Shown: positions 1-64,000 of the stretch, one piece after another
Position numbering within the stretch: the first letter of the stretch is position 1
Layout of the letters: each line of letters begins with the position of its first letter
From: a virus
Taxonomy: Duplodnaviria > Caudoviricetes
Reading direction: 5' to 3' (one strand)
IMG/VR virus record: IMGVR_UViG_3300013121_000033
Coordinates: 128,001 to 192,000 of that record
DNA length: 64,000 bases
Program-made: the position numbers and the translations under genes
The notes under the pieces: generated by a model
The model's input: only the letters and a program-made list of their open reading frames with translations
Databases searched by the model: none
What the model was told of the DNA's origin: nothing

Positions 1-240
1 CCACACGTCGTTGTGTCCGTGCGCTTCGAGAAGCGCCTTGACGGTCGGGTAGACGTCGAACTCGCCGGGGCCGATCTTGACCGCTGGGAGGAACCCGAGT
101 TCCCGCCACGTCGGCACATAGATGGACCACAGTCCGCCGTTGTTGATGATCGACGCGATGAGCGAGTCACCGATCCGTGCGGTGGGCGGAGCTTCGTCCT
201 GCTCGGGTAGCCGGAACGAGATGAACGTGTCGTTGTCCAT
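1..240 (-). CDS. hypothetical protein (MDNDTF..., runs off window start)
   Basis: ATG at 240 behind promoter cassette; open frame to position 1. Confidence 0.75.
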   Translation of the reverse strand, partial: MDNDTFISFRLPEQDEAPPTARIGDSLIASIINNGGLWSIYVPTWRELGFLPAVKIGPGEFDVYPTVKALLEAHGHNDVW

Positions 241-278
241 GGCGTCGAACCCTACCCTTGCGTTGTGGTCACGTCAAC
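238..278 (-). promoter_or_regulatory. MDND promoter cassette copy 1
   Basis: GTTGACGTGACCACAAC, TTGACG-17nt-TAGGGT, 8 nt to ATGGACAACGAC. Confidence 0.85.
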
Positions 279-328
279 GCTTCGGAAAGTCGGGCGGTGG
301 GGTTGACTCGGGTGGTACCGTGGCCCTC

Positions 329-376
329 GTGCGTTCCCGTCTCCAACAGCGTCGCTGGCCTCAGCCACCGCTCTAG
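329..376 (+). CDS. leaderless leader peptide MRSRLQQRRWPQPPL of Pro/Trp/Gln tRNA operon
   Basis: TACCGT -10 at 316-321, GTG 7 nt later; Gln/Trp/Pro-rich; 351-376 pairs with 443-469. Confidence 0.75.
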   Translation: MRSRLQQRRWPQPPL

Positions 377-488
377 CTCCACCGGAACGCGCCCAAGATC
401 ACCCGAGCGTCCCGGCGGAGCGGAAGCCCGCACGGGGCTCTCTTGGAGTGGTGGCCGAAGCCAGCCGACAAGGGACCCCCGGACACCA

Positions 489-564
489 CGGGGTGTAGCC
501 CAGCGGCCAGGGCACCTGCTTCGGGAGCAGGGGATCGGGAGTTCGAGTCTCCCCACCCCGACCA
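489..564 (+). tRNA. tRNA-Pro(CGG)
   Basis: cloverleaf, loop TTCGGGA, GTTCGAG T-loop, encoded CCA. Confidence 0.95.
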
Positions 565-583
565 GGTCGCCCCACCGAAACGA

Positions 584-656
584 AGGGGTGTAGCTCAGCG
601 GCGAGAGCAGCGGCTTCCAAACCCGCGTGTCGGGGGTTCGAATCCCTCCACCCCTG
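584..656 (+). tRNA. tRNA-Trp(CCA)
   Basis: cloverleaf, loop TTCCAAA. Confidence 0.92.
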
Positions 657-660
657 CTGA

Positions 661-733
661 TGGCCCGTAGTTCAACTGGCGGAACGCCCGACTTTGGATC
701 GGGAGGTTGCAGGTTCGAGCCCTGCCGGGCCAG
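661..733 (+). tRNA. tRNA-Gln(TTG)
   Basis: cloverleaf, loop CTTTGGA. Confidence 0.93.
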
Positions 734-1132
734 CTACACCGACGCTGCGCGTGCGCGGTCGTTCTCGTGGGTGACGTCGCAGGCGGGGCACTGGCCTTCG
801 GGTTTGATGTCGCGGGTCAGGTGGTTGTGGCGGGTCGGGTCGACCCTGCCTTGGATCGAGATGGGGACGGCGCTCTTGAGGAACGAGAGCAGCTTCGCAG
901 CGGTGTGTTCCATGTCGCTGACGCTGCGCCTCTCCTCGATGTCTATGGACAGGCGGCGGGCCTTGCGGAACGCGGCACCGAGGGACGCCATGTCGAGGGC
1001 GCCGTGGACGACGACGTTGCGGCCGAGGGGGGCGTCACCGGGGTCCTCGTTGATCGCGGCGGCCAGGTCGCGTGGCGACCAGGGACCGGGGTCGTCGACC
1101 TCGATGAGCAGGATGCGGCGGGGCTTGTCCAT
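734..1132 (-). CDS. hypothetical protein (MDKPRR...)
   Basis: TAACGT -10 8 nt upstream of ATG 1132; C-terminal CPAC. Confidence 0.65.
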   Translation of the reverse strand: MDKPRRILLIEVDDPGPWSPRDLAAAINEDPGDAPLGRNVVVHGALDMASLGAAFRKARRLSIDIEERRSVSDMEHTAAKLLSFLKSAVPISIQGRVDPTRHNHLTRDIKPEGQCPACDVTHENDRARAASV

Positions 1133-1143
1133 GGGCGGTGACG

Positions 1144-1404
1144 TTACAGGTCCGGGTCGTCCACTGCGCCGCCTTCCCATGAGGCGATGTCGGATGCGAC
1201 GTCGAACAGTCCCATGGCGACGTGGTCGGAGACGTTCGGGGTGTGGTAGTGGGTTGTGTAGTAGGTGGAGCCGTCCGGCATCACCCACGCTGCGATCACG
1301 GCGTAGTCGCCGAGCAGGCCATCCTCCGGGGTGGTGCCGTAGGCGGCGGCGTGGTTGACGATCGCGGTGCGGAGCGCTTCGTCGACGATCGGCTGCTCAT
1401 CCAT
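1144..1404 (-). CDS. hypothetical protein
   Basis: ORF with GC3-rich codons; TAGCGT -10 just upstream. Confidence 0.7.
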   Translation of the reverse strand: MDEQPIVDEALRTAIVNHAAAYGTTPEDGLLGDYAVIAAWVMPDGSTYYTTHYHTPNVSDHVAMGLFDVASDIASWEGGAVDDPDL

Positions 1405-1442
1405 CCGCAGGGACGCTAGCGGCGGTCGACTAGAACGACGGG

Positions 1443-2432
1443 ATGGTCAACCACGTCATCTATCACGGCGGCTGTGTCGACGGGTTCACAGCAGCGGCGC
1501 TGCTCCGCCAGGTGTACCCGTATGCCGTCTTGCACGCCGCCCGGTACCAGGAGGCGCCGCCTGATGTGTCCGGCGAAGTCGTGATCGCCGATTTCTCGTA
1601 TCCGCCCGCCGTGCTCACGGAGATCGCTGCTCGACCGAACGTCGACCGGGTCACGATGCTCGACCACCATCAGACCACCCGCGATCAGATCGCCGAGCAG
1701 GGCATGCCGGAAGGGGTTGACGTCGTTCTCGACATGGACCGGTCCGGGGCGCGGATCACGTTCGACTGGCTGCGCGACGTCCGAACCGCTGACGTCGCGT
1801 TGTCGGGGTCGGGGGTCGCCGGGTGGGAGACACTGGTCGACTACGTCCAGGACCGGGACCTCTGGCGGTTCGCTCTCGACGATTCCCGTGAGGTGACGGC
1901 GTACATCAACGCTGCGCCGATGACGTTGGACCGGTGGGCGGCGCTCGCTGTCGAAGTCCGCGACGAGCACGACATCGTGGTGCGATGCGGGCAAGCGGTC
2001 CTCGACAGGAACCGGGTGCTGCTCGACCAGATGCGCGAGACGGTCGCTGTCGCGGAGATCGGCGGGTTCCCTGTGCCGGTCACGGCGTCGCCGTACGGGC
2101 TCGGCTCTGACTTCGCTGGTGAGGTCGCAGCGACGTCACCGCACGGGATCGGCGGCTACTACATCGACTACCCGGGGTTCCGGCAGTTCGGGCTGCGGTC
2201 CACCGACACCGGCCCCGACGTGCAGGCGATCGCCCGGACGTTCGGCGGCGGCGGCCACGTCCACGCCTCCGGATTCAAGATCGACCGGGCCACGGGCCAC
2301 CCGCTGCTCGCCGACTTCCACGCTTACGGCGGCGGGAGCGGCGGTGGCGGCGGTGGCGTCGGCGGGAGGACGGGCAGCGGCGTCGGCGGGAGGACGGGCA
2401 GCGGCGGGTCGAGCTACGCGAACCTCACCTAG
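1443..2432 (+). CDS. DHH/DHHA1-family phosphoesterase (nanoRNase-like)
   Basis: YHGGCVDG, DFSY, LDHH, DRDLW and FGGGGH motifs. Confidence 0.9.
   Translation: MVNHVIYHGGCVDGFTAAALLRQVYPYAVLHAARYQEAPPDVSGEVVIADFSYPPAVLTEIAARPNVDRVTMLDHHQTTRDQIAEQGMPEGVDVVLDMDRSGARITFDWLRDVRTADVALSGSGVAGWETLVDYVQDRDLWRFALDDSREVTAYINAAPMTLDRWAALAVEVRDEHDIVVRCGQAVLDRNRVLLDQMRETVAVAEIGGFPVPVTASPYGLGSDFAGEVAATSPHGIGGYYIDYPGFRQFGLRSTDTGPDVQAIARTFGGGGHVHASGFKIDRATGHPLLADFHAYGGGSGGGGGGVGGRTGSGVGGRTGSGGSSYANLT
2355..2402 (+). repeat. 24-bp tandem repeat x2 encoding GVGGRTGS
   Basis: GGCGTCGGCGGGAGGACGGGCAGC twice. Confidence 0.85.
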
Positions 2433-2599
2433 GCCGCGACGGGGACGGAGGTACGGCGTCCGAGCGGCGGGCTCTCCGTGCCGTCGGCGTACACGAGGAC
2501 GACGTGGCTGCCGTCGACGAGGACGTCGATCACGAGTCTCGGGCCGTGCCGGGTGAGGACGACGTCGCCGGGGTCGATGAGCCAGGCGCGGCGAGTCAC
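2429..2599 (-). CDS. small hypothetical protein (MTRRAWLIDPGDVV...)
   Basis: GTGA overlap with helicase stop; 56 aa; absent from ORF track. Confidence 0.65.
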   Translation of the reverse strand: MTRRAWLIDPGDVVLTRHGPRLVIDVLVDGSHVVLVYADGTESPPLGRRTSVPVAA

Positions 2600-5500
2600 C
2601 GGAACAACGGGATGACGTTGCCGCCATCATCATCGCCTTCGTCGGGTTCGGCGGGCGTCGTAGGGATCGGTTCCCCCGCCTGTTCCAACACGGCACGAGC
2701 GAGCATCTTGACGCGGTCGGCGTCGACCTCCATGAGCGGCGTGATCCGCTCGATCGACGGGTCCTCGATCGGTTCCGCCTGCTGCTTCTTCACTCCCAAC
2801 ACCTCGATCATCGGCAGGTCGGACCCGACATCGGACGTAAGGAAGTACGCGAGGACCGGATGGTTCTCCTGACCGGGCCGATTCAATCGGCCAATGCACT
2901 GCGCATGCATCGACGGTGTCCAGTCGAGTTCGCCGAACACGCCGACGTGGCAGACGTCTTGGAGCCCGTTGAGCCCGGCACCGGACCGCAAGCTCATGAT
3001 GAACACGGCGGAGCCGCCTTCGTTGTTCGGGCGGCGGAACCTGTCGAGAGCGTCGCGTTTCTGTGTGTCCGACTCTGCACCAGTGAACTTGACCGGCCGA
3101 TGCTTCGCCAACCGTTCCATCCAGATGTCGTAGCACGCGTGGTGCCATCCCCAGAGGACGACTTTGTCGACCGATTCGAGTAGTAGCTCAACGAACGCTG
3201 CGACGTATGGGGCCTTCGCGATGCCGGTTGCTTGGCGGAGGCGGACGTCCAACTCGCCTGCGGCCTGCCACCGGTCCGTCGTGGGTGTCTCTTGGGAGAG
3301 GATGAACCGGGCGAGTTCCGCGGCGTTGCCGGAGAGTTGGTCGTAGACGTCGATGTCGTGGTCGACGACCTGTTCGATGCGGAGCGGTTCGATCCCGGGG
3401 AGTTTCACCCCGACCATGACCCCGGAGTCCCGGAGGAACGAACCGAGCGCAGCGGGGTTGGCGACACGGGGCTTGCCGCCGTAACTCGACCCGCACCATT
3501 CGCGCAGGAACTCGTGTCGTTCGCCGAGCGCGTCGGGGCGGACGATGCTGTAAATCTCCCAGAGGTCGCCGCCGTAGTTCGTTACTGGTGTCGCGGTGTT
3601 GTGGACGAGCACTCCGTCAGCGACGAACGAGGGGTGTCCTACCATCTCTAGGTCGTACACCACGTCCGGGCTTTCGAGGTCGGCCTCAACTGAGCGGACA
3701 GCGGCTTCTTTGAGCTTGTTTCGCCCCCAGTCGTATCTGACTCGGTTACCTCGCCAACCGAAATTGTCGCCGGACTCGGCATGCGCTGACCAGTTGACTG
3801 AGAACGCGTTTCTTGTCCCTACGATCTTCCGTCCATGGGCGTCAGCCCCGCCCGCTCCTGTCCCGGTCCGGCAAGACAGGCTGCCTTGGGCGCCCAAGCT
3901 TCGGAGCAGGCTGAGCAGGGACGTGGCGAGGGGTTTCGAGACGGTCGTGTAGTACCGACGACCGTCTCGACCCACACTGCCGTCGCTATCAACCAGTCCT
4001 CGGAGTAGTTCGCGACGAGCCGTTTCGGGCCACGAGATGATCCACTCACCTGGGATGAACTTGTCGTAGCAGTTGGCGCCTCTGGTCGTGCGGCGCAGCA
4101 TCTCGGAGAACAGAGGATGACTGAATCGCACTTCGACGCTTCGGCCGTTGCCCGGCCGCAACTTGGGTTCGAGGGCGACATGTGGCAGGTTGGCGACCAT
4201 GTCCATCATGTGCTCAGCAAGGGCGTCCTCGACGGCGAGCCCGACGCGGGTGCCGTCCAACCAGCCGTCGCCGAGGTAGAAGCCCAAGAGGTAGGCCCAG
4301 TCGCTCAAGTTCACAGATGCGGCGATCCATCGGTGCCCCCGACCGATGCCCTGGTATGCGCCGGTCGGCGGAGGGAGAAGTGCCGCATGTTGGCGGTAGA
4401 TGTCGGCTGGCAGACGGGGGCCGAACTTGGCTTCTTTGTGGAAGTTCTGCCATTGCCACGCTGTGACGCCGATGTCGTGTCGGGTGATACCAGCGGTGTC
4501 GACGACGACTTGGCCTCGGACGAGGTCGGCAGCAAGGTCGGCGAAATCGAAGGGCTGTTCCGCTACGGCAGCCCAGCCGTTCCCGTCGTCGCCAGCGAGC
4601 CGGTCCCCGGGGGTGAGCCCGTCAGCGCGGACAAGGTCGAGCCCGCGAGCGGCAACGCGGTACACAGAGTGTTCATCGGTGAGCGTAAGGCGACCACTCG
4701 GAACGCGGAGCGTCGTCGTGGTGGTGTCGCACCGGTGGCGGAGGAAGGTGCGAACTGGCTTCCAGCCGAACCTCTCCCCAGTCCACCCCCGCGACCTGAC
4801 ATCAAGGTGTTCCACTCGAAACAGTTCGTGGATGCCCCAACATTCTGGCGCCACTTCTTTCGCCACAAGTCGCGTCGCTTCCTCGATAGTCCCTACCCAC
4901 CCCGTGCCGAACGGACCACCTATCATCTCGACCACGCTGTCTGGACCGACGCTCAGGCCGACGACGTAGTTGGCTTTGTCGGCGATCGTCGCGGCGGCGG
5001 TGCCTTTCACGGTCGAGGTGCCGTTGCGGAGTTCCTGGACTTCGTCGAACACGACGGAACGGATCGCCCCTGCGAGATGCTGCGACCAGCCGCCGAGCTT
5101 CGAGTAGGTCGTGACGTACACGTCGGGTGGCCGGACGTGGCGTCGTCCGAGCCGGGTGCGCATCGGGTCGTACGGTGTGCCCTTCGTGACGACGTGGACG
5201 TGGAAGTCGGGCCACGTCGCCTTGATCTCGTTGTACCACTGGTGTTGGAGGTGGGGGGCGGCGACCACCAGGCCGGGGAGGGCGTCCGGGTTCCGGAACG
5301 TGAGCGACCCGCTATAGGACTTACCGGCTCCGAGTGAATCGGTGATGAGTAGCCGCTTGACGACCGAGACGATGTCGGCGTTCGTCCGCTGGTGATCCCA
5401 TCGTGGGGCGCGGGCCGGGATGCGGAAGTCGCCGTCGACGGGGTGTCCAGCGAAGATCGAGACGATCTGGTCGCCGATCCATCGTTGCCGGTCGGCTACC

Positions 5501-5721
5501 GCGGTCAGGTGCGCTAGGTCGTCGGCGCCGACGTCAAGCGGCCAGCGGATCAGGGACCACTCGATGTCGAGCGCGACATCGTCGGACTCGGCGACAACGA
5601 TCGTCCCGGAACGAGTCGCTAACGCTCGTGGGAACAGGCGCTTGAGACGGACCGCGACGTGTGGTTCGACGTCGAACACCCAATAGGTGTCCTCGCGGGT
5701 GAGGGTCCCGTAGGTGCGCAT
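2596..5721 (-). CDS. SNF2-family helicase containing an intein
   Basis: DSLGAGKS, DEVQ, L-TATP motif III, SLRSGAGLNGLQ, QCIGRLNRPGQ; ATG 5721 after TAGCAT. Confidence 0.92.
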   Translation of the reverse strand: MRTYGTLTREDTYWVFDVEPHVAVRLKRLFPRALATRSGTIVVAESDDVALDIEWSLIRWPLDVGADDLAHLTAVADRQRWIGDQIVSIFAGHPVDGDFRIPARAPRWDHQRTNADIVSVVKRLLITDSLGAGKSYSGSLTFRNPDALPGLVVAAPHLQHQWYNEIKATWPDFHVHVVTKGTPYDPMRTRLGRRHVRPPDVYVTTYSKLGGWSQHLAGAIRSVVFDEVQELRNGTSTVKGTAAATIADKANYVVGLSVGPDSVVEMIGGPFGTGWVGTIEEATRLVAKEVAPECWGIHELFRVEHLDVRSRGWTGERFGWKPVRTFLRHRCDTTTTTLRVPSGRLTLTDEHSVYRVAARGLDLVRADGLTPGDRLAGDDGNGWAAVAEQPFDFADLAADLVRGQVVVDTAGITRHDIGVTAWQWQNFHKEAKFGPRLPADIYRQHAALLPPPTGAYQGIGRGHRWIAASVNLSDWAYLLGFYLGDGWLDGTRVGLAVEDALAEHMMDMVANLPHVALEPKLRPGNGRSVEVRFSHPLFSEMLRRTTRGANCYDKFIPGEWIISWPETARRELLRGLVDSDGSVGRDGRRYYTTVSKPLATSLLSLLRSLGAQGSLSCRTGTGAGGADAHGRKIVGTRNAFSVNWSAHAESGDNFGWRGNRVRYDWGRNKLKEAAVRSVEADLESPDVVYDLEMVGHPSFVADGVLVHNTATPVTNYGGDLWEIYSIVRPDALGERHEFLREWCGSSYGGKPRVANPAALGSFLRDSGVMVGVKLPGIEPLRIEQVVDHDIDVYDQLSGNAAELARFILSQETPTTDRWQAAGELDVRLRQATGIAKAPYVAAFVELLLESVDKVVLWGWHHACYDIWMERLAKHRPVKFTGAESDTQKRDALDRFRRPNNEGGSAVFIMSLRSGAGLNGLQDVCHVGVFGELDWTPSMHAQCIGRLNRPGQENHPVLAYFLTSDVGSDLPMIEVLGVKKQQAEPIEDPSIERITPLMEVDADRVKMLARAVLEQAGEPIPTTPAEPDEGDDDGGNVIPLFR
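3598..4953 (-). mobile_element. intein (452 aa) with LAGLIDADG endonuclease in helicase motif III
   Basis: Ser1 SVGPDSVV; TLTDEH block B; LLGFYLGDG and LLRGLVDSDG; VYDLEM...VLVHN/T. Confidence 0.92.
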
Positions 5722-5738
5722 GCGGGCGGCGATGCTAC

Positions 5739-6335
5739 CTACAACCCGCCGCCGACATAGATGACGGTGAGGGTGCAGGGGCCGACCGTTCCGGGGAGAC
5801 GCCGGTGCGTGACGCGGGTCGTGACAACGACCAGGTCGGTGAGCCGCGGGTCCTTCGAGTAGCGGAGTAGCTGCGCGAGTAGCGTCGTGTCCGACCCTTT
5901 GACCTTCACCTCGACGCCGACGGTGCCGTCGACGACGAAGTCGATGCGGTCCCTCGGGGTGAGGCGCACTTCGCGTTGGTAGGGGAGCGCGGCGGCGTCG
6001 AACGCTTCGGCGAGCCCGGCTTGGAGGTCGTGTTCGCTGGCGTAGCTGTACTTCCACGAGCGCACCGCGGCGACGACCGCCGCACGGGGGTCACCGGCGA
6101 GGTGGGCGGGCCGGTGGGTGTCGTCGACGTACGCGCCATAGATCGACGCGACCGACCGGCGGAAGTCGATCCAGTCGGACAGGGTGGTCGGCCCGGGGCG
6201 GCAGTCGAGGCACCCGTCCGCCGTGGCGGTGTGGATGTCGACGCCGAGCAGTGAGAACCGGGCGACGGTGTACCCGTCCGGGGAGTCGACCCACACGGTA
6301 CGACCATCGGACCGGATCAGAGGGTCGATCGCCAC
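5739..6335 (-). CDS. hypothetical protein with PD-(D/E)XK nuclease-like C-terminus
   Basis: EHDLQ...RIDFVVDGTVGVEVK...QLLRY. Confidence 0.65.
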   Translation of the reverse strand: MAIDPLIRSDGRTVWVDSPDGYTVARFSLLGVDIHTATADGCLDCRPGPTTLSDWIDFRRSVASIYGAYVDDTHRPAHLAGDPRAAVVAAVRSWKYSYASEHDLQAGLAEAFDAAALPYQREVRLTPRDRIDFVVDGTVGVEVKVKGSDTTLLAQLLRYSKDPRLTDLVVVTTRVTHRRLPGTVGPCTLTVIYVGGGL

Positions 6336-6679
6336 GCTTCCTCACGTTCGGGGAGGTCTGCGACGGGATGGTCGCCGCCGTGGCGGAGCAGGCCGTCGAT
6401 GAACGCGTTGGCAGCATCGACCTGCGCGGCGAGGGCGACGTTCTCGGCTTCGAGTTCGGAGTAGGTGGCGCACCACCGTGCGAGTAGGTTCGCCGCGGTT
6501 TGGAGGGCGTCGGCGGCGTCACGGCGACAGCGGGCTTCGTCGGTGAAGGTGGAACGGTGGCCGAAGCCGCCCATCACGTCCACCTTGGCGGCGACGTCGC
6601 GCAGCGTCGCCGTGATCGTTGTCGTAGCGGCCTCGGTGAGAGGGTCCGCCGCCACGATCCGGTCGGTCGTGTTGGTCAT
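6317..6679 (-). CDS. hypothetical protein
   Basis: ATGA overlap with upstream gene; codon bias. Confidence 0.65.
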   Translation of the reverse strand: MTNTTDRIVAADPLTEAATTTITATLRDVAAKVDVMGGFGHRSTFTDEARCRRDAADALQTAANLLARWCATYSELEAENVALAAQVDAANAFIDGLLRHGGDHPVADLPEREEAWRSTL

Positions 6680-7149
6680 GGCACTCTCGCTTCCGGGCAG
6701 ACGGCGCACAGCGCCTCGTACCGTTCCGGGGTCCACGAACCGAACTCGGATTCGGGGTCGACGCCGTACAGGTCGGTGACGCCGAGCGGGAGCGACGGGA
6801 CCCGCTGGTCCTCGGCGATCTCGCCGCTGAGCCACGCTACGGGGACCTCCCAGTCGGCGTACCCCTGTCCACGTCCCGTCTCTGCGAACTGGCGGTAGAC
6901 GTCGGGGTGGCGGCGGATCATCGCTGCGAGGTCGCAGGTCACGTCGATCTCGACGGTGACGCGGCCGTCGAGACGGAACGAGCCGGGCGGGTTGCACTCG
7001 GGGCAGGCGCACGGTTCACCGTGACCCGATTCACAGCGGTGAACCCATCGTCCTCCGTGCGGCGGGGGGTCGCGTTCCTCGGCGTAGCGGCAGGACTGGC
7101 ACCACGTCTCGATCGGCGGGGGGCCAGGGTCGAACAGGTGGTCAGACAT
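6676..7149 (-). CDS. hypothetical protein, Cys-rich N-terminus
   Basis: ORF in operon; CQSC and CACPEC. Confidence 0.65.
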   Translation of the reverse strand: MSDHLFDPGPPPIETWCQSCRYAEERDPPPHGGRWVHRCESGHGEPCACPECNPPGSFRLDGRVTVEIDVTCDLAAMIRRHPDVYRQFAETGRGQGYADWEVPVAWLSGEIAEDQRVPSLPLGVTDLYGVDPESEFGSWTPERYEALCAVCPEARVP

Positions 7150-7669
7150 CGGCGGGGTCCAGGCGGGTCAGGTCGGAGTCGGACAGCAGGACCCGGTGGT
7201 GGCCTCCGGCCGGGTCGGTGACCTCGACGTCGGTGCCGCCCCGGCCGCGGTCGATCACCTGGCCGACCGATCCGGCGAGATATGCCGGGGTGTAGGCGTC
7301 GCTGATCTTGACGGGAGTGCCGACCATGAACGGGTGGTAGATGCCGTCGGGTGTCTCGTCGTCGTCCAGGGAGCACCAGCCGCCGTCAGCGTCGGCGACC
7401 TCGATGATCGTCATGTTCGAGTAGTCGGGCTTGATCCGGTTGTGGAACTGGAACAGGTCGTACGCCACGAGGACGGCGTCGAGTCGCTTCGCGGTGTCGT
7501 AGTCGGGGACACCGACCGCGAACGCCGGTCCGGGGACCTGCGGGATGTGGAGGACACGGATCGCGCCGGGGACGCCCGGCGCGTCCGTGTCGACGTACGC
7601 GCCGAGGCCGTCGGTGGCGTCGAGCACTCGACGCCACGCCTGGTCTGACGGGTTGGGGGTGTCGGTCAT
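7142..7669 (-). CDS. P22 gp17-like (superinfection-exclusion-related) protein
   Basis: HIPQVP...YDLFQFHNRIKPDYSN resembles P22 gp17 family from memory. Confidence 0.6.
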   Translation of the reverse strand: MTDTPNPSDQAWRRVLDATDGLGAYVDTDAPGVPGAIRVLHIPQVPGPAFAVGVPDYDTAKRLDAVLVAYDLFQFHNRIKPDYSNMTIIEVADADGGWCSLDDDETPDGIYHPFMVGTPVKISDAYTPAYLAGSVGQVIDRGRGGTDVEVTDPAGGHHRVLLSDSDLTRLDPADV

Positions 7670-7681
7670 CGTTCGGGCCTT

Positions 7682-8311
7682 TCAGGGGGTCGGGTTGGGG
7701 TCGGTGACCCCGAGCGCGACGGACGCGACGAACGTCCCGTCGGCAGGGTGGTCGCCGTGGTCGCTGTCCCACAGGATCGTGTTGCCCCGGGTGCCGTACG
7801 TCTCGATCTCCCACGCTCCGCCGAGCGAGGAGCCGGGGTTCCACCAGGCGGCGAACCCTTCGGGGTCGACGCCGTTCTCGACGTCGGGGGCGTTGTGGAC
7901 GGCGCGGACCTCGACATGCGGGGTCGAGTAGACGGTGGACATCGCGACGGTGACGTGCCACGTCCGCCGCTCGGGGTCACGTTCGGTGAGGGTCCGGGCG
8001 ACGTGCGGGACAGCGGCGACGGTGACCGCGATCTGCGGTTCGCAGAACCCGAGCGGGTCGCTGTCGTTGTGCTCGACGAACAGGCGGCGGGCGGACGGAC
8101 CGAAGTAGCCGATGACCTGGCCGTTGTAGGTGCCGATCACCGAGTCGTTGCGGATGCCGACGCTCGGGTCTGCCGGGTCGACCTCGGCGTCGCGGAGGAC
8201 CGCCCCGGCGGGGAGGAACACGGACGGTTCCCGGTCCGGGTCGACCGGGTCGTCGGGACCGGGGTCGACGTTGTCGTAGAACGCGACGGGTTCGAGCAGT
8301 CGCAGGTCCAT
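7682..8311 (-). CDS. hypothetical protein (MDLRLLEP...)
   Basis: TGATG overlap with upstream mini-gene. Confidence 0.7.
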   Translation of the reverse strand: MDLRLLEPVAFYDNVDPGPDDPVDPDREPSVFLPAGAVLRDAEVDPADPSVGIRNDSVIGTYNGQVIGYFGPSARRLFVEHNDSDPLGFCEPQIAVTVAAVPHVARTLTERDPERRTWHVTVAMSTVYSTPHVEVRAVHNAPDVENGVDPEGFAAWWNPGSSLGGAWEIETYGTRGNTILWDSDHGDHPADGTFVASVALGVTDPNPTP

Positions 8312-8448
8312 CACTTGGCCTCCTTCGGCGGATGCGCTTCCGCGGTCCATCGCGTGAGGACACTGCGGGGCCGTTGGCAAGGGCAGTGGGAGGTGCGACC
8401 ATCGAGCCAGTCGACCACGATGGGGTGGAAGTTGGTGCCGTTGTCCAT
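8311..8448 (-). CDS. 45-aa mini-gene (MDNGTNF...)
   Basis: starts at cassette ATG; stop overlaps next ATG. Confidence 0.6.
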   Translation of the reverse strand: MDNGTNFHPIVVDWLDGRTSHCPCQRPRSVLTRWTAEAHPPKEAK

Positions 8449-8484
8449 GCCCGCACCCTACCGTCACGTTATGGTCACGTCAAC
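8446..8484 (-). promoter_or_regulatory. MDND promoter cassette copy 2
   Basis: GTTGACGTGACCATAAC...TAGGGT...ATGGACAAC. Confidence 0.85.
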
Positions 8485-8927
8485 ACCGTGGCGAGGTGGA
8501 GCATCCCGGACTCGGGGGCGTTCTCGCAGACCCGGACGATCAGGTCTGAGTCGCCGAGCCTGATCCAGCCGTGCCGCTGGTACCAGGCGTGCAGCGACGT
8601 CGCGTCGAGTCCCCCGTGTTCCTCGTCGAGTGGGAGGACCGCGGCGTACAGGTGACGCCGGTAGCGGTCCGCCCAAGTATGGACCTCGGCGAGTAGCGCT
8701 GTGCCGTGCCCGCGGCCGCGGTCGTCGGGTGCGGTGAACACGAGGACGAGGCATCCGAGATGGGGGTGTTCGACCTGAACGGCGGCGTGGCCGTGGACGG
8801 TGGTGAACGTCTCGACGTCGAGCGGGCGCGGTTTGGGGAGAAGGTCACCTTTGTTGATCCCGGTCATCTTCATGACCCACCCCCGAGCGCCGACGCGGTA
8901 GCGGGCGGTGGAGTCATCCGGTCCCAT
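8475..8927 (-). CDS. GNAT acetyltransferase
   Basis: RGRGHGTALL acetyl-CoA motif, WYQRHGW. Confidence 0.8.
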   Translation of the reverse strand: MGPDDSTARYRVGARGWVMKMTGINKGDLLPKPRPLDVETFTTVHGHAAVQVEHPHLGCLVLVFTAPDDRGRGHGTALLAEVHTWADRYRRHLYAAVLPLDEEHGGLDATSLHAWYQRHGWIRLGDSDLIVRVCENAPESGMLHLATVLT

Positions 8928-9196
8928 TCGTCCTGGTCCGGCCAGAAGATGATCCCCGGCTGGATCAACGCGACCCGCCCCTCGGCTACGAGGCGGTCCC
9001 GATAGTTTTCCGCTCCCTTCTCGGAGCGGAACTCCCGGGTTCGTTCACCCTTCACGACCCACGGTTCGGTCCGGTCGCCGAGAACACCGACCACTTCGAC
9101 CACCCGCCAGATCGACCTGATGCGCGGCAGGTTGTAGCGGTCCGAGAGGATCGGTTTGCCATCGAACCAGGCGGCGAGGTCACCGGGGACCGTCAC
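8870..9196 (-). CDS. hypothetical protein
   Basis: GTGA overlap; codon bias. Confidence 0.55.
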   Translation of the reverse strand: MTVPGDLAAWFDGKPILSDRYNLPRIRSIWRVVEVVGVLGDRTEPWVVKGERTREFRSEKGAENYRDRLVAEGRVALIQPGIIFWPDQDEWDRMTPPPATASALGGGS

Positions 9197-9939
9197 GACC
9201 GCTCCTCGGACGGCCACACCTGGACGCCGTCGGTGTTCCACGCCCGGTACAGGCGGTCGGCTTCGATCTTGCCGGAGCAGCCCAACTCGGCCCACGAGAC
9301 GGTCTTGCGGTTGACCTTGGTTACGGTCCACTTCCGGCGGCGGCCGTCCTTGTACCACTCCTCGACCGTGAACCCGGGGGCCAGCAGGTCGAGCGGGACG
9401 GGCGTCGCTTCGGCGACAGCGGCCCGGTGCTCGATGCGCCGTTCGGCGGCCTCGGCGCGCCGTGCGAACGTCTTGGCGTCGTCGCCTGCCTGGACGATCG
9501 TGCTCAGCGCCCGGTCCATGCGGTCGAGGTCGCGGCGGTGGCGGCGCTCGGAGTGGTGGCCGACGAGGATGGGCTGCCCGATCGGGATGGCGTCGCCGAT
9601 CTGACGGAACGTCGCTTCGGCGGCGTCGCGGGTGGCGGTGGCGGCTTCGGCTCGGGCCTGGTTGCGGGCGGCGATTGCAGCGTCGCGTTCGTCGGCGTCG
9701 CGGTCGTCCGCTGCGGCTTCGCCGGTGACGGTGGCGCCGTGGGCGGCGGCGATCTGCTCGGCTCGCCACTGGACCGTCTCGGGGCGGATGTTGCGTGCCC
9801 AGACGTAGCAGCCGCGGCGAGGGGACCAGACGAGGCCGTAGCTGCGCCAGTTGACGCCGTCGCCCTTGCTGGTTCCGTGGAGGGTGCGCTCGGTGAGGTC
9901 GATGACCAACTCCGGGTCGGTCGTGGTGTCGTTGTCCAT
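9193..9939 (-). CDS. DUF3560-domain protein
   Basis: IPIGQPILVGHHSERRHRRD signature. Confidence 0.85.
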   Translation of the reverse strand: MDNDTTTDPELVIDLTERTLHGTSKGDGVNWRSYGLVWSPRRGCYVWARNIRPETVQWRAEQIAAAHGATVTGEAAADDRDADERDAAIAARNQARAEAATATRDAAEATFRQIGDAIPIGQPILVGHHSERRHRRDLDRMDRALSTIVQAGDDAKTFARRAEAAERRIEHRAAVAEATPVPLDLLAPGFTVEEWYKDGRRRKWTVTKVNRKTVSWAELGCSGKIEADRLYRAWNTDGVQVWPSEERS

Positions 9940-9976
9940 GGACACACCATACCCGCCACGTTGTTGTCACGTCAAC
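9937..9976 (-). promoter_or_regulatory. MDND promoter cassette copy 3
   Basis: GTTGACGTGACAACAAC...TATGGT...ATGGACAACGAC. Confidence 0.85.
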
Positions 9977-9980
9977 ACGG

Positions 9981-12107
9981 CTAGTAGATGCCGCCGCTGC
10001 CAGCCCCGGTCATGCGTCGGGGGCCTCGGACGATCTCGCCGCCTAGTGGCAGCCCGCAACGCACGATCCAACTAGCACCGTTCAACGTCGCAGCGACGGG
10101 GAGGACGATGGTCATAGCCACCCATGTGATCGCGTCGTTCGAAAACTGGATCACCCAGTTGGTCGACGTGGTCGAGATGTTCTCCATGCGGTAGAACGCG
10201 CCGTCGGCCGCCATCGGCCGGGCGTTCCCGGCAACCGTGTCTCTGATCGTGAACACACTCGACCCGACCGTCGCAGCAGGAACAGTCAGGTACCGGTTCG
10301 TCGAGGTCGACGAGTTGAACCCGTGCAAGCCGAGCAGCTTGGAGTCCTTGGCGTACGACAGCGTCCACGACGGGTTCGTCGTGGTGATCGTCTGACCGCC
10401 GTAGTTCGCCGACGATTCGGTGAGCACCTGAGTCCAGTTGACACCGTCGGTGCTGGTGAACAGACCGCGTGTACCTGACCCGGCCGACCCGTAGCGAAGC
10501 TGGTAGAACGCCGTGTCGGTCGCGACTGTCGTCACGATACGGCTGTTCGCTACCGCGTAGAGCCCGCTGGTGAACACGAGGCCGGGGACCGTGACCTTCT
10601 GCCACCCCGCGCTCGTAAACGAGAACCAGGCGTTGAGCCACTTGGCGTAGATCGTCCCTTGAGCGGTTGTCGTTGACCACCCGGACCCGTTGGCGGACCA
10701 CTTGAAGAAGTCGCCGGTCAACTCGGCCGCGGCGAAGATGCCGCCGTCGCGGTCGGCTCTCACGGTACCGAGTTGTCGTTGGAACATCCCCTGTACGGAC
10801 GGATGCACAGTCTCCACTGTCGACCACACGGTGCCGCCGCCGGTTCGGACCTGTAGAAGTTGGTCGCGCGGCTGTGTTATCGGGCCGTAGTCGGCGTCGA
10901 TGAACGAGTTGCATGTGACAGGGAAGAGAGCGGTCCAGTTCACGCCGTCCGACGAGACGTACAGGGTCTTGGCGCTGGGCGGGACGGACGGGTAGTAGAA
11001 GCTACGGTAGAAACTGCCGTCGGCCGCAGCCTTGATGAAGCACGATCCGACGCTCGTATATGTGGCGTCGGTGGTCCAGGAGAGCCCGTCTGTCGAGTGG
11101 TAGAGGGTCTGGTTGGCGCTCGGCCCGGAGGTGGAACCTTTCGACCTGACAATCACTGAACCGTTCGACGCGATGCACTGGTTTGACCGTTGAGCGCTGG
11201 TTCCAGTCGACGTGTAGGTCCATGTCGCGCCATCGAGTGAGGTGGCGATGAAGTGGTCGTAGACGGACCCGGTGTAGACGACCCCGACTCCGACGAATCT
11301 CCCGGCGATGTAGGCGACGCCGTCCCAGTAGGGGGTCCCGGCGACGTGGTAGGTCTGCGCGACGGTCGCCCATGTTCCCGCAGCACCGTTGCTTGTCGAG
11401 CGCCACACGGCGCTTGCGTTGTTCGCTGGCACGGCGACGACGGTGCCCGTCCCGTCGTACGCGGTGTACGGGTAAAAGCCGGTGACGACGTCGGCCGCTG
11501 TCGTCATCCCAGTCGGCGCGGCTCCGGTGCCGACGACGGTGTAGGAGGCGGTGGGGTCGAGAGCGTAGATCGTGACCCACCGGTCGGTGTAGAGCATCGG
11601 GGCGAACACGGCGGTTACGCCGCCGATCTGTTGGGCGTCCCAGACGACGCCGTCAGCAGACGAGGCGAGCGCCACGATGCCTCCGCTGATGTCGTGGTAC
11701 TCGACGACCCACATGCCGTTCACATAGTTGACGCGCTGTGATCGGGCGATGCTTGCCACCCCGCCGGGGGCGTGCGTCCAGAGGGCAGCGCCGGTGGTTG
11801 GGTCGCGGTACGAGAATGCCCCGTAGAAGGTGCCGAAGCCGTCGCGGTACGGGGTGGTCGTCATGAGACGGTTCACTGGCGACGGGAAGGCGTCCCACTT
11901 CCAGCGTGCCGCTGTCCCGAGTGCTGACTTCATGGCGCCCGACCCTGCGGCGGATGCTGCGGTCACACCCTGGTCGGTGTCGGGGGAGAGGTTCTGCGCT
12001 CCGGCGGTGACGGTGCCGCCGATCTCGCCGGACGCGAAGAAGAACCGGGGCGGCACACTCCGGTTCCCTACCCCCATGTGGAACGCCTCGAAGTAGCTGG
12101 CCGCCAT
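9981..12107 (-). CDS. Ser/Thr-rich beta-propeller (Asp-box) protein, putative tail fibre/receptor-binding protein
   Basis: repeated SxDGxxW motifs; ATG 12107 after TAGGGT. Confidence 0.7.
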   Translation of the reverse strand: MAASYFEAFHMGVGNRSVPPRFFFASGEIGGTVTAGAQNLSPDTDQGVTAASAAGSGAMKSALGTAARWKWDAFPSPVNRLMTTTPYRDGFGTFYGAFSYRDPTTGAALWTHAPGGVASIARSQRVNYVNGMWVVEYHDISGGIVALASSADGVVWDAQQIGGVTAVFAPMLYTDRWVTIYALDPTASYTVVGTGAAPTGMTTAADVVTGFYPYTAYDGTGTVVAVPANNASAVWRSTSNGAAGTWATVAQTYHVAGTPYWDGVAYIAGRFVGVGVVYTGSVYDHFIATSLDGATWTYTSTGTSAQRSNQCIASNGSVIVRSKGSTSGPSANQTLYHSTDGLSWTTDATYTSVGSCFIKAAADGSFYRSFYYPSVPPSAKTLYVSSDGVNWTALFPVTCNSFIDADYGPITQPRDQLLQVRTGGGTVWSTVETVHPSVQGMFQRQLGTVRADRDGGIFAAAELTGDFFKWSANGSGWSTTTAQGTIYAKWLNAWFSFTSAGWQKVTVPGLVFTSGLYAVANSRIVTTVATDTAFYQLRYGSAGSGTRGLFTSTDGVNWTQVLTESSANYGGQTITTTNPSWTLSYAKDSKLLGLHGFNSSTSTNRYLTVPAATVGSSVFTIRDTVAGNARPMAADGAFYRMENISTTSTNWVIQFSNDAITWVAMTIVLPVAATLNGASWIVRCGLPLGGEIVRGPRRMTGAGSGGIY

Positions 12108-12133
12108 CCGCGCCACCCTACCCGAACGCTGTC

Positions 12134-12183
12134 TCAACACACATGTTGACTCGCCTCAACACGCTAGTTACGGTAAGGGCATG
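12134..12183 (+). promoter_or_regulatory. leaderless promoter with inverted repeat (cassette variant)
   Basis: TTGACT-17nt-TACGGT-6nt-ATG; TCAACA-CACA-TGTTGA palindrome. Confidence 0.7.
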
Positions 12184-12801
12184 TGGATCGAAGCCGCCGA
12201 CATCGCCACCCAACTCGGGATGACCACCCGCTCGTTCGAGACGTCCCGCTCCCGCGCAGCCGGGAAGTGGGCGACCTTCCCCCACCCGGCCCGCAAAGGC
12301 GACCGCTGGCAGCCAACCGTCTGGCGGTCCGAAGACGTCGACCGCTGGGTCCGGCACCACGAACGCAACTCGCGTCTCGTCGCCCACGCCCTCACGCTCG
12401 TCCCCGGGGCGACCGTCACCCACCCGAGACGCGACGACGTCGCCGACCTCGACTGCCCCGCCGACGACCTGGCCGGGTTCATCACCGCCAAGGGACGCAC
12501 GTTCGCGGTCGTCGTCGAACCCACAGCGGCCTACGCCGACGGGACGATCCGGGCGTGGCTCACGGTCCGGCCCGTCAAGGTCGACACCCGGCCGACGGTC
12601 GCCGACCAGTTGAACGACGCCGCACAGGTCGTCGGGTTGACGTTCACCTCACCCGAACTGTCACCCGGCGGGTGGACGTGGAAAGTCGTCGACTTCGACG
12701 AACGCCTCCGTCGGCTCACGATCCACACGGTCGACACCGAGACACCCCACGAGGCGTGGGTCGGACTCGACGAGCGCGTCAGCATCAGGAGGACCCCATG
12801 A
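12181..12801 (+). CDS. protein with N-terminal AlpA/excisionase-like HTH
   Basis: AADIATQLGMT...FPHP...VWRSEDVDRW. Confidence 0.6.
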   Translation: MWIEAADIATQLGMTTRSFETSRSRAAGKWATFPHPARKGDRWQPTVWRSEDVDRWVRHHERNSRLVAHALTLVPGATVTHPRRDDVADLDCPADDLAGFITAKGRTFAVVVEPTAAYADGTIRAWLTVRPVKVDTRPTVADQLNDAAQVVGLTFTSPELSPGGWTWKVVDFDERLRRLTIHTVDTETPHEAWVGLDERVSIRRTP

Positions 12802-13850
12802 CAGCCACGACCTCCACTGCTCGGGTCCCGGCGCTCGACGGCTACCGCGGCGTCGCGGTGTCGCTCGTGCTGTGGGCGCACCTGTTCGCCGGGGTGTCGC
12901 CGAAGAACCGGCCGTTCACGTCGTGGTCTGCCGGTTGGCTTCCCGGTGGCGGGCTCGTCGGCGTGCAGATGTTCTTCGTGCTGTCCGGCTACCTCATCAC
13001 CGGCATCCTGCTCCGGTCGACCGGCGGCCGGGGTCGGCTCGTCGGGTTCTGGTGCCGCCGGTTCGTGCGCCTCGTCCCCGCCCTCGCCGTCGTGTGCGCT
13101 GGCTACATCGCGATCGGGGGGATGCTCGGGTTCTCGTCGGACCTTGTGCGTGCCGACGTGCGATCGGCGCTCACCTGGTCGGCGAACTTCGCGCCACCGA
13201 CCGGGTACGGCTGGCTGGGCCACACATGGTCGCTCGCCGTCGAGGAGCAGTTCTACCTTGCCTGGCCGCTGCTGGTGGCGGTCGGATGGCGGGTGTCGGG
13301 GCGCCGCGGTGTCGCCCTGTTCGCCGCCGCGGGGATGGTCGCCACGATCGCGTTCCGTCACCTCGCCGACGTGCCCCACGAGATTGCCTACACGCAACTC
13401 CGGTGGGATGCCCTGTTGGTCGGTTGCCTGCTCGCGTGCGTCCTCGATCCGGCGGCGAGGTTTCGGGGCCAGCGGTGGGTCGGGGTCGCGGGCGCTGCCG
13501 TCCTCGGGTGGTTCTCGCTCGCCGAAGTGACCTACTCGCCGGTGTCGTTCACGCTGCTGACGGTGGCCGGTGCGGCTGCGCTCGCCGGTGGACTCCACGA
13601 GCGGGTGCTCACGGGGCGGTGGCTGCGCTACCTCGGGCGCGTCTCGTACAGCCTGTACTTGTGGTCGATCCTGCTGTTGCGCCTCGGCTGGCCCGGGTGG
13701 GTGTCGCTCGCCGCGAGCCTCGCCGTTGCCGACGCCTCATACCGCCTGGTCGAGCGGCCCCTCATCGCCCTAGCCGCAAGGCGTCACGCCCGGCAGACAT
13801 CCACTTCGAACAGGATCAACACGTCGTCGTTGGCTGAGGTGTCGTTGTAG
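12798..13850 (+). CDS. membrane acyltransferase (acyltransferase-3, OafA/YrhL type)
   Basis: LDGYRGVAV, GVQMFFVLSGYLI, HTWSLAVEEQFY, GRVSYSLYLW. Confidence 0.92.
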   Translation: MTATTSTARVPALDGYRGVAVSLVLWAHLFAGVSPKNRPFTSWSAGWLPGGGLVGVQMFFVLSGYLITGILLRSTGGRGRLVGFWCRRFVRLVPALAVVCAGYIAIGGMLGFSSDLVRADVRSALTWSANFAPPTGYGWLGHTWSLAVEEQFYLAWPLLVAVGWRVSGRRGVALFAAAGMVATIAFRHLADVPHEIAYTQLRWDALLVGCLLACVLDPAARFRGQRWVGVAGAAVLGWFSLAEVTYSPVSFTLLTVAGAAALAGGLHERVLTGRWLRYLGRVSYSLYLWSILLLRLGWPGWVSLAASLAVADASYRLVERPLIALAARRHARQTSTSNRINTSSLAEVSL

Positions 13851-16621
13851 AGGTAGGCCGTGCTGCTGGTCACCTTCCACACCGGCCGGAACCCGTGCGT
13901 CCCGGCCTCGGTGGCGACAAACTCGGCGACGCAGCACACCGTCTGCCGGGCCGTCGTCGACGCGTGCACCACCCCCGACCGCGACCCGGCGATGTAGACG
14001 TTGGCGCTGGTCGGCTGGTCGACCTCGTAGTCGAAGTGGACGTTCTGGCCGTTCGCTGCCATCGCCGCTGAGCCCGCGAGGGTGCATCGCACACGGTCGC
14101 CCACGGCCAGGTCGACGGTCTGGTAACCCAAGTTTGTGGAGTCGATCGGCGTCTTGGAAGTGCTGTTCGTGGACTTGGTCGTCGTGCCCGACAGGGTGAC
14201 CGACGCGACCCGCTGCCACACGCCTGCCAGGTTCGTGGCGTTCCACCGCACCCACGGCACCGCTCCCGCCGTGAGCTTGCGCCACACGTCGCCGCTCGTC
14301 GTGTTGAACCACAAGCTCCCGACCGGAAGGTCAGCGCTGCCGGGGTCGGCATCGGCGTAGAACAAACCGAACCCGCCGCCGTCGCCGAACCGGACCGCGC
14401 CTGCGTCGAGGTCGTCGTCGCGGGCAACGACGACACCGGCCTCAGAGTTGCCGAGAGAGATCGTGAACGACTTGCCGTCGGTGTAGTGCGAATCCACCGA
14501 GCCGAGCGCGGACGAGAGGAACTCGCCGTCGCCGTCGAGTACCAGCAGCGGGTGATACCAGAGCGTCCCCGTCCACGTCAGGACGAGCCCGAAATAGTTC
14601 GGGTTCTTCCACGTCTCCCCGGCGCTCGGGGAGCCCGGCACGTCCGTCCCCTCGTAGGTGACGGCGATCTGCGCCCCAAGGTACTCAAGATTCTCGATGA
14701 GCGTCGCGAGGTCAGCCACCGTCTGGACATCGACGTAGTGCCACTTCAACCGGAGCGTGAACGTCACCGGGTCGGAGAGGACGGGGGCGGCGTAGGGGGC
14801 GGCGAGCCCGACTGCGTAGCGGACGGTGGCGACGTCGGCGTCGGTCGTGCGAGGGTTGGTCAGGCGCAGGTACGCCCCCGGATCAGCTTCCGGTGCCCCG
14901 TTGCCATTGCCGATCGTCATGCACTTCCCCGAGAACGAGCCGGGCGGCGAATCGGTGAAGGTGTCGACGATCGCCCCGTGGTCCTGCGTCGTCAGGTCTG
15001 ACGGGTCGACACGCTGGCCGTCGAACGCTTGCGTAGCGGCGTCGGGGTCAACGAGGTCGCCGTCGAACAGGCCGGTGATGAGCGCGAACTGGTATGTCTG
15101 ATCGCCGGGGGTGCCGCCGACCTGCTCGGGGAACTCGACCAGATCAGCCGAGATACCCTTGAGCCAGCGGGTCGGGTCTGGCAGATGATCTGGGTGGGCG
15201 ATCTGCGCGACGTACATGTTGTTCGTCTGGTCGCCAGCGGGCATCGTGAAGCGGTACAAGCCGTCGCCCAGGTACTCCGACGCCATGCCAACCGCCCCGC
15301 TGGACGGGTTGTAGAGCGAATGCTCAGCGACGGCCCTGAGGTTGTTCGTGGCGGCGTCGTCGGAGAAGTCGCCGGTGACCAACTCGACCGCGGCGTCAAG
15401 CTGCGCCTGAGTGACACCACCACCGTCCGGTGCTTCGGGCGATTCCCAGAGGGGGACAACGGTCGCTTCCCACTCCATGCCCGGGTTCGTCGCCGCCGGG
15501 TTGCCTTCGGTGATCGTGACGTGCACGTCGGCGATGTCGGCCGGGTCGGTGAGTGGCGTGTCGAGCAGAACGGTGACCGGTTCCCACGGCTCACCCCACT
15601 GTGCGAACGCCTTGCCGGACGTGCCGATCGCGACGCTGTCGTCGACGGACACGCCGAGGGAGTCGATGAACCGTGACCCGGCGAGCAGGTTGCCGCTCCC
15701 GTCGACCAGAGCGATGCCGCCGCCACGGGTGCCCGACACGCCGTCCGTCTTGCGGCCCACCGAGAACCTGACCCCGTAGAGGGTGCGGCCGTCGTCCGGT
15801 TCGGGGATCGTGGCCTCGGCCCTGTACAGCACCCCGAGCCCGGCGGCTGGCACGCTGAACACATACGGCTCGCCGGTCGCGGCGACGCCGCCCTCGATGG
15901 GTTGCAACCCGGCCGGGTTGCCGCCGACAAAGAAGATGAGCAGCGAATCCCACGCCACGTCGTCGTCGGAGAACTCCAACAGTTCGTCGACGCTTGCCCG
16001 GATGTTCTGCTCCGCTACCTCCCCAGCGAACCACGTCACGTCCGGGCCGTTCAACCGTTCCCAGTCGGTGTCGTCCTCCCCGAACTTGAACCACACCTTC
16101 GCACGCGACGAGCCGTCGACCTGCACGCCGATCGTGCCCCTGTCGGCGGCGATACCGGCGTTCGGGTCGGCGTCGGCGTCGATGGAGATGATGCTGCCGC
16201 CCGTGTTCGGGAACCGCGTGACGCCGTACCCGGAGTGGGTGACCTCGACGAGCACCCACTTGGTCTGAGCGGCTTCCGCTCCGTCGCCGACGCCGAGGGA
16301 CGAATAGAACCCGTCCTCGACGTCGGGTGGGTCGTCGTCGCTGCCGGGCTCAACGATCGACACCGGGACGGAGAGAACGAGGATGGTGGCGCCGCCGAGG
16401 TCGTCGCCGGTCATCTCGATCGTCTCGCCGTAGGTGTTGGTCGCGAGGACGAACGTGTCTGAACCCTCGTCGTAGGAGAGCGCGATCGCGTCGACGGTCG
16501 TGTACGACTGGTCGTCGCTTCCGCCCCCGCCACCGCCGCCGGTGTCAGGATCAGGCCACCAGTAGTTGCCATCCTCATCCGCGACGCTCGCGACGGGGTA
16601 GGGAGCGGTCGGGTTCGCCAT
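13784..16621 (-). CDS. large acidic protein, putative minor tail/fibre protein
   Basis: 945 aa, Gly/Asp/Thr-rich, beta-rich C-terminus. Confidence 0.6.
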   Translation of the reverse strand: MANPTAPYPVASVADEDGNYWWPDPDTGGGGGGGSDDQSYTTVDAIALSYDEGSDTFVLATNTYGETIEMTGDDLGGATILVLSVPVSIVEPGSDDDPPDVEDGFYSSLGVGDGAEAAQTKWVLVEVTHSGYGVTRFPNTGGSIISIDADADPNAGIAADRGTIGVQVDGSSRAKVWFKFGEDDTDWERLNGPDVTWFAGEVAEQNIRASVDELLEFSDDDVAWDSLLIFFVGGNPAGLQPIEGGVAATGEPYVFSVPAAGLGVLYRAEATIPEPDDGRTLYGVRFSVGRKTDGVSGTRGGGIALVDGSGNLLAGSRFIDSLGVSVDDSVAIGTSGKAFAQWGEPWEPVTVLLDTPLTDPADIADVHVTITEGNPAATNPGMEWEATVVPLWESPEAPDGGGVTQAQLDAAVELVTGDFSDDAATNNLRAVAEHSLYNPSSGAVGMASEYLGDGLYRFTMPAGDQTNNMYVAQIAHPDHLPDPTRWLKGISADLVEFPEQVGGTPGDQTYQFALITGLFDGDLVDPDAATQAFDGQRVDPSDLTTQDHGAIVDTFTDSPPGSFSGKCMTIGNGNGAPEADPGAYLRLTNPRTTDADVATVRYAVGLAAPYAAPVLSDPVTFTLRLKWHYVDVQTVADLATLIENLEYLGAQIAVTYEGTDVPGSPSAGETWKNPNYFGLVLTWTGTLWYHPLLVLDGDGEFLSSALGSVDSHYTDGKSFTISLGNSEAGVVVARDDDLDAGAVRFGDGGGFGLFYADADPGSADLPVGSLWFNTTSGDVWRKLTAGAVPWVRWNATNLAGVWQRVASVTLSGTTTKSTNSTSKTPIDSTNLGYQTVDLAVGDRVRCTLAGSAAMAANGQNVHFDYEVDQPTSANVYIAGSRSGVVHASTTARQTVCCVAEFVATEAGTHGFRPVWKVTSSTAYLYNDTSANDDVLILFEVDVCRA

Positions 16622-16669
16622 GCGGGAAGGGTACCGGGTGGGTGTGTCGCCGCCCCGGACCGGCGGTGG

Positions 16670-17446
16670 CTACACCGTCAACGGAGTCGGCGGATCATAG
16701 ATGACGTCCTGTTCGTGCTCGGGGTCCTGCCGCACCCACCGGGAGAACAAGTTTGTTGCCCCAGCGTCGAGTTCGGCGGCCATGTCACGCCAGTGGTACC
16801 CGTAGCGGCGGGACAGGCCCGGGGCTGCGGCGTACGCGGCTGCCCCTTGGCGCACCTTCCGTTCGACTTGCTCAGGTGACCGGTACGGGTAGTGGTGGAT
16901 GACCAAGCGAGGTTCGCCGTGGGGGATCACCACGCGGTCGACGGTCGCCCAATGGTTGCCCTGCTCGATCGTGAGGCCCGGCACACACCGGGCGGCGGTC
17001 TTGGGGATCGCTGAGACAGTGGTCCGCCACCCCATCCGTTCGATGATCGTGCCGTCGGCGGGGTCGAGAACGGTGGGGAAGTGGTGGTAGAAGTCCGCCT
17101 CGATCGCCCCGATGCCGTCGGGGAGGCCGTTTATGACGTCGGAGATGAGTCCCCGTCCGGCGGTCCACAGTTCGTCGGCGTCGAATGGGACAACCCACGT
17201 CGCACCCATGTCAGCGGCGCGGGCAGCGAGCGCGGTCATCTTGGCCGACTGGTAGTAGCCGGGTTCGGGGTCGTCGACGACGGTGACACGGCCGGTGTCG
17301 GCGGCCGCCTGTTCGATGATCGCTCGGGTGCCGTCGACTGAGCCGTTGTCGGCGATGAGAACATGATCGACGTTGGCGAGCATGTGGCGCAGGGTGACGT
17401 CGAGGATGTCGTCCTCGTCGCGGACCATGCTGATCCCAAAGATCAC
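16670..17446 (-). CDS. glycosyltransferase family 2
   Basis: MVRDEDD, DNGSVDG, FDADE, HHYPYRS. Confidence 0.9.
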   Translation of the reverse strand: MIFGISMVRDEDDILDVTLRHMLANVDHVLIADNGSVDGTRAIIEQAAADTGRVTVVDDPEPGYYQSAKMTALAARAADMGATWVVPFDADELWTAGRGLISDVINGLPDGIGAIEADFYHHFPTVLDPADGTIIERMGWRTTVSAIPKTAARCVPGLTIEQGNHWATVDRVVIPHGEPRLVIHHYPYRSPEQVERKVRQGAAAYAAAPGLSRRYGYHWRDMAAELDAGATNLFSRWVRQDPEHEQDVIYDPPTPLTV

Positions 17447-18225
17447 AGCGCCTCCATCAGGGTCGGGGGGTCGTAGATGAGCGACGGTGACGCCTCGGGG
17501 TCAGCGACGTAGTACCGGAAGAACTGTTCGGCAATCGCTACGTCGCTGCGGTTCCCCCAGTCTTTCCAGTGGCCGCCCATCCAGTCGGGCAGGTCCGGGG
17601 CTGCGGCATATGCGGCTGCCCCTTGGCGGAGCTTACGGACGTACTGCTCGACGGTCCGGTACGGGTAGTGGTGGACCTTGAACAGCGTCCCTGTCCACGT
17701 CAGGTCACGGGCCGTGGAGTAGGCGGCGTGGTTGCCTTGCTCGATGACGAGGCCCGGGACAACCCGGCAGATGACGTTGCGGGGACCGGGGATTGTCTGA
17801 CGCCACGGGTAGCGGGCGATCGCGTGGCCGGGCGCGGCGAGGTCGCCGGTCGGGACGTGGTGGTAGACGGTTGCCTCGACGATGTCGACTTCGTCGGGGA
17901 GAGCGGCGAGGACATCGGCGATCCGGCCGGTCGGCGGGACGAACACTTCGTCGGCGTCGAACGGGACAACCCACGTCGCGGCCATGTCTGCGGCCATGGA
18001 AGCGAGTGCGGTCATCTTGGCCGACTGGTAGTAGCCGGGTTCGGGGTCGTCGACGACGGTCAGGCGGTCGCAGCCGTCGGCGATCCGGTCGATGATCGGG
18101 CGAGTGTCGTCGGTCGAGAGGTTGTCGGCGACGATGACGCGGTCGCAGTGGCCGAGCATGTGGCGGATGACTGGCTCGATGATGTCCGCTTCGTCGCGGA
18201 CCATCGTGATCCCGACGACGGTCAC
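17443..18225 (-). CDS. glycosyltransferase family 2 (paralog of 16670-17446)
   Basis: MVRDEAD, DNLSTD, FDADE. Confidence 0.9.
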   Translation of the reverse strand: MTVVGITMVRDEADIIEPVIRHMLGHCDRVIVADNLSTDDTRPIIDRIADGCDRLTVVDDPEPGYYQSAKMTALASMAADMAATWVVPFDADEVFVPPTGRIADVLAALPDEVDIVEATVYHHVPTGDLAAPGHAIARYPWRQTIPGPRNVICRVVPGLVIEQGNHAAYSTARDLTWTGTLFKVHHYPYRTVEQYVRKLRQGAAAYAAAPDLPDWMGGHWKDWGNRSDVAIAEQFFRYYVADPEASPSLIYDPPTLMEAL

Positions 18226-18947
18226 CGGTTGAGCGCCCATTCGTACAGGGTGGGGTGCACGAGATAGTTGCAGGGGTCGAGGTCGTCGGGGAGCCCCAGT
18301 TCTTCGATGACGTCGGTCAGGGTCGCGGCGGGGGCGAACAGCATGAGGTTCTGCTGGTACCACCACTCGACACGGGGATCGCCCCAGAACAGGTGGCGGA
18401 GAGCGCCGGAGCCGGACAGGCCGTGCTGTGCGAACAGGTCGCGCCAGTAGGTCGGCGGCTGGCAGTTGACATGGTTCGTGCCGGGCTGCCCGGGGACAGC
18501 GGCGGAGAACAGGATGAGGTCGGAGAGGTGAGCGAGTTCGGCGACGAAGCCCGCTGCCCGTTCGGGTGGCAGGTGTTCGGCGACCTCCAAGCAGATGACA
18601 AGGTCGACGTACTTGGGGGTGTCGGGGTACAGGTCGAGCGGCTGGTTGAGGTCCCGAGGGAGGAACGGGACGACGTGCTCGGCGACGTGTTCTCCGTCGA
18701 CACAGAGGGCAGCGCAGTCGCCGGGGACTTCGTCACGGAACGCTGCGGCCCAGTGGCCTTCACCGCCACCGACGTCGACGACGTAGAACGGACGGCTCGT
18801 GGAGCCCGGCAACAGCAGCGGCTTCGGAGTCGCCGCTGCGGCGAACACCTTCGCGAGTTCCTTTGCGACGGCCGCCGCGGAGTTCACGGCGGCCGAGCGA
18901 ATCGTGTCGTAGAACTCGCCGTTATACAGCGGTGCGGTATCGGCCAT
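18222..18947 (-). CDS. SAM-dependent methyltransferase
   Basis: VVDVGGGEG, DLVICLEVAEHL, SAAVPGQPGTNHVN. Confidence 0.9.
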   Translation of the reverse strand: MADTAPLYNGEFYDTIRSAAVNSAAAVAKELAKVFAAAATPKPLLLPGSTSRPFYVVDVGGGEGHWAAAFRDEVPGDCAALCVDGEHVAEHVVPFLPRDLNQPLDLYPDTPKYVDLVICLEVAEHLPPERAAGFVAELAHLSDLILFSAAVPGQPGTNHVNCQPPTYWRDLFAQHGLSGSGALRHLFWGDPRVEWWYQQNLMLFAPAATLTDVIEELGLPDDLDPCNYLVHPTLYEWALNR

Positions 18948-18949
18948 CG

Positions 18950-19630
18950 CTAGTACCCCTTCGCTTGTCGATGTCGTTCGTTGCCGATGTGGGTGACCCA
19001 CGGGCCATCATCGCGTGCACCCCAGTAGCCGACGGTGATGGTCGGGTCTGCGAACAGGCGGGTCGTCCATGCCGACTCAGACTGCGGGTCGGGCGGCCAT
19101 CCTTCACGGCAGACGATGGAGCGGTGCAGCGACGGGTTCGTCGTCCAGAACCGGCGGTGTTCAAGCCACGGCCACCCGGCTGTCTCACGGTCCGTGAACG
19201 ACTCGGGGGCGAGTTCGACGACGCCGCCAGCGGCGATCTCGTCGCCGTTGACCGGCTGGCGGCGCAACGCGATCTGCGCGACGTGAGGGTGGAGTTCGAG
19301 TAGGTGCGCGACGGCGTCGAGGTTGACCGCCCGGTTGTAGATGAAGTCGTCCTCGGTGGAGAACACAAAGGGTTCTGGGACGTGGCGGGCGATGTGGGTC
19401 CAGGCGTGCCGGTAAGCGCCACCGAAACCAGAGCGACCAGGGGTCGTGACGACACCCCACCCCGGGTAGCGAGACGTGAGCATCGCGGCATGTTCGGGGT
19501 CGCCGGAGTCGTCGTGGATCAGGCGACGGGTGATGCGGCCGTGGATGTTGTCGAGCAGGGACGCGATCGACTCGTGGAGGTACCGGTCGCGGCCATCGGT
19601 CATGACGACGAGACAGATCGACGGGACCAT
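18950..19630 (-). CDS. glycosyltransferase (GT-A fold)
   Basis: VMTDGR, HDDSG, TEDDF, WVTHIG. Confidence 0.8.
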   Translation of the reverse strand: MVPSICLVVMTDGRDRYLHESIASLLDNIHGRITRRLIHDDSGDPEHAAMLTSRYPGWGVVTTPGRSGFGGAYRHAWTHIARHVPEPFVFSTEDDFIYNRAVNLDAVAHLLELHPHVAQIALRRQPVNGDEIAAGGVVELAPESFTDRETAGWPWLEHRRFWTTNPSLHRSIVCREGWPPDPQSESAWTTRLFADPTITVGYWGARDDGPWVTHIGNERHRQAKGY

Positions 19631-20280
19631 CAGTTGTGGACCATGAGGACGTTCTTGAGGACGGCGCAACGGGGAGGTGGGATCGAGGATGCCATGACGT
19701 CCTCGATGAAGTCGCCGTCGCTGTTGGCGTCGAGGTTCCGCCAGCCGACCCGCTTCGCGATGCGGGAGGTGACGACGAGCGATCCGGCGTCGCAGCGGTT
19801 CCGCTTAGGGGCCACTTGGAGTACGGAGTAGGCAGGGTCGCTCGGCCGGTTGATCCGCTCGTAGTTGTGGACGCACGGGAAGATGACGAGTTTCGCTCGG
19901 GTCCTGTCGAACGCATCGAGGACAAACTCGACGTAGCGCGGCATCAGATAGTTGTCGGCGTTCTGTGTGGCCCAGAATGCGGTGGTGGTCGCTGCGATGC
20001 CGTGGCGGCGGAGGCTGTGCCCCCAGTTGTTGTGCCGTTCTGGTGTCTCGGCGTATGCGAAGTGTTCGGGGTAGCGGTCGGCGTAGGAGCCGCAGATGAG
20101 CCGCGCCCGCGGGTCGGGGCCGTCGTTGATGAGGTGCGCAAACCAGCGGTTGTCGGTCTGCAACAGCAACGAGTTCACGATGATGTGCCACTCGGCTTCG
20201 AACCCGTAGCCGACGACGGTGATGGTGATGCGGGCGCCGTCTGGGGCTGGGGGGAGCCCCAGGGTGTCGTCATCGGTCAT
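19630..20280 (-). CDS. glycosyltransferase (GT-A fold)
   Basis: INDGP, WGHSLR, NADN, SDGDF, VHN. Confidence 0.8.
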   Translation of the reverse strand: MTDDDTLGLPPAPDGARITITVVGYGFEAEWHIIVNSLLLQTDNRWFAHLINDGPDPRARLICGSYADRYPEHFAYAETPERHNNWGHSLRRHGIAATTTAFWATQNADNYLMPRYVEFVLDAFDRTRAKLVIFPCVHNYERINRPSDPAYSVLQVAPKRNRCDAGSLVVTSRIAKRVGWRNLDANSDGDFIEDVMASSIPPPRCAVLKNVLMVHN

Positions 20281-21020
20281 CGTTTCGGCGGGTCCTCTCC
20301 CCATAGGTGGGCTCGACTTCGGTACAGCTTGCGTCCTGCGGGGATGCGGCGGCCGGATGCCATGTAGCTGGCGTCGTTCGGGGCCTTCCCGAACCTGGGG
20401 TGCAGGTGCTCGACGTGACTGTCAACGGCGTACGCCCACGCGTCTCGGTGCCGGGCGGTGCCGGTGAACTCGTCGTCAACGAACTCGTGGGGGTATGCGG
20501 GGTTGAGGACCCCGGTCGGCTCGTGGGGCGGGTCGTCGATGAGGCCGAGGCTGGTGTACCAGCGGGCGACGAGGCAGTGGGTGGCGTGCTCGCCTGCGGC
20601 GACAGCGTCGCGGCTTGGCGAGTCGGGGCGCCACGGGCCGAGGTCGTTGGTGCCGACAACGCCGACGGTGGCGTTCATCGGGGCGAGCGCTGCGTCGAAC
20701 CAGCCGGGGTGGAAGCTGAGGTCGTCCGCGCCGAACAGGAGGTACGGCTCGTCGGTTTCAGCGACTCCACGGTTGATCTTGCGGGCGTAGTCACCGATGC
20801 CGGGCGGGTCGTCCATGACGACAGCGTCCACCGCGCAGCCTTCCGGGACGGGCAGGTCGAGCACCTGGTGGATCGCTGCGAGTTCTTGCCTCTTCCCGGG
20901 CGACGCGAGGAACAGGATGGTCCACGGCACGTCGGTCGCTGCGGCGACCGAGTCGACGATGGGCCGGACACGGTGCGGCCGGTTGAGGACCGGGACGAGA
21001 ACAGCGACCATGCCAGTCAC
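20277..21020 (-). CDS. glycosyltransferase (GT-A fold)
   Basis: VLVPVLNRP, GADD, FVDDE, VEHLHP. Confidence 0.82.
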   Translation of the reverse strand: MTGMVAVLVPVLNRPHRVRPIVDSVAAATDVPWTILFLASPGKRQELAAIHQVLDLPVPEGCAVDAVVMDDPPGIGDYARKINRGVAETDEPYLLFGADDLSFHPGWFDAALAPMNATVGVVGTNDLGPWRPDSPSRDAVAAGEHATHCLVARWYTSLGLIDDPPHEPTGVLNPAYPHEFVDDEFTGTARHRDAWAYAVDSHVEHLHPRFGKAPNDASYMASGRRIPAGRKLYRSRAHLWGEDPPKR

Positions 21021-21262
21021 GAGTCGTCACCGCTCATGATGCGGGCCAGGAAGGCGGGGTCGAGGTGGGCGAGGCGGCGCAACGCCCTCGTCTGGTAGTA
21101 GACCCGGATCGCGTTGAACGCCGCGGTGACGGCGAACAGTTGGGTCGGGTCGGAGAGCGGGGCGTCGTCGCCGTCTGCTTCGACCTGGTCGAACAGGGCG
21201 AGTGCTGCGGCGTTGAGGCCGAGGCACATCTGCCGGACCTTGAAGTCGTTGTCGTCAGACAT
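21017..21262 (-). CDS. hypothetical protein
   Basis: short ORF in operon. Confidence 0.6.
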   Translation of the reverse strand: MSDDNDFKVRQMCLGLNAAALALFDQVEADGDDAPLSDPTQLFAVTAAFNAIRVYYQTRALRRLAHLDPAFLARIMSGDDS

Positions 21263-21484
21263 CGGGTTCCTCGTAGGTGGAGTCGATCAGGTCGTCGGCC
21301 TGGTGGCATGGTCCGCAACGGCGCCGCGTCGCCGGTTCGTCGCTGCTGGTGGGCCGGTACATGTGGCCGCAGGATAGGAACTCGACACCGGTCGACTGGG
21401 ACACGACGTCACGCCACGGTGCGAGCAGCGGCCGGGCGAGGGGGAGGGGGTCGTCGTGGCCGGTGGGTCGTCGGCGGCGGGCGG

Positions 21485-23215
21485 TCACGGGAACAGGTTG
21501 GGGTGGGCGGCGACTTCGTTGCCGTCGGTGACGGCGCAGTCGTTCGACACGAGCCGCGACAGGTACGTCCCGAACGTGCCGCCGCTGCGGGCGACGCCTG
21601 CGGCTTCGGCGAGTTCGTCGCGGGTGACGTAACGGGGATAGACGTCGACGAGGTGGTCGAACATGCGGAGCGCGCCGCCGGAGAACCTGGCACGCCAGAA
21701 GTCCTGTAGCTCGGCGGCGGACTTGGGGGGGCGTCGGCCGCCTGCGGCTTCGAGCCCGGCGTCGGTGATGTCGACCTTGTCGCCGTCGACGGTGACGTAG
21801 CCGCTCGTGCGGAGCCGCGACAGGTAGGTGCCGAACGTGCCGCCACGTTTCTTGAGCCCGGCTTGGGTGGCGAGTTGGCTGCGGGTGAGGCCGTTGGGCC
21901 ACTCGGCGAGCGCTGCGAGCATGCGGCCTTCGCCGCTCGATTCGTTGATGCGGGCGGGGGGCCGTTCCGCGGGGGCGGCGGGAACCGGTCGCGGCCGTGG
22001 CCGCGGCGGGGCAGACGCGGCTGGTGCGGTGGTGTGCTCATTGAGCTTGCCGAGCAGTCGGGTCGCTTCCACCTGTGCGTTCGCAGCTACCCCGACGGCG
22101 TCCTCTGCCGCCTTCGCTGCCGCTGCGGCGTAGTCGGAGGCCCTGGTGGCGCACTCCCGCAACTCGTCGGCAGCGATGGTGACCCAGTCGGGAACGACCT
22201 CTCGCACCTCGACCTCGGTGCTCGGGGCGGCGGCCGAGAGCAGCGCTTCGAGTTCGGCGACACGGCGTCGGAGCGCCTTCGGGTCGTCCTGTTCGGCTTC
22301 GGCTCGGACGTCGGACAGCAACGTCTCGATCTCGTCGAGGTCGATCTTCGCGGTTGACCGGGGCGCTGCCATCTTGCCGAGCGTCGGGGTCGCGCCCGAG
22401 TCGAACGTCGATCGGCGTCGCCACTGGACGCGGAACGAGCGGCCGAGGAACCCGGGTGACAGCACCCACGCTTCGCCGGGGGCGAGGGACGACAACGACG
22501 CCTTGACCTCGGTGCGGAACGCCGGGTCGTCGACCCAGTCGGAGACTGCGTTCTTGTCGTGCGGGGAGGTGGTGCGGTGCAGGATCAGCGTCTCGGTCTG
22601 TGAGAGCGCGTCTTTCGACACGGACGCGGACCGTTGGGTGACGAGCGTGACGCCGAGGCCGAAGCTGCGGCCCTGCTTGGCGAGCTTCGCGTACATGCCG
22701 ATCATCGCCGGGACTTCGCCGCCGCCGCGTTCGCGTTGCACCTGCGGAAGGAACTCTTCGGCTTCTTCGAGGAACAGGTGCAGCGGTTGGGGGGTGCGGT
22801 GGCGGATCAGCTTCCACAGTTCGCGTGCGAACGCGGTGACGAACCGGACCTGGTCGGCCTTCGTGTCGAAGTCGGAGACATCGAGGACGCAGGTCATGTT
22901 GCGTTCGACGACGAGACGGGCCATGAGCGGCCCGGCCGCGGGGGTGAGGGGGAGGTCGCCGTGGAGGCCGCCGAACACGGGGACGGGGAGGCCGGGGCGG
23001 TCGCCGTCGGAACGGATGCCGTGCCAGTCCCCCTTGGGGTCGATCGCGACCCACGGGATGCCAGCAGCGTGCATCTCTTCGGCGAGCACGACCGCGGTCG
23101 AGGACTTGCCAGCGCCGCGTTTCCCGAGGATGGCGAACGTCTCGGTGGCGGCCTCGTCGGGCAGTGTGAAGTCAGGGGCGACGTGGAGCGGCATCACGAA
23201 CCTTGTGTTGGGCAA
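21485..23215 (-). CDS. HerA/FtsK-like (DUF87/DUF853) ATPase with tandem C-terminal winged-HTH repeats
   Basis: GKRGAGKS, IDPKGD, LEEAEEF, GRSFG, TQR; GGTFGTYLSRL twice. Confidence 0.85.
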   Translation of the reverse strand: MPNTRFVMPLHVAPDFTLPDEAATETFAILGKRGAGKSSTAVVLAEEMHAAGIPWVAIDPKGDWHGIRSDGDRPGLPVPVFGGLHGDLPLTPAAGPLMARLVVERNMTCVLDVSDFDTKADQVRFVTAFARELWKLIRHRTPQPLHLFLEEAEEFLPQVQRERGGGEVPAMIGMYAKLAKQGRSFGLGVTLVTQRSASVSKDALSQTETLILHRTTSPHDKNAVSDWVDDPAFRTEVKASLSSLAPGEAWVLSPGFLGRSFRVQWRRRSTFDSGATPTLGKMAAPRSTAKIDLDEIETLLSDVRAEAEQDDPKALRRRVAELEALLSAAAPSTEVEVREVVPDWVTIAADELRECATRASDYAAAAAKAAEDAVGVAANAQVEATRLLGKLNEHTTAPAASAPPRPRPRPVPAAPAERPPARINESSGEGRMLAALAEWPNGLTRSQLATQAGLKKRGGTFGTYLSRLRTSGYVTVDGDKVDITDAGLEAAGGRRPPKSAAELQDFWRARFSGGALRMFDHLVDVYPRYVTRDELAEAAGVARSGGTFGTYLSRLVSNDCAVTDGNEVAAHPNLFP

Positions 23216-23300
23216 CTATCTGGCGAGACGGTACCGGGGGGCTACTGGCCGGACGGGGATGGTGGATGGTGGACGGTCGGTGAACGAGTCGAGGGTCGCC

Positions 23301-23675
23301 TCATCGGCGGAGCCTCCACGAGCGTGGCGGGGCCATGGCCGCAGCGGCGACGGGCGACGGGCTGGTCGGCTTCGGCGGCCGAGACGGTTCGGGCATCGGG
23401 CCACGGGCCGCGAACTCGGTGATGGCAGCGTCGAGGCCCACGGTGTTCGCCGTGACGCAGAACCGGCATGCGCAGCCCTTGGTGTGGGTCGGGTAGCGGT
23501 TGCCGTGGCTGCGCATCACCTGCTTCGAGTGGCAGCCGTCTGTGCCGTCGTGGGGGACGCCGTAGTAGCCGTGACACGACACACACCAGTAGTGCGGGTC
23601 GTGCCACTCGCACTCCCAGGGGTAGACGGGTTCACCGGGATGGCACCGGTGCAACCCGTCGCTGTCGATCCTCAT
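23301..23675 (-). CDS. Cys/His-rich hypothetical protein
   Basis: CVSCHGYYG, HGNRY...GCACRFC. Confidence 0.6.
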   Translation of the reverse strand: MRIDSDGLHRCHPGEPVYPWECEWHDPHYWCVSCHGYYGVPHDGTDGCHSKQVMRSHGNRYPTHTKGCACRFCVTANTVGLDAAITEFAARGPMPEPSRPPKPTSPSPVAAAAMAPPRSWRLRR

Positions 23676-23872
23676 GCCTCGACCACGGTGAGTTCCGCGG
23701 CGTTGACGTTGATCGTGGTGAACGAGCCGGGCTGGCCGGGCTCGGGGCGGATCGTGACGCACGCCTCTCCCCACGGGCACGGGGGGTGACCGCAGCGTCC
23801 GACGTGGACGACGGTCCCGGTGCGGCCCTTGTGGTGGGTGACGCGGCTACCAACGGTCGGTGTCGTCGCCAT
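23672..23872 (-). CDS. hypothetical protein (SH3-like)
   Basis: VGSRVTH...GTVV. Confidence 0.55.
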   Translation of the reverse strand: MATTPTVGSRVTHHKGRTGTVVHVGRCGHPPCPWGEACVTIRPEPGQPGSFTTINVNAAELTVVEA

Positions 23873-24158
23873 GATGGGTCCCTTCGGTCGTGAGCGCCGC
23901 GACGGCGGCGTCGAGAGTTGGATAGGTGGTGTCGTCTCGTGACCAACCGTCGGGGTCGGGCCAGATGAGCATGTCGACGTCGCCGGAGGTGAGGACTGCG
24001 TGGGGGCCGTCCTCGCGGTCGACACCGATCGTGAGGCCCCAGCCGTCGGGAACGTCGACTGCGAGCACTGCGACCGCGATGTCGGCGATGAAAGGCAACA
24101 TGCCGTGGACCAGGTCCCGGTCTGTCACCTCGGTGGGGACTGCTTCGTCGTTGCCCAT
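23847..24158 (-). CDS. hypothetical protein (MGND...)
   Basis: starts at cassette ATG. Confidence 0.7.
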   Translation of the reverse strand: MGNDEAVPTEVTDRDLVHGMLPFIADIAVAVLAVDVPDGWGLTIGVDREDGPHAVLTSGDVDMLIWPDPDGWSRDDTTYPTLDAAVAALTTEGTHHGDDTDRW

Positions 24159-24194
24159 GGCCGCACCATACCCTCGTGTTGTTGCCACGTCAAC
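24156..24194 (-). promoter_or_regulatory. MDND promoter cassette copy 4
   Basis: GTTGACGTGGCAACAAC...TATGGT...ATGGGCAACGAC. Confidence 0.85.
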
Positions 24195-24231
24195 GCTAAG
24201 GAGTGGGGGTGGCCGCGCCGATAGGAACGGC

Positions 24232-24387
24232 ATGGACAACGTGTCGAACCTTCACGAGGAAGCCAGGGCGCTCGGCGTCCTCGAATGGGCGAGGGACCTG
24301 TGTAACTGCGCTGTCGACGAGTGGGAGGGGTGTCTCCGGTTCGTCGTCGAAGCGGCCCGCCTGATCGCAGGTGATACCCTGCGGTGA
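24232..24387 (+). CDS. small hypothetical protein (MDNVSN...)
   Basis: divergent from cassette; ATGGACAAC start. Confidence 0.45.
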   Translation: MDNVSNLHEEARALGVLEWARDLCNCAVDEWEGCLRFVVEAARLIAGDTLR

Positions 24388-24471
24388 ACTGCGGCGACCG
24401 CATCAACGGTCTCCGGCTGGATGGCGGCGTCTGCAAACGCCGCCATCCGCATTCTTGTGGGGGGAACGGTC

Positions 24472-24504
24472 ACGGCCCCCGGGTGTGAACACCGCGGGGG
24501 CCGT
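24472..24504. terminator. GC-rich hairpin between convergent genes
   Basis: ACGGCCCCC...GGGGGCCGT. Confidence 0.55.
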
Positions 24505-24540
24505 TCGCTGAACCCATCGCTGGGCAAGCGGCGACGGACG

Positions 24541-25986
24541 CTACTTCGTGAGTTCGCGCACCCAGGCGATGTCGAGCGAGTAGACGGCCTTGGGGTCCTG
24601 CTTCCACAGCGTCATCGGGAGTTCCTTCCCGACCGGGCACATGTAGCTCGGGGACGACCCGTCTTTCTGCTTGCCGTCGTAGTCGAGCAGCGGCTTACCG
24701 TCGACAACGGTTCGGGCTCGGGACTCGCCGCCGACCCACAGGTCAGCGCGCAGGTCAAACGCGTGAGCGTCGTCACCGGAGACGTACCACGGTGGGGTGG
24801 TGCGCCCCGGCGGCAACGTCTCTTCCCATGTGACGCAGAGGACACCGTCGAGGTAGTAGCGCACCCCGAGCTTCCACCCGGACGCGCCGACGGGGATGCG
24901 GTAGCGTTCGATTTCGCAGAGGTGCCAGCCGGAGTGCCCTGGGGTTGCGCCGTTCTCGGAGCCGTCAGAGAACGCATAGTCGGCGATCGACGCACGCGAC
25001 GTCGCCGCCTTCACCGGCCGTGGGGTTGTCTTGCGGTAGGCGATCGCCGACCGGACGCCGGAGGTGCCGTCGCCGGGACCGCGGACCAGGTTCTTGCCGT
25101 AGTGGTCGGGGCTGTGCACCTGGAAGCGTGTGCAGACCCCGTCAGCCTGGTCGGGGAACCGTTCGCAGCCGTCGAGTTCAAGTTTGGCTGCGGCACCGAG
25201 GTAGTTCATCCATACCGGGTCGGACCACAGCGCCCAGCCGCCCGGCGCACGGAAACACACTTGGGTGCGACCGAACAGTGGGAACCGGTCGGCTGCGCTC
25301 GATCCGATGCTCATGTAGGCGGACGAGTACGGGAACTTCCGCCCGGACGCGCTGGTCGGTTCGATCTTGGCTTGGAGGCGGAGCGCCCCGAGGGTCGAGT
25401 CCTCGTACACGTTGCGGGCGAGACTGATGCTCTCGGTGCCGTTCTGATAGTGGCCGTCGCGGGCGTTGACGCGGCGGGGAAGCGGGCGCCCCGAACCGAA
25501 GTCGAGGGTGAACAGTTCACGCCACCCGGAGGGGGCAGCGTTGGGGGGCGGCGCCTGGCCCGGGGTGGGGGCGGGCGCGACGATCTTGACCGTGAAGTGG
25601 TTCGACTTGGAGACACCGCGACCGTCGACGACCGTGACCGTGATGTCGTAGTCCCCGGGCGTGGTCGGCTTCCCGCCGACGACGCCCTCGACGATCGTGA
25701 GTCCAGGTGGGAGGCCCGACGCTGACCACTTGTAGGGGGCGGCTCCGCCCGTCGCTGTCAGCGGGACGGGCGAGTACGCCGCCCCGGCGACTCCGTCGCC
25801 GAAGTTCGCGTCGCTGATCGCGAGGGACTTGACTGCCGTGGCGGCGAAGGGACGGTCGGCTGGCAGGTCGATCTCGCCAGGTGAGCCGTCGGGCCTGCGC
25901 CACACGATCGCGAGGTCAGAGTTGTCGTCAAGGTCGAACACTGACCCGATGATCGTTCCGTCAGCGGCGGTCACCACGATGTCCAT
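24541..25986 (-). CDS. putative Ig-domain plus GH16-like glycoside hydrolase domain protein
   Basis: LTATGGAAPYKWSASGLPPGL (putative Ig), Pro linker, ELDGCE. Confidence 0.7.
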   Translation of the reverse strand: MDIVVTAADGTIIGSVFDLDDNSDLAIVWRRPDGSPGEIDLPADRPFAATAVKSLAISDANFGDGVAGAAYSPVPLTATGGAAPYKWSASGLPPGLTIVEGVVGGKPTTPGDYDITVTVVDGRGVSKSNHFTVKIVAPAPTPGQAPPPNAAPSGWRELFTLDFGSGRPLPRRVNARDGHYQNGTESISLARNVYEDSTLGALRLQAKIEPTSASGRKFPYSSAYMSIGSSAADRFPLFGRTQVCFRAPGGWALWSDPVWMNYLGAAAKLELDGCERFPDQADGVCTRFQVHSPDHYGKNLVRGPGDGTSGVRSAIAYRKTTPRPVKAATSRASIADYAFSDGSENGATPGHSGWHLCEIERYRIPVGASGWKLGVRYYLDGVLCVTWEETLPPGRTTPPWYVSGDDAHAFDLRADLWVGGESRARTVVDGKPLLDYDGKQKDGSSPSYMCPVGKELPMTLWKQDPKAVYSLDIAWVRELTK

Positions 25987-26025
25987 GCCACCACCCTAGA
26001 GCGGTAGACGGCAGATGGCAGCGGA

Positions 26026-26322
26026 TCACCCGATGAGCGTCTGGTGTCGCCTGCGGCGGCTCACAGCGCGGAACGTGCGCGCCCGACGTACGAGCGCTCC
26101 GGAGACGAGGTGGCGGGTCACCGGTGACGGGGGGCGGACGTCGGCGAGCATGGCCGCGAAGTTCCACATCTGGTCGTCCCAGGTGGAGGTGGCGATCACC
26201 GCGGCGGCGTAGTCGTGGTCGGCGAGCGCTTCGGCGACGTCGGCGAGTGCTTCGGCCTTGGCGTGCCGGGCAGCTTCGATCTGTGCTTCCTTCACCATCT
26301 GCTCGCAGCGGTCGCTGTCCAT
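26026..26322 (-). CDS. hypothetical protein (MDSD...)
   Basis: starts at cassette ATG. Confidence 0.65.
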   Translation of the reverse strand: MDSDRCEQMVKEAQIEAARHAKAEALADVAEALADHDYAAAVIATSTWDDQMWNFAAMLADVRPPSPVTRHLVSGALVRRARTFRAVSRRRRHQTLIG

Positions 26323-26359
26323 GCCTTGCACCCTACCGCCACGTTGTCGTGGCGTCAAC
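26320..26359 (-). promoter_or_regulatory. MDND promoter cassette copy 5
   Basis: GTTGACGCCACGACAAC...TAGGGT...ATGGACAGCGAC. Confidence 0.8.
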
Positions 26360-26449
26360 ACATGGCAGAGCCTCCGTCACCCCGTGGGGATCAGGAGGCT
26401 CTGCCCGCCGTGTCTATTTGGTATGAGGATGGCAGGCGTTCCTGCCAAG

Positions 26450-26525
26450 TGGCACGAGGGGGATTCGAACCCCCGACCTCCGGGTTATGAGCCCGGCGAG
26501 CACAACCAGACTGCTCCATCGTGCT
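26450..26525 (-). tRNA. initiator tRNA-fMet(CAT)
   Basis: loop CTCATAA, GGG/CCC in anticodon stem, 1:72 mismatch. Confidence 0.92.
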
Positions 26526-26562
26526 CCGACGGATGATAGCGGTTCCGTCACTTCGTCACTCG

Positions 26563-27087
26563 TCATTTCCACTTCGGGGTGTTCAACTCCGCCATCCGGC
26601 CGAGACAGGCGCCTTGGCCGATCTGTGTCCAGGTGACCGGCCCGTACGTCGTGACCGGGGCGACGGCTCGGACGGCGCTGTCGGCGGCTTCGATGTCGTC
26701 GGGGATGCCCTCGAAGAGCCGGTAGTACCGGGCCGACACGATCTCCTGAACCCATGGTCCCGGTGGGTCGATCAGGCGGCGACCGGCTACTTCGATCGGT
26801 TCCACGATCGGGGTCGGCGGCCTGGCTTCGTAGTGCACCCAGAACCGCAGCGGTCGGTCCAGGTCCGTGATCCCGTTGTGGACGACCAGATCGTCGAGGT
26901 CATCGGCAGGGATACGGATGCCCCACACCTCTCCGGCGAGGTAGACGGGAAGGTCACCGGTCGGGGCGACGCCACGACAGACTCCACACGCGCCAACGGC
27001 GAGCGACGACGGGTCGGTGAACGCCAGGCTTGTGACCAGGCATGTGCACCGGTGGAACGGCACAGCGAGCCCGTACCTCGACTTCAT
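26563..27087 (-). CDS. hypothetical protein
   Basis: TGATG overlap with rtcB stop. Confidence 0.65.
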   Translation of the reverse strand: MKSRYGLAVPFHRCTCLVTSLAFTDPSSLAVGACGVCRGVAPTGDLPVYLAGEVWGIRIPADDLDDLVVHNGITDLDRPLRFWVHYEARPPTPIVEPIEVAGRRLIDPPGPWVQEIVSARYYRLFEGIPDDIEAADSAVRAVAPVTTYGPVTWTQIGQGACLGRMAELNTPKWK

Positions 27088-28253
27088 CAGGTCCCCTTGT
27101 AGTTGAGCAGAGCGGTGAGGCGGTGCAACGGGCGGACCAGGTCGGCCTGTGCGTCCATCACGTTCTCGATGTCCTTGTAGGCGCGGGGGTCCTCGTCGAT
27201 CAGCTTTGCAGCGTCGCTGTCGTTCCACGCCTTCCCGGCCATCGCGTCGCGCAACCCGTCGAGATCGAGGTTGCGGCGCGCCTGGTTGCGGGACATGCGA
27301 CGCCCGGCGCCGTGCGAGCACGACTCGTAGCTGGCCGGGTTCCCGAGCCCTTCGACGATGTAGCTCCCGGTCGCCATCGACCCGGGGATGATCCCGAGGT
27401 CGCCGACCCCGGCACGGATCGCGCCCTTCCTTGTGACCCACAGGTCGACACCGTGGTGGTGCTCGCGGGTGCAGTAGTTGTGGTGGCACTGGATCGTGCG
27501 GACGGGTTCGAAGTGGTAGCCGACCGCTCCGGCGACCTGAACGAGGACGGCGTCGAGCATCATCTGCCGGTTCAACGCGGCGTAGTCCTGCGCCCACAGC
27601 ATCGCCGCGATGTACGCGTCGAACTCCGGGGTGCCCTCTACGAGGTAAGCGAGGTCAGGGTCGGGGATGTCCGCGAGCGCAGCGCCCATCGCCCTCTCTG
27701 CGGCGGCGACGTGGACGTCTGCCAACTGCTTGCCAACCCCGCGGCTCCCCGAGTGCAGCACAACCCACACCCGGTTGCGTTCGTCGGCGCACACCTCAAC
27801 GAAGTGGTTGCCGGACCCGAGCGACCCGATCTGTGTGTCCATCGCCGTTTCCATCCGGTCGGTCATCCCCTCAGGGCGGCGGGCGAACAGGTCGGCAACT
27901 TCGGCGCTGTGGGTGCGCCGGTCGTGACCGCGGCCCGCCCCGGCAGGGACGACAGCGGCGATCGCCGAGTGGAGCTTCCCAAGGTCGTCGGGGAGCAGGT
28001 CCACCGTGAACGGACACTCGACGGCCCCCATCCCACATCCGATGTCGACGCCGACGGCGGACGGGATGACCGCGGCTTCGGTCGCGATGACCGATCCGAC
28101 GGTCGCGCCAAACCCGAAGTGTGCGTCGGGCATGAGCGCGATCGGTTCGTGGACCACGGGGAGTGACGCGCTGTCGGCGGCCTGGCCGATCGTCTTGTCG
28201 TCGAGGTCGGCTGCCCAGGAGAGGACGTTCGGGCGGATGAAGGTGGGGGCCAT
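27087..28253 (-). CDS. rtcB: RtcB RNA ligase
   Basis: MPDAH, VGVDIGCGM, GSGNHF, HSGSRG, HHNY, IIPGSM, SHGAGR, KG C-terminus. Confidence 0.96.
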   Translation of the reverse strand: MAPTFIRPNVLSWAADLDDKTIGQAADSASLPVVHEPIALMPDAHFGFGATVGSVIATEAAVIPSAVGVDIGCGMGAVECPFTVDLLPDDLGKLHSAIAAVVPAGAGRGHDRRTHSAEVADLFARRPEGMTDRMETAMDTQIGSLGSGNHFVEVCADERNRVWVVLHSGSRGVGKQLADVHVAAAERAMGAALADIPDPDLAYLVEGTPEFDAYIAAMLWAQDYAALNRQMMLDAVLVQVAGAVGYHFEPVRTIQCHHNYCTREHHHGVDLWVTRKGAIRAGVGDLGIIPGSMATGSYIVEGLGNPASYESCSHGAGRRMSRNQARRNLDLDGLRDAMAGKAWNDSDAAKLIDEDPRAYKDIENVMDAQADLVRPLHRLTALLNYKGT

Positions 28254-28270
28254 CTGGCGAGCCTTGCAGG

Positions 28271-28852
28271 TCAGGTCGGTTCGGTTCCGAGTGATTTGAC
28301 GGTCGCGTGGACGGTCGTCATGTCGACTGTCCAGCGTGCCGGGGCGGTGGGGACGGTCCCGGGTTGCTCGGGGCGCCACACCCACGAGACGTTCTTGTGG
28401 GTGACGGTGGCGTCCGTGGATGCCGGGTCGTCCGGCGCGAACGAAGGACCGAACACGAGCGCGAGGCACGCTGCCTCTGTTTCGAGCGCGCCAGCCTGCG
28501 CTCTCGACGCGGCGAGGTGCGCGGTGAGCTTGGCGACCTGATCCGAGAGGTCCGCTACGACCGCTTCCGTTTCGGACGCCTTGATGCGCTCAGCCGCGAG
28601 GGCGCCGATCATCGCTTCGTACACGTCGTCGTACTCGGTGAGAGCACGGCGCATGGCGCCGATCAGCGCCTCTCTGTCGGCCACGAACCCGTTGCGGGCA
28701 ACGGTCGGCTTGTACCGCTCCCACAGCGTCAGCAGGGCGTACTTGAGGTCGCTACGGGCGTGGGCTTCCTCCGGGTTCTTCTCGGGGACCGCTGGTATCG
28801 CTGGCGCCTTGAACCCCGTACGAAGGACCGCTTTGACGTTGTCGTTGACCAT
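28271..28852 (-). CDS. hypothetical coiled-coil protein (MVNDN...)
   Basis: starts at cassette ATG. Confidence 0.75.
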   Translation of the reverse strand: MVNDNVKAVLRTGFKAPAIPAVPEKNPEEAHARSDLKYALLTLWERYKPTVARNGFVADREALIGAMRRALTEYDDVYEAMIGALAAERIKASETEAVVADLSDQVAKLTAHLAASRAQAGALETEAACLALVFGPSFAPDDPASTDATVTHKNVSWVWRPEQPGTVPTAPARWTVDMTTVHATVKSLGTEPT

Positions 28853-28888
28853 CGCACCAGCCTACCGCGGCGTTGACGTCACGTCAAC
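28850..28888 (-). promoter_or_regulatory. promoter cassette copy 6 (fully palindromic box)
   Basis: GTTGACGTGACGTCAAC...TAGGCT...ATGGTCAACGAC. Confidence 0.85.
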
Positions 28889-28943
28889 GCTCGGAAAGTG
28901 ATTGACGAGGGTTGGGGGAACCCGGCAAGGTGGATACCTCAAT

Positions 28944-29017
28944 GGGCCGGTAGCTCAAGTTGGTAGAGCACCTGCTTTGCAAGCAGACGGTTGTGGGTTC
29001 GAGGCCCATCTGGTCCA
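28944..29017 (+). tRNA. tRNA-Ala(TGC)
   Basis: cloverleaf, G3:U70. Confidence 0.93.
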
Positions 29018-29034
29018 CTAGCTAAGGAAACTTT

Positions 29035-29107
29035 GGGGTTGTAGCTCAGACGGTAGAGCGCTCGCCTGGCTTGCGAGAGGTCCCCGGTTCGACTCCGGGT
29101 AACTCCA
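29035..29107 (+). tRNA. tRNA-Ala(GGC)
   Basis: G3:U70, loop CTGGCTT. Confidence 0.9.
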
Positions 29108-29108
29108 C

Positions 29109-29181
29109 GGACGTGTAGCTCAGCCGGTAGAGCAGCACCATGACAGGGTGAAGGCCCCCGGTTCGAACCCGGGCATGTCCA
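29109..29181 (+). tRNA. tRNA-Val(GAC)
   Basis: cloverleaf, loop ATGACAG. Confidence 0.9.
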
Positions 29182-29186
29182 CTCGC

Positions 29187-29261
29187 AGGCGCGTAGCTCA
29201 GATCGGCTAGAGCAGCACTCTCACATGGTGAAGGTCGACGGTTCGAATCCGTCCGTGCCTA
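29187..29261 (+). tRNA. tRNA-Val(CAC)
   Basis: cloverleaf, loop CTCACAT. Confidence 0.9.
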
Positions 29262-29831
29262 CTTGACGGCGGGAGATCGTCGTTCGTGCACGGTGTAGAA
29301 CTCGGACAGCGGGACGTTCGTCCACATCGACGCGTCGAACACGGTCGACGTGAACCCGGGGTGGGGGTTGGGGTTCTCGACGGTGGACCGGTCGCAACGC
29401 CACCGGCACCACAGGTACCCGTCGGAGTCGAACACCTCGGCGGGGTAGTGGATCGTGTAGGAGCCGTCGCGTCGACCGCTCGGAACCCACAACTCGTCGG
29501 GCATCCCGACGAGGTCACGGACCGATGGCCGGGGGGGCATGTCGCGGAGGCGCCGGTCGTTCGCCTTCCCCGTCTTGGTTCGACGGTCCGGGACGACGTA
29601 GTAGCTGCCGTCGGCGAGTGGTCCGGCGCGCCGCCACCCCTGCGGGATGGTGCCGTCGTCGGATGCAGGGAACCCTAGGAGGCGGTCGGCGCTGCGGGTG
29701 ATGCCGTCGGCGCCGACCTCGGCAGCCCATCCGAACGCTGCCTCGTTCCAAGCGTCGAGGTCGGCGTGGAGTTTCGCCCACCCGTCGAGTACGGCAGGGT
29801 GGTTCGACTTGTAGGCGCTGTCCTCGTTCAT
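29259..29831 (-). CDS. hypothetical protein
   Basis: ATGA overlap; codon bias. Confidence 0.7.
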   Translation of the reverse strand: MNEDSAYKSNHPAVLDGWAKLHADLDAWNEAAFGWAAEVGADGITRSADRLLGFPASDDGTIPQGWRRAGPLADGSYYVVPDRRTKTGKANDRRLRDMPPRPSVRDLVGMPDELWVPSGRRDGSYTIHYPAEVFDSDGYLWCRWRCDRSTVENPNPHPGFTSTVFDASMWTNVPLSEFYTVHERRSPAVK

Positions 29832-31555
29832 GATCCGCCTCCGGCGCGTCCGGCGAGCGCTCGGGTGAACTGTTCGATGCACGAGGCGAGGTCTGCTGTG
29901 GCGATCTGGTCGGGAGGTGCGCCACACCCTGCGGCCGGGGCGGCTGCGGGGCCTTCGGTCGGAGCGGGGCCAGTCGAGGGAGTGACGTCCTGGTCGGCGC
30001 CGGTGCCGTTCGGGTCGATCTTCACGAGACGAGTCGGGACTTCGGCGTCGGCGGAGATGTCGAGCCGATAGATGACTCGGCCGTTCAGTTCACCGAACGC
30101 CCGCCACAGGGTGCCGGTGATCGGGGAGAACTCGACGAGCTTCCCGCCGTTCGGGACGAACTGCCCGGCGTTCGTCGCGAGATAGTTGCGGGCGTCGACT
30201 TCGAGGTTGTCGATGTTGATGCGGCGCGGGTCGTTGACGTCGAGGACGTAGACGCGGAGCGGGTTGAGGCGCCCGGCGTTCGCTGTGTCGGCGGGGGTGA
30301 CGGCGTAGGCGACGAACACTTCGCTCTTGGACGACCGGAGAGTGAGCGGGGTGACCCATTCCAGGCGGCCGGTCTTGGCGTTCTTGAGCAGGTACTCCGA
30401 GACGTTCCCGGCTTGGACGCTGCTCGACGCAGGGTCGAACCCGAACTTGTTGCGGTTCATGTTCTGACGTCCCGCGGCCCACATCGAGTTGCGACGTTGG
30501 CGGGCGACGAGGCTCATCGGGTAGACGGGACCGGGGTACTCGCCGGGGTCGGCGGACGTGTGGAGCGACGTGGTCGTCTTGCCGTTGTCGCCACGGACGA
30601 TGATGAACCCGCCGTAGGTGTTCACGGTCCGGGACTTGGTGGCGGCCTGGCGGACCGTGGGGATCACGACGACGGGTTCGTCGGTGTCGGTGCAGTAACC
30701 CCACACGTCGCCGAGGGTCCAGATCAGGTCCGGGTACCGTTCGGCCAGGAGGTTCCGCAGGTTGTTCATGCGGCTGCCGCGCAGGGCGCGGTCGAGGGCG
30801 TACTTCCCTTCGAAGAGGCATTGGTGGGGCTTGCCGCTGCCCACCCATTCGGCGATCCCGCCGATCGGCTGTTGGATGCTGCCGCCGTCGAGGACCCCGG
30901 ACCAGCGGGCTGGCTGCTCGTGCCAGTCGTTCAGGTAGGTGAGGGTCGAGTCGACGAGGGACACGCGTTGGATGTCGACAGCGGTGCGGTCGATCGCGAT
31001 GTTGGCGCCGTCGAGTGACCCGATGCGAGGCTCCCACCCGGTGTCAGGGAGTGAGCCTTCGGTGATGCACGACGGGACGTCGTGGACGCCGCGGAGAGCG
31101 CATCGTCCGTTGCTGTGGGTCGCGTCGGCGGCGAGCCGGGAAAGGGGGGCGGGGACCTTGCCGAGGTCGGGAACAACGAAGGTAACGGACCCGGCGTCGT
31201 AGCGGGCTTCGTCCTTGTCGTTGTCCCACTCGCCGGTGACGACGTTGACTGCGCACCACACGAACACCACACCAACCACGGCGGCGGCGGCGAGGCCGAA
31301 CCCGACGGGTTGGATCGCGACGAGCAACACGAACGCGGCGAGGGCACAGATCGCGAGGACCCACCACAGGGTCGTCGTCGTCGTCGTCGCGGAGAGCAGG
31401 TTGCGGTCGAGCCACCGGTCGTAGGAGTAGGTCGAGTCGAGCCCGCCTGCGAACAGATGCAGGACCGCGGCTGGCAGCCCGAAGATCGCTACTGCGGCGA
31501 CGAACGGTGAGATGATCGAACCGATGATCGGGACGGCGTCGATGTCAGAGTCCAT
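29828..31555 (-). CDS. membrane protein with large extracytoplasmic domain
   Basis: about 3 N-terminal TM segments; TAGCGT -10 before ATG 31555. Confidence 0.8.
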   Translation of the reverse strand: MDSDIDAVPIIGSIISPFVAAVAIFGLPAAVLHLFAGGLDSTYSYDRWLDRNLLSATTTTTTLWWVLAICALAAFVLLVAIQPVGFGLAAAAVVGVVFVWCAVNVVTGEWDNDKDEARYDAGSVTFVVPDLGKVPAPLSRLAADATHSNGRCALRGVHDVPSCITEGSLPDTGWEPRIGSLDGANIAIDRTAVDIQRVSLVDSTLTYLNDWHEQPARWSGVLDGGSIQQPIGGIAEWVGSGKPHQCLFEGKYALDRALRGSRMNNLRNLLAERYPDLIWTLGDVWGYCTDTDEPVVVIPTVRQAATKSRTVNTYGGFIIVRGDNGKTTTSLHTSADPGEYPGPVYPMSLVARQRRNSMWAAGRQNMNRNKFGFDPASSSVQAGNVSEYLLKNAKTGRLEWVTPLTLRSSKSEVFVAYAVTPADTANAGRLNPLRVYVLDVNDPRRINIDNLEVDARNYLATNAGQFVPNGGKLVEFSPITGTLWRAFGELNGRVIYRLDISADAEVPTRLVKIDPNGTGADQDVTPSTGPAPTEGPAAAPAAGCGAPPDQIATADLASCIEQFTRALAGRAGGGS

Positions 31556-31608
31556 GGCGTCGCACGCTACGACCGACGTTAGGGTGGCGTCAACAACCAG
31601 TTGCGGCG

Positions 31609-33042
31609 ATGGGGCGGCTAGGGTCCGGCAACTATGCGCAACGACAACGGCTCGGCGATCGGTCGGATGCTGCGGCGAGCGTTCCACGGGATGTGGGGTC
31701 ACCCGAAGCCGGTGACGACATCACGGGACGGCCGCAGGTACACGTCGAGGTGCGACCGGTGCAGGTGAACAAGCGGGTCGTGAAAGCGGGGGAGTCCCTG
31801 GTCGGGGCGCGGGCGTTGATCGCTGTCGGCGAGAAGGTCAACGCGACAGTGAAGTCAGCGGCGCGGAAACTCACCTACCGGGTCGCTGTGTCGGACCGTG
31901 ACCCGCTGTACCGGCTGGTGGAACGGGAGTTGGCGCCGTACGTTCCGAACTGGTCGAGGCGGGTGCTGCGCGCCGGGTTCGAACGGGACGTGAAAGCACC
32001 GCCGGTCCAGTGGCGGTACGACGGGAAGCGGCCGCACTTCATCGAGTTCGGCGGGCATCGGGTGATGGTCGAGTTCGCGGTTCCGGACGGGGTGCTGAAC
32101 GACCAGTCGGGCCTCGGTCAGCCGGTGTTGCGCGTCGAGGGGTTGAGCAGCGCTGAGGCGGCCGGTGAGATGCGGTCGATGTCGTCTCGACAGGAGACGT
32201 GGCTGGTGATGAGTTGCCTCACCCCGTCGACTCGGGATGACATCGTCGGATGGGTCGAGTCGTTGGCCGACGAGGAACGGCAGCGGTCGAACCCGCCGAT
32301 GCTGCGGTTGCCGCGGTGGGGTGGGTGGGGTGACGAGTGGGGGCGGCCGATCCGGGAGCGTGACCCGTCGACGTTGTTCCTGCCGCCCGGCATGTGGGAC
32401 GGGCTCGTAGCGGACATCGACGACTTCTACGCGTCGGCGGACCGGTACCGGTCGCTCGGGTTGCCGTGGCGGCGCGGCTACCTGATGTCGGGGCCGCCTG
32501 GGACCGGCAAGACGTCGACCGTGACGACCCTCGCGTCGCACTACCAGAAGGACGTGTGGATGATCCCGCTGTCCGATATCTCGTCGGACACCACGTTCCT
32601 GAACCTGGTGTCGAGCACGACCGGCGGGTTCCTCGTGTTGGAGGACATCGACATCGCTGGGGCGTCCCACGCCCGCAGCGACGACGACGGGACGGGTGTC
32701 GCGGTCGAACGGTTGACGCTCGCCGGGTTGCTCAACGGGATCGACGGCCTGGCGACCCCGGAAGGGCTCGTCGTGTTCATGATGTCGAACCGGCCTGACG
32801 TGTTGGACGAAGCGCTGATCCGTGAGGGCCGCGTCGACCGACGAATCGAGATCGACTATGCGACCGCCGACCAGATCGTCGCAGCGTTCACACGGGTGTA
32901 CGGACGGCGCCCGCCGGGGAAGCTGCCCGAGACGTTCCGTCCGGTCGGGATGAACTCGGTGATGGAAGTGTTCAAACGGCACCTCGACCCGGGCCAGGGT
33001 GACGACGCGTGGGCGTCGCTACTCGCCCGGCTCGTTCTGTAA
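31609..33042 (+). CDS. BCS1-like AAA+ ATPase (start uncertain)
   Basis: WRRGYLMSGPPGTGKT, LEDID, LLNGIDG, ALIREGRVD. Confidence 0.88.
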   Translation: MGRLGSGNYAQRQRLGDRSDAAASVPRDVGSPEAGDDITGRPQVHVEVRPVQVNKRVVKAGESLVGARALIAVGEKVNATVKSAARKLTYRVAVSDRDPLYRLVERELAPYVPNWSRRVLRAGFERDVKAPPVQWRYDGKRPHFIEFGGHRVMVEFAVPDGVLNDQSGLGQPVLRVEGLSSAEAAGEMRSMSSRQETWLVMSCLTPSTRDDIVGWVESLADEERQRSNPPMLRLPRWGGWGDEWGRPIRERDPSTLFLPPGMWDGLVADIDDFYASADRYRSLGLPWRRGYLMSGPPGTGKTSTVTTLASHYQKDVWMIPLSDISSDTTFLNLVSSTTGGFLVLEDIDIAGASHARSDDDGTGVAVERLTLAGLLNGIDGLATPEGLVVFMMSNRPDVLDEALIREGRVDRRIEIDYATADQIVAAFTRVYGRRPPGKLPETFRPVGMNSVMEVFKRHLDPGQGDDAWASLLARLVL

Positions 33043-33609
33043 CGCGTCGAGGCGGTCCTGCTGCGCTGACGCGACCCACTCGATCAACTCGGTCATCGAC
33101 GACGGCCAGCCGCCGTCGAGGTCGCCGGGGTTGAGTAGTTCGGCGAGCATGCGGCCCTCGACGGTGTCGAGAGGGTGGCCGCTGGTGGCGTCGATGTCGT
33201 CGGGGTCCCACACGACCTCGGCGACCTTGACGCGTTCCCACAGGGTTTGGTCAGTCGGGTGGACCACCCGGACGTCTTCGTTCGCCACGGCTGCGGTGTC
33301 GAAGTGCCAGGTGATCCCGCGGAACGACTGCGCTTCGTTCTCTGCGGGCCACAGCGCGTCGGCTTCGACAGTGCGCCCAGCGGCGGTCACGATCAGGCGG
33401 TCGCCGCCCTCACCGCGGACGATGACGTCGCCGACACGAGGCACCCACGCCGGGGGCGGTGGGGGTGGCGTGGATGGCCGGAACTCGGCGGCGAGCACCC
33501 GGAGGTCCGCAGCGACGTCTCGCTGACCCTTGCCGTCCCACCAGTCGGCGAGGACGTCGAGCCGACGGCTGACTTGGCGGAGAGCGTCGTCGCGGGTTGG
33601 TTCAGCCAC
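33019..33609 (-). CDS. hypothetical protein
   Basis: ORF, codon bias. Confidence 0.65.
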   Translation of the reverse strand: MAEPTRDDALRQVSRRLDVLADWWDGKGQRDVAADLRVLAAEFRPSTPPPPPPAWVPRVGDVIVRGEGGDRLIVTAAGRTVEADALWPAENEAQSFRGITWHFDTAAVANEDVRVVHPTDQTLWERVKVAEVVWDPDDIDATSGHPLDTVEGRMLAELLNPGDLDGGWPSSMTELIEWVASAQQDRLDALQNEPGE

Positions 33610-33612
33610 GAG

Positions 33613-33957
33613 TCAGAACCCCGCGGCGTCGCAAGCGGCGCCCATGTCGATCGCCGCGGCGGCGACGTCGTCGGCAGTGCCGGTCGTCATCGCTGCGACG
33701 AGTTCACGGGCAGACGACCGGATGTCGGCCTCCTCGGCGCCGGACGCGGAGTCCTCGACCTCTTGGAACTTCGCTCGGGCCTCGGCGTCGGTGAGGACCC
33801 CGTCGGCGATGTCGCCGACGATGTTGCGGAAGTGGGTGCACGCGAGATCGGCACCGGCCGACCCGGAGCCGTCGTCACCGTAGCCGTCGGTGCACGCGGC
33901 CGTGGCGGCGAGCGCGACGATGGCGAGAGCAGCAGCGCGGCGCATCGTGGTGGTCAT
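33613..33957 (-). CDS. putative lipoprotein
   Basis: signal peptide with lipobox-like LAATAAC. Confidence 0.7.
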   Translation of the reverse strand: MTTTMRRAAALAIVALAATAACTDGYGDDGSGSAGADLACTHFRNIVGDIADGVLTDAEARAKFQEVEDSASGAEEADIRSSARELVAAMTTGTADDVAAAAIDMGAACDAAGF

Positions 33958-34063
33958 GGTGTTCCTCCTAGGACGTCGCGTCCGCGTGGCTCGGCGAGCG
34001 CTCGGACCTTGGACTGGTTGCCGGTGAGCAGGTAGTGCTCGCCCACCACGATCTCAGATGCTT

Positions 34064-34531
34064 TCACGGGGTCCCCTCCCGGTTGTCGAGGCTGTCGAGG
34101 TGGATGAGGAACTGGCGGCGCATCGCGACTTCCCCACCGGCGGACGGCGACTTCTCGTTCGTGAACGTCTGCCACCCGCACGAGCAGGTGACGGTCGTCC
34201 CGTACGAGGTGGTGTTGCTGCCCCACCGGGTGCCGAGACGGCGTGCCGTGTAGCGGGGAACGTGGCCTTCGATGCCGTCGAGGGCGGTGTGGACCGGGGC
34301 GATGCGGGCGCAGCGACCGCAGTCCCTCGGGGCTCCACGGCCGGGGGCGTCGTCGTCGGACACGGCTTGACCGGGGGCGGCCCCACAGATCGGCACGACG
34401 TGGATCAAGTCGCCGCTTGGGCCGTAGTAGTGCCTGACGCGGGCAAGGTGTCGGACTGTGCTCGGCGACCCGCCCACCGGGCGAACCACCGTCGCGATCA
34501 ACGACCCGACCGGAGTGAGCGCTGCGGTCAT
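34064..34531 (-). CDS. Cys-containing hypothetical protein
   Basis: CGRC, CSCGW. Confidence 0.6.
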   Translation of the reverse strand: MTAALTPVGSLIATVVRPVGGSPSTVRHLARVRHYYGPSGDLIHVVPICGAAPGQAVSDDDAPGRGAPRDCGRCARIAPVHTALDGIEGHVPRYTARRLGTRWGSNTTSYGTTVTCSCGWQTFTNEKSPSAGGEVAMRRQFLIHLDSLDNREGTP

Positions 34532-34872
34532 CGGTCTGTTCCCTTCGCCTTGCGCCATGCGGCGACCAACTCTTTCACTGCGGCGGCACGGGTGTACCCG
34601 AAACCGTCGTCACGCCACGTCCGGCGCTGCTGCGACCGGAGTTCGGGGATGAGATTGGCCTTCCACTCGACCGCGTAACCGATCAAACCCGTCGTGTACC
34701 GAAGCCCCTTCGGCTTCCGGCGGGATGCTTCGGAGTGCTTCTCGACGTGACCGATGAGGACGCCGTTGAGGTACACCTCGTACCGGGCGGGCTTGTGGAT
34801 CGTGTCGCCGACGGCTATGGCATATGTGCTCGGCTCGACTGCCTTGAAGATGACCGTGTCGTCGTTGTCCAT
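34528..34872 (-). CDS. hypothetical protein (MDNDDTVIF...)
   Basis: starts at cassette ATG. Confidence 0.75.
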   Translation of the reverse strand: MDNDDTVIFKAVEPSTYAIAVGDTIHKPARYEVYLNGVLIGHVEKHSEASRRKPKGLRYTTGLIGYAVEWKANLIPELRSQQRRTWRDDGFGYTRAAAVKELVAAWRKAKGTDR

Positions 34873-34909
34873 GACCACATGGTACCGCCGACGTTATGGT
34901 CACGTCAAC
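34870..34909 (-). promoter_or_regulatory. MDND promoter cassette copy 7
   Basis: GTTGACGTGACCATAAC...TACCAT...ATGGACAACGAC. Confidence 0.85.
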
Positions 34910-35026
34910 ACTCCCGGGGTCGTGGTACGGTGCCCCGAGGTTCGTCCGAGTCGGAAGGGAGGTGGTGGTCGTGGATTGGTTCCCGCCTGGCGGCAAGTAA
35001 CTGCCCCAGACGAGAGGAACTTCACG

Positions 35027-35788
35027 ATGCCCACCTACGGTGCCGCGAAGCGGCGCGACATGATCCGTTCCGTGCTGCCGTCGTCCCGCTATCGGACGGC
35101 GAGCGCTGACAAGCGGACGACGAATCGGCGGCTCCGCCGTGCTGTCCGCCTCAACCTGGCGCGCCTCGACGGCGACGATCTCACGGACCGCGCCTACGCG
35201 AACATCGGTGCCGCTGAGGGCTGGTATCGCCGGGACATCTACGAGATCGTGTTCGACCGCCGCCAGGGCGACAAGGCGTCGGCGCTTGAACGGTGGGCGC
35301 CGCACCAGGTGGCCCACATTCGGATCGAGGACCGGTTGTCGCGGATGGCGGCGATGCTGCCCGACTCGACGGTCGGCCGTCACGCTCTCGACCATCTGCG
35401 ATGGCTGCCCGAGTTCGAGGTCGAACCGCGGTACCGGTGGCGGCCCACTCCGGAGGAATGGGCTCGTCGGGATCGTGAAGAGTGGATCGCCGCGTGCCGG
35501 TATGCGGCGATCCGGGCGCGGCTGCTGTGGGTGTGGGACCACGACCTGATCGGCGTGTTCAACGCTCAGGTCGCGCAGGCTCCGGACATCGCTCGTGGCG
35601 GGGTCGACGACCCGGGGTATCCGCCTGTCGAGCGGCGGAACCACCACGCTGCGGTCGGGTTGGTCGACGGCGGCGGGATCGACTCGTGGCTGTGCGCGAA
35701 CCTGGTGTCTCGGACGGCGTGGCGGCCGCGGCCGACGGACCTGCCGCGGCGGCTCGAAGCGTGGCTCGCTGACGTCGCCCCGTTCTAG
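35027..35788 (+). CDS. hypothetical protein (MPTYGAAKRRDMIRSVLPS...)
   Basis: GAGAGG RBS; codon bias. Confidence 0.75.
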   Translation: MPTYGAAKRRDMIRSVLPSSRYRTASADKRTTNRRLRRAVRLNLARLDGDDLTDRAYANIGAAEGWYRRDIYEIVFDRRQGDKASALERWAPHQVAHIRIEDRLSRMAAMLPDSTVGRHALDHLRWLPEFEVEPRYRWRPTPEEWARRDREEWIAACRYAAIRARLLWVWDHDLIGVFNAQVAQAPDIARGGVDDPGYPPVERRNHHAAVGLVDGGGIDSWLCANLVSRTAWRPRPTDLPRRLEAWLADVAPF

Positions 35789-36258
35789 ACGGACCGAAGC
35801 TTCGGCGGCCGCGGTTCGTCTGCCGGTTTGCCGACGACTTCGCATCCGTCGTCACCGCAGAGGAACCCGACGCCTGTCTCCGGGTCGGGCAGGTAGAACC
35901 AGCGGGGTGCGTAACCGGTGAGGGTCGCGAGACGGCGGACGTCGTCGACGGTCGGGATGATCGTTCCCGCTTCCCACCCGTCGACCACCGTGTCGAACGC
36001 GTCGGCGACGCCGAGCGCTTCGTCGACCTCGGGGCCTTCCATGCCGTTGAGGTCGAGAACCATCGTGATCCGTGACGGGCTCGGCCGGTCAGCGAGCCGG
36101 GTGAGTCCACCGCGGTCCACCTGCGGGTCGACGTGAGGGACTTCGGGATGGAGGGGGACCGGTGCTGGGTGTTCCTCGACGAGCCCGCCGCCGGGCCGGT
36201 AGCAGCGGACCCAGAGCCGACCGTGTTCGTCGCGACGCCACCAGTCCGGTTGTCCCAC
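35785..36258 (-). CDS. hypothetical protein with HTH-like region
   Basis: ITMVLDL...EVDEALGV...WEAGT...LATLTG. Confidence 0.65.
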   Translation of the reverse strand: MGQPDWWRRDEHGRLWVRCYRPGGGLVEEHPAPVPLHPEVPHVDPQVDRGGLTRLADRPSPSRITMVLDLNGMEGPEVDEALGVADAFDTVVDGWEAGTIIPTVDDVRRLATLTGYAPRWFYLPDPETGVGFLCGDDGCEVVGKPADEPRPPKLRSV

Positions 36259-36272
36259 GCCACGAAGATAGA

Positions 36273-36348
36273 TGGTGCCCCTGGTAGGACTCGAACCTAC
36301 GCACGCGGCTTCGTAGGCCGCTGCTCTCTCCAACTGAGCTACAGGAGC
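36273..36348 (-). tRNA. tRNA-Arg(ACG)
   Basis: cloverleaf, CCA. Confidence 0.95.
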
Positions 36349-36349
36349 T

Positions 36350-36425
36350 TGGTGGGTCAGGTGGGGCTCGAACCCACGACCGTCCGATTAAAAGTCGGTG
36401 GCTCTACCAACTGAGCTACTGGCCC
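36350..36425 (-). tRNA. tRNA-Lys(TTT)
   Basis: loop CTTTTAA, CCA. Confidence 0.95.
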
Positions 36426-36429
36426 GAGG

Positions 36430-36513
36430 TGGGTGCGGTGGGATTCGAACCCACGAAGGCTTGCGCCGCTGGATTAAGAGTCCAGACCCGTTGACCGCTT
36501 GGGTAACGCACCC
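36430..36513 (-). tRNA. tRNA with Lys(CTT) anticodon and long variable arm
   Basis: loop CTCTTAA, V-arm GGCGCAAGCC, class II-like D arm. Confidence 0.88.
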
Positions 36514-36517
36514 GTGT

Positions 36518-36594
36518 TGGTGCCCCCGGCCCGGTTCGAACGGGCGACCTTCCCCTCCGGAGGGGGACGCTCTATCCGACTGAGCTACGAGAGC
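36518..36594 (-). tRNA. tRNA-Arg(CCG)
   Basis: loop CTCCGGA, CCA. Confidence 0.93.
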
Positions 36595-36613
36595 GAGACT
36601 GCTGTGTTGCCCG

Positions 36614-36687
36614 CTGCGCCCCTGGGCCTCGAACCCAGAACATCCGCCTTAACAGGACGGTCCCCCTGCCAGTAGGGGCCGAGCGCA
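36614..36687 (-). tRNA. tRNA-Asn(GTT), atypical D region
   Basis: loop CTGTTAA, G73; G at position 8. Confidence 0.82.
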
Positions 36688-36725
36688 ATCGCTAACTGTC
36701 ACACCTCCTGGTTACCGTCTCGGCG

Positions 36726-37124
36726 ATGCCCTACAAAGACCGCGAGGCGCAACGCGCCTACCAGCGTGAGTGGATGGCGCGCCGTCGCCGCGAGTGGATC
36801 GAGGCTCACGGCCCGTGTGTCGACTGCGGGTCGTGGACCGACGACCTGGAAGTCGACCACGCCGATCCCGCTTCGAAGGTGATGAATCCCACGTTGGTCT
36901 GGTCGCGACGAGCCGCAGTCCGCGACGCCGAGTTGGCGAAGTGCGTCGTCCGCTGCCACAACTGCCATCTCCGCAAGACATCTCATGAGCGGGCACCTCA
37001 GCACGGAACGGACAACATGTACGGCAAACACGGTTGCCGCTGCGATCCATGCCGAGCGGCTAGGGCGAGGGCTAAGAAGGCGAATCGTGACAGACGGAAG
37101 GCGTTGGGCCTAGCCCGCCAGTAG
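36726..37124 (+). CDS. HNH endonuclease inside tRNA operon (antisense)
   Basis: CVDC...LEVDH...CVVRCHNCH; leaderless TACCGT promoter. Confidence 0.88.
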   Translation: MPYKDREAQRAYQREWMARRRREWIEAHGPCVDCGSWTDDLEVDHADPASKVMNPTLVWSRRAAVRDAELAKCVVRCHNCHLRKTSHERAPQHGTDNMYGKHGCRCDPCRAARARAKKANRDRRKALGLARQ

Positions 37125-37143
37125 ACGGCCTAAACGCCTAATC

Positions 37144-37219
37144 GGTGACCGACCGGGTTCGAACCGGCACGTCGCACGGGGACACAACCCGCGGCTCTAC
37201 CTGTTGAGCTACGGTCACC
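37144..37219 (-). tRNA. tRNA-His(GTG)
   Basis: G-1:C73, loop TTGTGTC. Confidence 0.9.
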
Positions 37220-37252
37220 ACGAGCGGGGCCAGACGACGAGCGAGTACGCGG

Positions 37253-37363
37253 TCAGGCCCCGGCGGGGTTGCGATGTCGCAGCCCGCGCCGTCGCTTTCG
37301 GCGCGCAGCAGCGTCGACAAGTTTGTCGCGGAGCGCAGCAGCGAAGGCGTCGGCGGAGGTCAC
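37253..37363 (-). CDS. leaderless leader peptide MTSADAFAAALRDKLVDAAARRKRRRGLRHRNPAGA of His/Asn/Arg/Lys tRNA operon
   Basis: TACCGT -10 at 37371-37376; codons AAA, AAG, CGC, CGA, CGG, CAT, AAC. Confidence 0.72.
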   Translation of the reverse strand: MTSADAFAAALRDKLVDAAARRKRRRGLRHRNPAGA

Positions 37364-37823
37364 GCCCGACACGGTACCGGGACAGGTGCGGCGTGTCGAC
37401 CGATTTCTCGGGGTGGTGTCGGGCGCCGCGGTTCGCGCACGCCTGCTCCGTCGCCGCCACGGCCGGGGGTGAACACGGCAACGACGGGACCGACCCGTCT
37501 CATAGATGCCACGTCTGCGACTGCGGCGGCGAGCGCAGAAAGACGGACGTCAGCGGCGGCCGGTCGGCGGGTCGCTACGGTCACGGTGACCTCGGACCCG
37601 GCTGTGAGGAACAAACGGAGCTTCGCTGCTTCGTAGCGGGGCAGCCCCTCGATGGAGGGGCGGACCGTCATCTGCTCGATCCGGCAGCCTCGATCTTGTA
37701 GACCTCGCGGAGCGGGATGCGCCACGCCTGCCGTCGCGTCACGGTCCCGTCTGCGTTGACCGACGTGATCGTCGTCTCTTGCGGGAGTGCGGAACTGGTG
37801 TTGCGGGTCATCGCCGCGTGACG

Positions 37824-38042
37824 TTAGCCGCGGCGGGCGAGTTCGGCGTCGATCGCTGCGATCGCCCGGTCAGCGAACTCGGCGACTGTGACACCAGCGG
37901 CGGCGGCCCCGGCAGCGAACTGGTCGCGGCGGAGCGTGACGCGTGGTTTCGGTGGGAGACGTGGGCGGACGGTCGGCTGTGGGCGGGTCGGCTGTGTGCC
38001 TTTCGGGGTGACCCGGCCGCCGCCTTTCTTCGGGCGGGCCAT
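37824..38042 (-). CDS. small basic protein (MARPKKGGGRVTPKGT...)
   Basis: ORF in operon. Confidence 0.65.
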   Translation of the reverse strand: MARPKKGGGRVTPKGTQPTRPQPTVRPRLPPKPRVTLRRDQFAAGAAAAGVTVAEFADRAIAAIDAELARRG

Positions 38043-38043
38043 G

Positions 38044-38247
38044 TCACTCCACCACGGTGAGCGCGTTCGATCCGTAGGTGGCAGTCCGGTCGGTGCCGTC
38101 GATGTCGACGACCACAGACCATCCGTTGCTGTCCTCGCCGACGACACCCGTGACGCCGTCGTTGGCGACGACCCGGGTTCCGGCGGTGAACGTCTCGCGG
38201 GCGATCCGCAGGGCGCGGCGCACCTCGGGCGGGGTCAGTGCCCCCAT
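38044..38247 (-). CDS. hypothetical protein
   Basis: ORF in operon. Confidence 0.55.
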   Translation of the reverse strand: MGALTPPEVRRALRIARETFTAGTRVVANDGVTGVVGEDSNGWSVVVDIDGTDRTATYGSNALTVVE

Positions 38248-38666
38248 GCCGCGTCCTCCGCTGCCATCGCCTGCTCCTCGCGGACCAGGCGGTCCATCTC
38301 GGCGACGTCGAAGTCCTCGACGTACTCGGGGGGTTCGTGCTTGTGGTCGGCGACACAGAACCCGCAGACCGACACGAGCGGGTCGCCGTTGATGTCGTAC
38401 TGCGTGGAGGCGAACAGGTCGGCGGCCTCAGCGACCAGTTGGGAGTGGGCGCCGATGTCGCAGGCGTCGCAGCCGCCGATGACGTTGCCGTCGATCCCGG
38501 TAGCCGCCATGGCCTGTGCGAGCGCCTTCACGGTCGGCAGGTTGGCGTGGTCGACAGCGAGCTTCGCTGCGGCGGCGCACACGGCTTCGAGGACGGAGTC
38601 GCACTGTGCGTCCGAGAGCCGAACGACCGTGTCGGAGTCCGGGGTGGTGTCGTTGTCGTTGTCCAT
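38235..38666 (-). CDS. hypothetical protein (MDNDND...)
   Basis: cassette ATG; CDAC/CGFC pairs. Confidence 0.75.
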   Translation of the reverse strand: MDNDNDTTPDSDTVVRLSDAQCDSVLEAVCAAAAKLAVDHANLPTVKALAQAMAATGIDGNVIGGCDACDIGAHSQLVAEAADLFASTQYDINGDPLVSVCGFCVADHKHEPPEYVEDFDVAEMDRLVREEQAMAAEDAAWGH

Positions 38667-38702
38667 GACCCCACCCTACCCGAATGTTGTGGTCACGTCA
38701 AC
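38664..38702 (-). promoter_or_regulatory. MDND promoter cassette copy 8
   Basis: GTTGACGTGACCACAAC...TAGGGT. Confidence 0.85.
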
Positions 38703-39006
38703 GTTTGCGGATGGTGGCGGCGAGTTCCCGCTTGATGGCGTTCAACTCGGCGAACCTGACCATCCCGTCAGCGATCTCCGTTTCCGTCTCCCGGAGCCAG
38801 TGCTCCGACGCGGCAGGCCACCGGACGCGGTCCTGGCCGTACACAGCCACGATTGACATGACAAGATCAACGAGCGTCTGGCGGAGAACCACGAGGTCCC
38901 TGGCCGCCACGTCGCAGGCCGCGGAGATGTCGTCGAGTTCCGAAGCCAGTTCGTCCAACGACCACGTAGCGATCGTGTCAGCGTCCATGATCGTCCGAAC
39001 CGTCAC
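38698..39006 (-). CDS. hypothetical protein
   Basis: GTGA overlap with 17-aa MDND mini-gene. Confidence 0.65.
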   Translation of the reverse strand: MTVRTIMDADTIATWSLDELASELDDISAACDVAARDLVVLRQTLVDLVMSIVAVYGQDRVRWPAASEHWLRETETEIADGMVRFAELNAIKRELAATIRKR

Positions 39007-39056
39007 CGAGCCCGAGCGGCCGCCTGGTCGGTGAGAGAGATCGTGTCGTTGTCCAT
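39003..39056 (-). CDS. 17-aa mini-gene MDNDTISLTDQAAARAR
   Basis: cassette ATG; stop overlaps next GTG. Confidence 0.55.
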   Translation of the reverse strand: MDNDTISLTDQAAARAR

Positions 39057-39092
39057 GTGCACACCCTACGTGCCCGTTGTCGTCACGTCAAC
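39054..39092 (-). promoter_or_regulatory. MDND promoter cassette copy 9
   Basis: GTTGACGTGACGACAAC...TAGGGT. Confidence 0.85.
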
Positions 39093-39270
39093 GTTGGGGG
39101 TGATGCGGGCGATCCATTCGCTCGTCGTCTCGTCAGGGCGGCGGTCGTGCTTGCGGGCCTTCGGCACGGACGCCATCTCCAAGACCGTCCCGAGGTTGGC
39201 CTCGCCACGTCGAGTACCGACCGCGCGTCCCATGTTCTCGGTGCCCACAGACGACACAAGCTAGCGTTTG

Positions 39271-39342
39271 AGCGCCCCCCGGGAGTCGAACCCGGTTTCC
39301 ACGCTTTGCAGGCGCAGCCCTCGCCGTCCGGTGCCGAGGCGC
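39271..39342 (-). tRNA. tRNA-Cys(GCA)
   Basis: loop CTGCAAA, U73; atypical D arm. Confidence 0.85.
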
Positions 39343-39349
39343 ATCGCTA

Positions 39350-39404
39350 CCTTCGACCTCACCCTTATCAGGGGTGCGCTCTAAACCTGCTGAGCTACCT
39401 GCCG
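39350..39404 (-). pseudogene. truncated tRNA-Ile(GAT) (no T arm or 3' acceptor strand)
   Basis: intact D arm and CACCC-CTGATAA-GGGTG, then AGGTCG with no TTCGA. Confidence 0.8.
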
Positions 39405-39405
39405 T

Positions 39406-39481
39406 TGGAGCGACCGACCGGATTCGAACCGGTACAACCAGGGTGGGGTCCTGGCGTGCTAACCGTTCACACTACGGTCGC
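39406..39481 (-). tRNA. tRNA-Gly(CCC), C33
   Basis: GCG acceptor, U73 CCA, loop ACCCCAC. Confidence 0.87.
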
Positions 39482-39496
39482 AGAGGTTGTGTGCGT

Positions 39497-39570
39497 TGGA
39501 GCGGATCACCGGAATCGAACCGGTTCTTCCAGGGTGGCGTCCTGGTGTGCGGCCTTCACACCCGACCCGC
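39497..39570 (-). tRNA. tRNA-Gly(GCC), C33
   Basis: GCG acceptor, U73 CCA, loop ACGCCAC. Confidence 0.85.
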
Positions 39571-39571
39571 A

Positions 39572-39648
39572 TGGCGCCACCGAAGGGACTCGAACCCTCG
39601 ACCTTCCGCTCGACAAGCGGCTGCTCTCACCATCTGAGCTACGGCGGC
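39572..39648 (-). tRNA. tRNA-Asp(GTC)
   Basis: loop TTGTCGA, G73 CCA. Confidence 0.92.
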
Positions 39649-39667
39649 ATAGATGAAGTTGTCAGGG

Positions 39668-39740
39668 TGCCCTCGCCAGGATTCGAACCCGGGCTCGTAC
39701 CGTTAGGACCGGTCTGCTCTATCCGCTGAGCTACGAGGGC
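39668..39740 (-). tRNA. tRNA-Arg(CCT)
   Basis: loop GTCCTAA, A20. Confidence 0.9.
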
Positions 39741-39801
39741 GTGACGGTCGATGTTCCTGTTCTGTGCCTTCGCTTCACGATTCGTCGTTCCTTTCAATCG
39801 G

Positions 39802-39879
39802 TGGAGCCGGTGGTCGGACTTGAACCGACAACCTGACGTATACAAGACGCCTGCTCTATCCAAGTTGAGCTACACCGGC
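39802..39879 (-). tRNA. tRNA-Thr(TGT)
   Basis: GCC acceptor, loop CTTGTAT. Confidence 0.92.
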
Positions 39880-39881
39880 AT

Positions 39882-39957
39882 TGGAGCCCTCGCCCGGGAT
39901 CGAACCGGGGACCTCATCCCTACCATGGATGCGCTCTACCAACTGAGCTACGGGGGC
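39882..39957 (-). tRNA. tRNA-Thr(GGT)
   Basis: loop ATGGTAG. Confidence 0.94.
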
Positions 39958-39958
39958 G

Positions 39959-40034
39959 TGGAGCCTGTGACCCGGATCGAACGGGTGACCTCCGCTTTAC
40001 GAGAGCGGCGCTCTACCAACTGAGCTACACAGGC
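39959..40034 (-). tRNA. tRNA-Thr(CGT)
   Basis: loop CTCGTAA. Confidence 0.95.
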
Positions 40035-40053
40035 AACGATGTTTTGCCTTGCG

Positions 40054-40129
40054 TGGTCCAGGTCGGAATCGAACCGACGACCCCTCGCGTTTCAGGCGAG
40101 TGCTCTCTCCGAGTCTGAGCTACTGGACC
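40054..40129 (-). tRNA. tRNA-Phe(GAA)
   Basis: loop CTGAAAC. Confidence 0.93.
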
Positions 40130-40157
40130 GAGAACCGATCCAGCCTGCTCGACGGGA

Positions 40158-40250
40158 TCAGCGACAACGTCCGCCGCCGATCCCGGTGGTATCGGTGATA
40201 CCTCGGGGACCGGCGGTGGGGAATGTCCTGATCGTCAGCGTCGAACGCAT
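40158..40250 (-). CDS. leaderless leader peptide MRSTLTIRTFPTAGPRGITDTTGIGGGRCR of the Phe-Thr3-Arg-Asp-Gly2-Ile-Cys tRNA operon
   Basis: TAGTGT -10 at 40258-40263, ATG 7 nt later; has a codon for every downstream tRNA. Confidence 0.78.
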   Translation of the reverse strand: MRSTLTIRTFPTAGPRGITDTTGIGGGRCR

Positions 40251-40284
40251 GACAGCGACACTACGACACCCGACCGGTGAACGT

Positions 40285-40521
40285 CTACCGGTTTCTCGCG
40301 ACCACGGCGAGGTACCGGTCTGCGAGTTCGGACGCGACAGCGTGGTGGGCGAAGATGAGCGTGACCCCGTTCGCTGCGGGGGGCCAACACGTCGCTGCGA
40401 ACTGGGGTAGCTGAGCGTCGGCGGGGAGGGAGCCCGTCTCGTTCAGCGTCGCGTACTCGGCGTGGAGCGTCGCGAGGTAGTCGTCGGTGAACGTTCGGGC
40501 GAGTTCGTCAGCGCGTCTCAT
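40285..40521 (-). CDS. hypothetical protein
   Basis: ORF, codon bias. Confidence 0.55.
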   Translation of the reverse strand: MRRADELARTFTDDYLATLHAEYATLNETGSLPADAQLPQFAATCWPPAANGVTLIFAHHAVASELADRYLAVVARNR

Positions 40522-40532
40522 CGGTGCTCGTT

Positions 40533-40808
40533 TCAGTCGGTGGGTGTCTCGTTGAGGCCGTCGTTCGCCGACCGGTACATGTCGTAGATGTCCTTGCACG
40601 CCTGGCACATCGGCAACCGGCGCGGGTCGCGGGACGGCACCCAGACGTGGCCGCACAACGCTTCGAGCGGGGTCCCCTCGATGCGGGCAGTGAGCACCTT
40701 GTCCGCCGCGTTCTCACCGGGACGGGTCTTGACGATGTGAGCGACCGGGCCGTCCTCAGTCGCAGTCGTATCGGACGGGATCGTCGAAGGGGACTCGATG
40801 GTGGTCAA
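40533..40808 (-). CDS. DUF3039-domain protein
   Basis: AHIV...ALCGHVWVPSRDP...CQACKDIY. Confidence 0.85.
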   Translation of the reverse strand: MTTIESPSTIPSDTTATEDGPVAHIVKTRPGENAADKVLTARIEGTPLEALCGHVWVPSRDPRRLPMCQACKDIYDMYRSANDGLNETPTD

Positions 40809-41054
40809 CGGTCACTTCCTGGTCTTGGGTTTGCGGTTTGCGGGCGGGGTGCTTCCCGCGTCCCGCTCGGATGCGGGCGTGGCCGCGGGCGTGCCACGGT
40901 TCGATCGGGTGTTGCTTGCGCCACTCGGCGAGTAGACGGGCGTGTTCGCGCATGGCTGCGGCGAGGTCGTCGGGGTGGGCGGCACGGGCCTGTTCCCACA
41001 GACTGCGGTAGGTCCCGCGGCGGCTCTCGCGGTTCACTGACGGAGGCATCGAGT

Positions 41055-41378
41055 TCAGCCTTCGATCTCTCGGCGGGCCTGTTCGTAGCCGCCGCGGTCA
41101 ACTTGCTTCCATCGTGGCGGCAGGACCACGGTCGCTTCGATCGGGACACGGGTCATGAGGTGCATCGTGTCGTCCGGGGTCGGGTAGTGGTCGATCGCGC
41201 CGACAGCGCGTTCCACGGGGAACGGGACGACAGGTCCGGTCTTGCCGGGGGTGACGACCTGGACGTCGATCACGGAGTCGGCGGCGACCCAGTCGGGAAC
41301 GAGTTCCTTCGGGAGGCGAACGAACCGGGCGTCGGCAACGAAGTAGACGTTCGCGTCCGGTGGGGTGGGGCGGGTCAC
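41055..41378 (-). CDS. hypothetical protein
   Basis: GTGA overlap. Confidence 0.6.
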   Translation of the reverse strand: MTRPTPPDANVYFVADARFVRLPKELVPDWVAADSVIDVQVVTPGKTGPVVPFPVERAVGAIDHYPTPDDTMHLMTRVPIEATVVLPPRWKQVDRGGYEQARREIEG

Positions 41379-41986
41379 GGAAGCAGCACCTCCAACGCCT
41401 CGCTGTACTTCAACCCGAGACGGGCCGCGGTCGGTTCGTCCATCCTGCCCGCTGCGACCGCGGTCTTGATGCCGGACAGGTTCCGGAGGGTGTCGGCCAG
41501 CTTCACCGGTCGGGCGACCGGGTCCGCTGCGATCGCTTCGAGGTAGGGGCGGCGCGGTGTCCCCTTCTCGTGGGTGAGTAGGCCGACGGCGGTGACGACG
41601 GGTCTGATCCACAGGGGGGAGCGGGTGAACCCGGGGAAGCGACACAGCGTGGCTTGGACACGGTCGAGCGGCCAGTCGGGGACGTCCTCGGGGACGTCGT
41701 GGAGCCAGGCTGCGCTAACGGCTTGGACACGGTCAGTGGCGGTGAGGAAGGTGGTGAACATTCCGCAGACGGACGCTGTGAGCGTCGCGACCGGTTCGAC
41801 GTGGTCGGTGATGTACGGGCCGGACCCGTACTTGCCGACGGCGTCGGCGTGCGCGACGCGGGCGACAGCCTGGCATGCGTCGATCACCCTGCCAGCGTTC
41901 AGGTCGATCTGTCCGACGTAGCCTGCGCACCGGGCGCAGAGCGTGTCGCCGCCGCTTGCCTGTTCGCAGATGAGGCACACGGTCAT
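41375..41986 (-). CDS. HD-domain hydrolase, RelA/SpoT-hydrolase-like
   Basis: AH...PYITDH, AWLHDVPED, LLT, VKLADTLRN. Confidence 0.85.
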   Translation of the reverse strand: MTVCLICEQASGGDTLCARCAGYVGQIDLNAGRVIDACQAVARVAHADAVGKYGSGPYITDHVEPVATLTASVCGMFTTFLTATDRVQAVSAAWLHDVPEDVPDWPLDRVQATLCRFPGFTRSPLWIRPVVTAVGLLTHEKGTPRRPYLEAIAADPVARPVKLADTLRNLSGIKTAVAAGRMDEPTAARLGLKYSEALEVLLP

Positions 41987-42423
41987 CGCGCGCCATCCCG
42001 TTCGAAGCGGAACATCGGGTGGACCGGCCGATCGTCGGGCACCATCGCGCCGCCACCGGCGCAGACCCGTTCGTGGTGGTCGCGTTCGGTCTGCTTGTAC
42101 CAGTCGAGGATCGGGCCGCCGTACGACAGGCTGTGGACCATCCGGATGCGGTCGAGGCACCGTTCGTACTGTGCGGTCGTGCCGCCGTACTCGACCTGGT
42201 CGAGCGCCCACGCCAGGCCGTCGCTCAGGAGTCGAACGCGTGCCTCGGCGTCGTGGACGTACGCCCAGGTCGTGTTCTCCCTCCACGCCGCCTCGGCCTG
42301 CTGTTGGCGGGCGACGAACGACAGGACATCGAGTGCCGTATCGGTGTCCGGGTTCTTGTCCCGAGCGTGGGACTTGAGGACAGCCGCGGTCACGTCGACC
42401 ATCGTCGGCTCAGTGGTACTCAT
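41983..42423 (-). CDS. hypothetical protein
   Basis: ORF in operon. Confidence 0.65.
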   Translation of the reverse strand: MSTTEPTMVDVTAAVLKSHARDKNPDTDTALDVLSFVARQQQAEAAWRENTTWAYVHDAEARVRLLSDGLAWALDQVEYGGTTAQYERCLDRIRMVHSLSYGGPILDWYKQTERDHHERVCAGGGAMVPDDRPVHPMFRFERDGAR

Positions 42424-42959
42424 GGGTGTTCCTCGATTCGAGCGAGTAGAAGGTCAAGGTCATCGAACGACATCGTGACCACTTCGGTGTCGCGTAAGCG
42501 GCCGATCTCGGCCCCCGCCTGCGCTGCTCGACGGACAAGCCCAACGAACCGGTCGCGGATGAGGGCTTCAACCCGGTCGGCTTCGGCGCGTTGCGCTGAG
42601 CGTTCGGCAGCGATGGCGGCAGCCTTCGCTTCGCGTTTGGCGATCGCGTGGACGCCGCGGTGTTCGATCATCCGGCGTGCTCCGGACAGCGAGTAGTGCC
42701 GCTGGTCGGTCCACCCGGGGTGGGTGCCGATCGCCATGATGAACCGGCAGTGGGCATCGAGGAGGACCGACACCTTGAACTCGCCGGGGTCGTCTCCCAA
42801 GACGATCCGGTCCCGTGGCGCTTGGAACGTGACGACGGTCCACGGTCGAGCGTCCCGTCCGCGTTGGCCGCTGTAGCCGATGCGGTGGAGCGGGATCGGG
42901 TCGACTTTCGTGAACCCGTGCTCCGCGGCGAACGCGTCGAGATCAGCGGCGTCAACCAC
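42420..42959 (-). CDS. hypothetical protein
   Basis: ORF in operon. Confidence 0.65.
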   Translation of the reverse strand: MVDAADLDAFAAEHGFTKVDPIPLHRIGYSGQRGRDARPWTVVTFQAPRDRIVLGDDPGEFKVSVLLDAHCRFIMAIGTHPGWTDQRHYSLSGARRMIEHRGVHAIAKREAKAAAIAAERSAQRAEADRVEALIRDRFVGLVRRAAQAGAEIGRLRDTEVVTMSFDDLDLLLARIEEHP

Positions 42960-43085
42960 GGCGCACCCGCCGGAGGATCACGGCCGCCGATCCGGTGACC
43001 GCGGCCCACACGGCGAGAGTGGTGAGGCACCCGAACCCGAGACACCCCAGGTTCAGATAGATGCGGGGGGCGCAACCGCGGCTCA

Positions 43086-43328
43086 TCACGCGACCCGGTC
43101 GGCTCGGAGCACAGGGGCCATCGAGTAGTTGCCGAGCGGCAGGCACGTCTCGACACCGTCGCGCACCTTCACCCCGACACGACGAAGGACGCCGTTGACA
43201 TCGGGGATGACGACGAACTTCGCGGTGCGGGCCTCGACGGTGACCGGGGTGCGAAGGGTGGAGTCGGTCGCCCAGCGCATCTCGTACGTCTTGCCAACCT
43301 TGAACTCGGTGATCATGTCGTTGTCCAT
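43086..43328 (-). CDS. hypothetical protein (MDNDMITEFKVGKTY...)
   Basis: cassette ATG; FKVGKTY...RTAKFV...YSMAPVLRA. Confidence 0.78.
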   Translation of the reverse strand: MDNDMITEFKVGKTYEMRWATDSTLRTPVTVEARTAKFVVIPDVNGVLRRVGVKVRDGVETCLPLGNYSMAPVLRADRVA

Positions 43329-43364
43329 GCCCACACCCTACCGTTCTGTTATGGTCACGTCAAC
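43326..43364 (-). promoter_or_regulatory. MDND promoter cassette copy 10
   Basis: GTTGACGTGACCATAAC...TAGGGT. Confidence 0.85.
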
Positions 43365-43577
43365 GTTCGGGGTGGCGATGGCGGCAAGAATGTTCGCGAT
43401 CCGGGCCACGTCGCCAGGGTGCGGCCAGGTCAGATCGTCGTCAGAGCACATGAACCCCAGGTCAGAGTGGCGTCGCTCCCACTCGGCGTGCAGCACCTCA
43501 GCGAGGTCATCACACTCGGAGAGAGCAGCGAGCGCTCGCGACGCAGCGACCAGCTTGCGAGGAGTGACTAGCTTCAC
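43338..43577 (-). CDS. hypothetical protein
   Basis: GTGA overlap. Confidence 0.5.
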   Translation of the reverse strand: MKLVTPRKLVAASRALAALSECDDLAEVLHAEWERRHSDLGFMCSDDDLTWPHPGDVARIANILAAIATPNVDVTITER

Positions 43578-46390
43578 GCTGTCCTCCGGTCGTCGTCGTC
43601 ACAGTCGTCGTTGTCGGGTGGGGGGATGTTGAGCGGCCGGTGACCGTGCTCCTCGACGAAGTCGTGATCGAGTAGACCGACGAGGTCGCCCCATTCGTCT
43701 TGGACGCCGTCGTTCAACGCTGTCGCTGTCGATGCGAGGTCTGCGAACGTGGCGTCGGGGTTGGCGTCGACCCAACCGGACTCGATAGCTCGTTTGAGGA
43801 CGAAGGTGACCGAGGCCCTGTCGAGGTCGTCGTCGTAGCGGAGCGTCTTGAGGTGCCCTTCCCACAGGTCGGGGTCGGCGTAGTCGTCGATGAACCGTTG
43901 GTACTGGGCGGTTTCCCACTCGGCTCGAAGCGTGTCCCGGAGGGCGTCGAACGCGGCCCCTGCGCGTCGCCCGATCGCCGTGGCGCGGTCGCGGGCGGTG
44001 TTGTACTCGGCGGTGGCGGCGTCGAGCGCGTCGAGTTCGGCCCGGTCGAGCCACGCGGCTTTCGCGATGAAGTCGTCACGGCTGTACTGGGGGACGCCCC
44101 AGGTGTTGAACCGGGACAGGGTGATGCCGTCGCGGGTTCGTTTCCACTCGTACTCGACACACGTCTTGACCGGCGCTTCGATCTTTCCGGTGGCAGGACG
44201 GTCCGGTGGCGGGAGGAGCGGCGGGAACCACAGGTGTGCGTAGAACAGGCCGCGCTTGTGCTCGTTGTCCTTCCGGAAGATGACGCCGTAGAACCGGGGG
44301 TCGGCGTCGATCGTTGACCCCCAGCCGTTGCTGTAGGACCAGGAGCGGTCGGCGGCGTACCGTGCGGCGACCACGACGACTCGGGTGGCGACTTCCACGA
44401 TCTCGTGGGGGCGGAGATGGTCAGAGGGGTGGGCGTCGTGGTCCCAGCCGGTCCACCGGTCGGAGTGCCAGAGTAGACGCCAGCGGCGCCACCCGGTCCC
44501 GGTGACAGCCCATTCGGTGTCCACGGCGACCCCGGTTCGGGTGGGACGCCAGCGGTGGACCCACACGTTGCCGTCGTCCGCTGCCGAGTAGGCGACGTAG
44601 GTGCCGTTCGGTTTACGGGCGACAGCGAGCAGGTCCGGGACCGCGGCTTGGAACTCGGCGACCTTCGCTGCTTCCTTGTCGGCTTCGGTGTCACCGCGTT
44701 CGTCGTTCGTGACGCGCCGCCGGTACTCGGCGACGACCGCGGCAGCGACCCGGTCGTCGATGTCGCCGTCGAGGACGAGGGGCCGATGCCAGCGGTTCCC
44801 GAGCTTCCACCAGTCGACGAGTTCCCCCACCTTCGCTTCGGCGTCGGGGACGGAGACGGAGCAGTCGCGTGCGATGACCCCGGCGAGCATCGCCCGGACT
44901 GGTGCCTCGGCTTCGTGTTCGCGGCGCTTCGCTTCGAGGGTCGCCCGGATCAACGGGAGGACGGTCAGATAGTTGTGTCGCTCGGTGCGGGCGTTCAGGT
45001 AGAAGTCGAGGTCGTCGGGGTTGACGAGGTCGAACGCGATGACGAACGGGTCGGCCGGGTGGATGAGGACGGTGGCCCGATGCTTGTACGGCCACTCGCC
45101 CCACGCGCCACGCCACCCGGCCGGTTCGCTGGGGTGTTCCCATCCCCATCGTTTGTCGGTGCGGTCGAACTTGACCGTCAGGTACTCGGCGCCTTGGTGG
45201 CGGCGGGTGCCGTCGATCACGACGGGGGTCATCTCGGGGAGGCCGCGGGCGTCGCTGGGGAACACGCGGCCGCCGTAGCCGTCGCGGTCGACGTGGTTCT
45301 CGGATCGGAAGTCGGTCGAGTTGAACGCGACAACGACTCGCATCCCGGGGCGGAGCCCGGCGTTGAGGTCTTTGAGCCACTGCGAGAACGGGGGGCGGCC
45401 GGTGCCGATCGCCCGTTCGGCGTCGGTGATGATCGCGACGTGTCCGGCGTCGTAGTCGTCGGGTTGGAGGACGGAGAGGCCGGGGTGGGGAAGGGGGTGG
45501 AACACGGTGGTGCGGTCGATGAGCCCCTGGATGACGAGCGCTGCCCGCATGTAGTGGCGGTGCTTCGAGTCGGCTTTCTCTTCGGCTTCGGCCCATTCGC
45601 GGCTGCCGGGCTTGAGGTCGACCCAGTCGCCGTGTTCGGCGCGTTCGTGTGACCATGCGCGGCGGCGGAACAGGGAGGTGAACTCGTCGGCGAGGGGGAC
45701 GAGACGGTGGCCGACGCGGAGGTCGGTGTGCATCCGGTACAGGTTGTCGCCGTTGCGGATCAGCCAGTACGAGTCGGTGTTCGCGTCCTTCATCGCGAGT
45801 GTCGTCCACGGGTTGCCGTAGTCGCGGTTCTGGCGTGACGCGACGAGGACAACGACCCCTTTCGGTTCGGGGATGATCTGCTCGACGTGGGCGGGGTCGG
45901 CGGCGAGCCACGCGTCGAACTCGGGGAGGTCGTTGATGTCGATGCCGCCGACCTCGGCTGCGATCCGGGATTCCTCATCCATCGCGAGGGTCATCTGGCG
46001 GATCGTGATGGGGGTGTCGGCGGGGGCCGGGTCGCCTTCGGTGAGGCGGACGATGCTTTCGTCACGGCCCAGGTACAGGTTGATCGTCCAGATGCCTTCC
46101 TGCATTCGGGCGACCATCTTCTTGAGCGGTTCGAGCACCTGGTTGGCACGGGCCATCTCGGCGTCGAGACGAGCGCGGAGCGCCTGCTGCGCGGCGGCGA
46201 CTTCGGACTGCTTGCGGCGCACGAGGGAATGGACTTCCGCCATGCGTGCCTTCACGACCGCGGGATCGCTGGTGACGTGCACGAGCGCGGTGCTGTGCTC
46301 CTGGTCGGCCAGGTCTGCCGCTTCGGCGGTCAAGCGTTCGAGGTCAGCGACCAGATCGGCGACGGACGGCTCAGCGTTGTCGGCGGTCAC
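43574..46390 (-). CDS. large hypothetical protein with N-terminal coiled coil
   Basis: 938 aa; GTG start overlapping upstream stop. Confidence 0.85.
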   Translation of the reverse strand: MTADNAEPSVADLVADLERLTAEAADLADQEHSTALVHVTSDPAVVKARMAEVHSLVRRKQSEVAAAQQALRARLDAEMARANQVLEPLKKMVARMQEGIWTINLYLGRDESIVRLTEGDPAPADTPITIRQMTLAMDEESRIAAEVGGIDINDLPEFDAWLAADPAHVEQIIPEPKGVVVLVASRQNRDYGNPWTTLAMKDANTDSYWLIRNGDNLYRMHTDLRVGHRLVPLADEFTSLFRRRAWSHERAEHGDWVDLKPGSREWAEAEEKADSKHRHYMRAALVIQGLIDRTTVFHPLPHPGLSVLQPDDYDAGHVAIITDAERAIGTGRPPFSQWLKDLNAGLRPGMRVVVAFNSTDFRSENHVDRDGYGGRVFPSDARGLPEMTPVVIDGTRRHQGAEYLTVKFDRTDKRWGWEHPSEPAGWRGAWGEWPYKHRATVLIHPADPFVIAFDLVNPDDLDFYLNARTERHNYLTVLPLIRATLEAKRREHEAEAPVRAMLAGVIARDCSVSVPDAEAKVGELVDWWKLGNRWHRPLVLDGDIDDRVAAAVVAEYRRRVTNDERGDTEADKEAAKVAEFQAAVPDLLAVARKPNGTYVAYSAADDGNVWVHRWRPTRTGVAVDTEWAVTGTGWRRWRLLWHSDRWTGWDHDAHPSDHLRPHEIVEVATRVVVVAARYAADRSWSYSNGWGSTIDADPRFYGVIFRKDNEHKRGLFYAHLWFPPLLPPPDRPATGKIEAPVKTCVEYEWKRTRDGITLSRFNTWGVPQYSRDDFIAKAAWLDRAELDALDAATAEYNTARDRATAIGRRAGAAFDALRDTLRAEWETAQYQRFIDDYADPDLWEGHLKTLRYDDDLDRASVTFVLKRAIESGWVDANPDATFADLASTATALNDGVQDEWGDLVGLLDHDFVEEHGHRPLNIPPPDNDDCDDDDRRTA

Positions 46391-46719
46391 GGTTCGACCG
46401 CCGACGTGATGCGCTTCGGGTCGAGCATGAGGCGACCCCAGCGGGGCGAGTAGACGACGACGGTGCGCCGGTTCACCTTCGCGACGGGGACCGGTTCCGG
46501 GTCGCTGAGGCCGCGGCGCGGGAGGTAGGTGACGAGGTCGCCGACGCCGACCGTGAGCGTCGTCGCGGTGACGGACGGCGGGGCGAGGCCGTCGGCTTCG
46601 TCGAGGGAGAACTCGTCGCCGCACGCCGAGCAGTGCATCTGGTCGCCCATGAAGTCCATCCGGTGACCGCCCGCGCCGCACGTCGCGCACCGGAACCGGT
46701 CGATGAGGGTGATGGTCAT
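46387..46719 (-). CDS. zinc-ribbon hypothetical protein
   Basis: CATC...CSAC. Confidence 0.65.
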   Translation of the reverse strand: MTITLIDRFRCATCGAGGHRMDFMGDQMHCSACGDEFSLDEADGLAPPSVTATTLTVGVGDLVTYLPRRGLSDPEPVPVAKVNRRTVVVYSPRWGRLMLDPKRITSAVEP

Positions 46720-46976
46720 GCCGTCGCCTCCTGTGCGAGCTTCTTGGCGCATCGCGGGCAGAGCCGTTCGGGGTCGACCGTGTGGAGCCAGTCGTCAGCG
46801 ATGGTCGCGAGTCGGGAGGCGGTGCCGCAGAGCGGAACGAGCGGCGGGAACCGATCGTCGGGCCACCGCGGAACGGGTCGGGAGACGTGGATGACGCGTC
46901 GGGCGGACTGGCCGCGCGCCGGTCGGGCCGCCCACTGGTACTCGAACGGCTCGGCGAGGTCGGGGAGTCTGCTCAT
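46716..46976 (-). CDS. hypothetical protein
   Basis: H...LCG...CPRC. Confidence 0.6.
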   Translation of the reverse strand: MSRLPDLAEPFEYQWAARPARGQSARRVIHVSRPVPRWPDDRFPPLVPLCGTASRLATIADDWLHTVDPERLCPRCAKKLAQEATA

Positions 46977-47068
46977 CCGTGGGTCCTTCGGTAGTGGGTC
47001 TTGTCGCCAGCGGCGATCGCCCACGACGATGGCTCGACAGCGGTGAAGGTGACGGTGTCGTTGTCCAT
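46973..47068 (-). CDS. 31-aa MDND mini-gene, truncated paralog of 34528-34872
   Basis: MDNDTVTFTAVEPSSWAIAAGDKTH vs MDNDDTVIFKAVEPSTYAIAVGDTIH. Confidence 0.65.
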   Translation of the reverse strand: MDNDTVTFTAVEPSSWAIAAGDKTHYRRTHG

Positions 47069-47106
47069 GGCGCACACTGTACCCGGCTTGTTGTGGTCAC
47101 GTCAAC
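47066..47106 (-). promoter_or_regulatory. MDND promoter cassette copy 11
   Basis: GTTGACGTGACCACAAC...TACAGT. Confidence 0.85.
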
Positions 47107-47113
47107 ATTGTTG

Positions 47114-47155
47114 TGCGGGTGGAGGGAGTCGAACCCTCACGCCTTCCGGCGTCGA
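47114..47155 (-). pseudogene. 3' half of a tRNA-Leu-like class II tRNA
   Basis: V-arm ACGCCGGAAGGCGT, T arm GAGGGTTCGACTCCCTC, CACCCGC-A. Confidence 0.75.
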
Positions 47156-47583
47156 CTGGCGTTTCGCTTGTCATTCCACTCTCGCTTCGCCCGGCTACAG
47201 ATGTCGCAGCAGCAGCGCCGCTTCTGCCACGCGTACATCGTGCCGTGGGCGAACCCCTTGTCGATCCCCCTGAACGGGCTCGCCTTGCCGAGATTGGTCT
47301 TTCTGTTGTTCTCCGCTGGGGTCAACAACTGATAGTTGTCGATCCGATCGTCCATCGGGTCATCGTTGACGTGGTCGACGTGCTCGTCGGGGGCCAGCGT
47401 TCGCCCGAGATGCTGTGTCATCTGCCAGCGGGCGTAGGACATGCTGGTCCTGCGACCGTTTGCCAAGTGGATGACGACCTGCCGTCGTGGTCGGCTGCCG
47501 CCCGGACGCACAACGTACGGACCGTAAACCTTTGTGATCGCCACATCGAACGGATTGTGCATTGGGATGGCGAGTTTACTCAC
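47137..47583 (-). CDS. HNH homing endonuclease
   Basis: LGRTLAPDEHVDHVNDDPMDDRIDNYQLLTPAENNRK. Confidence 0.9.
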   Translation of the reverse strand: MSKLAIPMHNPFDVAITKVYGPYVVRPGGSRPRRQVVIHLANGRRTSMSYARWQMTQHLGRTLAPDEHVDHVNDDPMDDRIDNYQLLTPAENNRKTNLGKASPFRGIDKGFAHGTMYAWQKRRCCCDICSRAKREWNDKRNASRRRKA

Positions 47584-47640
47584 GGCGTGTCTGCCAGCTT
47601 TACAGGCTGCCCCACCTCTCCGAACGGTGGCGCGCTCCCC
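47563..47640 (-). ncRNA. non-canonical tRNA-Tyr(GTA)-like structure
   Basis: CAGC-CTGTAAA-GCTG hairpin flanked by further hairpins; no TTCGA loop. Confidence 0.4.
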
Positions 47641-47687
47641 GGTTCCGGGACCGGAAGGCGCGGCTGAATGCTCGTGCGCTCCGGTCC

Positions 47688-47726
47688 CTACGGAAGTAGG
47701 CGGCGGCGATACAAGCGTCGGGTCAC
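47688..47726 (-). CDS. leaderless leader peptide MTRRLYRRRLLP of Tyr/Leu tRNA locus
   Basis: TAGAGT -10 at 47735-47740; rare TTG, TAT, CTA, CTT codons; hairpin follows. Confidence 0.62.
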   Translation of the reverse strand: MTRRLYRRRLLP

Positions 47727-47825
47727 GGCAGAGAACTCTACTCGTCGAGGTCGCCGGTGTCGACGGGGTTGAGTTCGTCGGCGTGTTCCTGACAGAGGTC
47801 TAATCGAGACATGACCATGGTTCGT

Positions 47826-47864
47826 GTTGACGTGACCACAACAGTCGTGTAGGGTGTGGACATG
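47826..47864 (+). promoter_or_regulatory. MDND promoter cassette copy 12
   Basis: GTTGACGTGACCACAAC...TAGGGT...ATGGACAACGAC. Confidence 0.88.
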
Positions 47865-48164
47865 GACAACGACACGCTGATGCAAGCCCGGTGGGACGCC
47901 TTCATGGCGGACTGTGCAGCCGCGGCGGCCCGCGGGAAGGACTGGGACGCTGTCGGTGCGGCGTGGCGGGCCGAGCATCCCGACACCCGGTTCACCGACC
48001 TGCCCTACATGGAGCAGGTTCACCTGATCGCCGGGCTCGACGGGTTCTATCCGGACTTGATCGACGACGCCGTGGCGGTGTTCCTCGCTGACGACGAGGA
48101 CTTGGACTACGACATGGCTCTGCCGGTGGAGGCCGCGGCGCAGGCTGCCGCCAACGCCTACTGA
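47862..48164 (+). CDS. hypothetical protein (MDNDTLMQ...)
   Basis: cassette ATG. Confidence 0.75.
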   Translation: MDNDTLMQARWDAFMADCAAAAARGKDWDAVGAAWRAEHPDTRFTDLPYMEQVHLIAGLDGFYPDLIDDAVAVFLADDEDLDYDMALPVEAAAQAAANAY

Positions 48165-48221
48165 TCCGAAGGGTTCCGGGGGGGGGGTTGATACTGCCGT
48201 CTTGGAGCCCGAAGGCGAGAT

Positions 48222-48259
48222 TCAGAGCCCCTGGTGGACTCCCGCCCAACCGGGGGCTC
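48222..48259 (+). terminator. hairpin downstream of 47862-48164
   Basis: AGAGCCCCTGG...CCGGGGGCTCT. Confidence 0.5.
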
Positions 48260-48280
48260 TCTCGCGTATGGTCACCCGTC

Positions 48281-48718
48281 ATGGCGTACAAGCAGGCATG
48301 CAAGAAGCAGTCGCTCCGGTTCTACGCGGCCCTCGGGATCGTCCCCGGCTACCCGGGTGGTGCGGGCGAGAGCATGCGACGCGATCCATGGTGGACGGAG
48401 GGGATCGTGGCGGAGGAGTGGAACGAGGCCGCCGCCGAGTCCGCCGCGACGTTCCGTGTGTACCCGCCGTCAGTGGTCGTGCAGGTGGCGACGGTCGGCT
48501 ACCAGATCGAGGGTGACGGTCAACGGGCGGAACAGGTGGTGACGTTGACCGGAACGTTGAACCCTCACTGGGGTGACGACCAGGAGGCGTGGCGTGCCGC
48601 GGTCCTGGACGTCGTTCAGCGGCTCGGTGACCGGTTCGGGCAGGAGACAGTCCAGGTGAACTTCGAAGAGGTCGAGGTCGTCTACTACCAGCGGCACCCG
48701 GCAGCAGTGACGGTGTGA
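48281..48718 (+). CDS. hypothetical protein
   Basis: TATGGT -10 then ATG; GIVPGY...GTLNP...FGQETVQV. Confidence 0.75.
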   Translation: MAYKQACKKQSLRFYAALGIVPGYPGGAGESMRRDPWWTEGIVAEEWNEAAAESAATFRVYPPSVVVQVATVGYQIEGDGQRAEQVVTLTGTLNPHWGDDQEAWRAAVLDVVQRLGDRFGQETVQVNFEEVEVVYYQRHPAAVTV

Positions 48719-48719
48719 G

Positions 48720-49337
48720 ATGGGATGCGAGCATTCGCTGCTGGTGAACGGCATCTGCCGGGATTGCGAACCGGACGAACCCGGGCCTCACCAGCGGGGA
48801 CGGATCGTCGTCAATGACCGCCACGTCCACTACATCGACCGTGACGGTCCGGGCTGCTACTACTGCCGACGAGACGCCACGTCGCTGACGTTCGACCACG
48901 TCGTCCCTCGCGCCGTGTTCCGTGCTGGCCTCGCCCCGATCCCTGCCGGGCGGCTCAACAAGGTGCTGGCATGCCGGAAGTGCCAGAAAGACAAGGGCGC
49001 TCGACTCGATCTCGATTGGGACCCGCGGTGGTACGACCATGGCGGCCTGTACCGGCCGACACCCGAGGACCGGTTCGTTCGAGGCGTCCCCGACGACCTG
49101 CGCATCCTGCTCCCGTTCTCGAACGGGCCGCACAGTGTGCGCGCCTTCCGGGTCCTCTACCGCGACACCCTGGACTCTGAGGGCGGATGGAGTGGGGCTC
49201 GAACCCACACGGACGCTGCGAACGCCCCAACCGTTTTCGAGACGGCGGCCGGTAGTCCATCACTCGGCTTATCCATCCAGGCGGAGGGGGCGAGGATCGA
49301 ACTCGCAGTGAACTCCACAGAGCCCACACCCGGGTAG
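48720..49337 (+). CDS. HNH endonuclease (3' end antisense to two tRNA-Ser)
   Basis: CYYC...TFDHVVPR...NKVLACRKCQKDKG. Confidence 0.8.
   Translation: MGCEHSLLVNGICRDCEPDEPGPHQRGRIVVNDRHVHYIDRDGPGCYYCRRDATSLTFDHVVPRAVFRAGLAPIPAGRLNKVLACRKCQKDKGARLDLDWDPRWYDHGGLYRPTPEDRFVRGVPDDLRILLPFSNGPHSVRAFRVLYRDTLDSEGGWSGARTHTDAANAPTVFETAAGSPSLGLSIQAEGARIELAVNSTEPTPG
49184..49278 (-). tRNA. tRNA-Ser(CGA)
   Basis: GGA acceptor, long V arm, G73. Confidence 0.92.
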
Positions 49338-49373
49338 CAACCGGGCTGCCTTGCCAGCCGTAGCGACCCCTCC
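49282..49373 (-). tRNA. tRNA-Ser(GCT)
   Basis: loop TTGCTAC, long V arm, G73. Confidence 0.92.
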
Positions 49374-49406
49374 GAGAACTTGCGGGGTCGCGCGTGACGT
49401 CGCCGT

Positions 49407-49454
49407 CTAGCTCGACCCCTCGGGGGAACTCGATGACAGCGACGAACGGATCAC
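49407..49454 (-). CDS. leaderless leader peptide MIRSSLSSSSPEGSS of tRNA-Ser operon
   Basis: TATCGT -10 at 49462-49467; 8 of 15 codons Ser. Confidence 0.8.
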   Translation of the reverse strand: MIRSSLSSSSPEGSS

Positions 49455-49494
49455 GGCCGGAACGATACGCCCACCGTCCCGGCCGTGTCCACGA

Positions 49495-50061
49495 CTATTC
49501 GTCGGCGCCCCACACGCGGTTGCGGGCCTTCTTGAGGAGGCGGAGCAACGCCTGGACCGACTGGCGGTCCGACAGGTTCGCCCACTGGTCCCGGTAGTAG
49601 AGACGGCCAGGCTGTTCGAGGAACGCGACGAGCGCTTCGCCGTACGCCCGGTCGATCCACCTCTGATCTTCGGACGAGTCCTCGGACAGTTCCATGATCT
49701 TGATGACGGCGTTCCGGAACGCGGCTTGACCGACGGTGAACCCGGACGCGGCGAGCCACGTCTTGTAGTCGGATGCGGTGGTGAACCCACCGCGCGGCCT
49801 CTCACCGGGCGCTCTCTCTGCGGGCGAAGGCATCGACTCGCGGAGAGCGACGACCTCGTCGATGATGGCTTGCTCGACGAGCGCGGCGTGGCCGATGTCG
49901 CGGATGAACCGGCCGACCTCGGTGAGTGTCTGGTCGTTGCCGAGCCACTGTCGGATCAGAGCGGGTCCGTCGTCGGGGTTGCCGACGCCGATGGACACCT
50001 CGCCCTTGTCCCACGCGACGTTGATGCGGCCGTCGTCGGCCATGACGTGTTCTCGGGGCAT
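49495..50061 (-). CDS. hypothetical protein
   Basis: AAGGAGG RBS; C-terminal LKKARNRVWGADE. Confidence 0.75.
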   Translation of the reverse strand: MPREHVMADDGRINVAWDKGEVSIGVGNPDDGPALIRQWLGNDQTLTEVGRFIRDIGHAALVEQAIIDEVVALRESMPSPAERAPGERPRGGFTTASDYKTWLAASGFTVGQAAFRNAVIKIMELSEDSSEDQRWIDRAYGEALVAFLEQPGRLYYRDQWANLSDRQSVQALLRLLKKARNRVWGADE

Positions 50062-50094
50062 CTCGCCCTCCTTCTATGTGTGTGGCCGCCTATC

Positions 50095-50253
50095 TCAGGC
50101 GGCGCTGGTGTCGGAGGATAGACGCCGGGGGTACGCCACCTCCCGAACCAACGGACCTGGCCGAGGGGGCGGGCCGCCGTCAGTGGGGATCACGTCCCAC
50201 CGTTTCGTCTTAGGGGCCGGAGTCGTTTCGACGAACTCGATCCACTTCGCCAT
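50095..50253 (-). pseudogene. apparently frameshifted small phage gene (MAKWIEF...KTKRWDV / LGQVRWFGRWR)
   Basis: AGGAG RBS; coding-like sequence changes frame in a C run near 50165. Confidence 0.45.
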
Positions 50254-50335
50254 CTACCGCTCCTGTGAGGGTTCATCGGGGAGCACCACCCGGAAAGGGT
50301 TATGTTGGGTAACACGAGACGTGGTGGGGTAGGAG

Positions 50336-50617
50336 GTGCGTATGGCACCGATGAGCCACCGGCGAACCGAACGAGGGCGGTTCCTCTACGCGGCGCGAGT
50401 CCGGAAAGCGAACACGTTGACGGACGCTGCGATCGCCGCGTGCGGCGGTGACCCCGTGTGCGCCGCTGAGGTGATCGCCGCGTGGGAGGTCGACGTCGAG
50501 TGGGCTGACCTCGCTGGGCGGGCCGGAGTGAACGCCCCGTCTCCGATCACGGTGACGATGGTGCGGCATCGGGTCGAGGACCGCGCCCGCCGTGCCCGCT
50601 GCCAACGCCGGGGCTGA
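50336..50617 (+). CDS. hypothetical protein
   Basis: ARVRKA...WADLAGRAGVNAPS. Confidence 0.6.
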   Translation: MRMAPMSHRRTERGRFLYAARVRKANTLTDAAIAACGGDPVCAAEVIAAWEVDVEWADLAGRAGVNAPSPITVTMVRHRVEDRARRARCQRRG

Positions 50618-52097
50618 GCCGCCACCCCGGCCGCTCGCCGTCGTCGAACTCGAACGGGCCGTCAGCGATCCACTTCGCGGCGTCGGCGCTGTCGTCGTCG
50701 ACCCACCCATCGAACCGTGACCCGCCTCGGGTGCGGACGTTCCGGATGAGCGCGTCGACACCTAGGGGTGCGAGCGAGTTCGAGAGGACCGCGACGGCTT
50801 CGGTCGTGAACCGTGCCGCCTTGAGCCAGGCGGGGAGCGTCGACCAGGCGGCTTCGAAGGTGGTGCGGGCCTGGTACTCGGCTTCCGTGACTGGGGCGTG
50901 AGGGCTGGCCGGGTGGAAGGTGGTGCGGCCGATGGTGAACTCGGTCGCCCAGCCTTCGACGTTCAGGGCGGCGCCAGCGGTTCGAGCCCATTCGTACCCG
51001 GATCGGCGTGGACCTGCCCCGAAATCGGGGGGCGTCGTCGACGGCGGCCGGTGCTCGGCCGCGAGAGCGTTCCACTGGTCGAGTTCATCGGACTCTCCGA
51101 CACACGACGCGAGCATGTCGCCGGTGGCGACGAGAGCTTGCACCGCTGCTTCGGCTTCGCGTCGTAGCTGGTGCGGCGACGGCCGGTTCGGTCGACAGAT
51201 GATGACCTTGTACTCGCGGGGTTCCTCGGTGCCGTCCGGCCGCGTCCACGACGCCCGATAGGTTTGCTCGACATAGTTGATGGCGGCGTCGGACTCGGCG
51301 AGCATGTCGCCGAAGATGCGTGCCATCAACGACGTGTACCAGTGGGGTGGCGACACGGAGAAGTCGATCGTCGAGCCTTCCTGGATGATGCCACCGGTGC
51401 CGAGGAGGAGGGCTTCGGTGGAGAACGGTCGGGCGACGCCTTCGCGTTGGAGGAACGCCAGGAACCCGGTGAGGATCGTGGCGGTGTCGTCGACCGGTTT
51501 CACCTCGGTGGCGTAGGCGTCGACAAGCCAGGCGCGGAGGTTGTCGTCGAGGACGCGTTGCGGGGGGAGGGGGCGCAGGTCGGTGGAGCGGACTTCGAGG
51601 GTGCCGGTTCGACGGTTGTCGACAACCCAGTCTCCGAGGCGGGCGGTGTCGCCGTTCGGGAGGACGATCACGGTGTCGGGGTCGACACCGGGGGCGGGTG
51701 CGCGGTTCTCGACGCTGGCGCCGCGTGCTTCGAGGATCGCTGCGGTGTCGTCGAACCGTTCCCCGCTGGGGTCCTCGACTTCGGTGGGGAGGTACCAGCC
51801 GTGATGGTGGACTTGCGCAGAGTTGAGGTCGATCTCGACGACGTCACCGGCGCGTGCGTCGACGATCATGGTGGCGCCGATGACGGGACCGGTGGATTGG
51901 TCGAACTGCTGGTAGTCGTCGGGGGTGCGGCCGGTGAAGTCGCGCATGGTCGCGAACATGGAGGGGTCGAGGTAGTCGACTGACGGCCCGAGTGGTGCGA
52001 CTGCGGCGGCGAGCGCCGCGGTGACGTCGTCGACGGTGCGGCCGTCAGCGGGGATGGTGACGGTGAACGTGTAGCTGGCGTCGTCGTCCACGGTCAC
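50547..52097 (-). CDS. hypothetical multidomain protein
   Basis: GTGA overlap; codon bias. Confidence 0.75.
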   Translation of the reverse strand: MTVDDDASYTFTVTIPADGRTVDDVTAALAAAVAPLGPSVDYLDPSMFATMRDFTGRTPDDYQQFDQSTGPVIGATMIVDARAGDVVEIDLNSAQVHHHGWYLPTEVEDPSGERFDDTAAILEARGASVENRAPAPGVDPDTVIVLPNGDTARLGDWVVDNRRTGTLEVRSTDLRPLPPQRVLDDNLRAWLVDAYATEVKPVDDTATILTGFLAFLQREGVARPFSTEALLLGTGGIIQEGSTIDFSVSPPHWYTSLMARIFGDMLAESDAAINYVEQTYRASWTRPDGTEEPREYKVIICRPNRPSPHQLRREAEAAVQALVATGDMLASCVGESDELDQWNALAAEHRPPSTTPPDFGAGPRRSGYEWARTAGAALNVEGWATEFTIGRTTFHPASPHAPVTEAEYQARTTFEAAWSTLPAWLKAARFTTEAVAVLSNSLAPLGVDALIRNVRTRGGSRFDGWVDDDSADAAKWIADGPFEFDDGERPGWRLSPGVGSGHGGRGPRPDAAPSSP

Positions 52098-52501
52098 TCT
52101 CCGTACAGGCAGCGGCGGGCGTCGCGGAACGCTTGGCGTGCGGTCGCCGCGTCCCGCTTCGCTGAGGTTCGTTGCCCTGGCCGCTTCACGGTCCACGTCC
52201 ACCGGTTGTCGGGGTCGCCGTCGGGGTTGTAGTAGAGATGGAACTGGTCGTTGGTGGAGCGGTGGGTGCAGATGACGAGGTGGGGCTCGCGCCCTACTGC
52301 GACGTTCCAGCGGGCTCGCTTCGCGACGGGAGCGAGGACTTCGGCGGCGGCGAGGAACGGGGTGAGACGGTCGATGAGTTGGACGAGCGACGGGCACGCC
52401 GCGAGCCATTCGCGGTACGAGAAGAACGGGCTGTTGGCGTAGCCGTTGAGGGCGTCGATGAACGCGTCGTGTTCGGCTTCGAGGTTGACTGCGGACGTCA
52501 C
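52094..52501 (-). CDS. hypothetical protein
   Basis: AAAGG RBS. Confidence 0.65.
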   Translation of the reverse strand: MTSAVNLEAEHDAFIDALNGYANSPFFSYREWLAACPSLVQLIDRLTPFLAAAEVLAPVAKRARWNVAVGREPHLVICTHRSTNDQFHLYYNPDGDPDNRWTWTVKRPGQRTSAKRDAATARQAFRDARRCLYGE

Positions 52502-52607
52502 TGGGGGTTGGCCTTTCCTGTGGAGATGTCGGGCACCTGTGCCTCCTGTTAGCGGGTGAGTGCGATCCACGCGCAGTAGCCGTTGGCTGCGACGGCTGCC
52601 GCCACGA

Positions 52608-52877
52608 TCAGCCACGTGACGATGTCGAACGCTCGGTCGAGGAACCGGCGGCAGCGGCGAGACAGGATCGGTCGAGTACGCATGTCCACCTCGGGTCGCG
52701 GGCGATGCCGAAGCACAGGGTGGCGGCGTGGGGGTCGTTCTCTACGAGAACGACGACTTCGTTGGGGCCAAGCCCGACCCACGGGTAGGTGGGGTCGAGT
52801 TGCGGGATGATCTGGCAGCGGAGCCCTTCGCGTTCCGGCCACGGCGACCCGACGATCCGATAGGGCCAGTCGGTCAT
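52608..52877 (-). CDS. hypothetical protein
   Basis: ATGA overlap. Confidence 0.5.
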   Translation of the reverse strand: MTDWPYRIVGSPWPEREGLRCQIIPQLDPTYPWVGLGPNEVVVLVENDPHAATLCFGIARDPRWTCVLDRSCLAAAAGSSTERSTSSRG

Positions 52878-53063
52878 CGGTTCGAGCGTTGCCGTGAGCG
52901 TCGGATGCGGGCCTGCCGGTTGTGGATGCGTCGCAGGTGGCTGGGGCGGGGTCCGCCGAGTAGCAGCCGGTCGGGCGCGGGGTCGAGTTTGTATGGGCCG
53001 AGCGTGACGATCGTTCCTCCCTTGCCCCACCGGCGATTCCGGCGGCGTTCGCGGCGGGCGATG

Positions 53064-53465
53064 TCACGGCGATGATTCCGGGCGGTCATGGTTCTCCTGT
53101 GAGATGGCGTCGACTTTGGCGTAGCACCAGGTGCGGGCTTCGATCTCGGATGCGCAGTGGTAGCTCTCGATGGGGGCGGCGCCGGAGGCAGCCCACACTT
53201 CGCAGCACCAGCCGTCGCTGTCTGGTTTCGCGATCACTCCCGGGGTGTAGTCGCCGGGGTCGTACACCCAGAACCCTGCTTGCTGGATGAATCCCCGGCT
53301 TGTCCAGTGGTCCATCCATGCGAGGAAACCCGGCCAGCACCTGTCAGCACATAGATGGAACTTCTCGACGTGGTCGCTGCCGCCGTGGTGGGTGGGCGGG
53401 GAGAACGCGATCGCGCCGAACTCGGTCAACTCGGTGCCGCACCGGGCGCACGTCGGGCGGATCAT
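53064..53465 (-). CDS. hypothetical protein with Cys pairs
   Basis: CARCG...KFHLC..C. Confidence 0.65.
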   Translation of the reverse strand: MIRPTCARCGTELTEFGAIAFSPPTHHGGSDHVEKFHLCADRCWPGFLAWMDHWTSRGFIQQAGFWVYDPGDYTPGVIAKPDSDGWCCEVWAASGAAPIESYHCASEIEARTWCYAKVDAISQENHDRPESSP

Positions 53466-53674
53466 CGGGTCGCTTCCCGGTGGTAGCGGGCGACTGTCGT
53501 GAACCTGGTGGTGATGCGCAGGTCGACGGCGTCGCCTTCCCGTTTGTTCCCCGGGGCGGTGACCATCTTGACGAGCATGTCGAACACGGTCTGTGCGAGG
53601 TGCCGGTCGCGGCTCTCGTGGAGGACCACGGTTGGGCCGTCGTCGTCGGCGATCGTGACGAGGTACTTCCTCAC
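53462..53674 (-). CDS. hypothetical protein
   Basis: GTGA overlap. Confidence 0.55.
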
Positions 53675-55725
53675 GGCGTCTCGTCCCAGGTGCGGCCGTC
53701 CAACTCGCGGCCTGCGGCCCTCTTTCCGACGTTGGCGACCCGGACGACGTCACGGCCGTGGAACCCGTGTCCGCCGTCGGCGTTGAGCCACCGACCCGCA
53801 GGGGCCTGATCCGGCGCGTCATCGTCGAACGGGACGGGCACCCACGCGCCCCACTGCTTGAAGAAGAACGGGACGGGCTGCGGGTGACGGCCGACCTGCG
53901 TGACGTGTTGCGACGGTCGAGCGCACACCCAGCAGTCGCCGTCGCCGTCCGTGTCGTTGGGGCATGGCACGGTGGCGGCCTGGCAGCGGTCGCGGAGGTC
54001 ACGTACCCAGTCGGGGTGCATGGGGCGTGCGCCGGGGCCGGACTCGCCACCGACGATGACCTGGTCGATGCCGGTGAGGTCGAGCGATGGGAGCGGACCG
54101 AGGAGCGGTTCGCACGACAGGAAACGCACGGCGGCCGGGGTGGCGCGCAGATGGTCAGCGCGGAACGTGTACCGGTCCGACTCGATCGACGTCCCCAACC
54201 ACACGTTCGGGAGCGGCCACGCGCAGGCGGCGTTCATCTGCTGGCCGATCGGGTACTCGCCGATCCGAGCTTCGACCTTCTCGCGGAACCCGGGATCGCC
54301 TACGACCTTCGCCATCCGCTGCGGCCGCTTGGTGAGCACCTGGAACGTGTGCTGCGACGCGAGCGCCATCACCGCGAACACCTCCACGACGAAGTCGACG
54401 GTCACCTGATCGTGGAACAGGTCCGACATCGAGTTCACGAAGATGCGACGCGGGCGCTTCCAGCGGAGCGGCTGATCGAGCGCGTCAGCGTGGGTCGCGA
54501 CACCGAATCCGGGGCCGGACGTCCGCGGGTCGCCGTCGGTCTGGTAGCGGGCCGATCCCATCGCCTTCAACCGCTTCGCCAACGCCAGCGCGTAGCAGTT
54601 GTGTGTTGCCAGCCCGGCAGCGATGAAGGTGCCAGTTGATGTCTGGATGTCGACTAGGTCGCGCACCCCGAGTCGGCGCACACCATCCACGGGGCTTGCC
54701 GCCTTTGGGAAGCGGCGGCCATAGAAGTCGGCGGCCTTGCGTGTCAACGCTGGCTGGATGCACGACAGGAACCTGACCTTGTCGGTGACGTCTCCGGCCA
54801 GTCGAACGCTTCGGCCTTCGGCGCTGCGGAAGTCCTCCCGTGTCGCCTTGAACCCCAGCCGGTCGATACACCTGACGGTCACGTCGAGGAGGTCGTTGTC
54901 CTTCGACTGGTTGAACCTCAGGTTTCCTCCGCTGTAGCTGCCGTCGGTGTCGAGGAACCCGGCGAGGAACCCGGCCGCCCAGTTGGGGTCGTCGCGCTCG
55001 GGGAGGCACTGGTCGGCGATCAGCAACAAGTTGTCCATCCGCCGAGTTTCGACCTTCGCCATCGGCGCTCTGACGCCACTCTTGGGAGCGAAGCCACTGC
55101 TGCCTGGCCCTTGGTCGAACGGGCGGATCGCGATGTTGGAGCAGCCCAGAGCCACGAGCGAAGCCGCGAACCGTTCCAGCAGCGGCATGTCCGTTTCGGG
55201 GTCGGCGACCCTCATGTACGACTGTTTGGTCCCGCCTTTGCCTGACCCGTCGATTCGCATGGTCCCGTCGCCGCCGATAACCCCGGCGACGTAACCGGCC
55301 CGGTACGCCTCGGTGTCGACGTTGGGGACCCATCCGGGCATACCGATGTCAACGATCAGGGAATCGAGGCCAAGCGAGTCCGCCGTCCGCCAGGAGGGTC
55401 GGGTGGGAGCAAGGAACCGGTGGTCGGCGCTCGCGATGATCGAGCGGTCCCCGACCGTTAGTTCTACCGCCTCCGCTCGCGTAGTCCACACATGTTCGAC
55501 GGCGGCTGTCTCGTACACCCGGTTCTGGCCGACGGACGGGGCCTCCGTGAACGACACAAGAAGGTCGCCGACCTCCACCTTCCCGATCGGCTTCCACCGC
55601 ATGTCGGCCATCAGAACGGGCGTCGCCGGGTCGAGGCAATTTTCGCAGCCGGGCGAGATGCGATCGCAGCCGGTCACCGGGTTCCACGTCGCCTCGGTCC
55701 ACTCGATCCCCGTCTTGTCTCCCAT
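53671..55725 (-). CDS. phage Gp37Gp68 / DUF5131 protein containing an intein
   Basis: [50 protein letters not shown]. Confidence 0.93.
54598..55638 (-). mobile_element. intein (347 aa) with LAGLIDADG endonuclease
   Basis: [42 protein letters not shown]. Confidence 0.93.
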
Positions 55726-55896
55726 CACACGACTCCTACGAGAGGTCTGGCGACACGGTCGGCGTCGCGGCCATCGCACAGCCGCCATTGCACGACACCA
55801 GATCGGCTCGTGTGCATCCACACGCCGTCGACCTGGACGATCCACGCGCCGCAGGCGCATTCTTGGCCCTCGCTCCGGATTCGGGATTCGGTCTTG

Positions 55897-56286
55897 TCAC
55901 CCAGGACCACTGGTCGTCCATCCGAGAGGACCGCCGGGGCTGCTTGCCCCGTACGGTTCGGTGGGGAGCGGGAAGCCGAGCACCCAACCGACTTCCTCGA
56001 CGGATGCTTCGACGACGAAGTCGCCGACGTGGGCGATGGTGAGTAGGCATCGGTCCGAGTGGTACCGCGCGGCTTGGACCGCGACGACCGCGGATTGACG
56101 GCAGATCACTACCCTGCGGTATTCGTTGAGGCTGTCGCCGCTCAGCGCGACGATTCTCAGCCAGTCCGTCTCTTCCGTCTCTTCGGTCCCGACGTGGTAG
56201 AGGGGCGATACGGCGGGGCCGAGTTCACCGAGCGGCGGCTTGTCCTCGCGGGGTCCGCAGTAGAGGAGCATCGGGTCGTCGGGCAT
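55897..56286 (-). CDS. hypothetical protein
   Basis: TGATG overlap. Confidence 0.6.
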   Translation of the reverse strand: MPDDPMLLYCGPREDKPPLGELGPAVSPLYHVGTEETEETDWLRIVALSGDSLNEYRRVVICRQSAVVAVQAARYHSDRCLLTIAHVGDFVVEASVEEVGWVLGFPLPTEPYGASSPGGPLGWTTSGPG

Positions 56287-57080
56287 CAGATTCCTGCCTC
56301 GGGTTCGTGGGGGCGGTGCTGGTTCGCTTTGCCCCAGTAGCGGGCCTCGTCGCCGCGGATCATCAACAGGTGCGCCATGACGTCATCGGACGGGGTCAGG
56401 CTCCCGGCCCACGTCCCGCCGTAGTAGCCGGTCGGGTGAAGGCAGAGGACGGCGAGGACGCGCATGTAGTTCTCGGCGCCGGTGTAGCGGGCGCGGGGCG
56501 TCATCGCGACGGTGGGGCGGAGTCGGCGGAGCAGGTAGGTGACCCGCGACCGGGGCGACGTTTCGAGGAACGAGCCGGTGAGGTCGTACTGGTTCCACTG
56601 GCGTTCGGTGAGGAGTTCGCGGAGCGCCGCGCGGGCGGTGTGTTCCGCTTCGGGACGCCACGCGTCCATCGCTCCGAGCGTGGTGAGCCACAGGTTGAGG
56701 CGTTCCATCGACCGGTCAGGAGAGACGGTGTCGGTCAACGCGTAGCGGCAGCCGTCGGTGTCCACGACGTACACGAACCGGTTGCGGCGGCCGTCCCACC
56801 AGTGGTTCACGACCCGTTCGGTGTCGTTCACGCCCGAGCACACGAACGAGAACGTCTCGCCGTCGTCGTCGTTATCGTCGGGGTCGGGGTCGGAGTCTGC
56901 TGCGGGCGCCCAGTGGGTGTAGTCGTAGACGTCGGCGAGCGGATGACGCGAATGAAGGATCAGCGGGGTGTCGTCACCGAGCGGGACCGGGATGCCCTGG
57001 TAGTCGCCGCGGTACTCGGCGACCGCGGTGAGGACGTCCCGGAAGTCGGGCATGGAGAACGAGTCGGACACGTCAGTCAC
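56286..57080 (-). CDS. hypothetical protein with LCLHP...DD...DE..YW..AN motif
   Basis: ORF with strong codon bias. Confidence 0.75.
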   Translation of the reverse strand: MTDVSDSFSMPDFRDVLTAVAEYRGDYQGIPVPLGDDTPLILHSRHPLADVYDYTHWAPAADSDPDPDDNDDDGETFSFVCSGVNDTERVVNHWWDGRRNRFVYVVDTDGCRYALTDTVSPDRSMERLNLWLTTLGAMDAWRPEAEHTARAALRELLTERQWNQYDLTGSFLETSPRSRVTYLLRRLRPTVAMTPRARYTGAENYMRVLAVLCLHPTGYYGGTWAGSLTPSDDVMAHLLMIRGDEARYWGKANQHRPHEPEAGI

Positions 57081-57498
57081 CCGTCGCCCCCTCTGTGGTG
57101 GCGGCGATGGCTGCGACGAGGTCGTCGAGTGTGGGGTGGCGTTCGAACACGGCGTCACCGTCGGCGCTTCGCGGCCACGCCGACACCAGCGTCGCTGCCC
57201 CACCGGGTCCACCCGGAGCGCCTTCGACCTGGATGCGGACAAGGTGCCTGTGAGCCGCGATCACGAGCCGGGTCAACTCGTTCATGTCGTGTGAAGCGAG
57301 CGGCTTGCGCGGCATCCGCACCGACACATGCCACGGCGTGATGCGCCATCTACTCCCCGTCGACCCACCGATGTTGTACGGGGCGCCGATCGAACAGATC
57401 GCCACGACGCACCGCTCAAAGTCATCGTCGCCGAGACGCCGACCGGGAGTCTCGTAGCAGCCGTGACGGGCCACCCATTCAGCGCGCTTGTCTATCAC
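57073..57498 (-). CDS. hypothetical protein
   Basis: LASHDMNELTRLVIAAH...HPTL. Confidence 0.7.
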   Translation of the reverse strand: MIDKRAEWVARHGCYETPGRRLGDDDFERCVVAICSIGAPYNIGGSTGSRWRITPWHVSVRMPRKPLASHDMNELTRLVIAAHRHLVRIQVEGAPGGPGGAATLVSAWPRSADGDAVFERHPTLDDLVAAIAATTEGATGD

Positions 57499-58004
57499 GC
57501 GCCCTCCGTGGCGGCGGCGATGGCCGCGACAGCAGCCTCCACCGGGTCGTCGGCCTCGACCACGCCGAACTGCGCCCCAGAGGAGAAGCACGCCTGGAAT
57601 GCGGGCTTGACGTAATAGGACACGGCCAGCGCGCTGCCGTCGGCCCAGGCGTAGCGGAGCATCCCGTCTCGAATCGTCCGTCGCCATCCCTCGGGCAGCT
57701 TCCCGCTGTCCTCGATCGCGACGCCCGCGGCGGAGAGCCGGGCGTAGACCGGGTCGAACGCGACCTGGCGGGTGAGGCGGGCGATGTCGGCGCGCAAGCG
57801 GTCCCGTTCTTCCGCAGCGTCATCCATGGCGTCGAGCCGCCAGGACATGCGGCGGGCGTCCGTTACGCACTCCTCGTAGCGGGCTGCCAGTTGCTCGATG
57901 CGGTCGGCGGCTTCACGGACCAGGAGCACATCGGAGTCGTCCTGCCAGCCCATCTGCTCGGCGAGGACCCGCAGGCGTGCGGTGATGTCGTCGTCGTCAG
58001 GCAC
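57495..58004 (-). CDS. hypothetical protein
   Basis: LVREAADRIEQL coiled-coil motif. Confidence 0.65.
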   Translation of the reverse strand: MPDDDDITARLRVLAEQMGWQDDSDVLLVREAADRIEQLAARYEECVTDARRMSWRLDAMDDAAEERDRLRADIARLTRQVAFDPVYARLSAAGVAIEDSGKLPEGWRRTIRDGMLRYAWADGSALAVSYYVKPAFQACFSSGAQFGVVEADDPVEAAVAAIAAATEGA

Positions 58005-58221
58005 GGCAGTCCTCGCAGAGCAACGGGTCACCAGGGCCGCCGTGGTCCTCGAACCACCATCCGCACCCCTCACACACCTCGATGCGGCGCTTTCCGAGTT
58101 GTTCCTCGACCTCTGATTCCGGCAGGCCCGCCACCTCCGCAAGCGCGGCCGGGCTCTCGCATGTGCCCAAGGCCCGCACGGCAAGAGCATCCCAGCGTGC
58201 GGCGATGTCGTCGTCAGCCAT
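57997..58221 (-). CDS. small zinc-finger protein
   Basis: GTC...CEGCGWW...CEDC. Confidence 0.7.
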   Translation of the reverse strand: MADDDIAARWDALAVRALGTCESPAALAEVAGLPESEVEEQLGKRRIEVCEGCGWWFEDHGGPGDPLLCEDCRA

Positions 58222-58290
58222 CGGGGACCGTCCCGAACTCTGCGCCGATGACGCGAAGATCGAGAAACACCTCGATTCCTCAGGCATCGG

Positions 58291-58599
58291 TCATCCACCT
58301 GCGGTGGCGCCGACGGCACGGGACCGGGTTCCCTGTGCGGGGAGTTCCTTCTCCGGTTGGGCCGCGGTCGGTGACGGGGTGTCGACGATGATGTACGTCT
58401 GCCGCTTCGGGTTGTACTTCTTGACGCGGCGGAGGCCGCTGTCCGTCTCGACGAAGATCGAGTATCCGGCGCGGAGCATGTCGCCGATGACCTGCTCGGC
58501 CTTGCCGCGTTCCTCCGGGGTGTCGCCCGTGAACGACAGGCGCATGTCGCCACGGCCGATCGACAGGACGTCGATCACCCATCCGGGCTGGTCAGGCAT
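58291..58599 (-). CDS. small protein ending in Gly-Gly
   Basis: GRGDMRLSF...GYSIF...YNP...VGATAGG-stop. Confidence 0.75.
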   Translation of the reverse strand: MPDQPGWVIDVLSIGRGDMRLSFTGDTPEERGKAEQVIGDMLRAGYSIFVETDSGLRRVKKYNPKRQTYIIVDTPSPTAAQPEKELPAQGTRSRAVGATAGG

Positions 58600-58975
58600 C
58601 GTTCTGCGCTGCCGCGAGGATGCGGTCGATCTCGGCGGCGATCAGGGCGCCTGCCTTGACCAGGTTGCGGACCGGGTCGTCAGGGGACGGCTTCCACCAG
58701 TCGGGGTGCCACGGCCAGTTGTCGGACGGCCCGGCGATGAACTCGCTGACCTCCGAGGCTGTCGGGTCGCGAAGCAGGATCGCAGCGAACCGGGCGTAGT
58801 CGATGGCGGCGTCGACCAGTTCACCTTGAACGTGCTCGGCGTCGTGTTCGGAAGTCCAGCCCTCGACGGCTCGCTGTCGGAGACGTTCGTACTCGATCAG
58901 GTCTGCGCCGGTGAGGGGGATCATGTCGTCGATGTCGGGGATGTTCATGGAACCTTCCTCGTTGTCGTTGACCAT
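58592..58975 (-). CDS. conserved phage protein (MVNDN...)
   Basis: ERLRQ...EGWTSEHD...WPW...WKP...NLVKAGALIAAEIDR. Confidence 0.85.
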   Translation of the reverse strand: MVNDNEEGSMNIPDIDDMIPLTGADLIEYERLRQRAVEGWTSEHDAEHVQGELVDAAIDYARFAAILLRDPTASEVSEFIAGPSDNWPWHPDWWKPSPDDPVRNLVKAGALIAAEIDRILAAAQNDA

Positions 58976-59014
58976 AGCGTCCGACCCTACCCGGTGTGTT
59001 GACGGGGCGTCAAC
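58973..59014 (-). promoter_or_regulatory. promoter cassette copy 13 (palindromic box)
   Basis: GTTGACGCCCCGTCAAC...TAGGGT...ATGGTCAACGAC. Confidence 0.82.
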
Positions 59015-59616
59015 GGTTCGGAGGCGATGGTGTCCCACAGTTCGTGGAACCGTTCGATCCCTACGGGGTTCCGCCAGTTCGCCGCGTGCCGGTAGTCGTC
59101 GGGGTGCTTCTGGATTGCGTAGTTCATCCAGCCGACCCCGGCGTTGAGGGCGGTCAAGTCGAACGCGAACCCTGGCAGTATCCGTGACGGCTCCCCCGTG
59201 GCGGCGGGGTCGATGACGAGGGGGCGGCGGACTCGGATGCCGTGGGCGGGACGGTCGAACTGCGGGGCGGACATGTCGAGCAGGCGGGCGCCTTCGCTGC
59301 CGTCGGGGAGCGCGACCTTGGCGAGGACGACGAGATGGCCGCGGTAGCCGCCGTGTTGGACCTTGTCGGTCGACTGGACACCGACAGTCCAGGTGCCCGG
59401 CTTGAGGTTGCCGTTCCGGTCGGTGGTGCCGATCTGGTGGGCGAGCCGGTTCTCGGCGACGGCGTCCATCACGAGCACGAGCGGGTCGCTGTCCGAGAGC
59501 AGCAGGTCGGTCAGGACACGGGCCGCGTAGATGCAATGGTCGGCGCGGAGCATCGGTTCGGCGACGGACTGCCAGCGGTCGGCGAGCCTTTCGACGTGTT
59601 CAAGGTGGTAGGCCAT
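58987..59616 (-). CDS. hypothetical protein
   Basis: HCI...GHLVV...LLDMSAPQF. Confidence 0.7.
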   Translation of the reverse strand: MAYHLEHVERLADRWQSVAEPMLRADHCIYAARVLTDLLLSDSDPLVLVMDAVAENRLAHQIGTTDRNGNLKPGTWTVGVQSTDKVQHGGYRGHLVVLAKVALPDGSEGARLLDMSAPQFDRPAHGIRVRRPLVIDPAATGEPSRILPGFAFDLTALNAGVGWMNYAIQKHPDDYRHAANWRNPVGIERFHELWDTIASEPLTPRQHTG

Positions 59617-60078
59617 CTATGTCACCGTTCTGGTGGGGGTGGGGAACTCGCGGCGGTAGTCGCGGAGCAACCGTTCGATGCGGCGGTGCAGCCACGACCA
59701 CTGCTCCTCTGCGCCGTCGCCCGGGTGCGGGTCGAACACTCGGTGGCCGTCGACCCGGACCGTTTCCATGACCTCGTGGACCATGTCGGTGAGGATCGCT
59801 GCTGAGCCGACCACCGCGAACTGTTCGGCGGTCCGACAGTTCGCGCCGACGAGCCACCCGGTCCCGAGGCAGTTGTAGCCAACGACGACTCTGCCGCGGT
59901 GGTCGCGTTGCGGGGGGATCGACGCGTCGGGGCGGACGGGGCCGTCGACATACATGATGCCGACCGCTGCGGGTGTCTCATCGGGTCGATGATGGGAACC
60001 GACCGGGATCACCCGGTAGTCGGGGGGCCACGTCACCCGGTCAGGGTCGAACGGGTACTGGTCGTCGGCCGCGGTCAT
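59617..60078 (-). CDS. hypothetical protein
   Basis: ATGA overlap at 60078; HEVME...FDPH. Confidence 0.65.
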   Translation of the reverse strand: MTAADDQYPFDPDRVTWPPDYRVIPVGSHHRPDETPAAVGIMYVDGPVRPDASIPPQRDHRGRVVVGYNCLGTGWLVGANCRTAEQFAVVGSAAILTDMVHEVMETVRVDGHRVFDPHPGDGAEEQWSWLHRRIERLLRDYRREFPTPTRTVT

Positions 60079-60537
60079 GACACACCTGCGAGGCGCACGC
60101 GGGCGGCGGTGCGGACCATGTCGGTGAAGCTCGCCCGCTGGCGTGCGACCTGGTCGGGGTCGTCGCCGTAGATGTCGGCGAGGGTGGCGAGCGCCTTGAC
60201 GATCGACGCTTCGACCTGGTCGACGAGGATCACCGTGATGTCGGTGGTCGGTCACGGCGATGACGTTGCCGGTGGGGAGGCGGACGAGCCAGTCGCCGAA
60301 CTCGGCGTAACCGTTGTTCGACGGGTTGCCGACTTGGTGGATGATGACCTCGACGCAGCCCCGCTTCCCGGCTCGCGGGCGGCGCATCGTGAAATCCTCA
60401 CCGCGTCCCGTGTCCGGGTGGACGTCACTACCGAGGAACACGGCGACGGCATCCCACACCTTCATGGCGTCGCCTTCGGTGAGTTGGATCGCCTCGACAG
60501 CGTGGGAGTTGCTGTAGTAGCGGATGGGGTCGGTCAT
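60075..60537 (-). pseudogene. gene with apparent frameshift near 60250
   Basis: codon-biased frame switches from ...GNVIAV to PTTDITVILV...AGVS-stop. Confidence 0.55.
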
Positions 60538-60539
60538 GG

Positions 60540-60821
60540 TCAGGTCGTCCTTGGGGCTTCGGGGTGGGTGCGGCGGTCGATGACTCCGGCGACGTCAGCG
60601 GCGGCGACACGGACCAGGGTGGGGGCAGAGTCAGAAGCCCAGCAGATGATCTGGCGGGGGCTCGCGACGGCGAACACGGTGAGGTGCTGCTCCTCGAACA
60701 GGTCGTCGGAGAGCGGGTGGAAGTGGACGACTCGGTCGCCGGTGCCGACGTGGATGACGTCGTCGACGATTCCGGGGGCGGTGATCGTCGCGGTCGAGTC
60801 GCGGTCGATGACAGTCGTCAT
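60540..60821 (-). CDS. hypothetical protein
   Basis: GGAGG RBS, ATGA overlap. Confidence 0.65.
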   Translation of the reverse strand: MTTVIDRDSTATITAPGIVDDVIHVGTGDRVVHFHPLSDDLFEEQHLTVFAVASPRQIICWASDSAPTLVRVAAADVAGVIDRRTHPEAPRTT

Positions 60822-61126
60822 GTCGTTGCCTCCGTGATGCGGGCGCCGAGACGGCGGGCGTCCTTGAGGATCGCTCGGCCCTCGGCTCGGGTGTCGGGGT
60901 CGTCGCCCGCGGCGAACCCTTCGCCGACAGTGACGAGATGATCGTGAAGCGCTTCGGCGACGGCGACCGGCATCGCTGCCCAGGTGACCTGGTAGCCGCG
61001 GCCGATCTTCGCCCACGTCGAGGGGACCTTGTCGAGGCCGATCTCGCGGGGCACGGACGACACCTTGTCGTCGAGGCAGGCGTCGTAGGTCTTGCCGGAC
61101 ACCGTCACCTTGAGGGTCGCTGTCAT
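60818..61126 (-). CDS. hypothetical protein
   Basis: GGAGG RBS, ATGA overlap. Confidence 0.65.
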   Translation of the reverse strand: MTATLKVTVSGKTYDACLDDKVSSVPREIGLDKVPSTWAKIGRGYQVTWAAMPVAVAEALHDHLVTVGEGFAAGDDPDTRAEGRAILKDARRLGARITEATT

Positions 61127-61488
61127 GACTGGCACGCCTCCCGGACGGCGGCGTCCATAACGGCGTACATCCACCGGTTCGCCTTCACGAACGCGTCGGC
61201 GATGACCGCCATGTGGCTGCTGGTGAGATGGTCGGTGGGGTCGGTTGCGCCGACGTCACCGCCGTGGTCCCACTCGTAGATGATGTCGGCGCGAGAGCCG
61301 AGCGGCCGCCGAGCCGACCATGGGCCGTGCCCGTTCATGCCGTTCCGGCCGTCGAAGCGGAACACCATCGTTCGACCGTCCATGTAGTAGTCGACGATGT
61401 CACCTTGGATCGTGTTGAGCGTCGCGATCGCTTCGAGCGCAGCGTCTCGTGCCGCCTCTGCACGGGTCGGCGGGATCGTGGCGGTCAT
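61123..61488 (-). CDS. hypothetical protein
   Basis: ATGA overlap. Confidence 0.65.
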   Translation of the reverse strand: MTATIPPTRAEAARDAALEAIATLNTIQGDIVDYYMDGRTMVFRFDGRNGMNGHGPWSARRPLGSRADIIYEWDHGGDVGATDPTDHLTSSHMAVIADAFVKANRWMYAVMDAAVREACQS

Positions 61489-62291
61489 GGGTTCGCCCCC
61501 TTGTGCTGGCGGAGCTTGAGCGTCGAGGTGACAGAGATGACCTGACCGCAGTGATCGCACTTCGCTCGCTTCGAGTAGTAGTGGATGCCGGAGCGGTCGT
61601 GGTCGAGGGTCCCGGAACCGGGGCAGCGTTCGGCGGCGGCCTGCGCCTGCCGGTCCCGGGCGGCTGCGAGAGCGGCGAGGAACGCCTCTTCGCCGTCGTT
61701 GAGCAGCCGTTCCGCTTGGGCCTTCGGGAACTTGAGGGGCGACCCGGTGACGGGTGCTGCGGGGAAACAGACGGTGCACAGCGTCTCACCGAGGAGAGCA
61801 ACGGCGGCGGTGTCGTCGAGGCCGGACAGGTGGGGGAGCGGGGCGAACAGGGTGGACGGTCGGCACGTCTGGCAACTGCGGGTCCGGTGGACGTGCCCGG
61901 CCGACGACACGACGAGGAAGTAGCGGTTCCAGCCGGTGTAGTTCTGCTCGTGGTCAACGATGAGGCCGTCGATCTCGGCGGCGGCGTCGCGGGCGGTGTC
62001 GTAGTCGGCGACCATCTGCGGGACGTCCCAGTAGGTGTGGGTCGGCGGCTTCGGGACGTTCCCTGCTGCCATGGCCCGGACGTGGTCGAGCATCTGGACG
62101 AGGGAGTAGAGGCTGCCGTCGGGGTGGGTGCGGTAGCCGTTGCGGCTCACCTTGGCGCCGGTGAGCGACCACAGGTTCCCGGCGGCCAATCCAACCTTGT
62201 GGTGCGCGGCGTGGGATTCGCGGAGCAGTTCGAGCAGGTGCTCGTCGTGGGCGACCTGCGCTGCCCGCTCGGTGGTGATGTCGTTGTCCAT
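61485..62291 (-). CDS. Cys/His-rich hypothetical protein (MDNDITT...)
   Basis: WNRYFLV...GHVH..SCQTC...LCTVCFPAAP, CPGSG, CDHCG. Confidence 0.8.
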   Translation of the reverse strand: MDNDITTERAAQVAHDEHLLELLRESHAAHHKVGLAAGNLWSLTGAKVSRNGYRTHPDGSLYSLVQMLDHVRAMAAGNVPKPPTHTYWDVPQMVADYDTARDAAAEIDGLIVDHEQNYTGWNRYFLVVSSAGHVHRTRSCQTCRPSTLFAPLPHLSGLDDTAAVALLGETLCTVCFPAAPVTGSPLKFPKAQAERLLNDGEEAFLAALAAARDRQAQAAAERCPGSGTLDHDRSGIHYYSKRAKCDHCGQVISVTSTLKLRQHKGANP

Positions 62292-62328
62292 GCCCAACAC
62301 CCTACCCGGTTGTTGGTGTCACGTCAAC
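62289..62328 (-). promoter_or_regulatory. MDND promoter cassette copy 14
   Basis: GTTGACGTGACACCAAC...TAGGGT. Confidence 0.85.
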
Positions 62329-62578
62329 ACGTTGCTAGGGGAGGCGGACGACGACTTCGCCGTCGCGGTGCGGGCTGTTCCTGTTCGAGCCAGGCGATGA
62401 CACACGCGAGGGCGTGTCGGGTGTCGCGGGCGGCGTCGACCTCGTACACGGCGACCGTGTGGTGGTCGCGGGTCGGTTCGACCCCGACAGTGACCGCTTC
62501 GAACGTGCGGACCGGGTCGAGGTCAGGGTCGAGGCCGCGGTAGCGGCGGACGGGAACGTCGCGGACGTGGACGAACAT
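62324..62578 (-). CDS. hypothetical protein
   Basis: AGGAGG RBS, TGATG overlap. Confidence 0.6.
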   Translation of the reverse strand: MFVHVRDVPVRRYRGLDPDLDPVRTFEAVTVGVEPTRDHHTVAVYEVDAARDTRHALACVIAWLEQEQPAPRRRSRRPPPLATC

Positions 62579-62868
62579 CAATCCTCCTGTGGGGGTGAGA
62601 GCGGGTAGAGGTGGGCGGGGGTGAGTACCGGCTGCGGGGGGAACCCGTACGGCCACCCGCAAATGACCTCCCACCAGCAGGCGGCTTCGCGGGTCGACCC
62701 ATCGAGTTGATCGAGCAACGCGGCGACGTCGGCTCGGCTTCGTCGCGAGTGGATTCTGTAGGCTGCGTCGGTGAGCGCCGTCTTGATCTCTTCGGTGGCG
62801 CCTTCGTCGACACGACGTTGCCACAACCGGTTGATGTCCGACGCTGTCGGCGGAAAGGCGGCGGTCAC
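62578..62868 (-). CDS. hypothetical protein
   Basis: GTGA overlap. Confidence 0.6.
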   Translation of the reverse strand: MTAAFPPTASDINRLWQRRVDEGATEEIKTALTDAAYRIHSRRSRADVAALLDQLDGSTREAACWWEVICGWPYGFPPQPVLTPAHLYPLSPPQED

Positions 62869-63275
62869 GGACGGTACGCGTCTGCTGCGAGTCGGTCACG
62901 GACGACGCTGGTGTCGAACGGGTCATACCCGAGTCGGTTGCCACGGTAGGGGAGGGTGGTCGAGTGCGGGTCGTCGGCGACGTTCAACATCGCTGCGATG
63001 ATCGCTTCGAGCGATTCGCGCCGGTAGTTCGCGAGGTTCTTCATGTCGAGCGTCTGGACGCCGACGCATTCGGCGCAGTAGGTGAGCACCTTCCGCATGT
63101 GGTCCGCTTCGTTGATGAGCGCGAGAACGTCAGCGGCGGACACGCCGACGACGTCGTGGTGCCCGAACGTCTCGTCGCGGGTCTGTGGTTCGACCACGCC
63201 GCGGAGTTCGGCGAGTCGGTCCCGGTAGAGGGGCCGGTCCCCCGTGTACGGGTTGCTGGTGATACCCATGGTCAT
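62865..63275 (-). CDS. hypothetical protein
   Basis: AAGGA RBS. Confidence 0.65.
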   Translation of the reverse strand: MTMGITSNPYTGDRPLYRDRLAELRGVVEPQTRDETFGHHDVVGVSAADVLALINEADHMRKVLTYCAECVGVQTLDMKNLANYRRESLEAIIAAMLNVADDPHSTTLPYRGNRLGYDPFDTSVVRDRLAADAYRP

Positions 63276-63439
63276 CGGGTTCCTTGCCTTGTCATGAGTT
63301 TGGCGAGAGCGCTCAACATGAGGGCCGTCACCTGTTCGGATTCGGATTCGGTGTAGCCGTCGACCACTTCCCCGGCGAGCACCTGGTTGAGCGCGGTGAT
63401 GACCGCGTCGGTTTCGGCTCGGGTGAGTCGGGTGGTCAC
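63272..63439 (-). CDS. small hypothetical protein
   Basis: GGAG RBS, GTGA overlap. Confidence 0.55.
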   Translation of the reverse strand: MTTRLTRAETDAVITALNQVLAGEVVDGYTESESEQVTALMLSALAKLMTRQGTR

Positions 63440-63960
63440 GTCGGTGCTCCGTTGGCGATCGCTGCGGCGCGGGCGTAGTCGTCGTCGGTCTGTGCGACCC
63501 CAGCGAAGTTGATCGCGAGGTACAGGTCGGCTTCGGCGGCGGTGTCGAGGCCGACGGCTTCGACGACGGTGACGGTGCAGGACCGGAACCAGAGGCGTTG
63601 CCCGAGGTCGGTGAGGTCCCGGTAGTGGACCATGCCGTCGAGGTCGACCCCGTCGGGCAGATAGATGCCGCCCTCGTTGTAGGTGGGGTCGTTCTCGAAC
63701 CAGCGTGCCGGGACGGTGAACTCGTTGTCGTGGAACGCTCGGAGCGTGGTGATGCGCTGCTTGCCGTCCACCACGACGCCTTGCACGTTCGGGTCCGGGT
63801 GCGGGTTCTCGGCGTCGCGGAGGGAGAGGGTGATGGCTCCGATGGGGAGGCCGATCATCAACGAGTGGATGAGCATGCGGCGCTGGTCGTCGTTCCACAC
63901 GCTGCCCCGCTGGTACGGAGGGTTGAGGTCCCAGCGAGATTTGTCACGGGTGAAATCCAT
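63436..63960 (-). CDS. DUF262 (ParB/Srx-like) domain protein, possibly extending beyond window
   Basis: PPYQRGSVW, SLMIGLPIG, VVDGKQR, IN. Confidence 0.85.
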   Translation of the reverse strand: MDFTRDKSRWDLNPPYQRGSVWNDDQRRMLIHSLMIGLPIGAITLSLRDAENPHPDPNVQGVVVDGKQRITTLRAFHDNEFTVPARWFENDPTYNEGGIYLPDGVDLDGMVHYRDLTDLGQRLWFRSCTVTVVEAVGLDTAAEADLYLAINFAGVAQTDDDYARAAAIANGAPT

Positions 63961-64000
63961 GACGTTCGCGGAGAACCCGGAGAGGGGGAGTCGATGAAGG

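Follow-up and report, generated by a model that had tools for sequence, protein, structure and literature searches.

Multivalent leader-peptide attenuators of amino-acid operons are well known from E. coli and Salmonella (thrL, ilvL, hisL and trpL), together with pheM of the pheST synthetase operon. The role of the tRNAs carried by phages is debated between codon compensation and counter-defence and, to our knowledge, the control of phage tRNA genes is largely unknown. An actinobacterial precedent for attenuation is the uORF attenuator of M. tuberculosis ilvB1 (PMC13236596), and leaderless polycysteine short ORFs serve as Cys attenuators in the 'Cys ribulon' of Mycobacterium smegmatis (Canestrari et al., 10.1101/834739). 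Phage tRNAs are thought to replace host tRNAs as a counter-defence against host tRNA-cleaving systems (PMC10264068; PMC11555353); the abstracts of these two papers do not describe control of tRNA genes by a leader ORF, and our literature search found no description of it.

Here we describe a phage genome of 225 kb (67% GC) in which most blocks of tRNA genes are headed by a short, codon-matched leader ORF. The window analysed, a stretch of 64,000 nucleotides, contains four such operons (C1, C2, C3 and C5); a fifth (C0) lies 6.8 kb upstream of the window, and a sixth leader (C4) heads a decayed locus. As in the attenuators and the ilvB1 uORF, a 5′-end short ORF is enriched in codons that report aminoacyl-tRNA supply; as in the attenuators, it lies within stable, potentially alternative folds and several amino acids would be sensed by one leader. 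Unlike in the attenuators, the phage leaders have a predicted leaderless start, carry no hairpin plus U-tract terminator, list at least one codon for each tRNA of the operon at the level of the isoacceptor, and precede tRNAs instead of biosynthetic enzymes or synthetases. The point of novelty with respect to leader-peptide attenuators is thus that the regulated targets are tRNA genes. With the Cys ribulon the phage operons share a putatively leaderless sORF of actinobacterial type at their head, codon-specific ribosome pausing as the putative signal, and a logic common to several loci; however, the genes downstream are untranslated tRNAs with no RBS to unmask, so that RBS unmasking cannot be the output here. 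T-box leaders likewise gauge the state of specific tRNAs and control genes of the translation apparatus, but their recognition of the tRNA is by direct binding at a single specifier codon and needs no ribosome, whereas the phage signal is spread in frame over many codons. The whole window was scanned against Rfam, and two loci also with permissive settings; neither the T-box model nor any other non-tRNA family was matched.

The five operons have the same layout, namely a TAnnnT hexamer, 7 nt, and an ATG or GTG ORF of 15-36 codons, while the sixth leader has 8-nt spacing and 12 codons. The leader ORFs (12-36 codons) lie on the same strand as the tRNAs, behind the -10 box and 28-112 nt before the first tRNA. 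At C1, on the plus strand, the -10 hexamer TACCGT (316-321) is preceded by TGG and followed after 7 nt by the GTG of the leader (329-376; MRSRLQQRRWPQPPL, then a stop), which contains CAA, two CAG, TGG and CCG as cognate codons; a structured spacer (377-488) separates it from tRNA-Pro(CGG), Trp(CCA) and Gln(TTG) at 489-734. The remaining loci of the window are on the minus strand. At C2 the hexamer TACCGT (37371-37376), with a -35-like TCGACA 17 nt upstream, precedes a 36-codon leader (37253-37363) that ends in RRKRRRGLRHRNPAGA and a stop and offers AAA, AAG, AAC, CAT, CGG and CGC/CGA. Its first gene, tRNA-His(GTG) at 37143-37219, is separated from tRNA-Asn(GTT), Arg(CCG), Lys(CTT), Lys(TTT) and Arg(ACG) (36273-36687) by an HNH endonuclease gene inserted antisense, on the plus strand (36726-37124; phrog_4234, E 1.3e-34). 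At C3, TAGTGT (40258-40263), with a -35-like TAGACG 18 nt upstream, heads a 30-codon leader (40158-40250; MRSTLTIRTFPTAGPRGITDTTGIGGGRCR, then a stop), in which cognate codons make up 19 of 29 and include the rare AGG, ACA and TGT. The tRNAs behind it (39272-40129) are Phe, three Thr, Arg(CCT), Asp, Gly(GCC), Gly(CCC), Ile(GAT) and Cys(GCA), of which the 'Ile' is a 5′ fragment of about 55 nt, and Gly(GCC), which is non-canonical, and Cys(GCA) are called at relaxed ARAGORN thresholds only. Finally, at C5 TATCGT (49462-49467), with TGGACA as -35 box 18 nt upstream, precedes a leader (49407-49454; MIRSSLSSSSPEGSS, then a stop) with eight Ser codons, six of them read by the two tRNAs of the operon, tRNA-Ser(GCT) and tRNA-Ser(CGA) at 49181-49373. 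Two of the leader promoters, with the -35 boxes TGGACA and TCGACA, were recovered independently by an unbiased promoter scan. The first-pass annotation, made from the window alone, had placed its five leader ORFs at exactly these coordinates, each behind TAnnnT and 7-8 nt, and was correct in both respects (7 nt, and 8 nt at 47726); the downstream tRNAs are also as it listed them, except that no tRNA stands behind the leader at 47726.

The start geometry of the leaders is that of ordinary genes of this phage. The genome contains 87 TAnnnT-N6-8-RTG sites, most of which head long ORFs with a GC3 of 0.82-0.94, i.e., real leaderless genes, and the six tRNA leaders share the layout of about 60 genuine leaderless genes. 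In addition, a distance of exactly 7 nt separates the -10 box TATCAT of tRNA-Met from the 5′ end of the mature tRNA. On these sequence grounds, we infer that transcription starts at the ATG or GTG of the leader, and the leader ORFs are presumably translated.

The first-pass annotation had claimed that the leader codons mirror the downstream anticodons, and had suggested measuring this by codon enrichment and by shuffling the leader/operon pairs; both analyses uphold the claim. Cognate codons number 4/18 at C0, 5/14 at C1, 12/35 at C2, 19/29 at C3 and 6/14 at C5, with binomial p values against expectation of 0.0078, 0.0042, 0.037, 1.3e-5 and 1.2e-4, respectively. Corrected for the look-elsewhere effect with the best ORF in any frame of 3000 random genome windows, these become 0.014, 0.0057, 0.07, 0.0007 and 0.0047; taken alone, C2 is marginally enriched (p 0.037-0.07). 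The actual pairing of leaders with operons ranks first of 120, also when the tRNAs called by default ARAGORN alone are used. Every one of the 24 tRNAs is matched by at least one cognate codon in the leader of its operon (full-coverage probability 0.0013-0.11 per locus), and the match extends to isoacceptors. For instance, the only leader with CAA is the one before the Gln(TTG) operon, and the only leader with AGG is the one before the Arg(CCT) operon.

A second phage shows the same pattern. The cultured Mycobacterium phage StAugustine has two more codon-matched leaders, the first consisting of GGAAGGAG (a strong Shine-Dalgarno), 5 nt and a 20-codon ORF in which 12 of 19 codons are cognate and all six tRNAs (Thr/Ile/Arg/Tyr/Arg/Arg) are covered (p=5.8e-5). 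The second has TATGCT, 7 nt and an ATG before Trp/Asn/Gln/Lys/Lys (p=0.003). The closest database matches to the tRNA genes studied here are the tRNA genes of StAugustine; therefore, the cases in the two phages may share ancestry and may not be fully independent. On the other hand, no significant codon-matched leader was detected in seven tRNA-rich phages (LeBron, BRock, Sixama, Nanosmite, Rctr197k, ScoobyDoobyDoo and EGole), whose 109 tRNA units served as control and gave a lowest best-ORF p of 0.006. In ScoobyDoobyDoo, a consensus promoter with a leaderless ORF of 24 codons stands ahead of the 29-tRNA array, and the codon-match test is powerless there because the array spans nearly all amino acids.

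These data bear on two explanations that dispense with a translated sensor. Short ORFs chosen post hoc in stop-poor, GC-rich DNA could match by chance, the more so as frames rich in Arg, Pro, Gly, Ser and Thr are common at 67% GC and C2 by itself is marginal. However, corrected p values of 0.0007-0.07 at five loci, the first rank of the true pairing, the fit of a further locus outside the window, the replication in StAugustine and a control in which p never fell below 0.006 make chance very unlikely on the statistics. The leader could also act as RNA whose triplets base-pair directly with tRNA anticodon loops, like a T-box or a sponge, or it could be a mere processing signal, and the leaders are indeed highly structured. 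We hold this to be quite improbable, as the enrichment is frame-specific: the reading frame of the leaders contains 46 cognate triplets and the other two frames 6 and 21, the corresponding counts for the first StAugustine leader being 12, 5 and 3; moreover, the ORFs start at the predicted +1, or in StAugustine behind a strong Shine-Dalgarno, and the Rfam scans speak against a known RNA family.

The codon enrichment, the leaderless-gene geometry and the recurrence in StAugustine therefore indicate a ribosome-read sensor, and we think it probable that each leader gauges decoding capacity and sets the tRNA output of its own operon. [quoted passage not shown] Each leader would be a cis-acting 'codon inventory' ORF, read as a leaderless mRNA from the first base of the transcript, and the speed of its translation would report how well the codons served by the tRNAs just downstream can be decoded at that moment. 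By analogy with known attenuators, a ribosome able to read the leader to its end and terminate would allow leader and spacer to fold so as to abort transcription within the 28-112-nt spacer; a ribosome stalled at a hungry cognate codon would remodel the fold, and RNA polymerase would enter the tRNA genes. Stalling would thus turn the operon ON; this direction of control, like the output step, is modelled on the attenuators. As the tRNAs it makes would relieve the stall, each operon would regulate itself. In the first-pass annotation the element had been taken for a sensor of ribosome stalling; codon match, geometry and recurrence in a second phage favour a ribosome-read sensor; the proposed switch to ON draws no support from the terminator scans or the masking models, described below.

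The leader folds were compared with shuffled sequences. Four are more stable (z -4.86, the value of the C1 spacer, -3.79, -4.10 and -2.57), while those at 49454 (z -1.25) and 47726 (z -0.66) are weak; a hairpin at every leader, as claimed initially, is thus borne out for three leaders (z -3.8 to -4.9) and weak at these last two. The stop codon of the leader lies inside a hairpin or at its foot, stable folds join the leader ORF to the spacer (z down to -4.9), and mutually exclusive pairings are possible according to the predictions. At C1, the stop codon marks the start of one hairpin (TAG-CTCC...GGAGC), and another hairpin ends in CUCUCUU, which, with GUUCUC at C3 and C5, is the only pyrimidine tail in leaders and spacers. 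Terminator scans of these regions detected no GC hairpin followed by a U-tract between any leader and its first tRNA. Because the U-tract is absent, we propose that a stop of transcription in the spacer would be either hairpin-dependent or Rho-assisted. The spacers measure 28-38 nt in four of the five operons and are mildly C-rich (C 101 vs G 74).

Rho could also enter in another way. The leaders might be translated without being hunger sensors, their translation protecting or activating the transcript, e.g., against Rho; this would be a form of positive feedback or self-sufficiency, in which a leader made of codons for the operon's own tRNAs could still be translated after damage to the host tRNAs. 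This explanation accounts equally well for the codon match and for the leaderless geometry, and it draws further support from the C-over-G bias of the spacers and from M. tuberculosis, where Rho termination is shaped by translated uORFs according to a reference cited in PMC13236596. We nevertheless give it little credence: a typical Rho loading site would not fit into such short spacers, most cognate codons of the leaders (ACC, GGC, CGC, TCG) are common and normally read by host tRNAs, and missing tRNAs would be poorly supplied by a circuit that cannot start before its product is present.

Simple models in which a ribosome masks part of the fold gave no consistent switch across the loci. For the sequence directly preceding the first tRNA, base pairing to the 5′ acceptor strand of that tRNA is predicted (P 1.00 at C3, 0.76 at C1, 0.69 at C0 and 0.46 at C5), and masking by an early-stalled ribosome raises the predicted probability of the acceptor stem from 0.10 to 0.90 at C0 and from 0.28 to 0.97 at C5. 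Together with the negative terminator scans, these predictions are consistent with a post-transcriptional output of translated, codon-matched leaders, in which the position of the ribosome sets the pairing of leader or spacer with that strand and gates pre-tRNA folding, RNase P processing or transcript stability instead of transcription. Such an output appears unlikely, considering that C1, C2 and C3 show no acceptor-stem switch in the same masking model, that the effect would concern the first tRNA alone, yet the leaders list codons of every tRNA in the operon, and that these are thermodynamic predictions on GC-rich RNA with no covariation support.

If the leaders are ribosome-read sensors of decoding capacity, they would represent the first described feedback in which tRNA supply controls tRNA genes directly via the ribosome, and leader-peptide attenuation, so far a matter of amino-acid metabolism, would reach the decoding machinery itself. 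The leader codons would then be a readable signature of the purpose of each tRNA block. Thanks to the two leaders of StAugustine, the idea is open to bench tests in M. smegmatis mc2 155. More tentatively, codon-inventory leaders may be a general phage device, each tRNA operon being a closed loop that measures the decoding capacity of the infected cell codon by codon and senses host tRNA-cleaving defences or codon demand; the loci described here would be its actinophage form, with leaderless translation and a non-canonical output (U-tract-less or Rho-assisted termination). We also speculate that the tRNAs are on-demand replacements serving counter-defence, for which an RtcB-type tRNA ligase gene (27087-28469, minus strand) provides circumstantial context.

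In the collections searched, this phage has no close relative. When the tRNA loci were compared with phage records by megablast and blastn, the matches were of tRNA length only, tblastn of the 1038-aa and 945-aa proteins revealed no close phage, and a related-locus search of viral and metagenome contigs found no relatives; a flanking 188-aa protein is an orphan. Homologues of the 1038-aa protein (40-49% identity) lie on contigs without nearby tRNAs, RtcB relatives belong to low-GC phages with no comparable leaders, and the 17-mer promoter motif occurs in two unrelated viral contigs only. A search of sequencing runs recovered no RNA run with this phage and one DNA run, from activated sludge, with identical pieces at low depth and zero variants.

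Some tRNA loci deviate from the pattern. The leader arrangement initially proposed for the tRNA operons holds at five of them, including the one outside the window, and fails at two clusters and one leader. The tRNA-Met cluster (26449-26538, minus strand; cluster 26449-26525) has no leader ORF, and neither has the Ala/Ala/Val/Val operon (28902-29262, plus strand; cluster 28944-29262), where TTGACG lies about 36 nt before the first tRNA. Conversely, the C4 leader (47688-47726, minus strand; MTRRLYRRRLLP, then a stop), preceded by TAGAGT (47735-47740) with a -35 box TCGACA 17 nt upstream, contains TTG, TAT, CTA and CTT and has no intact tRNA behind it; neither tRNA-Leu nor tRNA-Tyr was found in the genome. 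An intron-containing tRNA was considered at this locus and rejected, because relaxed, intron-allowing ARAGORN returned implausible calls only, and the locus matched neither a group I intron nor any other Rfam family. An HNH endonuclease gene (47137-47583, minus strand) sits where the C4 tRNAs would be, and the remnants at the locus are an anticodon-arm-like GTA stem-loop and a T-arm remnant at 47122-47138.

ARAGORN predicts 26 tRNA genes in the phage genome, 23 of them inside the window, and Rfam supports 20. The genes are arranged as small blocks sorted by amino acid: Gln/Glu/Glu (operon C0, 6.8 kb before the window), Pro/Trp/Gln (C1, 489-734, plus strand), tRNA-Met (26449-26525, minus strand), Ala/Ala/Val/Val (28944-29262, plus strand), His followed by Asn/Arg/Lys/Lys/Arg (C2, 37219-36273, minus strand), Phe/Thr x3/Arg(CCT)/Asp/Gly/Gly/Ile fragment/Cys (C3, 40129-39272, minus strand) and Ser/Ser (C5, 49373-49181, minus strand). 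In C3, Gly(GCC) and Cys(GCA) are called solely at relaxed thresholds and the "Ile" is a 5′ fragment. ARAGORN finds no Leu or Tyr tRNA genome-wide.

The first-pass annotation had described short leader ORFs directly behind a -10 box. All five, of 15, 36, 30, 12 and 15 codons, are present where it had placed them, each starting with ATG or GTG 7 nt (8 nt at 47726) past a TAnnnT hexamer. A sixth leader, outside the window, heads C0 (TGG-TACCGT, 7 nt, ATG); it encodes MLRRREHRERTGRRPQRQV and contains GAA, GAG and two CAG codons. The C4 and C5 promoters were recovered independently by a consensus promoter scan blind to start codons. Genome-wide there are just 87 TAnnnT-N6-8-RTG sites, most of which precede long ORFs that, given their GC3 of 0.82-0.94, are genuine genes. 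Leaderless mRNAs would thus seem to be the rule in this phage, and the tRNA leaders have the same layout. tRNA-Met has its own -10 box, TATCAT, exactly 7 nt ahead of its mature 5′ end (26525-26538, minus strand), so that its primary transcript may begin there and 5′ processing would be unneeded; this spacing fits the predicted +1 on the A/G of the leader start codons. For translation in mycobacteria, an ATG or GTG at the 5′ terminus is both required and sufficient (PMC4633059). Leader GC3 (0.60-0.80) is lower than that of real genes, and therefore the leaders do not follow the phage coding bias.

The match between leader codons and downstream tRNAs is confirmed and statistically robust. With wobble rules applied and against a six-frame trinucleotide background, codons read by the operon's own tRNAs (cognate codons) number 4/18 in C0 (0.8 expected, p 0.0078), 5/14 in C1 (1.2 expected, p 0.0042), 12/35 in C2 (7.1 expected, p 0.037), 19/29 in C3 (7.7 expected, p 1.3e-5) and 6/14 in C5 (0.9 expected, p 1.2e-4), while nearly all mismatched leader/operon pairs are unremarkable. 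When each locus is scored by the best ORF in any frame within 250 nt upstream and set against 3000 windows drawn at random from the genome, corrected p becomes 0.014, 0.0057, 0.07, 0.0007 and 0.0047, respectively. The enrichment also withstands shuffling of leaders and operons: the true pairing is the best of 120 permutations, and still so with the default ARAGORN tRNAs alone. Cognate triplets occur 46 times in frame versus 6 and 21 times in the other two frames, and for each of the 24 tRNAs the leader of its own operon contains one cognate codon or more. CAA is restricted to the leader of the Gln(TTG) operon, and AGG to that of the Arg(CCT) operon.

The earlier proposal that each of these leaders precedes a tRNA locus holds at C1, C2, C3 and C5 but not at C4, where no intact tRNA lies downstream of the leader. 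The Met and Ala/Val clusters have no leader, and their promoters adjoin the tRNAs. In C2, an antisense HNH gene (36726-37124, plus strand, E 1.3e-34) separates tRNA-His from the remaining five tRNAs; despite this, the leader names codons for all six. The C4 leader carries L, Y, L and L within 11 codons, and it is precisely the Leu and Tyr tRNAs that are missing from the genome. Downstream of it we found an anticodon-arm-like CAGC-CTGTAAA-GCTG, an HNH endonuclease gene (47583-47137, minus strand) and a T-arm remnant. C4 would fit a decayed Tyr/Leu operon. HNH homing-endonuclease genes lie within two tRNA loci (36726-37124, plus strand, and 47137-47583, minus strand), and the one at C4 sits where the Tyr/Leu tRNAs would be, next to the tRNA remnants.

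The predicted folds of the leader RNAs are more stable than those of dinucleotide shuffles, with z values of -4.86 (C1), -3.79 (C2), -4.10 (C3) and -2.57 (C0), and weakly so at C5 (-1.25) and C4 (-0.66). The leader stop codon falls within or at the base of a hairpin, and TAG-CTCC...GGAGC is common to C0 and C1. No hairpin followed by a U-tract terminator was found at the leaders or at the spacers to the first tRNA, which measure 28-38 nt in four of the five operons and contain slightly more C than G. When a stalled or terminating ribosome is modeled as masking 30 nt, a switch in tRNA acceptor-stem folding is predicted at C0 and C5, with none at C1-C3. Since the leader of an operon lists codons for all of its tRNAs, an output that affects the entire transcript would fit better than one limited to how the first tRNA folds; premature termination, either non-canonical or Rho-assisted, would be of that kind. 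A stalled ribosome would turn the operon ON, by analogy with the ilvB1 uORF, a validated actinobacterial attenuator (PMC13236596), and with the Cys sORFs, likewise validated attenuators (10.1101/834739). On sequence grounds, a role of the leaders in sensing decoding capacity is well supported.

The leaders share the logic of multivalent leader-peptide attenuators, but the terminator and the biosynthetic target that define those systems are both missing here. The mode of the mycobacterial Cys sORFs is inapplicable, since the phage leaders have no downstream RBS and cannot work in that way; nor are the phage leaders T-boxes. We infer that they represent an actinophage variant, leaderless and lacking a terminator, of the principle by which amino-acid operons are controlled, here placed on tRNA genes. 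Full-text literature searches turned up no account of tRNA genes controlled by a leader ORF. The first-pass annotation had further proposed an on-demand counter-defence. Two papers document phage tRNAs in counter-defence (PMC10264068, PMC11555353); our data contain no tie between the leaders and defence, although the phage encodes RtcB.

Both Gly tRNAs of C3 (CCC and the non-canonical GCC; 39406-39481 and 39497-39570, minus strand) have anticodon loops of the form A-C-NCC-A-C, with C at position 33, where U is near-universal and all other tRNAs of this phage have T. Phage tRNAs can evade nucleases through changes in the anticodon loop (PMC10264068), and C33 may be relevant in this respect.

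The genome is a single contig of 225,159 bp (~67% GC), of which the window spans bases 128001-192000, with most genes on the minus strand; its encoded proteins include a terminase-like protein and the RtcB tRNA ligase. LAGLIDADG-type inteins are present in an SNF2-like helicase gene (2596-6057, minus strand) and a DUF5131 gene (53671-55860, minus strand). The product of a DUF3039 gene (40533-40808, minus strand), probably host-derived, is ~80% identical to proteins from MAGs of Microthrixaceae and other actinobacteria, which makes an actinobacterium of the Acidimicrobiia the probable host. One activated-sludge metagenome study contains identical contigs at low depth, and the phage, viral-contig and metagenome collections searched hold no close relative.

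Codon-matched leaders recur in the cultured Mycobacterium phage StAugustine (PV251870.1), which was drawn in solely via a tRNA-Thr/Ile blastn match and whose tRNA array contains two unannotated ORFs. The first (TATGCT, 7 nt, ATG, encoding MSGRRWQLPQQRNY..) lies immediately upstream of Trp/Asn/Gln/Lys/Lys (p=0.003). The second (GGAAGGAG, 5 nt, ATG, encoding MRTRIIARPLVAPRRRYSRR*) precedes Thr(TGT)/Ile(GAT)/Arg(ACG)/Tyr(GTA)/Arg(CCG)/Arg(TCT); 12 of its 19 codons are cognate (p=5.8e-5), 6/6 tRNAs are covered (chance 0.003), cognate triplets number 12 in frame versus 5 and 3 out of frame, and its fold z is -2.7. The strong Shine-Dalgarno before a 20-codon ORF in this array is independent evidence suggesting selection for translation. 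StAugustine's leaders do not align with those described here; in the database, the tRNA genes of this phage match those of StAugustine best, so that a common ancestry of the leader/tRNA modules is conceivable and must be kept as a caveat. As a cultured mycobacteriophage, StAugustine now allows codon-leader control of tRNA genes to be tested. Among 109 tRNA units from LeBron, BRock, Sixama, Nanosmite, Rctr197k, ScoobyDoobyDoo and EGole, the same automated pipeline detected no convincing codon-matched leader (minimum best-ORF p 0.006). Therefore, the feature appears sporadic among phages, and the low p values obtained here are not a method artefact. In ScoobyDoobyDoo, a cluster-C1-type mycobacteriophage (MZ820085.1, sequence L018, 5697-5810), TTGACA-17-TACAGT and 7 nt precede an unannotated leaderless 24-codon ORF, MFTTADTTRGMLERAPYRPWHKRV, immediately upstream of a 29-tRNA array; codon matching is powerless in this case because the array spans nearly all amino acids.

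Many genes with leaderless geometry stand behind a repeated promoter module (GTTGACGTGACCACAAC, ~7 nt, TAGGGT, 6-8 nt, ATG GAC AAC GAC), which is absent from the tRNA-leader promoters. It has 14 copies in the window versus 0.4 expected, including 262-278, 8468-8484, 9960-9976, 24178-24194, 34893-34909, 38686-38702, 39076-39092, 43348-43364, 47090-47106, 47826-47842 and 62312-62328, with further copies genome-wide. The many genes behind it are otherwise unlike, and their proteins all start with MDND(T/D). Since conservation extends into the first 4-5 codons, the module may be an operator or a start module of leaderless genes. Finally, at genome position 21999 (minus strand), outside the window, a promoter-like TACCAT behind a tandem aagatc/aaagatc repeat (aagatctaaagatcttgagatccaaagatc) heads a 32-codon ORF.

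Follow-up and report, generated by a model that had tools for sequence, protein, structure and literature searches.

The nearest published mechanism to the one that we propose here is that of the mycobacterial leaderless poly-Cys short ORFs (the "Cys ribulon"; Canestrari et al., bioRxiv 10.1101/834739), in which a stalled ribosome keeps an RNA duplex from forming. The leader that precedes a tRNA-Pro/Trp/Gln operon in a 225-kb phage resembles this attenuator in having a leaderless short ORF at the predicted transcription start, a GC-rich setting, and a duplex with downstream sequence that a stalled ribosome would block. It differs in that three amino acids rather than one would be sensed, and in that the downstream genes are tRNAs, so that there is no ribosome-binding site for the duplex to hide. 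The classical attenuators (trpL, hisL, pheL, thrL, ilvL, and pheM of pheST) likewise have a short 5′ ORF containing the sensed codons, part of which lies inside an RNA structure that a ribosome can mask, and thrL and ilvL sense several amino acids at once. In contrast to the phage leader, they regulate enzymes or synthetases rather than tRNA genes, and they employ codon runs where we find one to three codons per tRNA; the phage leader would moreover be a leaderless mRNA, and neither a U-tract terminator nor a clear terminator/antiterminator pair was found in it.

A second comparison is with Caulobacter phage phiCbK (NC_019405.1), an independent lineage, where codon-matched short ORFs (19782–19844, 21241–21378, and 23042–23140 in the numbering of piece L016 of NC_019405.1) precede three tRNA blocks and cover 10/10, 8/8, and 2/2 of the downstream tRNAs. 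Each of these leaders is then followed by an annotated, obvious U-tract terminator, whereas the ORFs themselves are either annotated only as a hypothetical protein (gp335, in one case) or unannotated. phiCbK and the 225-kb phage are similar in size, GC content, and tRNA count, and they share the arrangement of a promoter, an ORF covering every downstream tRNA, and a tRNA block; one phiCbK leader has TAGGGT followed by 7 nt and ATG, a spacing shared with the leaders of the 225-kb phage. The strong U-tract terminators located between ORF and tRNA in phiCbK have no counterpart in the leader described here, which instead has a long duplex between the ORF and downstream sequence. No sequence similarity was detected between the phiCbK leaders and those of the 225-kb phage.

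T-box riboswitches, too, are leaders that act in cis and sense the state of one particular tRNA, but they bind the tRNA directly, are untranslated, and regulate synthetase and amino-acid genes, whereas the signal here is specific to one reading frame. RNase III sites are long processing stems found on either side of rRNA or phage early RNAs; their duplexes exceed 20 bp and contain small internal mismatches. The phage leader is similar with respect to the presence of a duplex of at least ~20 bp (23 bp, predicted) beside stable RNA genes, although RNase III stems are not part of a codon-matched ORF. The leader design is not universal, since in Mycobacterium phage StAugustine only 69 nt separate the 12-tRNA array from the protein gene before it, too little to accommodate a leader of this kind.

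The window that we analyzed is a 64,000-nt stretch comprising bases 128001–192000 of the virus record IMGVR_UViG_3300013121_000033, which is 225,159 bp long, rated complete, and 68% GC; positions are those of the window unless stated otherwise. The phage has 26 tRNA genes in ~8 clusters across its genome. Judged from sequence identities, its proteins are only distant kin of those of cultured phages: the DHH phosphoesterase is 34%–35% identical to counterparts in phiCbK-like Caulobacter phages, and the helicase ~43% identical to Arthrobacter and Gordonia phage helicases. Searches of IMG/VR with the neighbouring proteins, the helicase, and DNA patterns from the leader and tRNA junction found no relatives carrying the leader; a tRNA-Pro pattern found none in JGI metagenomes, and the 140-aa protein encoded upstream has no homologue among 5.8 billion proteins. 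Alignment of the DHH protein within IMG/VR gave relatives at ≤32% identity only. A 210-kb contig (JAWVHA010000179.1) encodes a DHH protein that is 51% identical, and no tRNA genes were found in the part of it that was examined (19.5 to 79 kb).

The tRNA-Pro, tRNA-Trp, and tRNA-Gln calls are real, with ARAGORN and Rfam in agreement. The 140-aa gene upstream of them is divergent (start at 240, minus strand), and the 132-aa gene downstream is convergent, its stop codon abutting tRNA-Gln, which leaves the three tRNA genes as an isolated transcription unit that requires its own promoter. Bases 316–488 most likely constitute the promoter and translated leader of this operon, with transcription predicted from motif spacing to start at ~329. 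The features of the locus are as follows.

238–266, minus strand: leaderless promoter and start of the divergent 140-aa gene, ACAACG-N6-TAGGGT-N8-ATG (sequence motif)
316–321, plus strand: −10-like hexamer TACCGT (TAnnnT) with TGG at 313–315 before it, the predicted tRNA-operon promoter (from sequence)
329–376, plus strand: predicted leaderless 15-codon leader ORF, GTG to TAG (374–376), peptide VRSRLQQRRWPQPPL (ORF reading)
344 (CAA), 347 (CAG), 356 (TGG), 362 (CAG), and 368 (CCG), plus strand: cognate codons of the leader ORF (wobble rules)
351–375, plus strand: 5′ arm of the long duplex, wholly inside the ORF (codons 8–16; RNAfold)
376–421, plus strand: hairpin A, 13 bp (376–390/407–421), beginning from the last base of the stop codon (RNAfold)
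422–443, plus strand: hairpin B, 8 bp (422–429/435–443), then a pyrimidine-rich CUCUU tail (RNAfold)
444–469, plus strand: 3′ arm of the long duplex (RNAfold)
470–488, plus strand: spacer before tRNA-Pro, C-rich and without U (from sequence)
489–564, plus strand: tRNA-Pro(CGG), without an encoded CCA (ARAGORN and Rfam)
584–657, plus strand: tRNA-Trp(CCA) (ARAGORN and Rfam)
661–734, plus strand: tRNA-Gln(TTG) (ARAGORN and Rfam)

The GTG at 329 is positioned 7 nt after TACCGT, and the promoter sequence GGTACCGT is common to this leader and to those of a Gln/Glu/Glu and a His cluster. A genome-wide analysis identified 35 long, high-GC3 ORFs headed by TAnnnT, 6–8 nt, and ATG or GTG (20, 4, and 11 ORFs at spacings of 6, 7, and 8 nt, respectively, with 0–2 at most other spacings), which implies that leaderless mRNAs are standard in this phage. 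GTG, the start codon of the Pro/Trp/Gln leader, is used by only 2/35 of these leaderless long genes, which counts against the leader. The gene for tRNA-Met begins 7 nt after a TAnnnT of its own, without an ORF, and so supports the predicted start-site distance. The more restrictive pattern TANNNT-N7-RTG occurs at just 20 sites in the 225 kb, both strands included: 12 head genes of at least 96 codons, 5 precede tRNA clusters, and 3 head other short ORFs.

The leader ORF ends 112 nt before tRNA-Pro. Its reading agrees with the original prediction of three Gln codons (CAA, and CAG twice), one Trp codon (TGG), and three Pro codons (CCT, CCA, and CCG), and each of the three downstream tRNAs (3/3) has a cognate codon in it. 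Cognate codons account for 5/14 of the non-start codons, compared with 8%–9% expected (binomial p ∼0.004–0.006), and for 0/13 and 1/13 of the codons in the other two frames. Among the genome's length-matched short ORFs, 0.6% attain the cognate share of the leader and 2.4% cover all three tRNAs. Taken alone, the statistics of this one leader are moderate (p ∼0.002–0.02).

A short ORF with the same geometry (−10 hexamer, 7 nt, start codon) also precedes four other tRNA clusters.

Gln(CTG)/Glu/Glu cluster: leader peptide MLRRREHRERTGRRPQRQV, coverage 3/3 tRNAs
His cluster, then Asn/Arg/Lys/Lys/Arg: leader peptide ending in AARRKRRRGLRHRNPAGA, coverage 6/6 tRNAs
Phe/Thr (three genes)/Arg(CCT)/Asp/Gly cluster: leader peptide MRSTLTIRTFPTAGPRGITDTTGIGGGRCR, coverage 7/7 tRNAs
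Ser/Ser cluster: leader peptide VIRSSLSSSSPEGSS, coverage 2/2 tRNAs

Together the five leaders contain an in-frame cognate codon for 21/21 downstream tRNAs, whereas the other two frames cover 5/21 and 9/21; cognate codons number 38/110 in frame versus 6/105 and 20/105 out of frame. The chance product for 21/21 is ∼1e-7, by simulation and from empirical short ORFs alike, or ∼2e-6 if the His leader is scored for His only. When leaders and clusters are paired in all 120 permutations, full coverage is obtained in one, the true pairing. Five of the phage's tRNA genes (Met, two Ala, and two Val) have no leader, a point against the sensor reading. The promoter geometry and the cluster-specific coverage at four further clusters argue for the earlier proposal that the Pro/Trp/Gln ORF is a translated leader reporting on its three tRNAs, and the observation itself is confirmed as real and far from chance in its genomic context.

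Local alignment (p = 0.003) identifies the Pro/Trp/Gln and Gln/Glu/Glu leaders as paralogues. They align in the promoter, at the end of the ORF with its stop codon, and over half of hairpin A (the first half, with its start TAG-CTCC..CCG.AACGCG); the pairwise alignment has a 12-nt gap and coinciding stop codons. The codons that differ between the aligned paralogues (CAA/GAA, TGG/CGG, and CCG/CAG) are those by which each leader matches its own tRNAs. The peptide is not conserved, as fits a sensor in which the identity of the codons matters and that of the peptide does not. The Gln/Glu/Glu leader keeps the ORF and lacks the long duplex. A weaker similarity is observed between the Ser/Ser and Phe/Thr leaders (p = 0.05).

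RNAfold predicts that 351–375 and 444–469 pair in a 23-bp duplex (mean pair probability 0.96), which encloses hairpins A and B and ends 19 nt before tRNA-Pro. A stem of ∼26 bp (351–376 with 443–469) around two inner hairpins had been proposed for this region and is recovered here in this somewhat shorter form. The folding of the element 350–470 is significant (z = −6.7; 0/200 dinucleotide shuffles fold as well), but the opposite strand folds the inverted repeat at least as well, so the fold alone is no proof of a role in plus-strand RNA, and strand-specific G-U pairs in the repeat are too few to decide the strand. The 3′ arm of hairpin B holds CACGGGG, a copy of the 5′ junction of tRNA-Pro, which at 7 nt is not significant by our own estimate.

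This three-way junction could serve as a signal for processing, or could be a stable non-coding RNA made in the same transcript as the tRNAs, with the ORF having no sensing role. Small stable RNAs are included in the tRNA cluster of phage T4; a near-perfect 23-bp duplex folding this well is a plausible substrate for a double-strand RNase, it folds whether or not the ORF is translated, the DNA repeat itself is symmetrical, and no terminator was found. Even so, we consider such a role unlikely, since it leaves unexplained both the in-frame, cluster-specific codon match at five clusters and the exact geometry of −10 hexamer, 7 nt, and start codon. An Rfam search of 1–5000, up to E = 1, returned the tRNAs and two weak chance matches only, with no T-box, ribozyme, or other known RNA family; the leader element has no second copy in the genome and is not a repeat or mobile element. 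Moreover, the paralogous Gln/Glu/Glu leader is without the long duplex yet has an ORF.

Leaderless starts are the default of this phage, and the short ORF might accordingly be translated merely as a result of how its promoters are built, with no regulatory consequence and with the codon match as a side effect or weak adaptation. Folding tests of the Pro/Trp/Gln leader, which yielded no demonstrable output mechanism, are compatible with such passive translation. However, tRNA-Met directly follows its TAnnnT by 7 nt, so an ORF is not obligatory at such promoters; coverage of 21/21 tRNAs with a unique best pairing is improbable as a side effect, and phiCbK couples ORFs of the same kind to terminators. 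We therefore regard an ORF without consequence as decidedly unlikely.

It is more improbable still that the triplets act without ribosomes, through pairing of the leader RNA with anticodon loops or other parts of the tRNAs in the manner of a T-box specifier, either to sense or to chaperone them. Reading by eye, CCGAAGC (455–461, in the 3′ arm) complements GCUUCGG of the tRNA-Pro anticodon arm, and the spacers of three other leaders are significantly complementary to the 5′ strand of their first tRNA. For the Pro/Trp/Gln spacer, the original prediction of partial complementarity between 475–488 and the 5′ end of tRNA-Pro holds to the extent that 5-nt complements are present, but they are at chance level, with a duplex energy that does not surpass that of shuffled spacers (p = 0.31). 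Enrichment of cognate triplets is confined to the frame of the start codon, which argues for reading by a ribosome and not for direct RNA pairing; in addition, there is no match to a T-box or another Rfam family, and no significant similarity between leader and tRNA in sense or antisense. A derivation of the leader from tRNA sequence was rejected on the same comparison. Coincidence of a chance short ORF with a chance inverted repeat in GC-rich intergenic DNA is the least probable explanation: Pro and Arg codons are common at 68% GC and the p values of this leader alone are just ∼0.002–0.02, but the family-level value is ∼1e-7, the stem has z = −6.7, and 5/20 TANNNT-N7-RTG sites lie directly before tRNA clusters.

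Our preferred reading is that a ribosome-gated duplex makes the leader a decoding sensor for the Pro/Trp/Gln operon. We judge this reading to be well supported, with a probability of roughly 70%. Transcription would start at or beside G329, and the RNA, with GUG at its very 5′ end, would be translated in leaderless fashion. The codons read would be CCG for tRNA-Pro(CGG), UGG for tRNA-Trp, and CAA/CAG for tRNA-Gln(UUG). Slow decoding would hold the ribosome on 344–376, covering 351–375 while the polymerase makes 444–469, such that the 23-bp duplex would be blocked and the 3′ part would adopt another fold. With fast decoding, the ribosome would leave at the UAG (374–376) when the polymerase still has ∼70 nt to go to the 3′ arm, and the three-way junction would then be closed by the duplex. 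The two folds would then set the yield of mature tRNA from the operon, providing feedback on decoding capacity. All of the cognate codons (344–370) lie in or just upstream of the 5′ arm, and a ribosome stalled at any of them would thus be expected to prevent the duplex, as had been claimed. Of the original interpretation as a whole, the sensor idea is supported, whereas the spacer pairing with tRNA-Pro and the assumption of termination versus read-through are not.

With respect to the latter, no U-tract or canonical terminator was found on the plus strand of 329–488, nor was a clear terminator/antiterminator pair, and so the terminated and read-through RNAs envisaged in the original prediction are an assumption. 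Within 20 kb of the window taken as a sample, U-tract terminators show no enrichment (4 versus 7.6 expected). Hairpin B, even with its CUCUU tail, is no more than a weak terminator candidate, for which no convincing antiterminator was found. Folding with the 5′ arm masked predicts that the 3′ arm joins an alternative hairpin (∼432–480), which uses the 3′ arm of hairpin B and the spacer and replaces hairpin B; being made from sequence transcribed after hairpin B, it cannot pre-empt that hairpin. Premature termination, hairpin-only or factor-dependent, is nevertheless a reasonable candidate for the output step, to which we give somewhat less than even odds; such termination would be expected in a host tolerant of poor U-tracts. 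We consider it only slightly less probable that the folds control how the precursor is processed or folded, e.g. through access for RNase III or RNase P, and an output of some other kind is less probable again.

We also used footprint-masked folding to test a relay model: unless a ribosome stalls, the spacer would keep the 5′ acceptor strand of the first tRNA hidden. The model is rejected for 316–733: ΔΔG is +2 to +5 kcal/mol in all states, and the predicted accessibility of the tRNA-Pro acceptor strand does not depend on the ribosome. The masked folding that had been suggested as a check thus gave an alternative hairpin at ∼432–480, but pairing between spacer and tRNA-Pro was unchanged by ribosome position. 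The His and Phe/Thr leaders did not fit the relay model either, whereas the Gln/Glu/Glu and Ser/Ser leaders fit it in silico, with a shift of 3–7 kcal/mol toward the acceptor stem on early stalls. A more general scheme for this lineage would be a paralogous family of leaderless "test" ORFs, diverged in codon content for each tRNA operon and without a canonical terminator, in which a ribosome-gated long-range duplex decides the fate of the precursor (folding, processing, or hairpin-only termination). This scheme is speculative, and in so complete a form we think it unlikely.

Phage tRNA genes are usually seen as passive supplements to codon usage, or as spares against host defences that cleave tRNAs, and a literature search found no paper on leader-peptide control of tRNA genes. 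If the leader samples each codon served by its operon, the phage would measure decoding capacity and adjust its tRNA supply block by block, raising a given set of tRNAs only when the corresponding codons are read slowly, e.g. upon depletion of host tRNAs or cleavage by a defence nuclease. Ribosome-mediated attenuation, known for amino-acid and synthetase operons, would then extend to tRNA genes, and the leader would provide a compact natural means of sensing how available individual tRNAs are. Beyond examples of the phiCbK type, the locus adds an architecture that has a duplex and no terminator, in a GC-rich lineage with many leaderless genes, and a case of leaders that are paralogous yet diverge at the codons for the tRNAs that each precedes.

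Several further observations concern the sister leaders. A clean switch is predicted when the Ser/Ser (49374–49454, minus strand) and Gln/Glu/Glu (piece L019:293–390, minus strand) leaders are folded under constraint: a ribosome stalled at the early cognate codons lets the first tRNA form its acceptor stem (probability 0.9–0.98), whereas the 5′ strand of that tRNA is sequestered by the leader if the RNA is naked or the ribosome has reached the stop codon. The Ser leader contains both a 9-nt copy and an 8-nt complement of the 5′ end of tRNA-Ser. In the His cluster, a Cys-rich, HNH-like 132-aa gene lies antisense between tRNA-His and the Asn/Arg/Lys/Lys/Arg block (36688–37143; start at genome position 164726, plus strand). 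No promoter motif was found before tRNA-Asn, and the His leader is rich in Arg, Lys, His, and Asn codons, so this leader may serve all six tRNAs, possibly by read-through of the inserted 132-aa gene.

Just past tRNA-Gly(CCC) of the Phe/Thr cluster is a tRNA-like stretch (39272–39397, minus strand) that scores 28.5 bits against the Rfam tRNA model, the threshold being 29. It comprises an Ile-type anticodon arm (GAT), a 61-nt insertion, and a T arm; ARAGORN with relaxed settings proposes a tRNA-Cys(GCA) on the same T arm. The Phe/Thr leader includes ATC three times and TGT once, and the Ile-type and/or Cys stretch may therefore be a functional member of this operon.

With respect to promoters, many of the 35 long leaderless ORFs have one of a phage-wide class, ACAAC(A/G)-N6-TAGGGT-N6-8-ATG. 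Its ACAACR element is only ∼6 nt from the −10 hexamer, unlike a normal −35 element. Most tRNA leaders have GGTACCGT but no ACAACR, and their temporal class may be a different one. The tRNA-Met gene (26449–26540, minus strand) starts exactly 7 nt past the hexamer TATCAT, and its transcript may begin at the mature 5′ end, as a "leaderless tRNA" for which RNase P would not be needed. Finally, both plus-strand tRNA clusters have a common block upstream (260–308 and ∼28880–28925, the latter at genome position ∼156880–156925). The block consists of a palindrome (GCGTTG...GTCACGTCAACGC) followed by TCGGAAAGT and then TTGAC, and overlaps the divergent leaderless promoter at its CAACGC element; this shared block may be a binding site for a regulator.

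Follow-up and report, generated by a model that had tools for sequence, protein, structure and literature searches.

A short ORF with codons for six downstream tRNAs precedes a phage tRNA-His gene and may act as a decoding sensor

Why should a 36-codon ORF, placed between a promoter-like site and a phage tRNA-His gene, contain codons for every tRNA encoded downstream of it? The question arises in a phage record that consists of a single sequence of 225,159 bp (67% GC), in which ARAGORN detects 26 tRNA genes in eight clusters. The window, i.e. the whole stretch of DNA analysed here, is the 64-kb segment corresponding to bases 128001–192000 of this record, and positions given below are those of the window. 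The best explanation that we can offer, to which we assign a probability of roughly one half, is that the region is a promoter-proximal leader acting as the decoding sensor of a His-Asn-Arg-Lys-Lys-Arg tRNA operon. The evidence comes from the promoter, the codon content, the sister leaders in the same genome and the predicted RNA structure, and is presented in this order together with the alternatives on which it bears.

The tRNA-His locus and its leader ORF

The genes downstream of the leader, and the HNH endonuclease gene that separates them, are as follows:

37143–37219, minus strand: tRNA-His(GTG), 48.2 bits with the Rfam tRNA model, with an encoded G-1:C73 pair
36273–36687, minus strand: tRNA-Asn(GTT), tRNA-Arg(CCG), tRNA-Lys(CTT), tRNA-Lys(TTT) and tRNA-Arg(ACG), called by ARAGORN
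36726–37124, plus strand: HNH endonuclease gene (132 aa), antisense, between tRNA-His and tRNA-Asn; match to phrog_4234 (E 1.3e-34)

The Rfam tRNA model confirms five of the six tRNAs; the sixth, tRNA-Asn, was detected by ARAGORN alone and has a normal cloverleaf. Run at a relaxed threshold, ARAGORN gave 780 false calls, which were discarded.

Upstream of tRNA-His, on the minus strand, which is the prevailing gene direction in this neighbourhood, the following elements were assigned:

37253–37363, minus strand: leader ORF of 36 codons, starting with GTG 37363 and ending with TGA 37255–37253
37322–37324, minus strand: AAA codon (Lys14), read by tRNA-Lys(TTT), at the apex of a hairpin (A, see below)
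37268–37303, minus strand: run of 12 codons, RRKRRRGLRHRN, proposed as the sensor, 10 of the 12 being read by the downstream tRNAs
37360–37671, minus strand: ORFan of 103 aa, the 3' end of which contains the leader promoter

The leader ORF is thus located between the promoter-like site (37399–37371) and the start of tRNA-His (37219). The original prediction of a 36-aa leader carrying AAA and clustered Arg, Lys, His and Asn codons was borne out, with AAA at 37324–37322 and RRKRRRGLRHRN at 37303–37268; the latter contains CGC, CGA, AAG, CGA, CGG and CGC, followed later by CGA, CAT, CGC and AAC. An alternative start at GTG 37372 would give 39 instead of 36 aa. The deduced peptide has an Ala-rich N-terminal part and a strongly basic C-terminal run. 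Codon usage of the ORF is neutral (log-odds of -0.08 per codon) and not gene-like, and the rare codons CGA (three times), CAT and AAA are used. Initially the ORF was read as a chance product of GC-rich DNA, a reading that was dropped after the promoter scans and codon tests described below.

The stop codon of the 103-aa ORFan (TGA, 37362–37360) overlaps the leader start GTG 37363 as GTGA, and good coding potential of this ORFan is confined to its first half. A longer, frameshifted gene covering 37220–37671 was considered and rejected, since the coding signal is weak in every frame and no homologue was found.

Relatives were sought in a collection of 50,697 phage records by megablast, blastn and tblastn, using as queries the region itself, the neighbouring proteins, the 36-aa peptide, a 938-aa protein and a 188-aa protein. 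No relatives of the tRNA-His leader region were found in this collection, and the 36-aa peptide had no homologue there and no PHROG match. Scans of IMG/VR with a neighbouring protein, a 25-mer of tRNA-His and the promoter motifs gave chance single matches only, and a metagenome scan with the promoter motif returned three unrelated high-GC contigs, all without tRNAs. Among 5.8 billion proteins, the 103-aa ORF matched only itself. Because no relatives were found near the leader, the HNH gene aside, comparative evidence was drawn from within the phage's own genome.

Promoter and predicted leaderless start

The promoter-like site comprises two elements:

37394–37410, minus strand: -35 hexamer TCGACA (37399–37394) and an upstream block (37410–37400), the block being in common with the promoter of the Phe cluster
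37371–37376, minus strand: -10 hexamer TACCGT within the 9-mer GGTACCGTG, giving TCGACA, a 17-nt spacer and TACCGT

When the whole genome was scanned for TTGACA (at most one mismatch), 16–19 nt and TAnnnT, 35 matches were obtained, 30 of them in intergenic DNA, which makes up 9% of the genome. Most of the matches represent one conserved cassette consisting of a 17-bp box with TTGACG, a TAGGGT-like -10 and, after 6–8 nt, an ATG that opens genes usually beginning MDND. Since the -10 of this cassette is followed so closely by a gene-opening ATG, leaderless messages would, as a rule, be the general practice of this phage. The three matches outside the cassette all lie before tRNA loci and include TCGACA-17-TACCGT at 37399–37371. 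A second scan, covering both strands (450 kb) and requiring a -35 with at most two mismatches, 17–19 nt, TAnnGT, 6–8 nt and ATG or GTG, gave only 29 matches, about 20 being canonical leaderless gene starts and 5 being ORFs before tRNA loci; the TAnnnT motif as such is rare in this genome (281 sites). In a third scan, the 260 nt preceding each tRNA cluster were searched for promoter-like sites with start codons ignored. One site each was found for the Gln/Glu, His, Phe and Ser clusters, and in all four an ATG or GTG is situated exactly 7 nt past the -10.

At the tRNA-His locus this codon is GTG 37363, which is therefore the predicted leaderless start, and its distance from the -10 matches that at about 25 leaderless gene starts in the genome. 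Transcription would start at or beside GTG 37363, and the phage's own gene starts point to leaderless translation from it. Together with the finding that in mycobacteria an A/GUG at the 5' end suffices for translation (PMC4633059), the position of GTG 7 nt past the -10 suggests that the leader ORF is probably translated.

Of the four copies of the 9-mer GGTACCGTG in the genome, three form the -10 regions of the leaders before the His, Gln/Glu and Pro/Trp/Gln clusters. Furthermore, hardly any difference is seen between the His and Phe promoters across some 17 nt at the -35 and upstream block. Judging from these motifs, the promoters of the tRNA loci appear to be a second, related promoter class that is dedicated to such loci. 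For tRNA-Met, TATCAT is followed after 7 nt by position +1 of the tRNA and there is no leader, indicating that a leader is not required merely to express a tRNA.

The region might also be no separate unit at all, but the untranslated tail of the upstream operon (38666–37360), with the ORF present by chance and tRNA-His transcribed by read-through from a canonical promoter at about 38700. The same-strand genes upstream are indeed closely packed, with ATGA and GTGA overlaps, coding potential is poor across 37220–37520 in all frames, and a general consensus scan found no sigma-70 promoter. However, the arrangement of -35, -10, 7 nt and GTG is highly specific in the genome and recurs at other tRNA clusters, extended promoter sequence is held in common with the Phe, Gln/Glu and Pro leaders, and the codon matching described below is significant, so that we regard this explanation as improbable.

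Sister leaders before other tRNA clusters

Besides the Gln/Glu leader (19 codons), four further leaders were identified:

316–376, plus strand: leader of the Pro/Trp/Gln cluster; TACCGT, 7 nt, GTG 329; 15 codons, the stop codon abutting a hairpin
40158–40263, minus strand: leader of the Phe/Thr (three copies)/Arg/Asp/Gly cluster; TAGTGT, 7 nt, ATG 40250; 30 codons
49407–49467, minus strand: leader before two tRNA-Ser genes; TATCGT, 7 nt, GTG 49454; 15 codons
47688–47763, minus strand: sixth leader; TCGACA-17-TAGAGT, 8 nt, GTG 47726; 12 codons, including rare Leu/Tyr codons

The pattern of the family is a -10 of the form TAnnGT, 7–8 nt, ATG or GTG, 12–36 codons, a stop codon in or at a hairpin, and a tRNA cluster. 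All of these features, including the representation of every downstream anticodon, are present in the His, Gln/Glu, Pro/Trp/Gln, Phe and Ser leaders; the Pro/Trp/Gln leader has a poor -35. Behind the sixth leader lies a broken Tyr/Leu locus, in which a second HNH gene is present but no tRNA is intact. The genome thus has five or six mini-genes of this kind, the His leader among them. In the Gln/Glu and Pro/Trp/Gln pair, the promoter and the hairpin beginning at the stop codon are common to both, yet the ORFs differ in step with the tRNAs that follow.

A peptide with a strongly basic C-terminal run, made from a translationally coupled or leaderless start, might instead act in trans, for example by binding RNA or tRNA, rather than through a sensor in cis. 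Such a function seems very unlikely: no homologue was found, rare codons are used (CGA three times, CAT, AAA), and the peptides of the sister leaders, which are Ser-rich, Thr/Gly-rich or Gln/Pro-rich, have no property in common and vary in composition with their own tRNAs.

Codon matching between leaders and tRNAs

As originally predicted, the leader covers the downstream tRNAs: all six ARAGORN tRNAs have at least one cognate codon in the ORF, and 12 of its 35 codons are cognate (one for His and eleven for the five distal tRNAs). For comparison, all stop-free windows of equal length were taken from the six frames of the whole genome. Cover of all six tRNAs is found in 2.7% of the 35-codon windows, or in 0.22% if U34 is allowed to read A only; with at least 12 cognate codons required in addition, the proportions are 0.35% and 0.04%, respectively. 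For the His leader alone, the p value of the codon match ranges from 0.027 to 0.002. Runs of 12 codons rich in Arg and His are common (60 such windows in the genome), and it is the Lys and Asn codons that make the ORF rare.

The five intact leaders cover their own sets completely, i.e. 3/3 (Gln/Glu), 3/3 (Pro/Trp/Gln), 6/6 (His), 7/7 (Phe) and 2/2 (Ser), whereas cover is incomplete in all pairings of a leader with the tRNA set of another. The true assignment of leaders to tRNA sets is the single best among the 120 permutations. Coverage p values for the individual leaders are 0.071 (Gln/Glu), 0.018 (Pro/Trp/Gln), 0.027 (His), 0.0065 (Phe) and 0.10 (Ser); combination over the five by Fisher's method yields 1.2e-4, which falls to 4.8e-7 if U34 is read strictly and to 6.9e-9 if the number of cognate codons is considered along with coverage. 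A null restricted to intergenic DNA, applied to four leaders (Pro/Trp/Gln left out), gave similar values, and in the same four the full tRNA cover occurs in the frame of the ORF only. The codon match of the leaders as a family is well beyond chance, and that of the His leader alone is moderate.

The HNH gene and the extent of the transcript

Spacers within the tRNA arrays of this phage are 1–18 nt, compared with 455 nt between tRNA-His and tRNA-Asn, where the 399-nt HNH ORF fills the gap. The best relatives of the HNH protein are found in mycobacteriophages (up to 52% identity), and its gene, read from the plus strand, has a TACCGT of its own (36713–36718) with ATG 7 nt further on. The most economical explanation is insertion of the HNH gene into the spacer between His and Asn in an operon of six tRNAs. 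It was originally proposed that tRNA-His and the five tRNAs beyond the antisense HNH gene form one transcript, and a separate promoter for 36273–36687 was looked for: the minus strand from tRNA-His to tRNA-Asn contained no promoter-like site, even when up to three mismatches in the -35 were tolerated. The promoter scan, the spacing and the codon content all fit the proposal, from which we infer a single transcript. Insertion of the HNH gene would also explain why the leader has codons matching tRNAs that lie 455 nt away.

RNA structure of the leader

Three hairpins were predicted in the leader RNA:

37288–37354, minus strand: hairpin A (-31.9 kcal/mol), pairing codons of the Ala-rich N terminus with the Arg/Lys codons
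37263–37287, minus strand: hairpin B (-13.2 kcal/mol), over the codons for G-L-R-H-R-N-P
37225–37262, minus strand: hairpin C (-22.5 kcal/mol), closed by pairing of CGGGGCC with GGCCCCG

Hairpin C contains the last leader codons and the stop codon in its 5' arm and ends 5 nt before G-1 of tRNA-His. Its stability is matched by only 0.35% of random 38-mers from the same genome and by 0.3% of the sequences surrounding 306 CDS stop codons; since the fixed 45-nt window used around stop codons clips the longer Pro and Tyr/Leu hairpins, the latter comparison is valid for the His and Gln/Glu leaders only. The stop codons of all six leaders are located inside a local hairpin or directly at its 5' base, and a terminating ribosome would consequently have to open the hairpin.

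The CGGGGCC/GGCCCCG pairing and a hairpin over the L-R-H-R-N codons had both been predicted, and both were found. The two were also predicted to compete with each other, which held in part. Hairpins A, B and C are all present in the minimum-energy fold of the free RNA, and no antiterminator mutually exclusive with hairpin C was found. In a ribosome footprint model, stem C is retained (P 0.86–0.96) with the ribosome stalled anywhere from Lys23 to His30 and is lost when the A site is on Asn32 or on the stop codon; pairing of the 5' strand of B with the 3' arm of C is seen only with the modelled ribosome in the Asn32/stop-codon state.

A strong GC hairpin before the regulated genes, preceded by a short ORF with regulatory codons, recalls the classical attenuators of the trp/his type, in which case hairpin C would terminate transcription intrinsically and a ribosome stalled at the sensor codons would favour an antiterminator and read-through. 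However, no U tract follows hairpin C, where CUCGU leads directly into tRNA-His, and no terminator-like site was found in a scan of 35500–41000; a few hairpin-plus-T terminators are present elsewhere in the genome. Terminators without U, termed I-shaped, have been proposed for GC-rich actinobacteria, and structured 3' ends lacking a U-tract motif in Streptomyces were interpreted as likely terminators of this kind (PMC8914203). Nevertheless, B and C coexist, a stall in the Arg/Lys run leaves C at P of at least 0.86, and the sole alternative pairing arises with the ribosome at the stop codon and not when it is stalled. Moreover, if hairpin C blocked expression, the direction of the loop would be wrong for homeostasis, as stalling at Arg/Lys codons keeps C in place. 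Hairpin C is not a classical hairpin-plus-U terminator, and an attenuator of the trp/his type is, in our judgement, quite improbable here. A role of hairpin C as terminator of the HNH gene on the plus strand was rejected as well, there being no T tract on that strand either.

Some leaders are complementary to the 5' acceptor strand of the first tRNA (Gln/Glu, p 0.005; Phe, p 0.02; Ser, p 0.04), which hints that in these three the folding of the pre-tRNA may be controlled. The His and Pro leaders show no such complementarity (p 0.88 and 0.93, respectively), and 'anti-acceptor' pairing was rejected as the mechanism at the His locus on this account.

The main rival to a decoding sensor accepts the promoter and the leaderless start as real and holds that the short ORF is a mere by-product, its codon match a coincidence and the hairpin a generic 5' element of the pre-tRNA serving in stabilisation, insulation or processing. 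Several observations are compatible with it: i) the canonical promoters of the phage all place ATG 6–8 nt past the -10, ii) codon usage of the ORF is neutral, iii) the free RNA has no switch-like alternative structure, and iv) Arg/His-rich runs are frequent in this DNA. It does not account for the set-specific full cover at five loci (Fisher 1.2e-4 to 6.9e-9), which is frame-specific in the four leaders tested, nor for the stop codon being in or at a hairpin in all six. In addition, the tRNA promoters differ in class from the canonical cassette, so that mere copying of the cassette does not explain the start codon, and tRNA-Met is expressed leader-free. We therefore consider a by-product unlikely, though less so than the other alternatives.

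Proposed working of the leader

With the decoding sensor retained as the best explanation, and a terminator/antiterminator switch finding no support, the mini-gene looks like a ribosome-based gauge of tRNA supply, and the following sequence of events can be envisaged. i) The weak sigma-70-like promoter TCGACA-17-TACCGT would start RNA at or beside GTG 37363. ii) The resulting leaderless message would have its 36-codon ORF read by 70S ribosomes. iii) The ORF would serve as a decoding test, with at least one codon per downstream tRNA and ten such codons packed into the 12-codon run. iv) Since hairpin C includes the stop codon in its 5' arm, progress of the ribosome would govern formation of this hairpin, which would form with the ribosome held in the Arg/Lys run and melt with the ribosome at Asn32 or the stop codon. 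v) Hairpin C would then set the yield of mature tRNA through pausing, factor-dependent or U-less termination, or processing of the pre-tRNA. The model describes a sensor-like leader rather than a demonstrated attenuator of the trp type.

More tentatively, and with somewhat less confidence than we place in the sensor itself, the leaders together may constitute a multi-locus circuit of tRNA supply, in which the speed of translation through each mini-ORF would gate production or maturation of the tRNAs of its own block. Anticodon nucleases commonly target tRNAs such as those for His, Asn, Lys and Arg, and RtcB is encoded by the same phage; the leader of the His block could thus be a depletion sensor, by which replacement tRNAs would be switched on when a host defence cuts the cell's own tRNAs.

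If the leaders work in this manner, the virus would gauge the decoding capacity of the cell codon by codon and adjust its own tRNA output. This would help to explain why large phages carry sets of tRNAs and how these are deployed, possibly against tRNA-cleaving defences, and a mini-ORF mirroring the downstream anticodons would be a simple sequence signature for such circuits in other phages. Leader-peptide sensing is textbook knowledge for amino-acid operons; we found no description in the literature of such sensing that controls tRNA genes.

Comparison with known systems

As in T-box riboswitches, expression would be tied to the state of specific tRNAs, but a T-box binds uncharged tRNA directly and involves no ORF. 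Rfam searches (gathering score or E of at most 1) detected no T-box or other cis-regulatory family, only models of the tRNA type. The 132-aa HNH protein encoded in the His-Asn spacer and the second one at the Tyr/Leu locus resemble the HNH homing endonucleases found in phage tRNA arrays, a likeness that concerns the insertion and not the leader.

The leader-peptide attenuators of amino-acid operons (trpL, hisL, thrL, leuL, ilvL and pheL; PMC1183508) also have a short ORF in cis, upstream on the same strand and enriched in codons linked to the product, with a stop codon adjoining an RNA hairpin so that the position of the ribosome decides the folding; in thrL and ilvL, as proposed here, several amino acids are sensed by one leader. 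In contrast to these systems, the targets here are tRNAs and not enzymes, the loop would sense the decoding capacity that the operon itself supplies, the leader is phage-encoded, and its message is predicted to be leaderless, without a Shine-Dalgarno sequence. Two features that define the trp type, a U-tract terminator and an exclusive antiterminator, were not found.

In mycobacteria, leaderless Cys-rich short ORFs function as ribosome-stalling attenuators that make up a 'Cys ribulon' (bioRxiv 10.1101/834739). The phage leaders are similar to these in the predicted leaderless A/GUG start, the run of regulatory codons, the occurrence at several independent loci and the high-GC context of the actinobacterial type. 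They differ in that the downstream genes are untranslated tRNAs with no ribosome-binding site to sequester, so that the output would have to be transcriptional or at the level of RNA processing. By analogy, the sensor half of the leader resembles the leaderless Cys short ORFs of mycobacteria more closely than the classical attenuators.

Promoter cassette of leaderless genes

A conserved promoter cassette, consisting of GTTGACG, a 6-nt spacer, (C/T)AAC and a TAGGGT-like -10 hexamer, is present in about 25 copies between positions 229 and 62328 of the window, for example at:

38701-38666, promoter cassette
47827-47862, promoter cassette
28887-28852, promoter cassette

Since ATGGACAACGAC is placed 6-8 nt after the -10 hexamer of the cassette, unrelated leaderless genes all start with MDND or a similar sequence. 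Thirty of the 35 matches to the promoter pattern are intergenic. TA-containing -10-like hexamers are very rare genome-wide, with TAnnnT occurring at 281 sites on both strands of the 225-kb genome, and because of this scarcity promoter prediction in this phage is unusually clean. A box-plus-TAGGGT promoter much like the phage cassette was also found in three unrelated high-GC metagenome contigs (L108:185-213, L109:744-772 and L110:7689-7717), in each case with an ATG or GTG about 7 nt downstream. The phage cassette may be a copy of a host-type promoter or operator.

Promoters and genes around the tRNA leaders

Inside the tRNA array, the HNH gene carries a TACCGT of its own, with the ATG 7 nt further on (window 36713-36728, + strand). 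This -10 hexamer is common to the HNH gene and three tRNA leaders, and the gene would be transcribed in the antisense direction relative to the tRNA operon. Coding potential is poor in the 3' half of the 103-aa ORFan (window 37360-37520, - strand), where the best frame switches twice and the tRNA-leader promoter is embedded; the true end of this ORFan may be earlier than called. A locus with a further leader lies at:

47443-47763 (-), promoter and 12-codon leaderless ORF containing rare Leu and Tyr codons, with a hairpin at the stop

Downstream of this ORF are a Tyr-type anticodon arm and, after the arm, a second HNH gene (PF13392). No intact tRNA was identified at this locus by ARAGORN or Rfam, and no Leu, Tyr, Ile or Cys tRNAs were detected in the genome. 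Elsewhere in the window, LAGLIDADG or intein-type insertions were observed in both of the following genes:

2596-6057 (-), SNF2-type helicase
53671-55860 (-), DUF5131 protein

Unusual tRNAs and the tRNA-Met start

Two tRNA genes and an RNA ligase gene are worth noting:

36428-36513 (-), tRNA-Lys(CTT), 86 nt, with a long variable arm
26525-26545, start region of tRNA-Met
27087-28253 (-), RtcB RNA ligase (PF01139, E = 1e-110), between tRNA-Met and the Ala/Val tRNAs

The long variable arm is atypical for Lys; this tRNA scored 41.6 bits against the tRNA model and also overlaps a weak match to the tmRNA model. A tRNA-like match in the gap after tRNA-Gly (39279-39397, - strand) scored 28.5 bits, just below the Rfam gathering score of 29, and bacterial tRNA-Ile BLAST matches coincide with it. 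The RtcB gene would fit with repair of cleaved tRNAs. At tRNA-Met, tRNA position +1 comes 7 nt after a TATCAT. Unlike the leader-bearing tRNA clusters of the same genome, this gene probably yields a transcript that lacks a 5' leader altogether.
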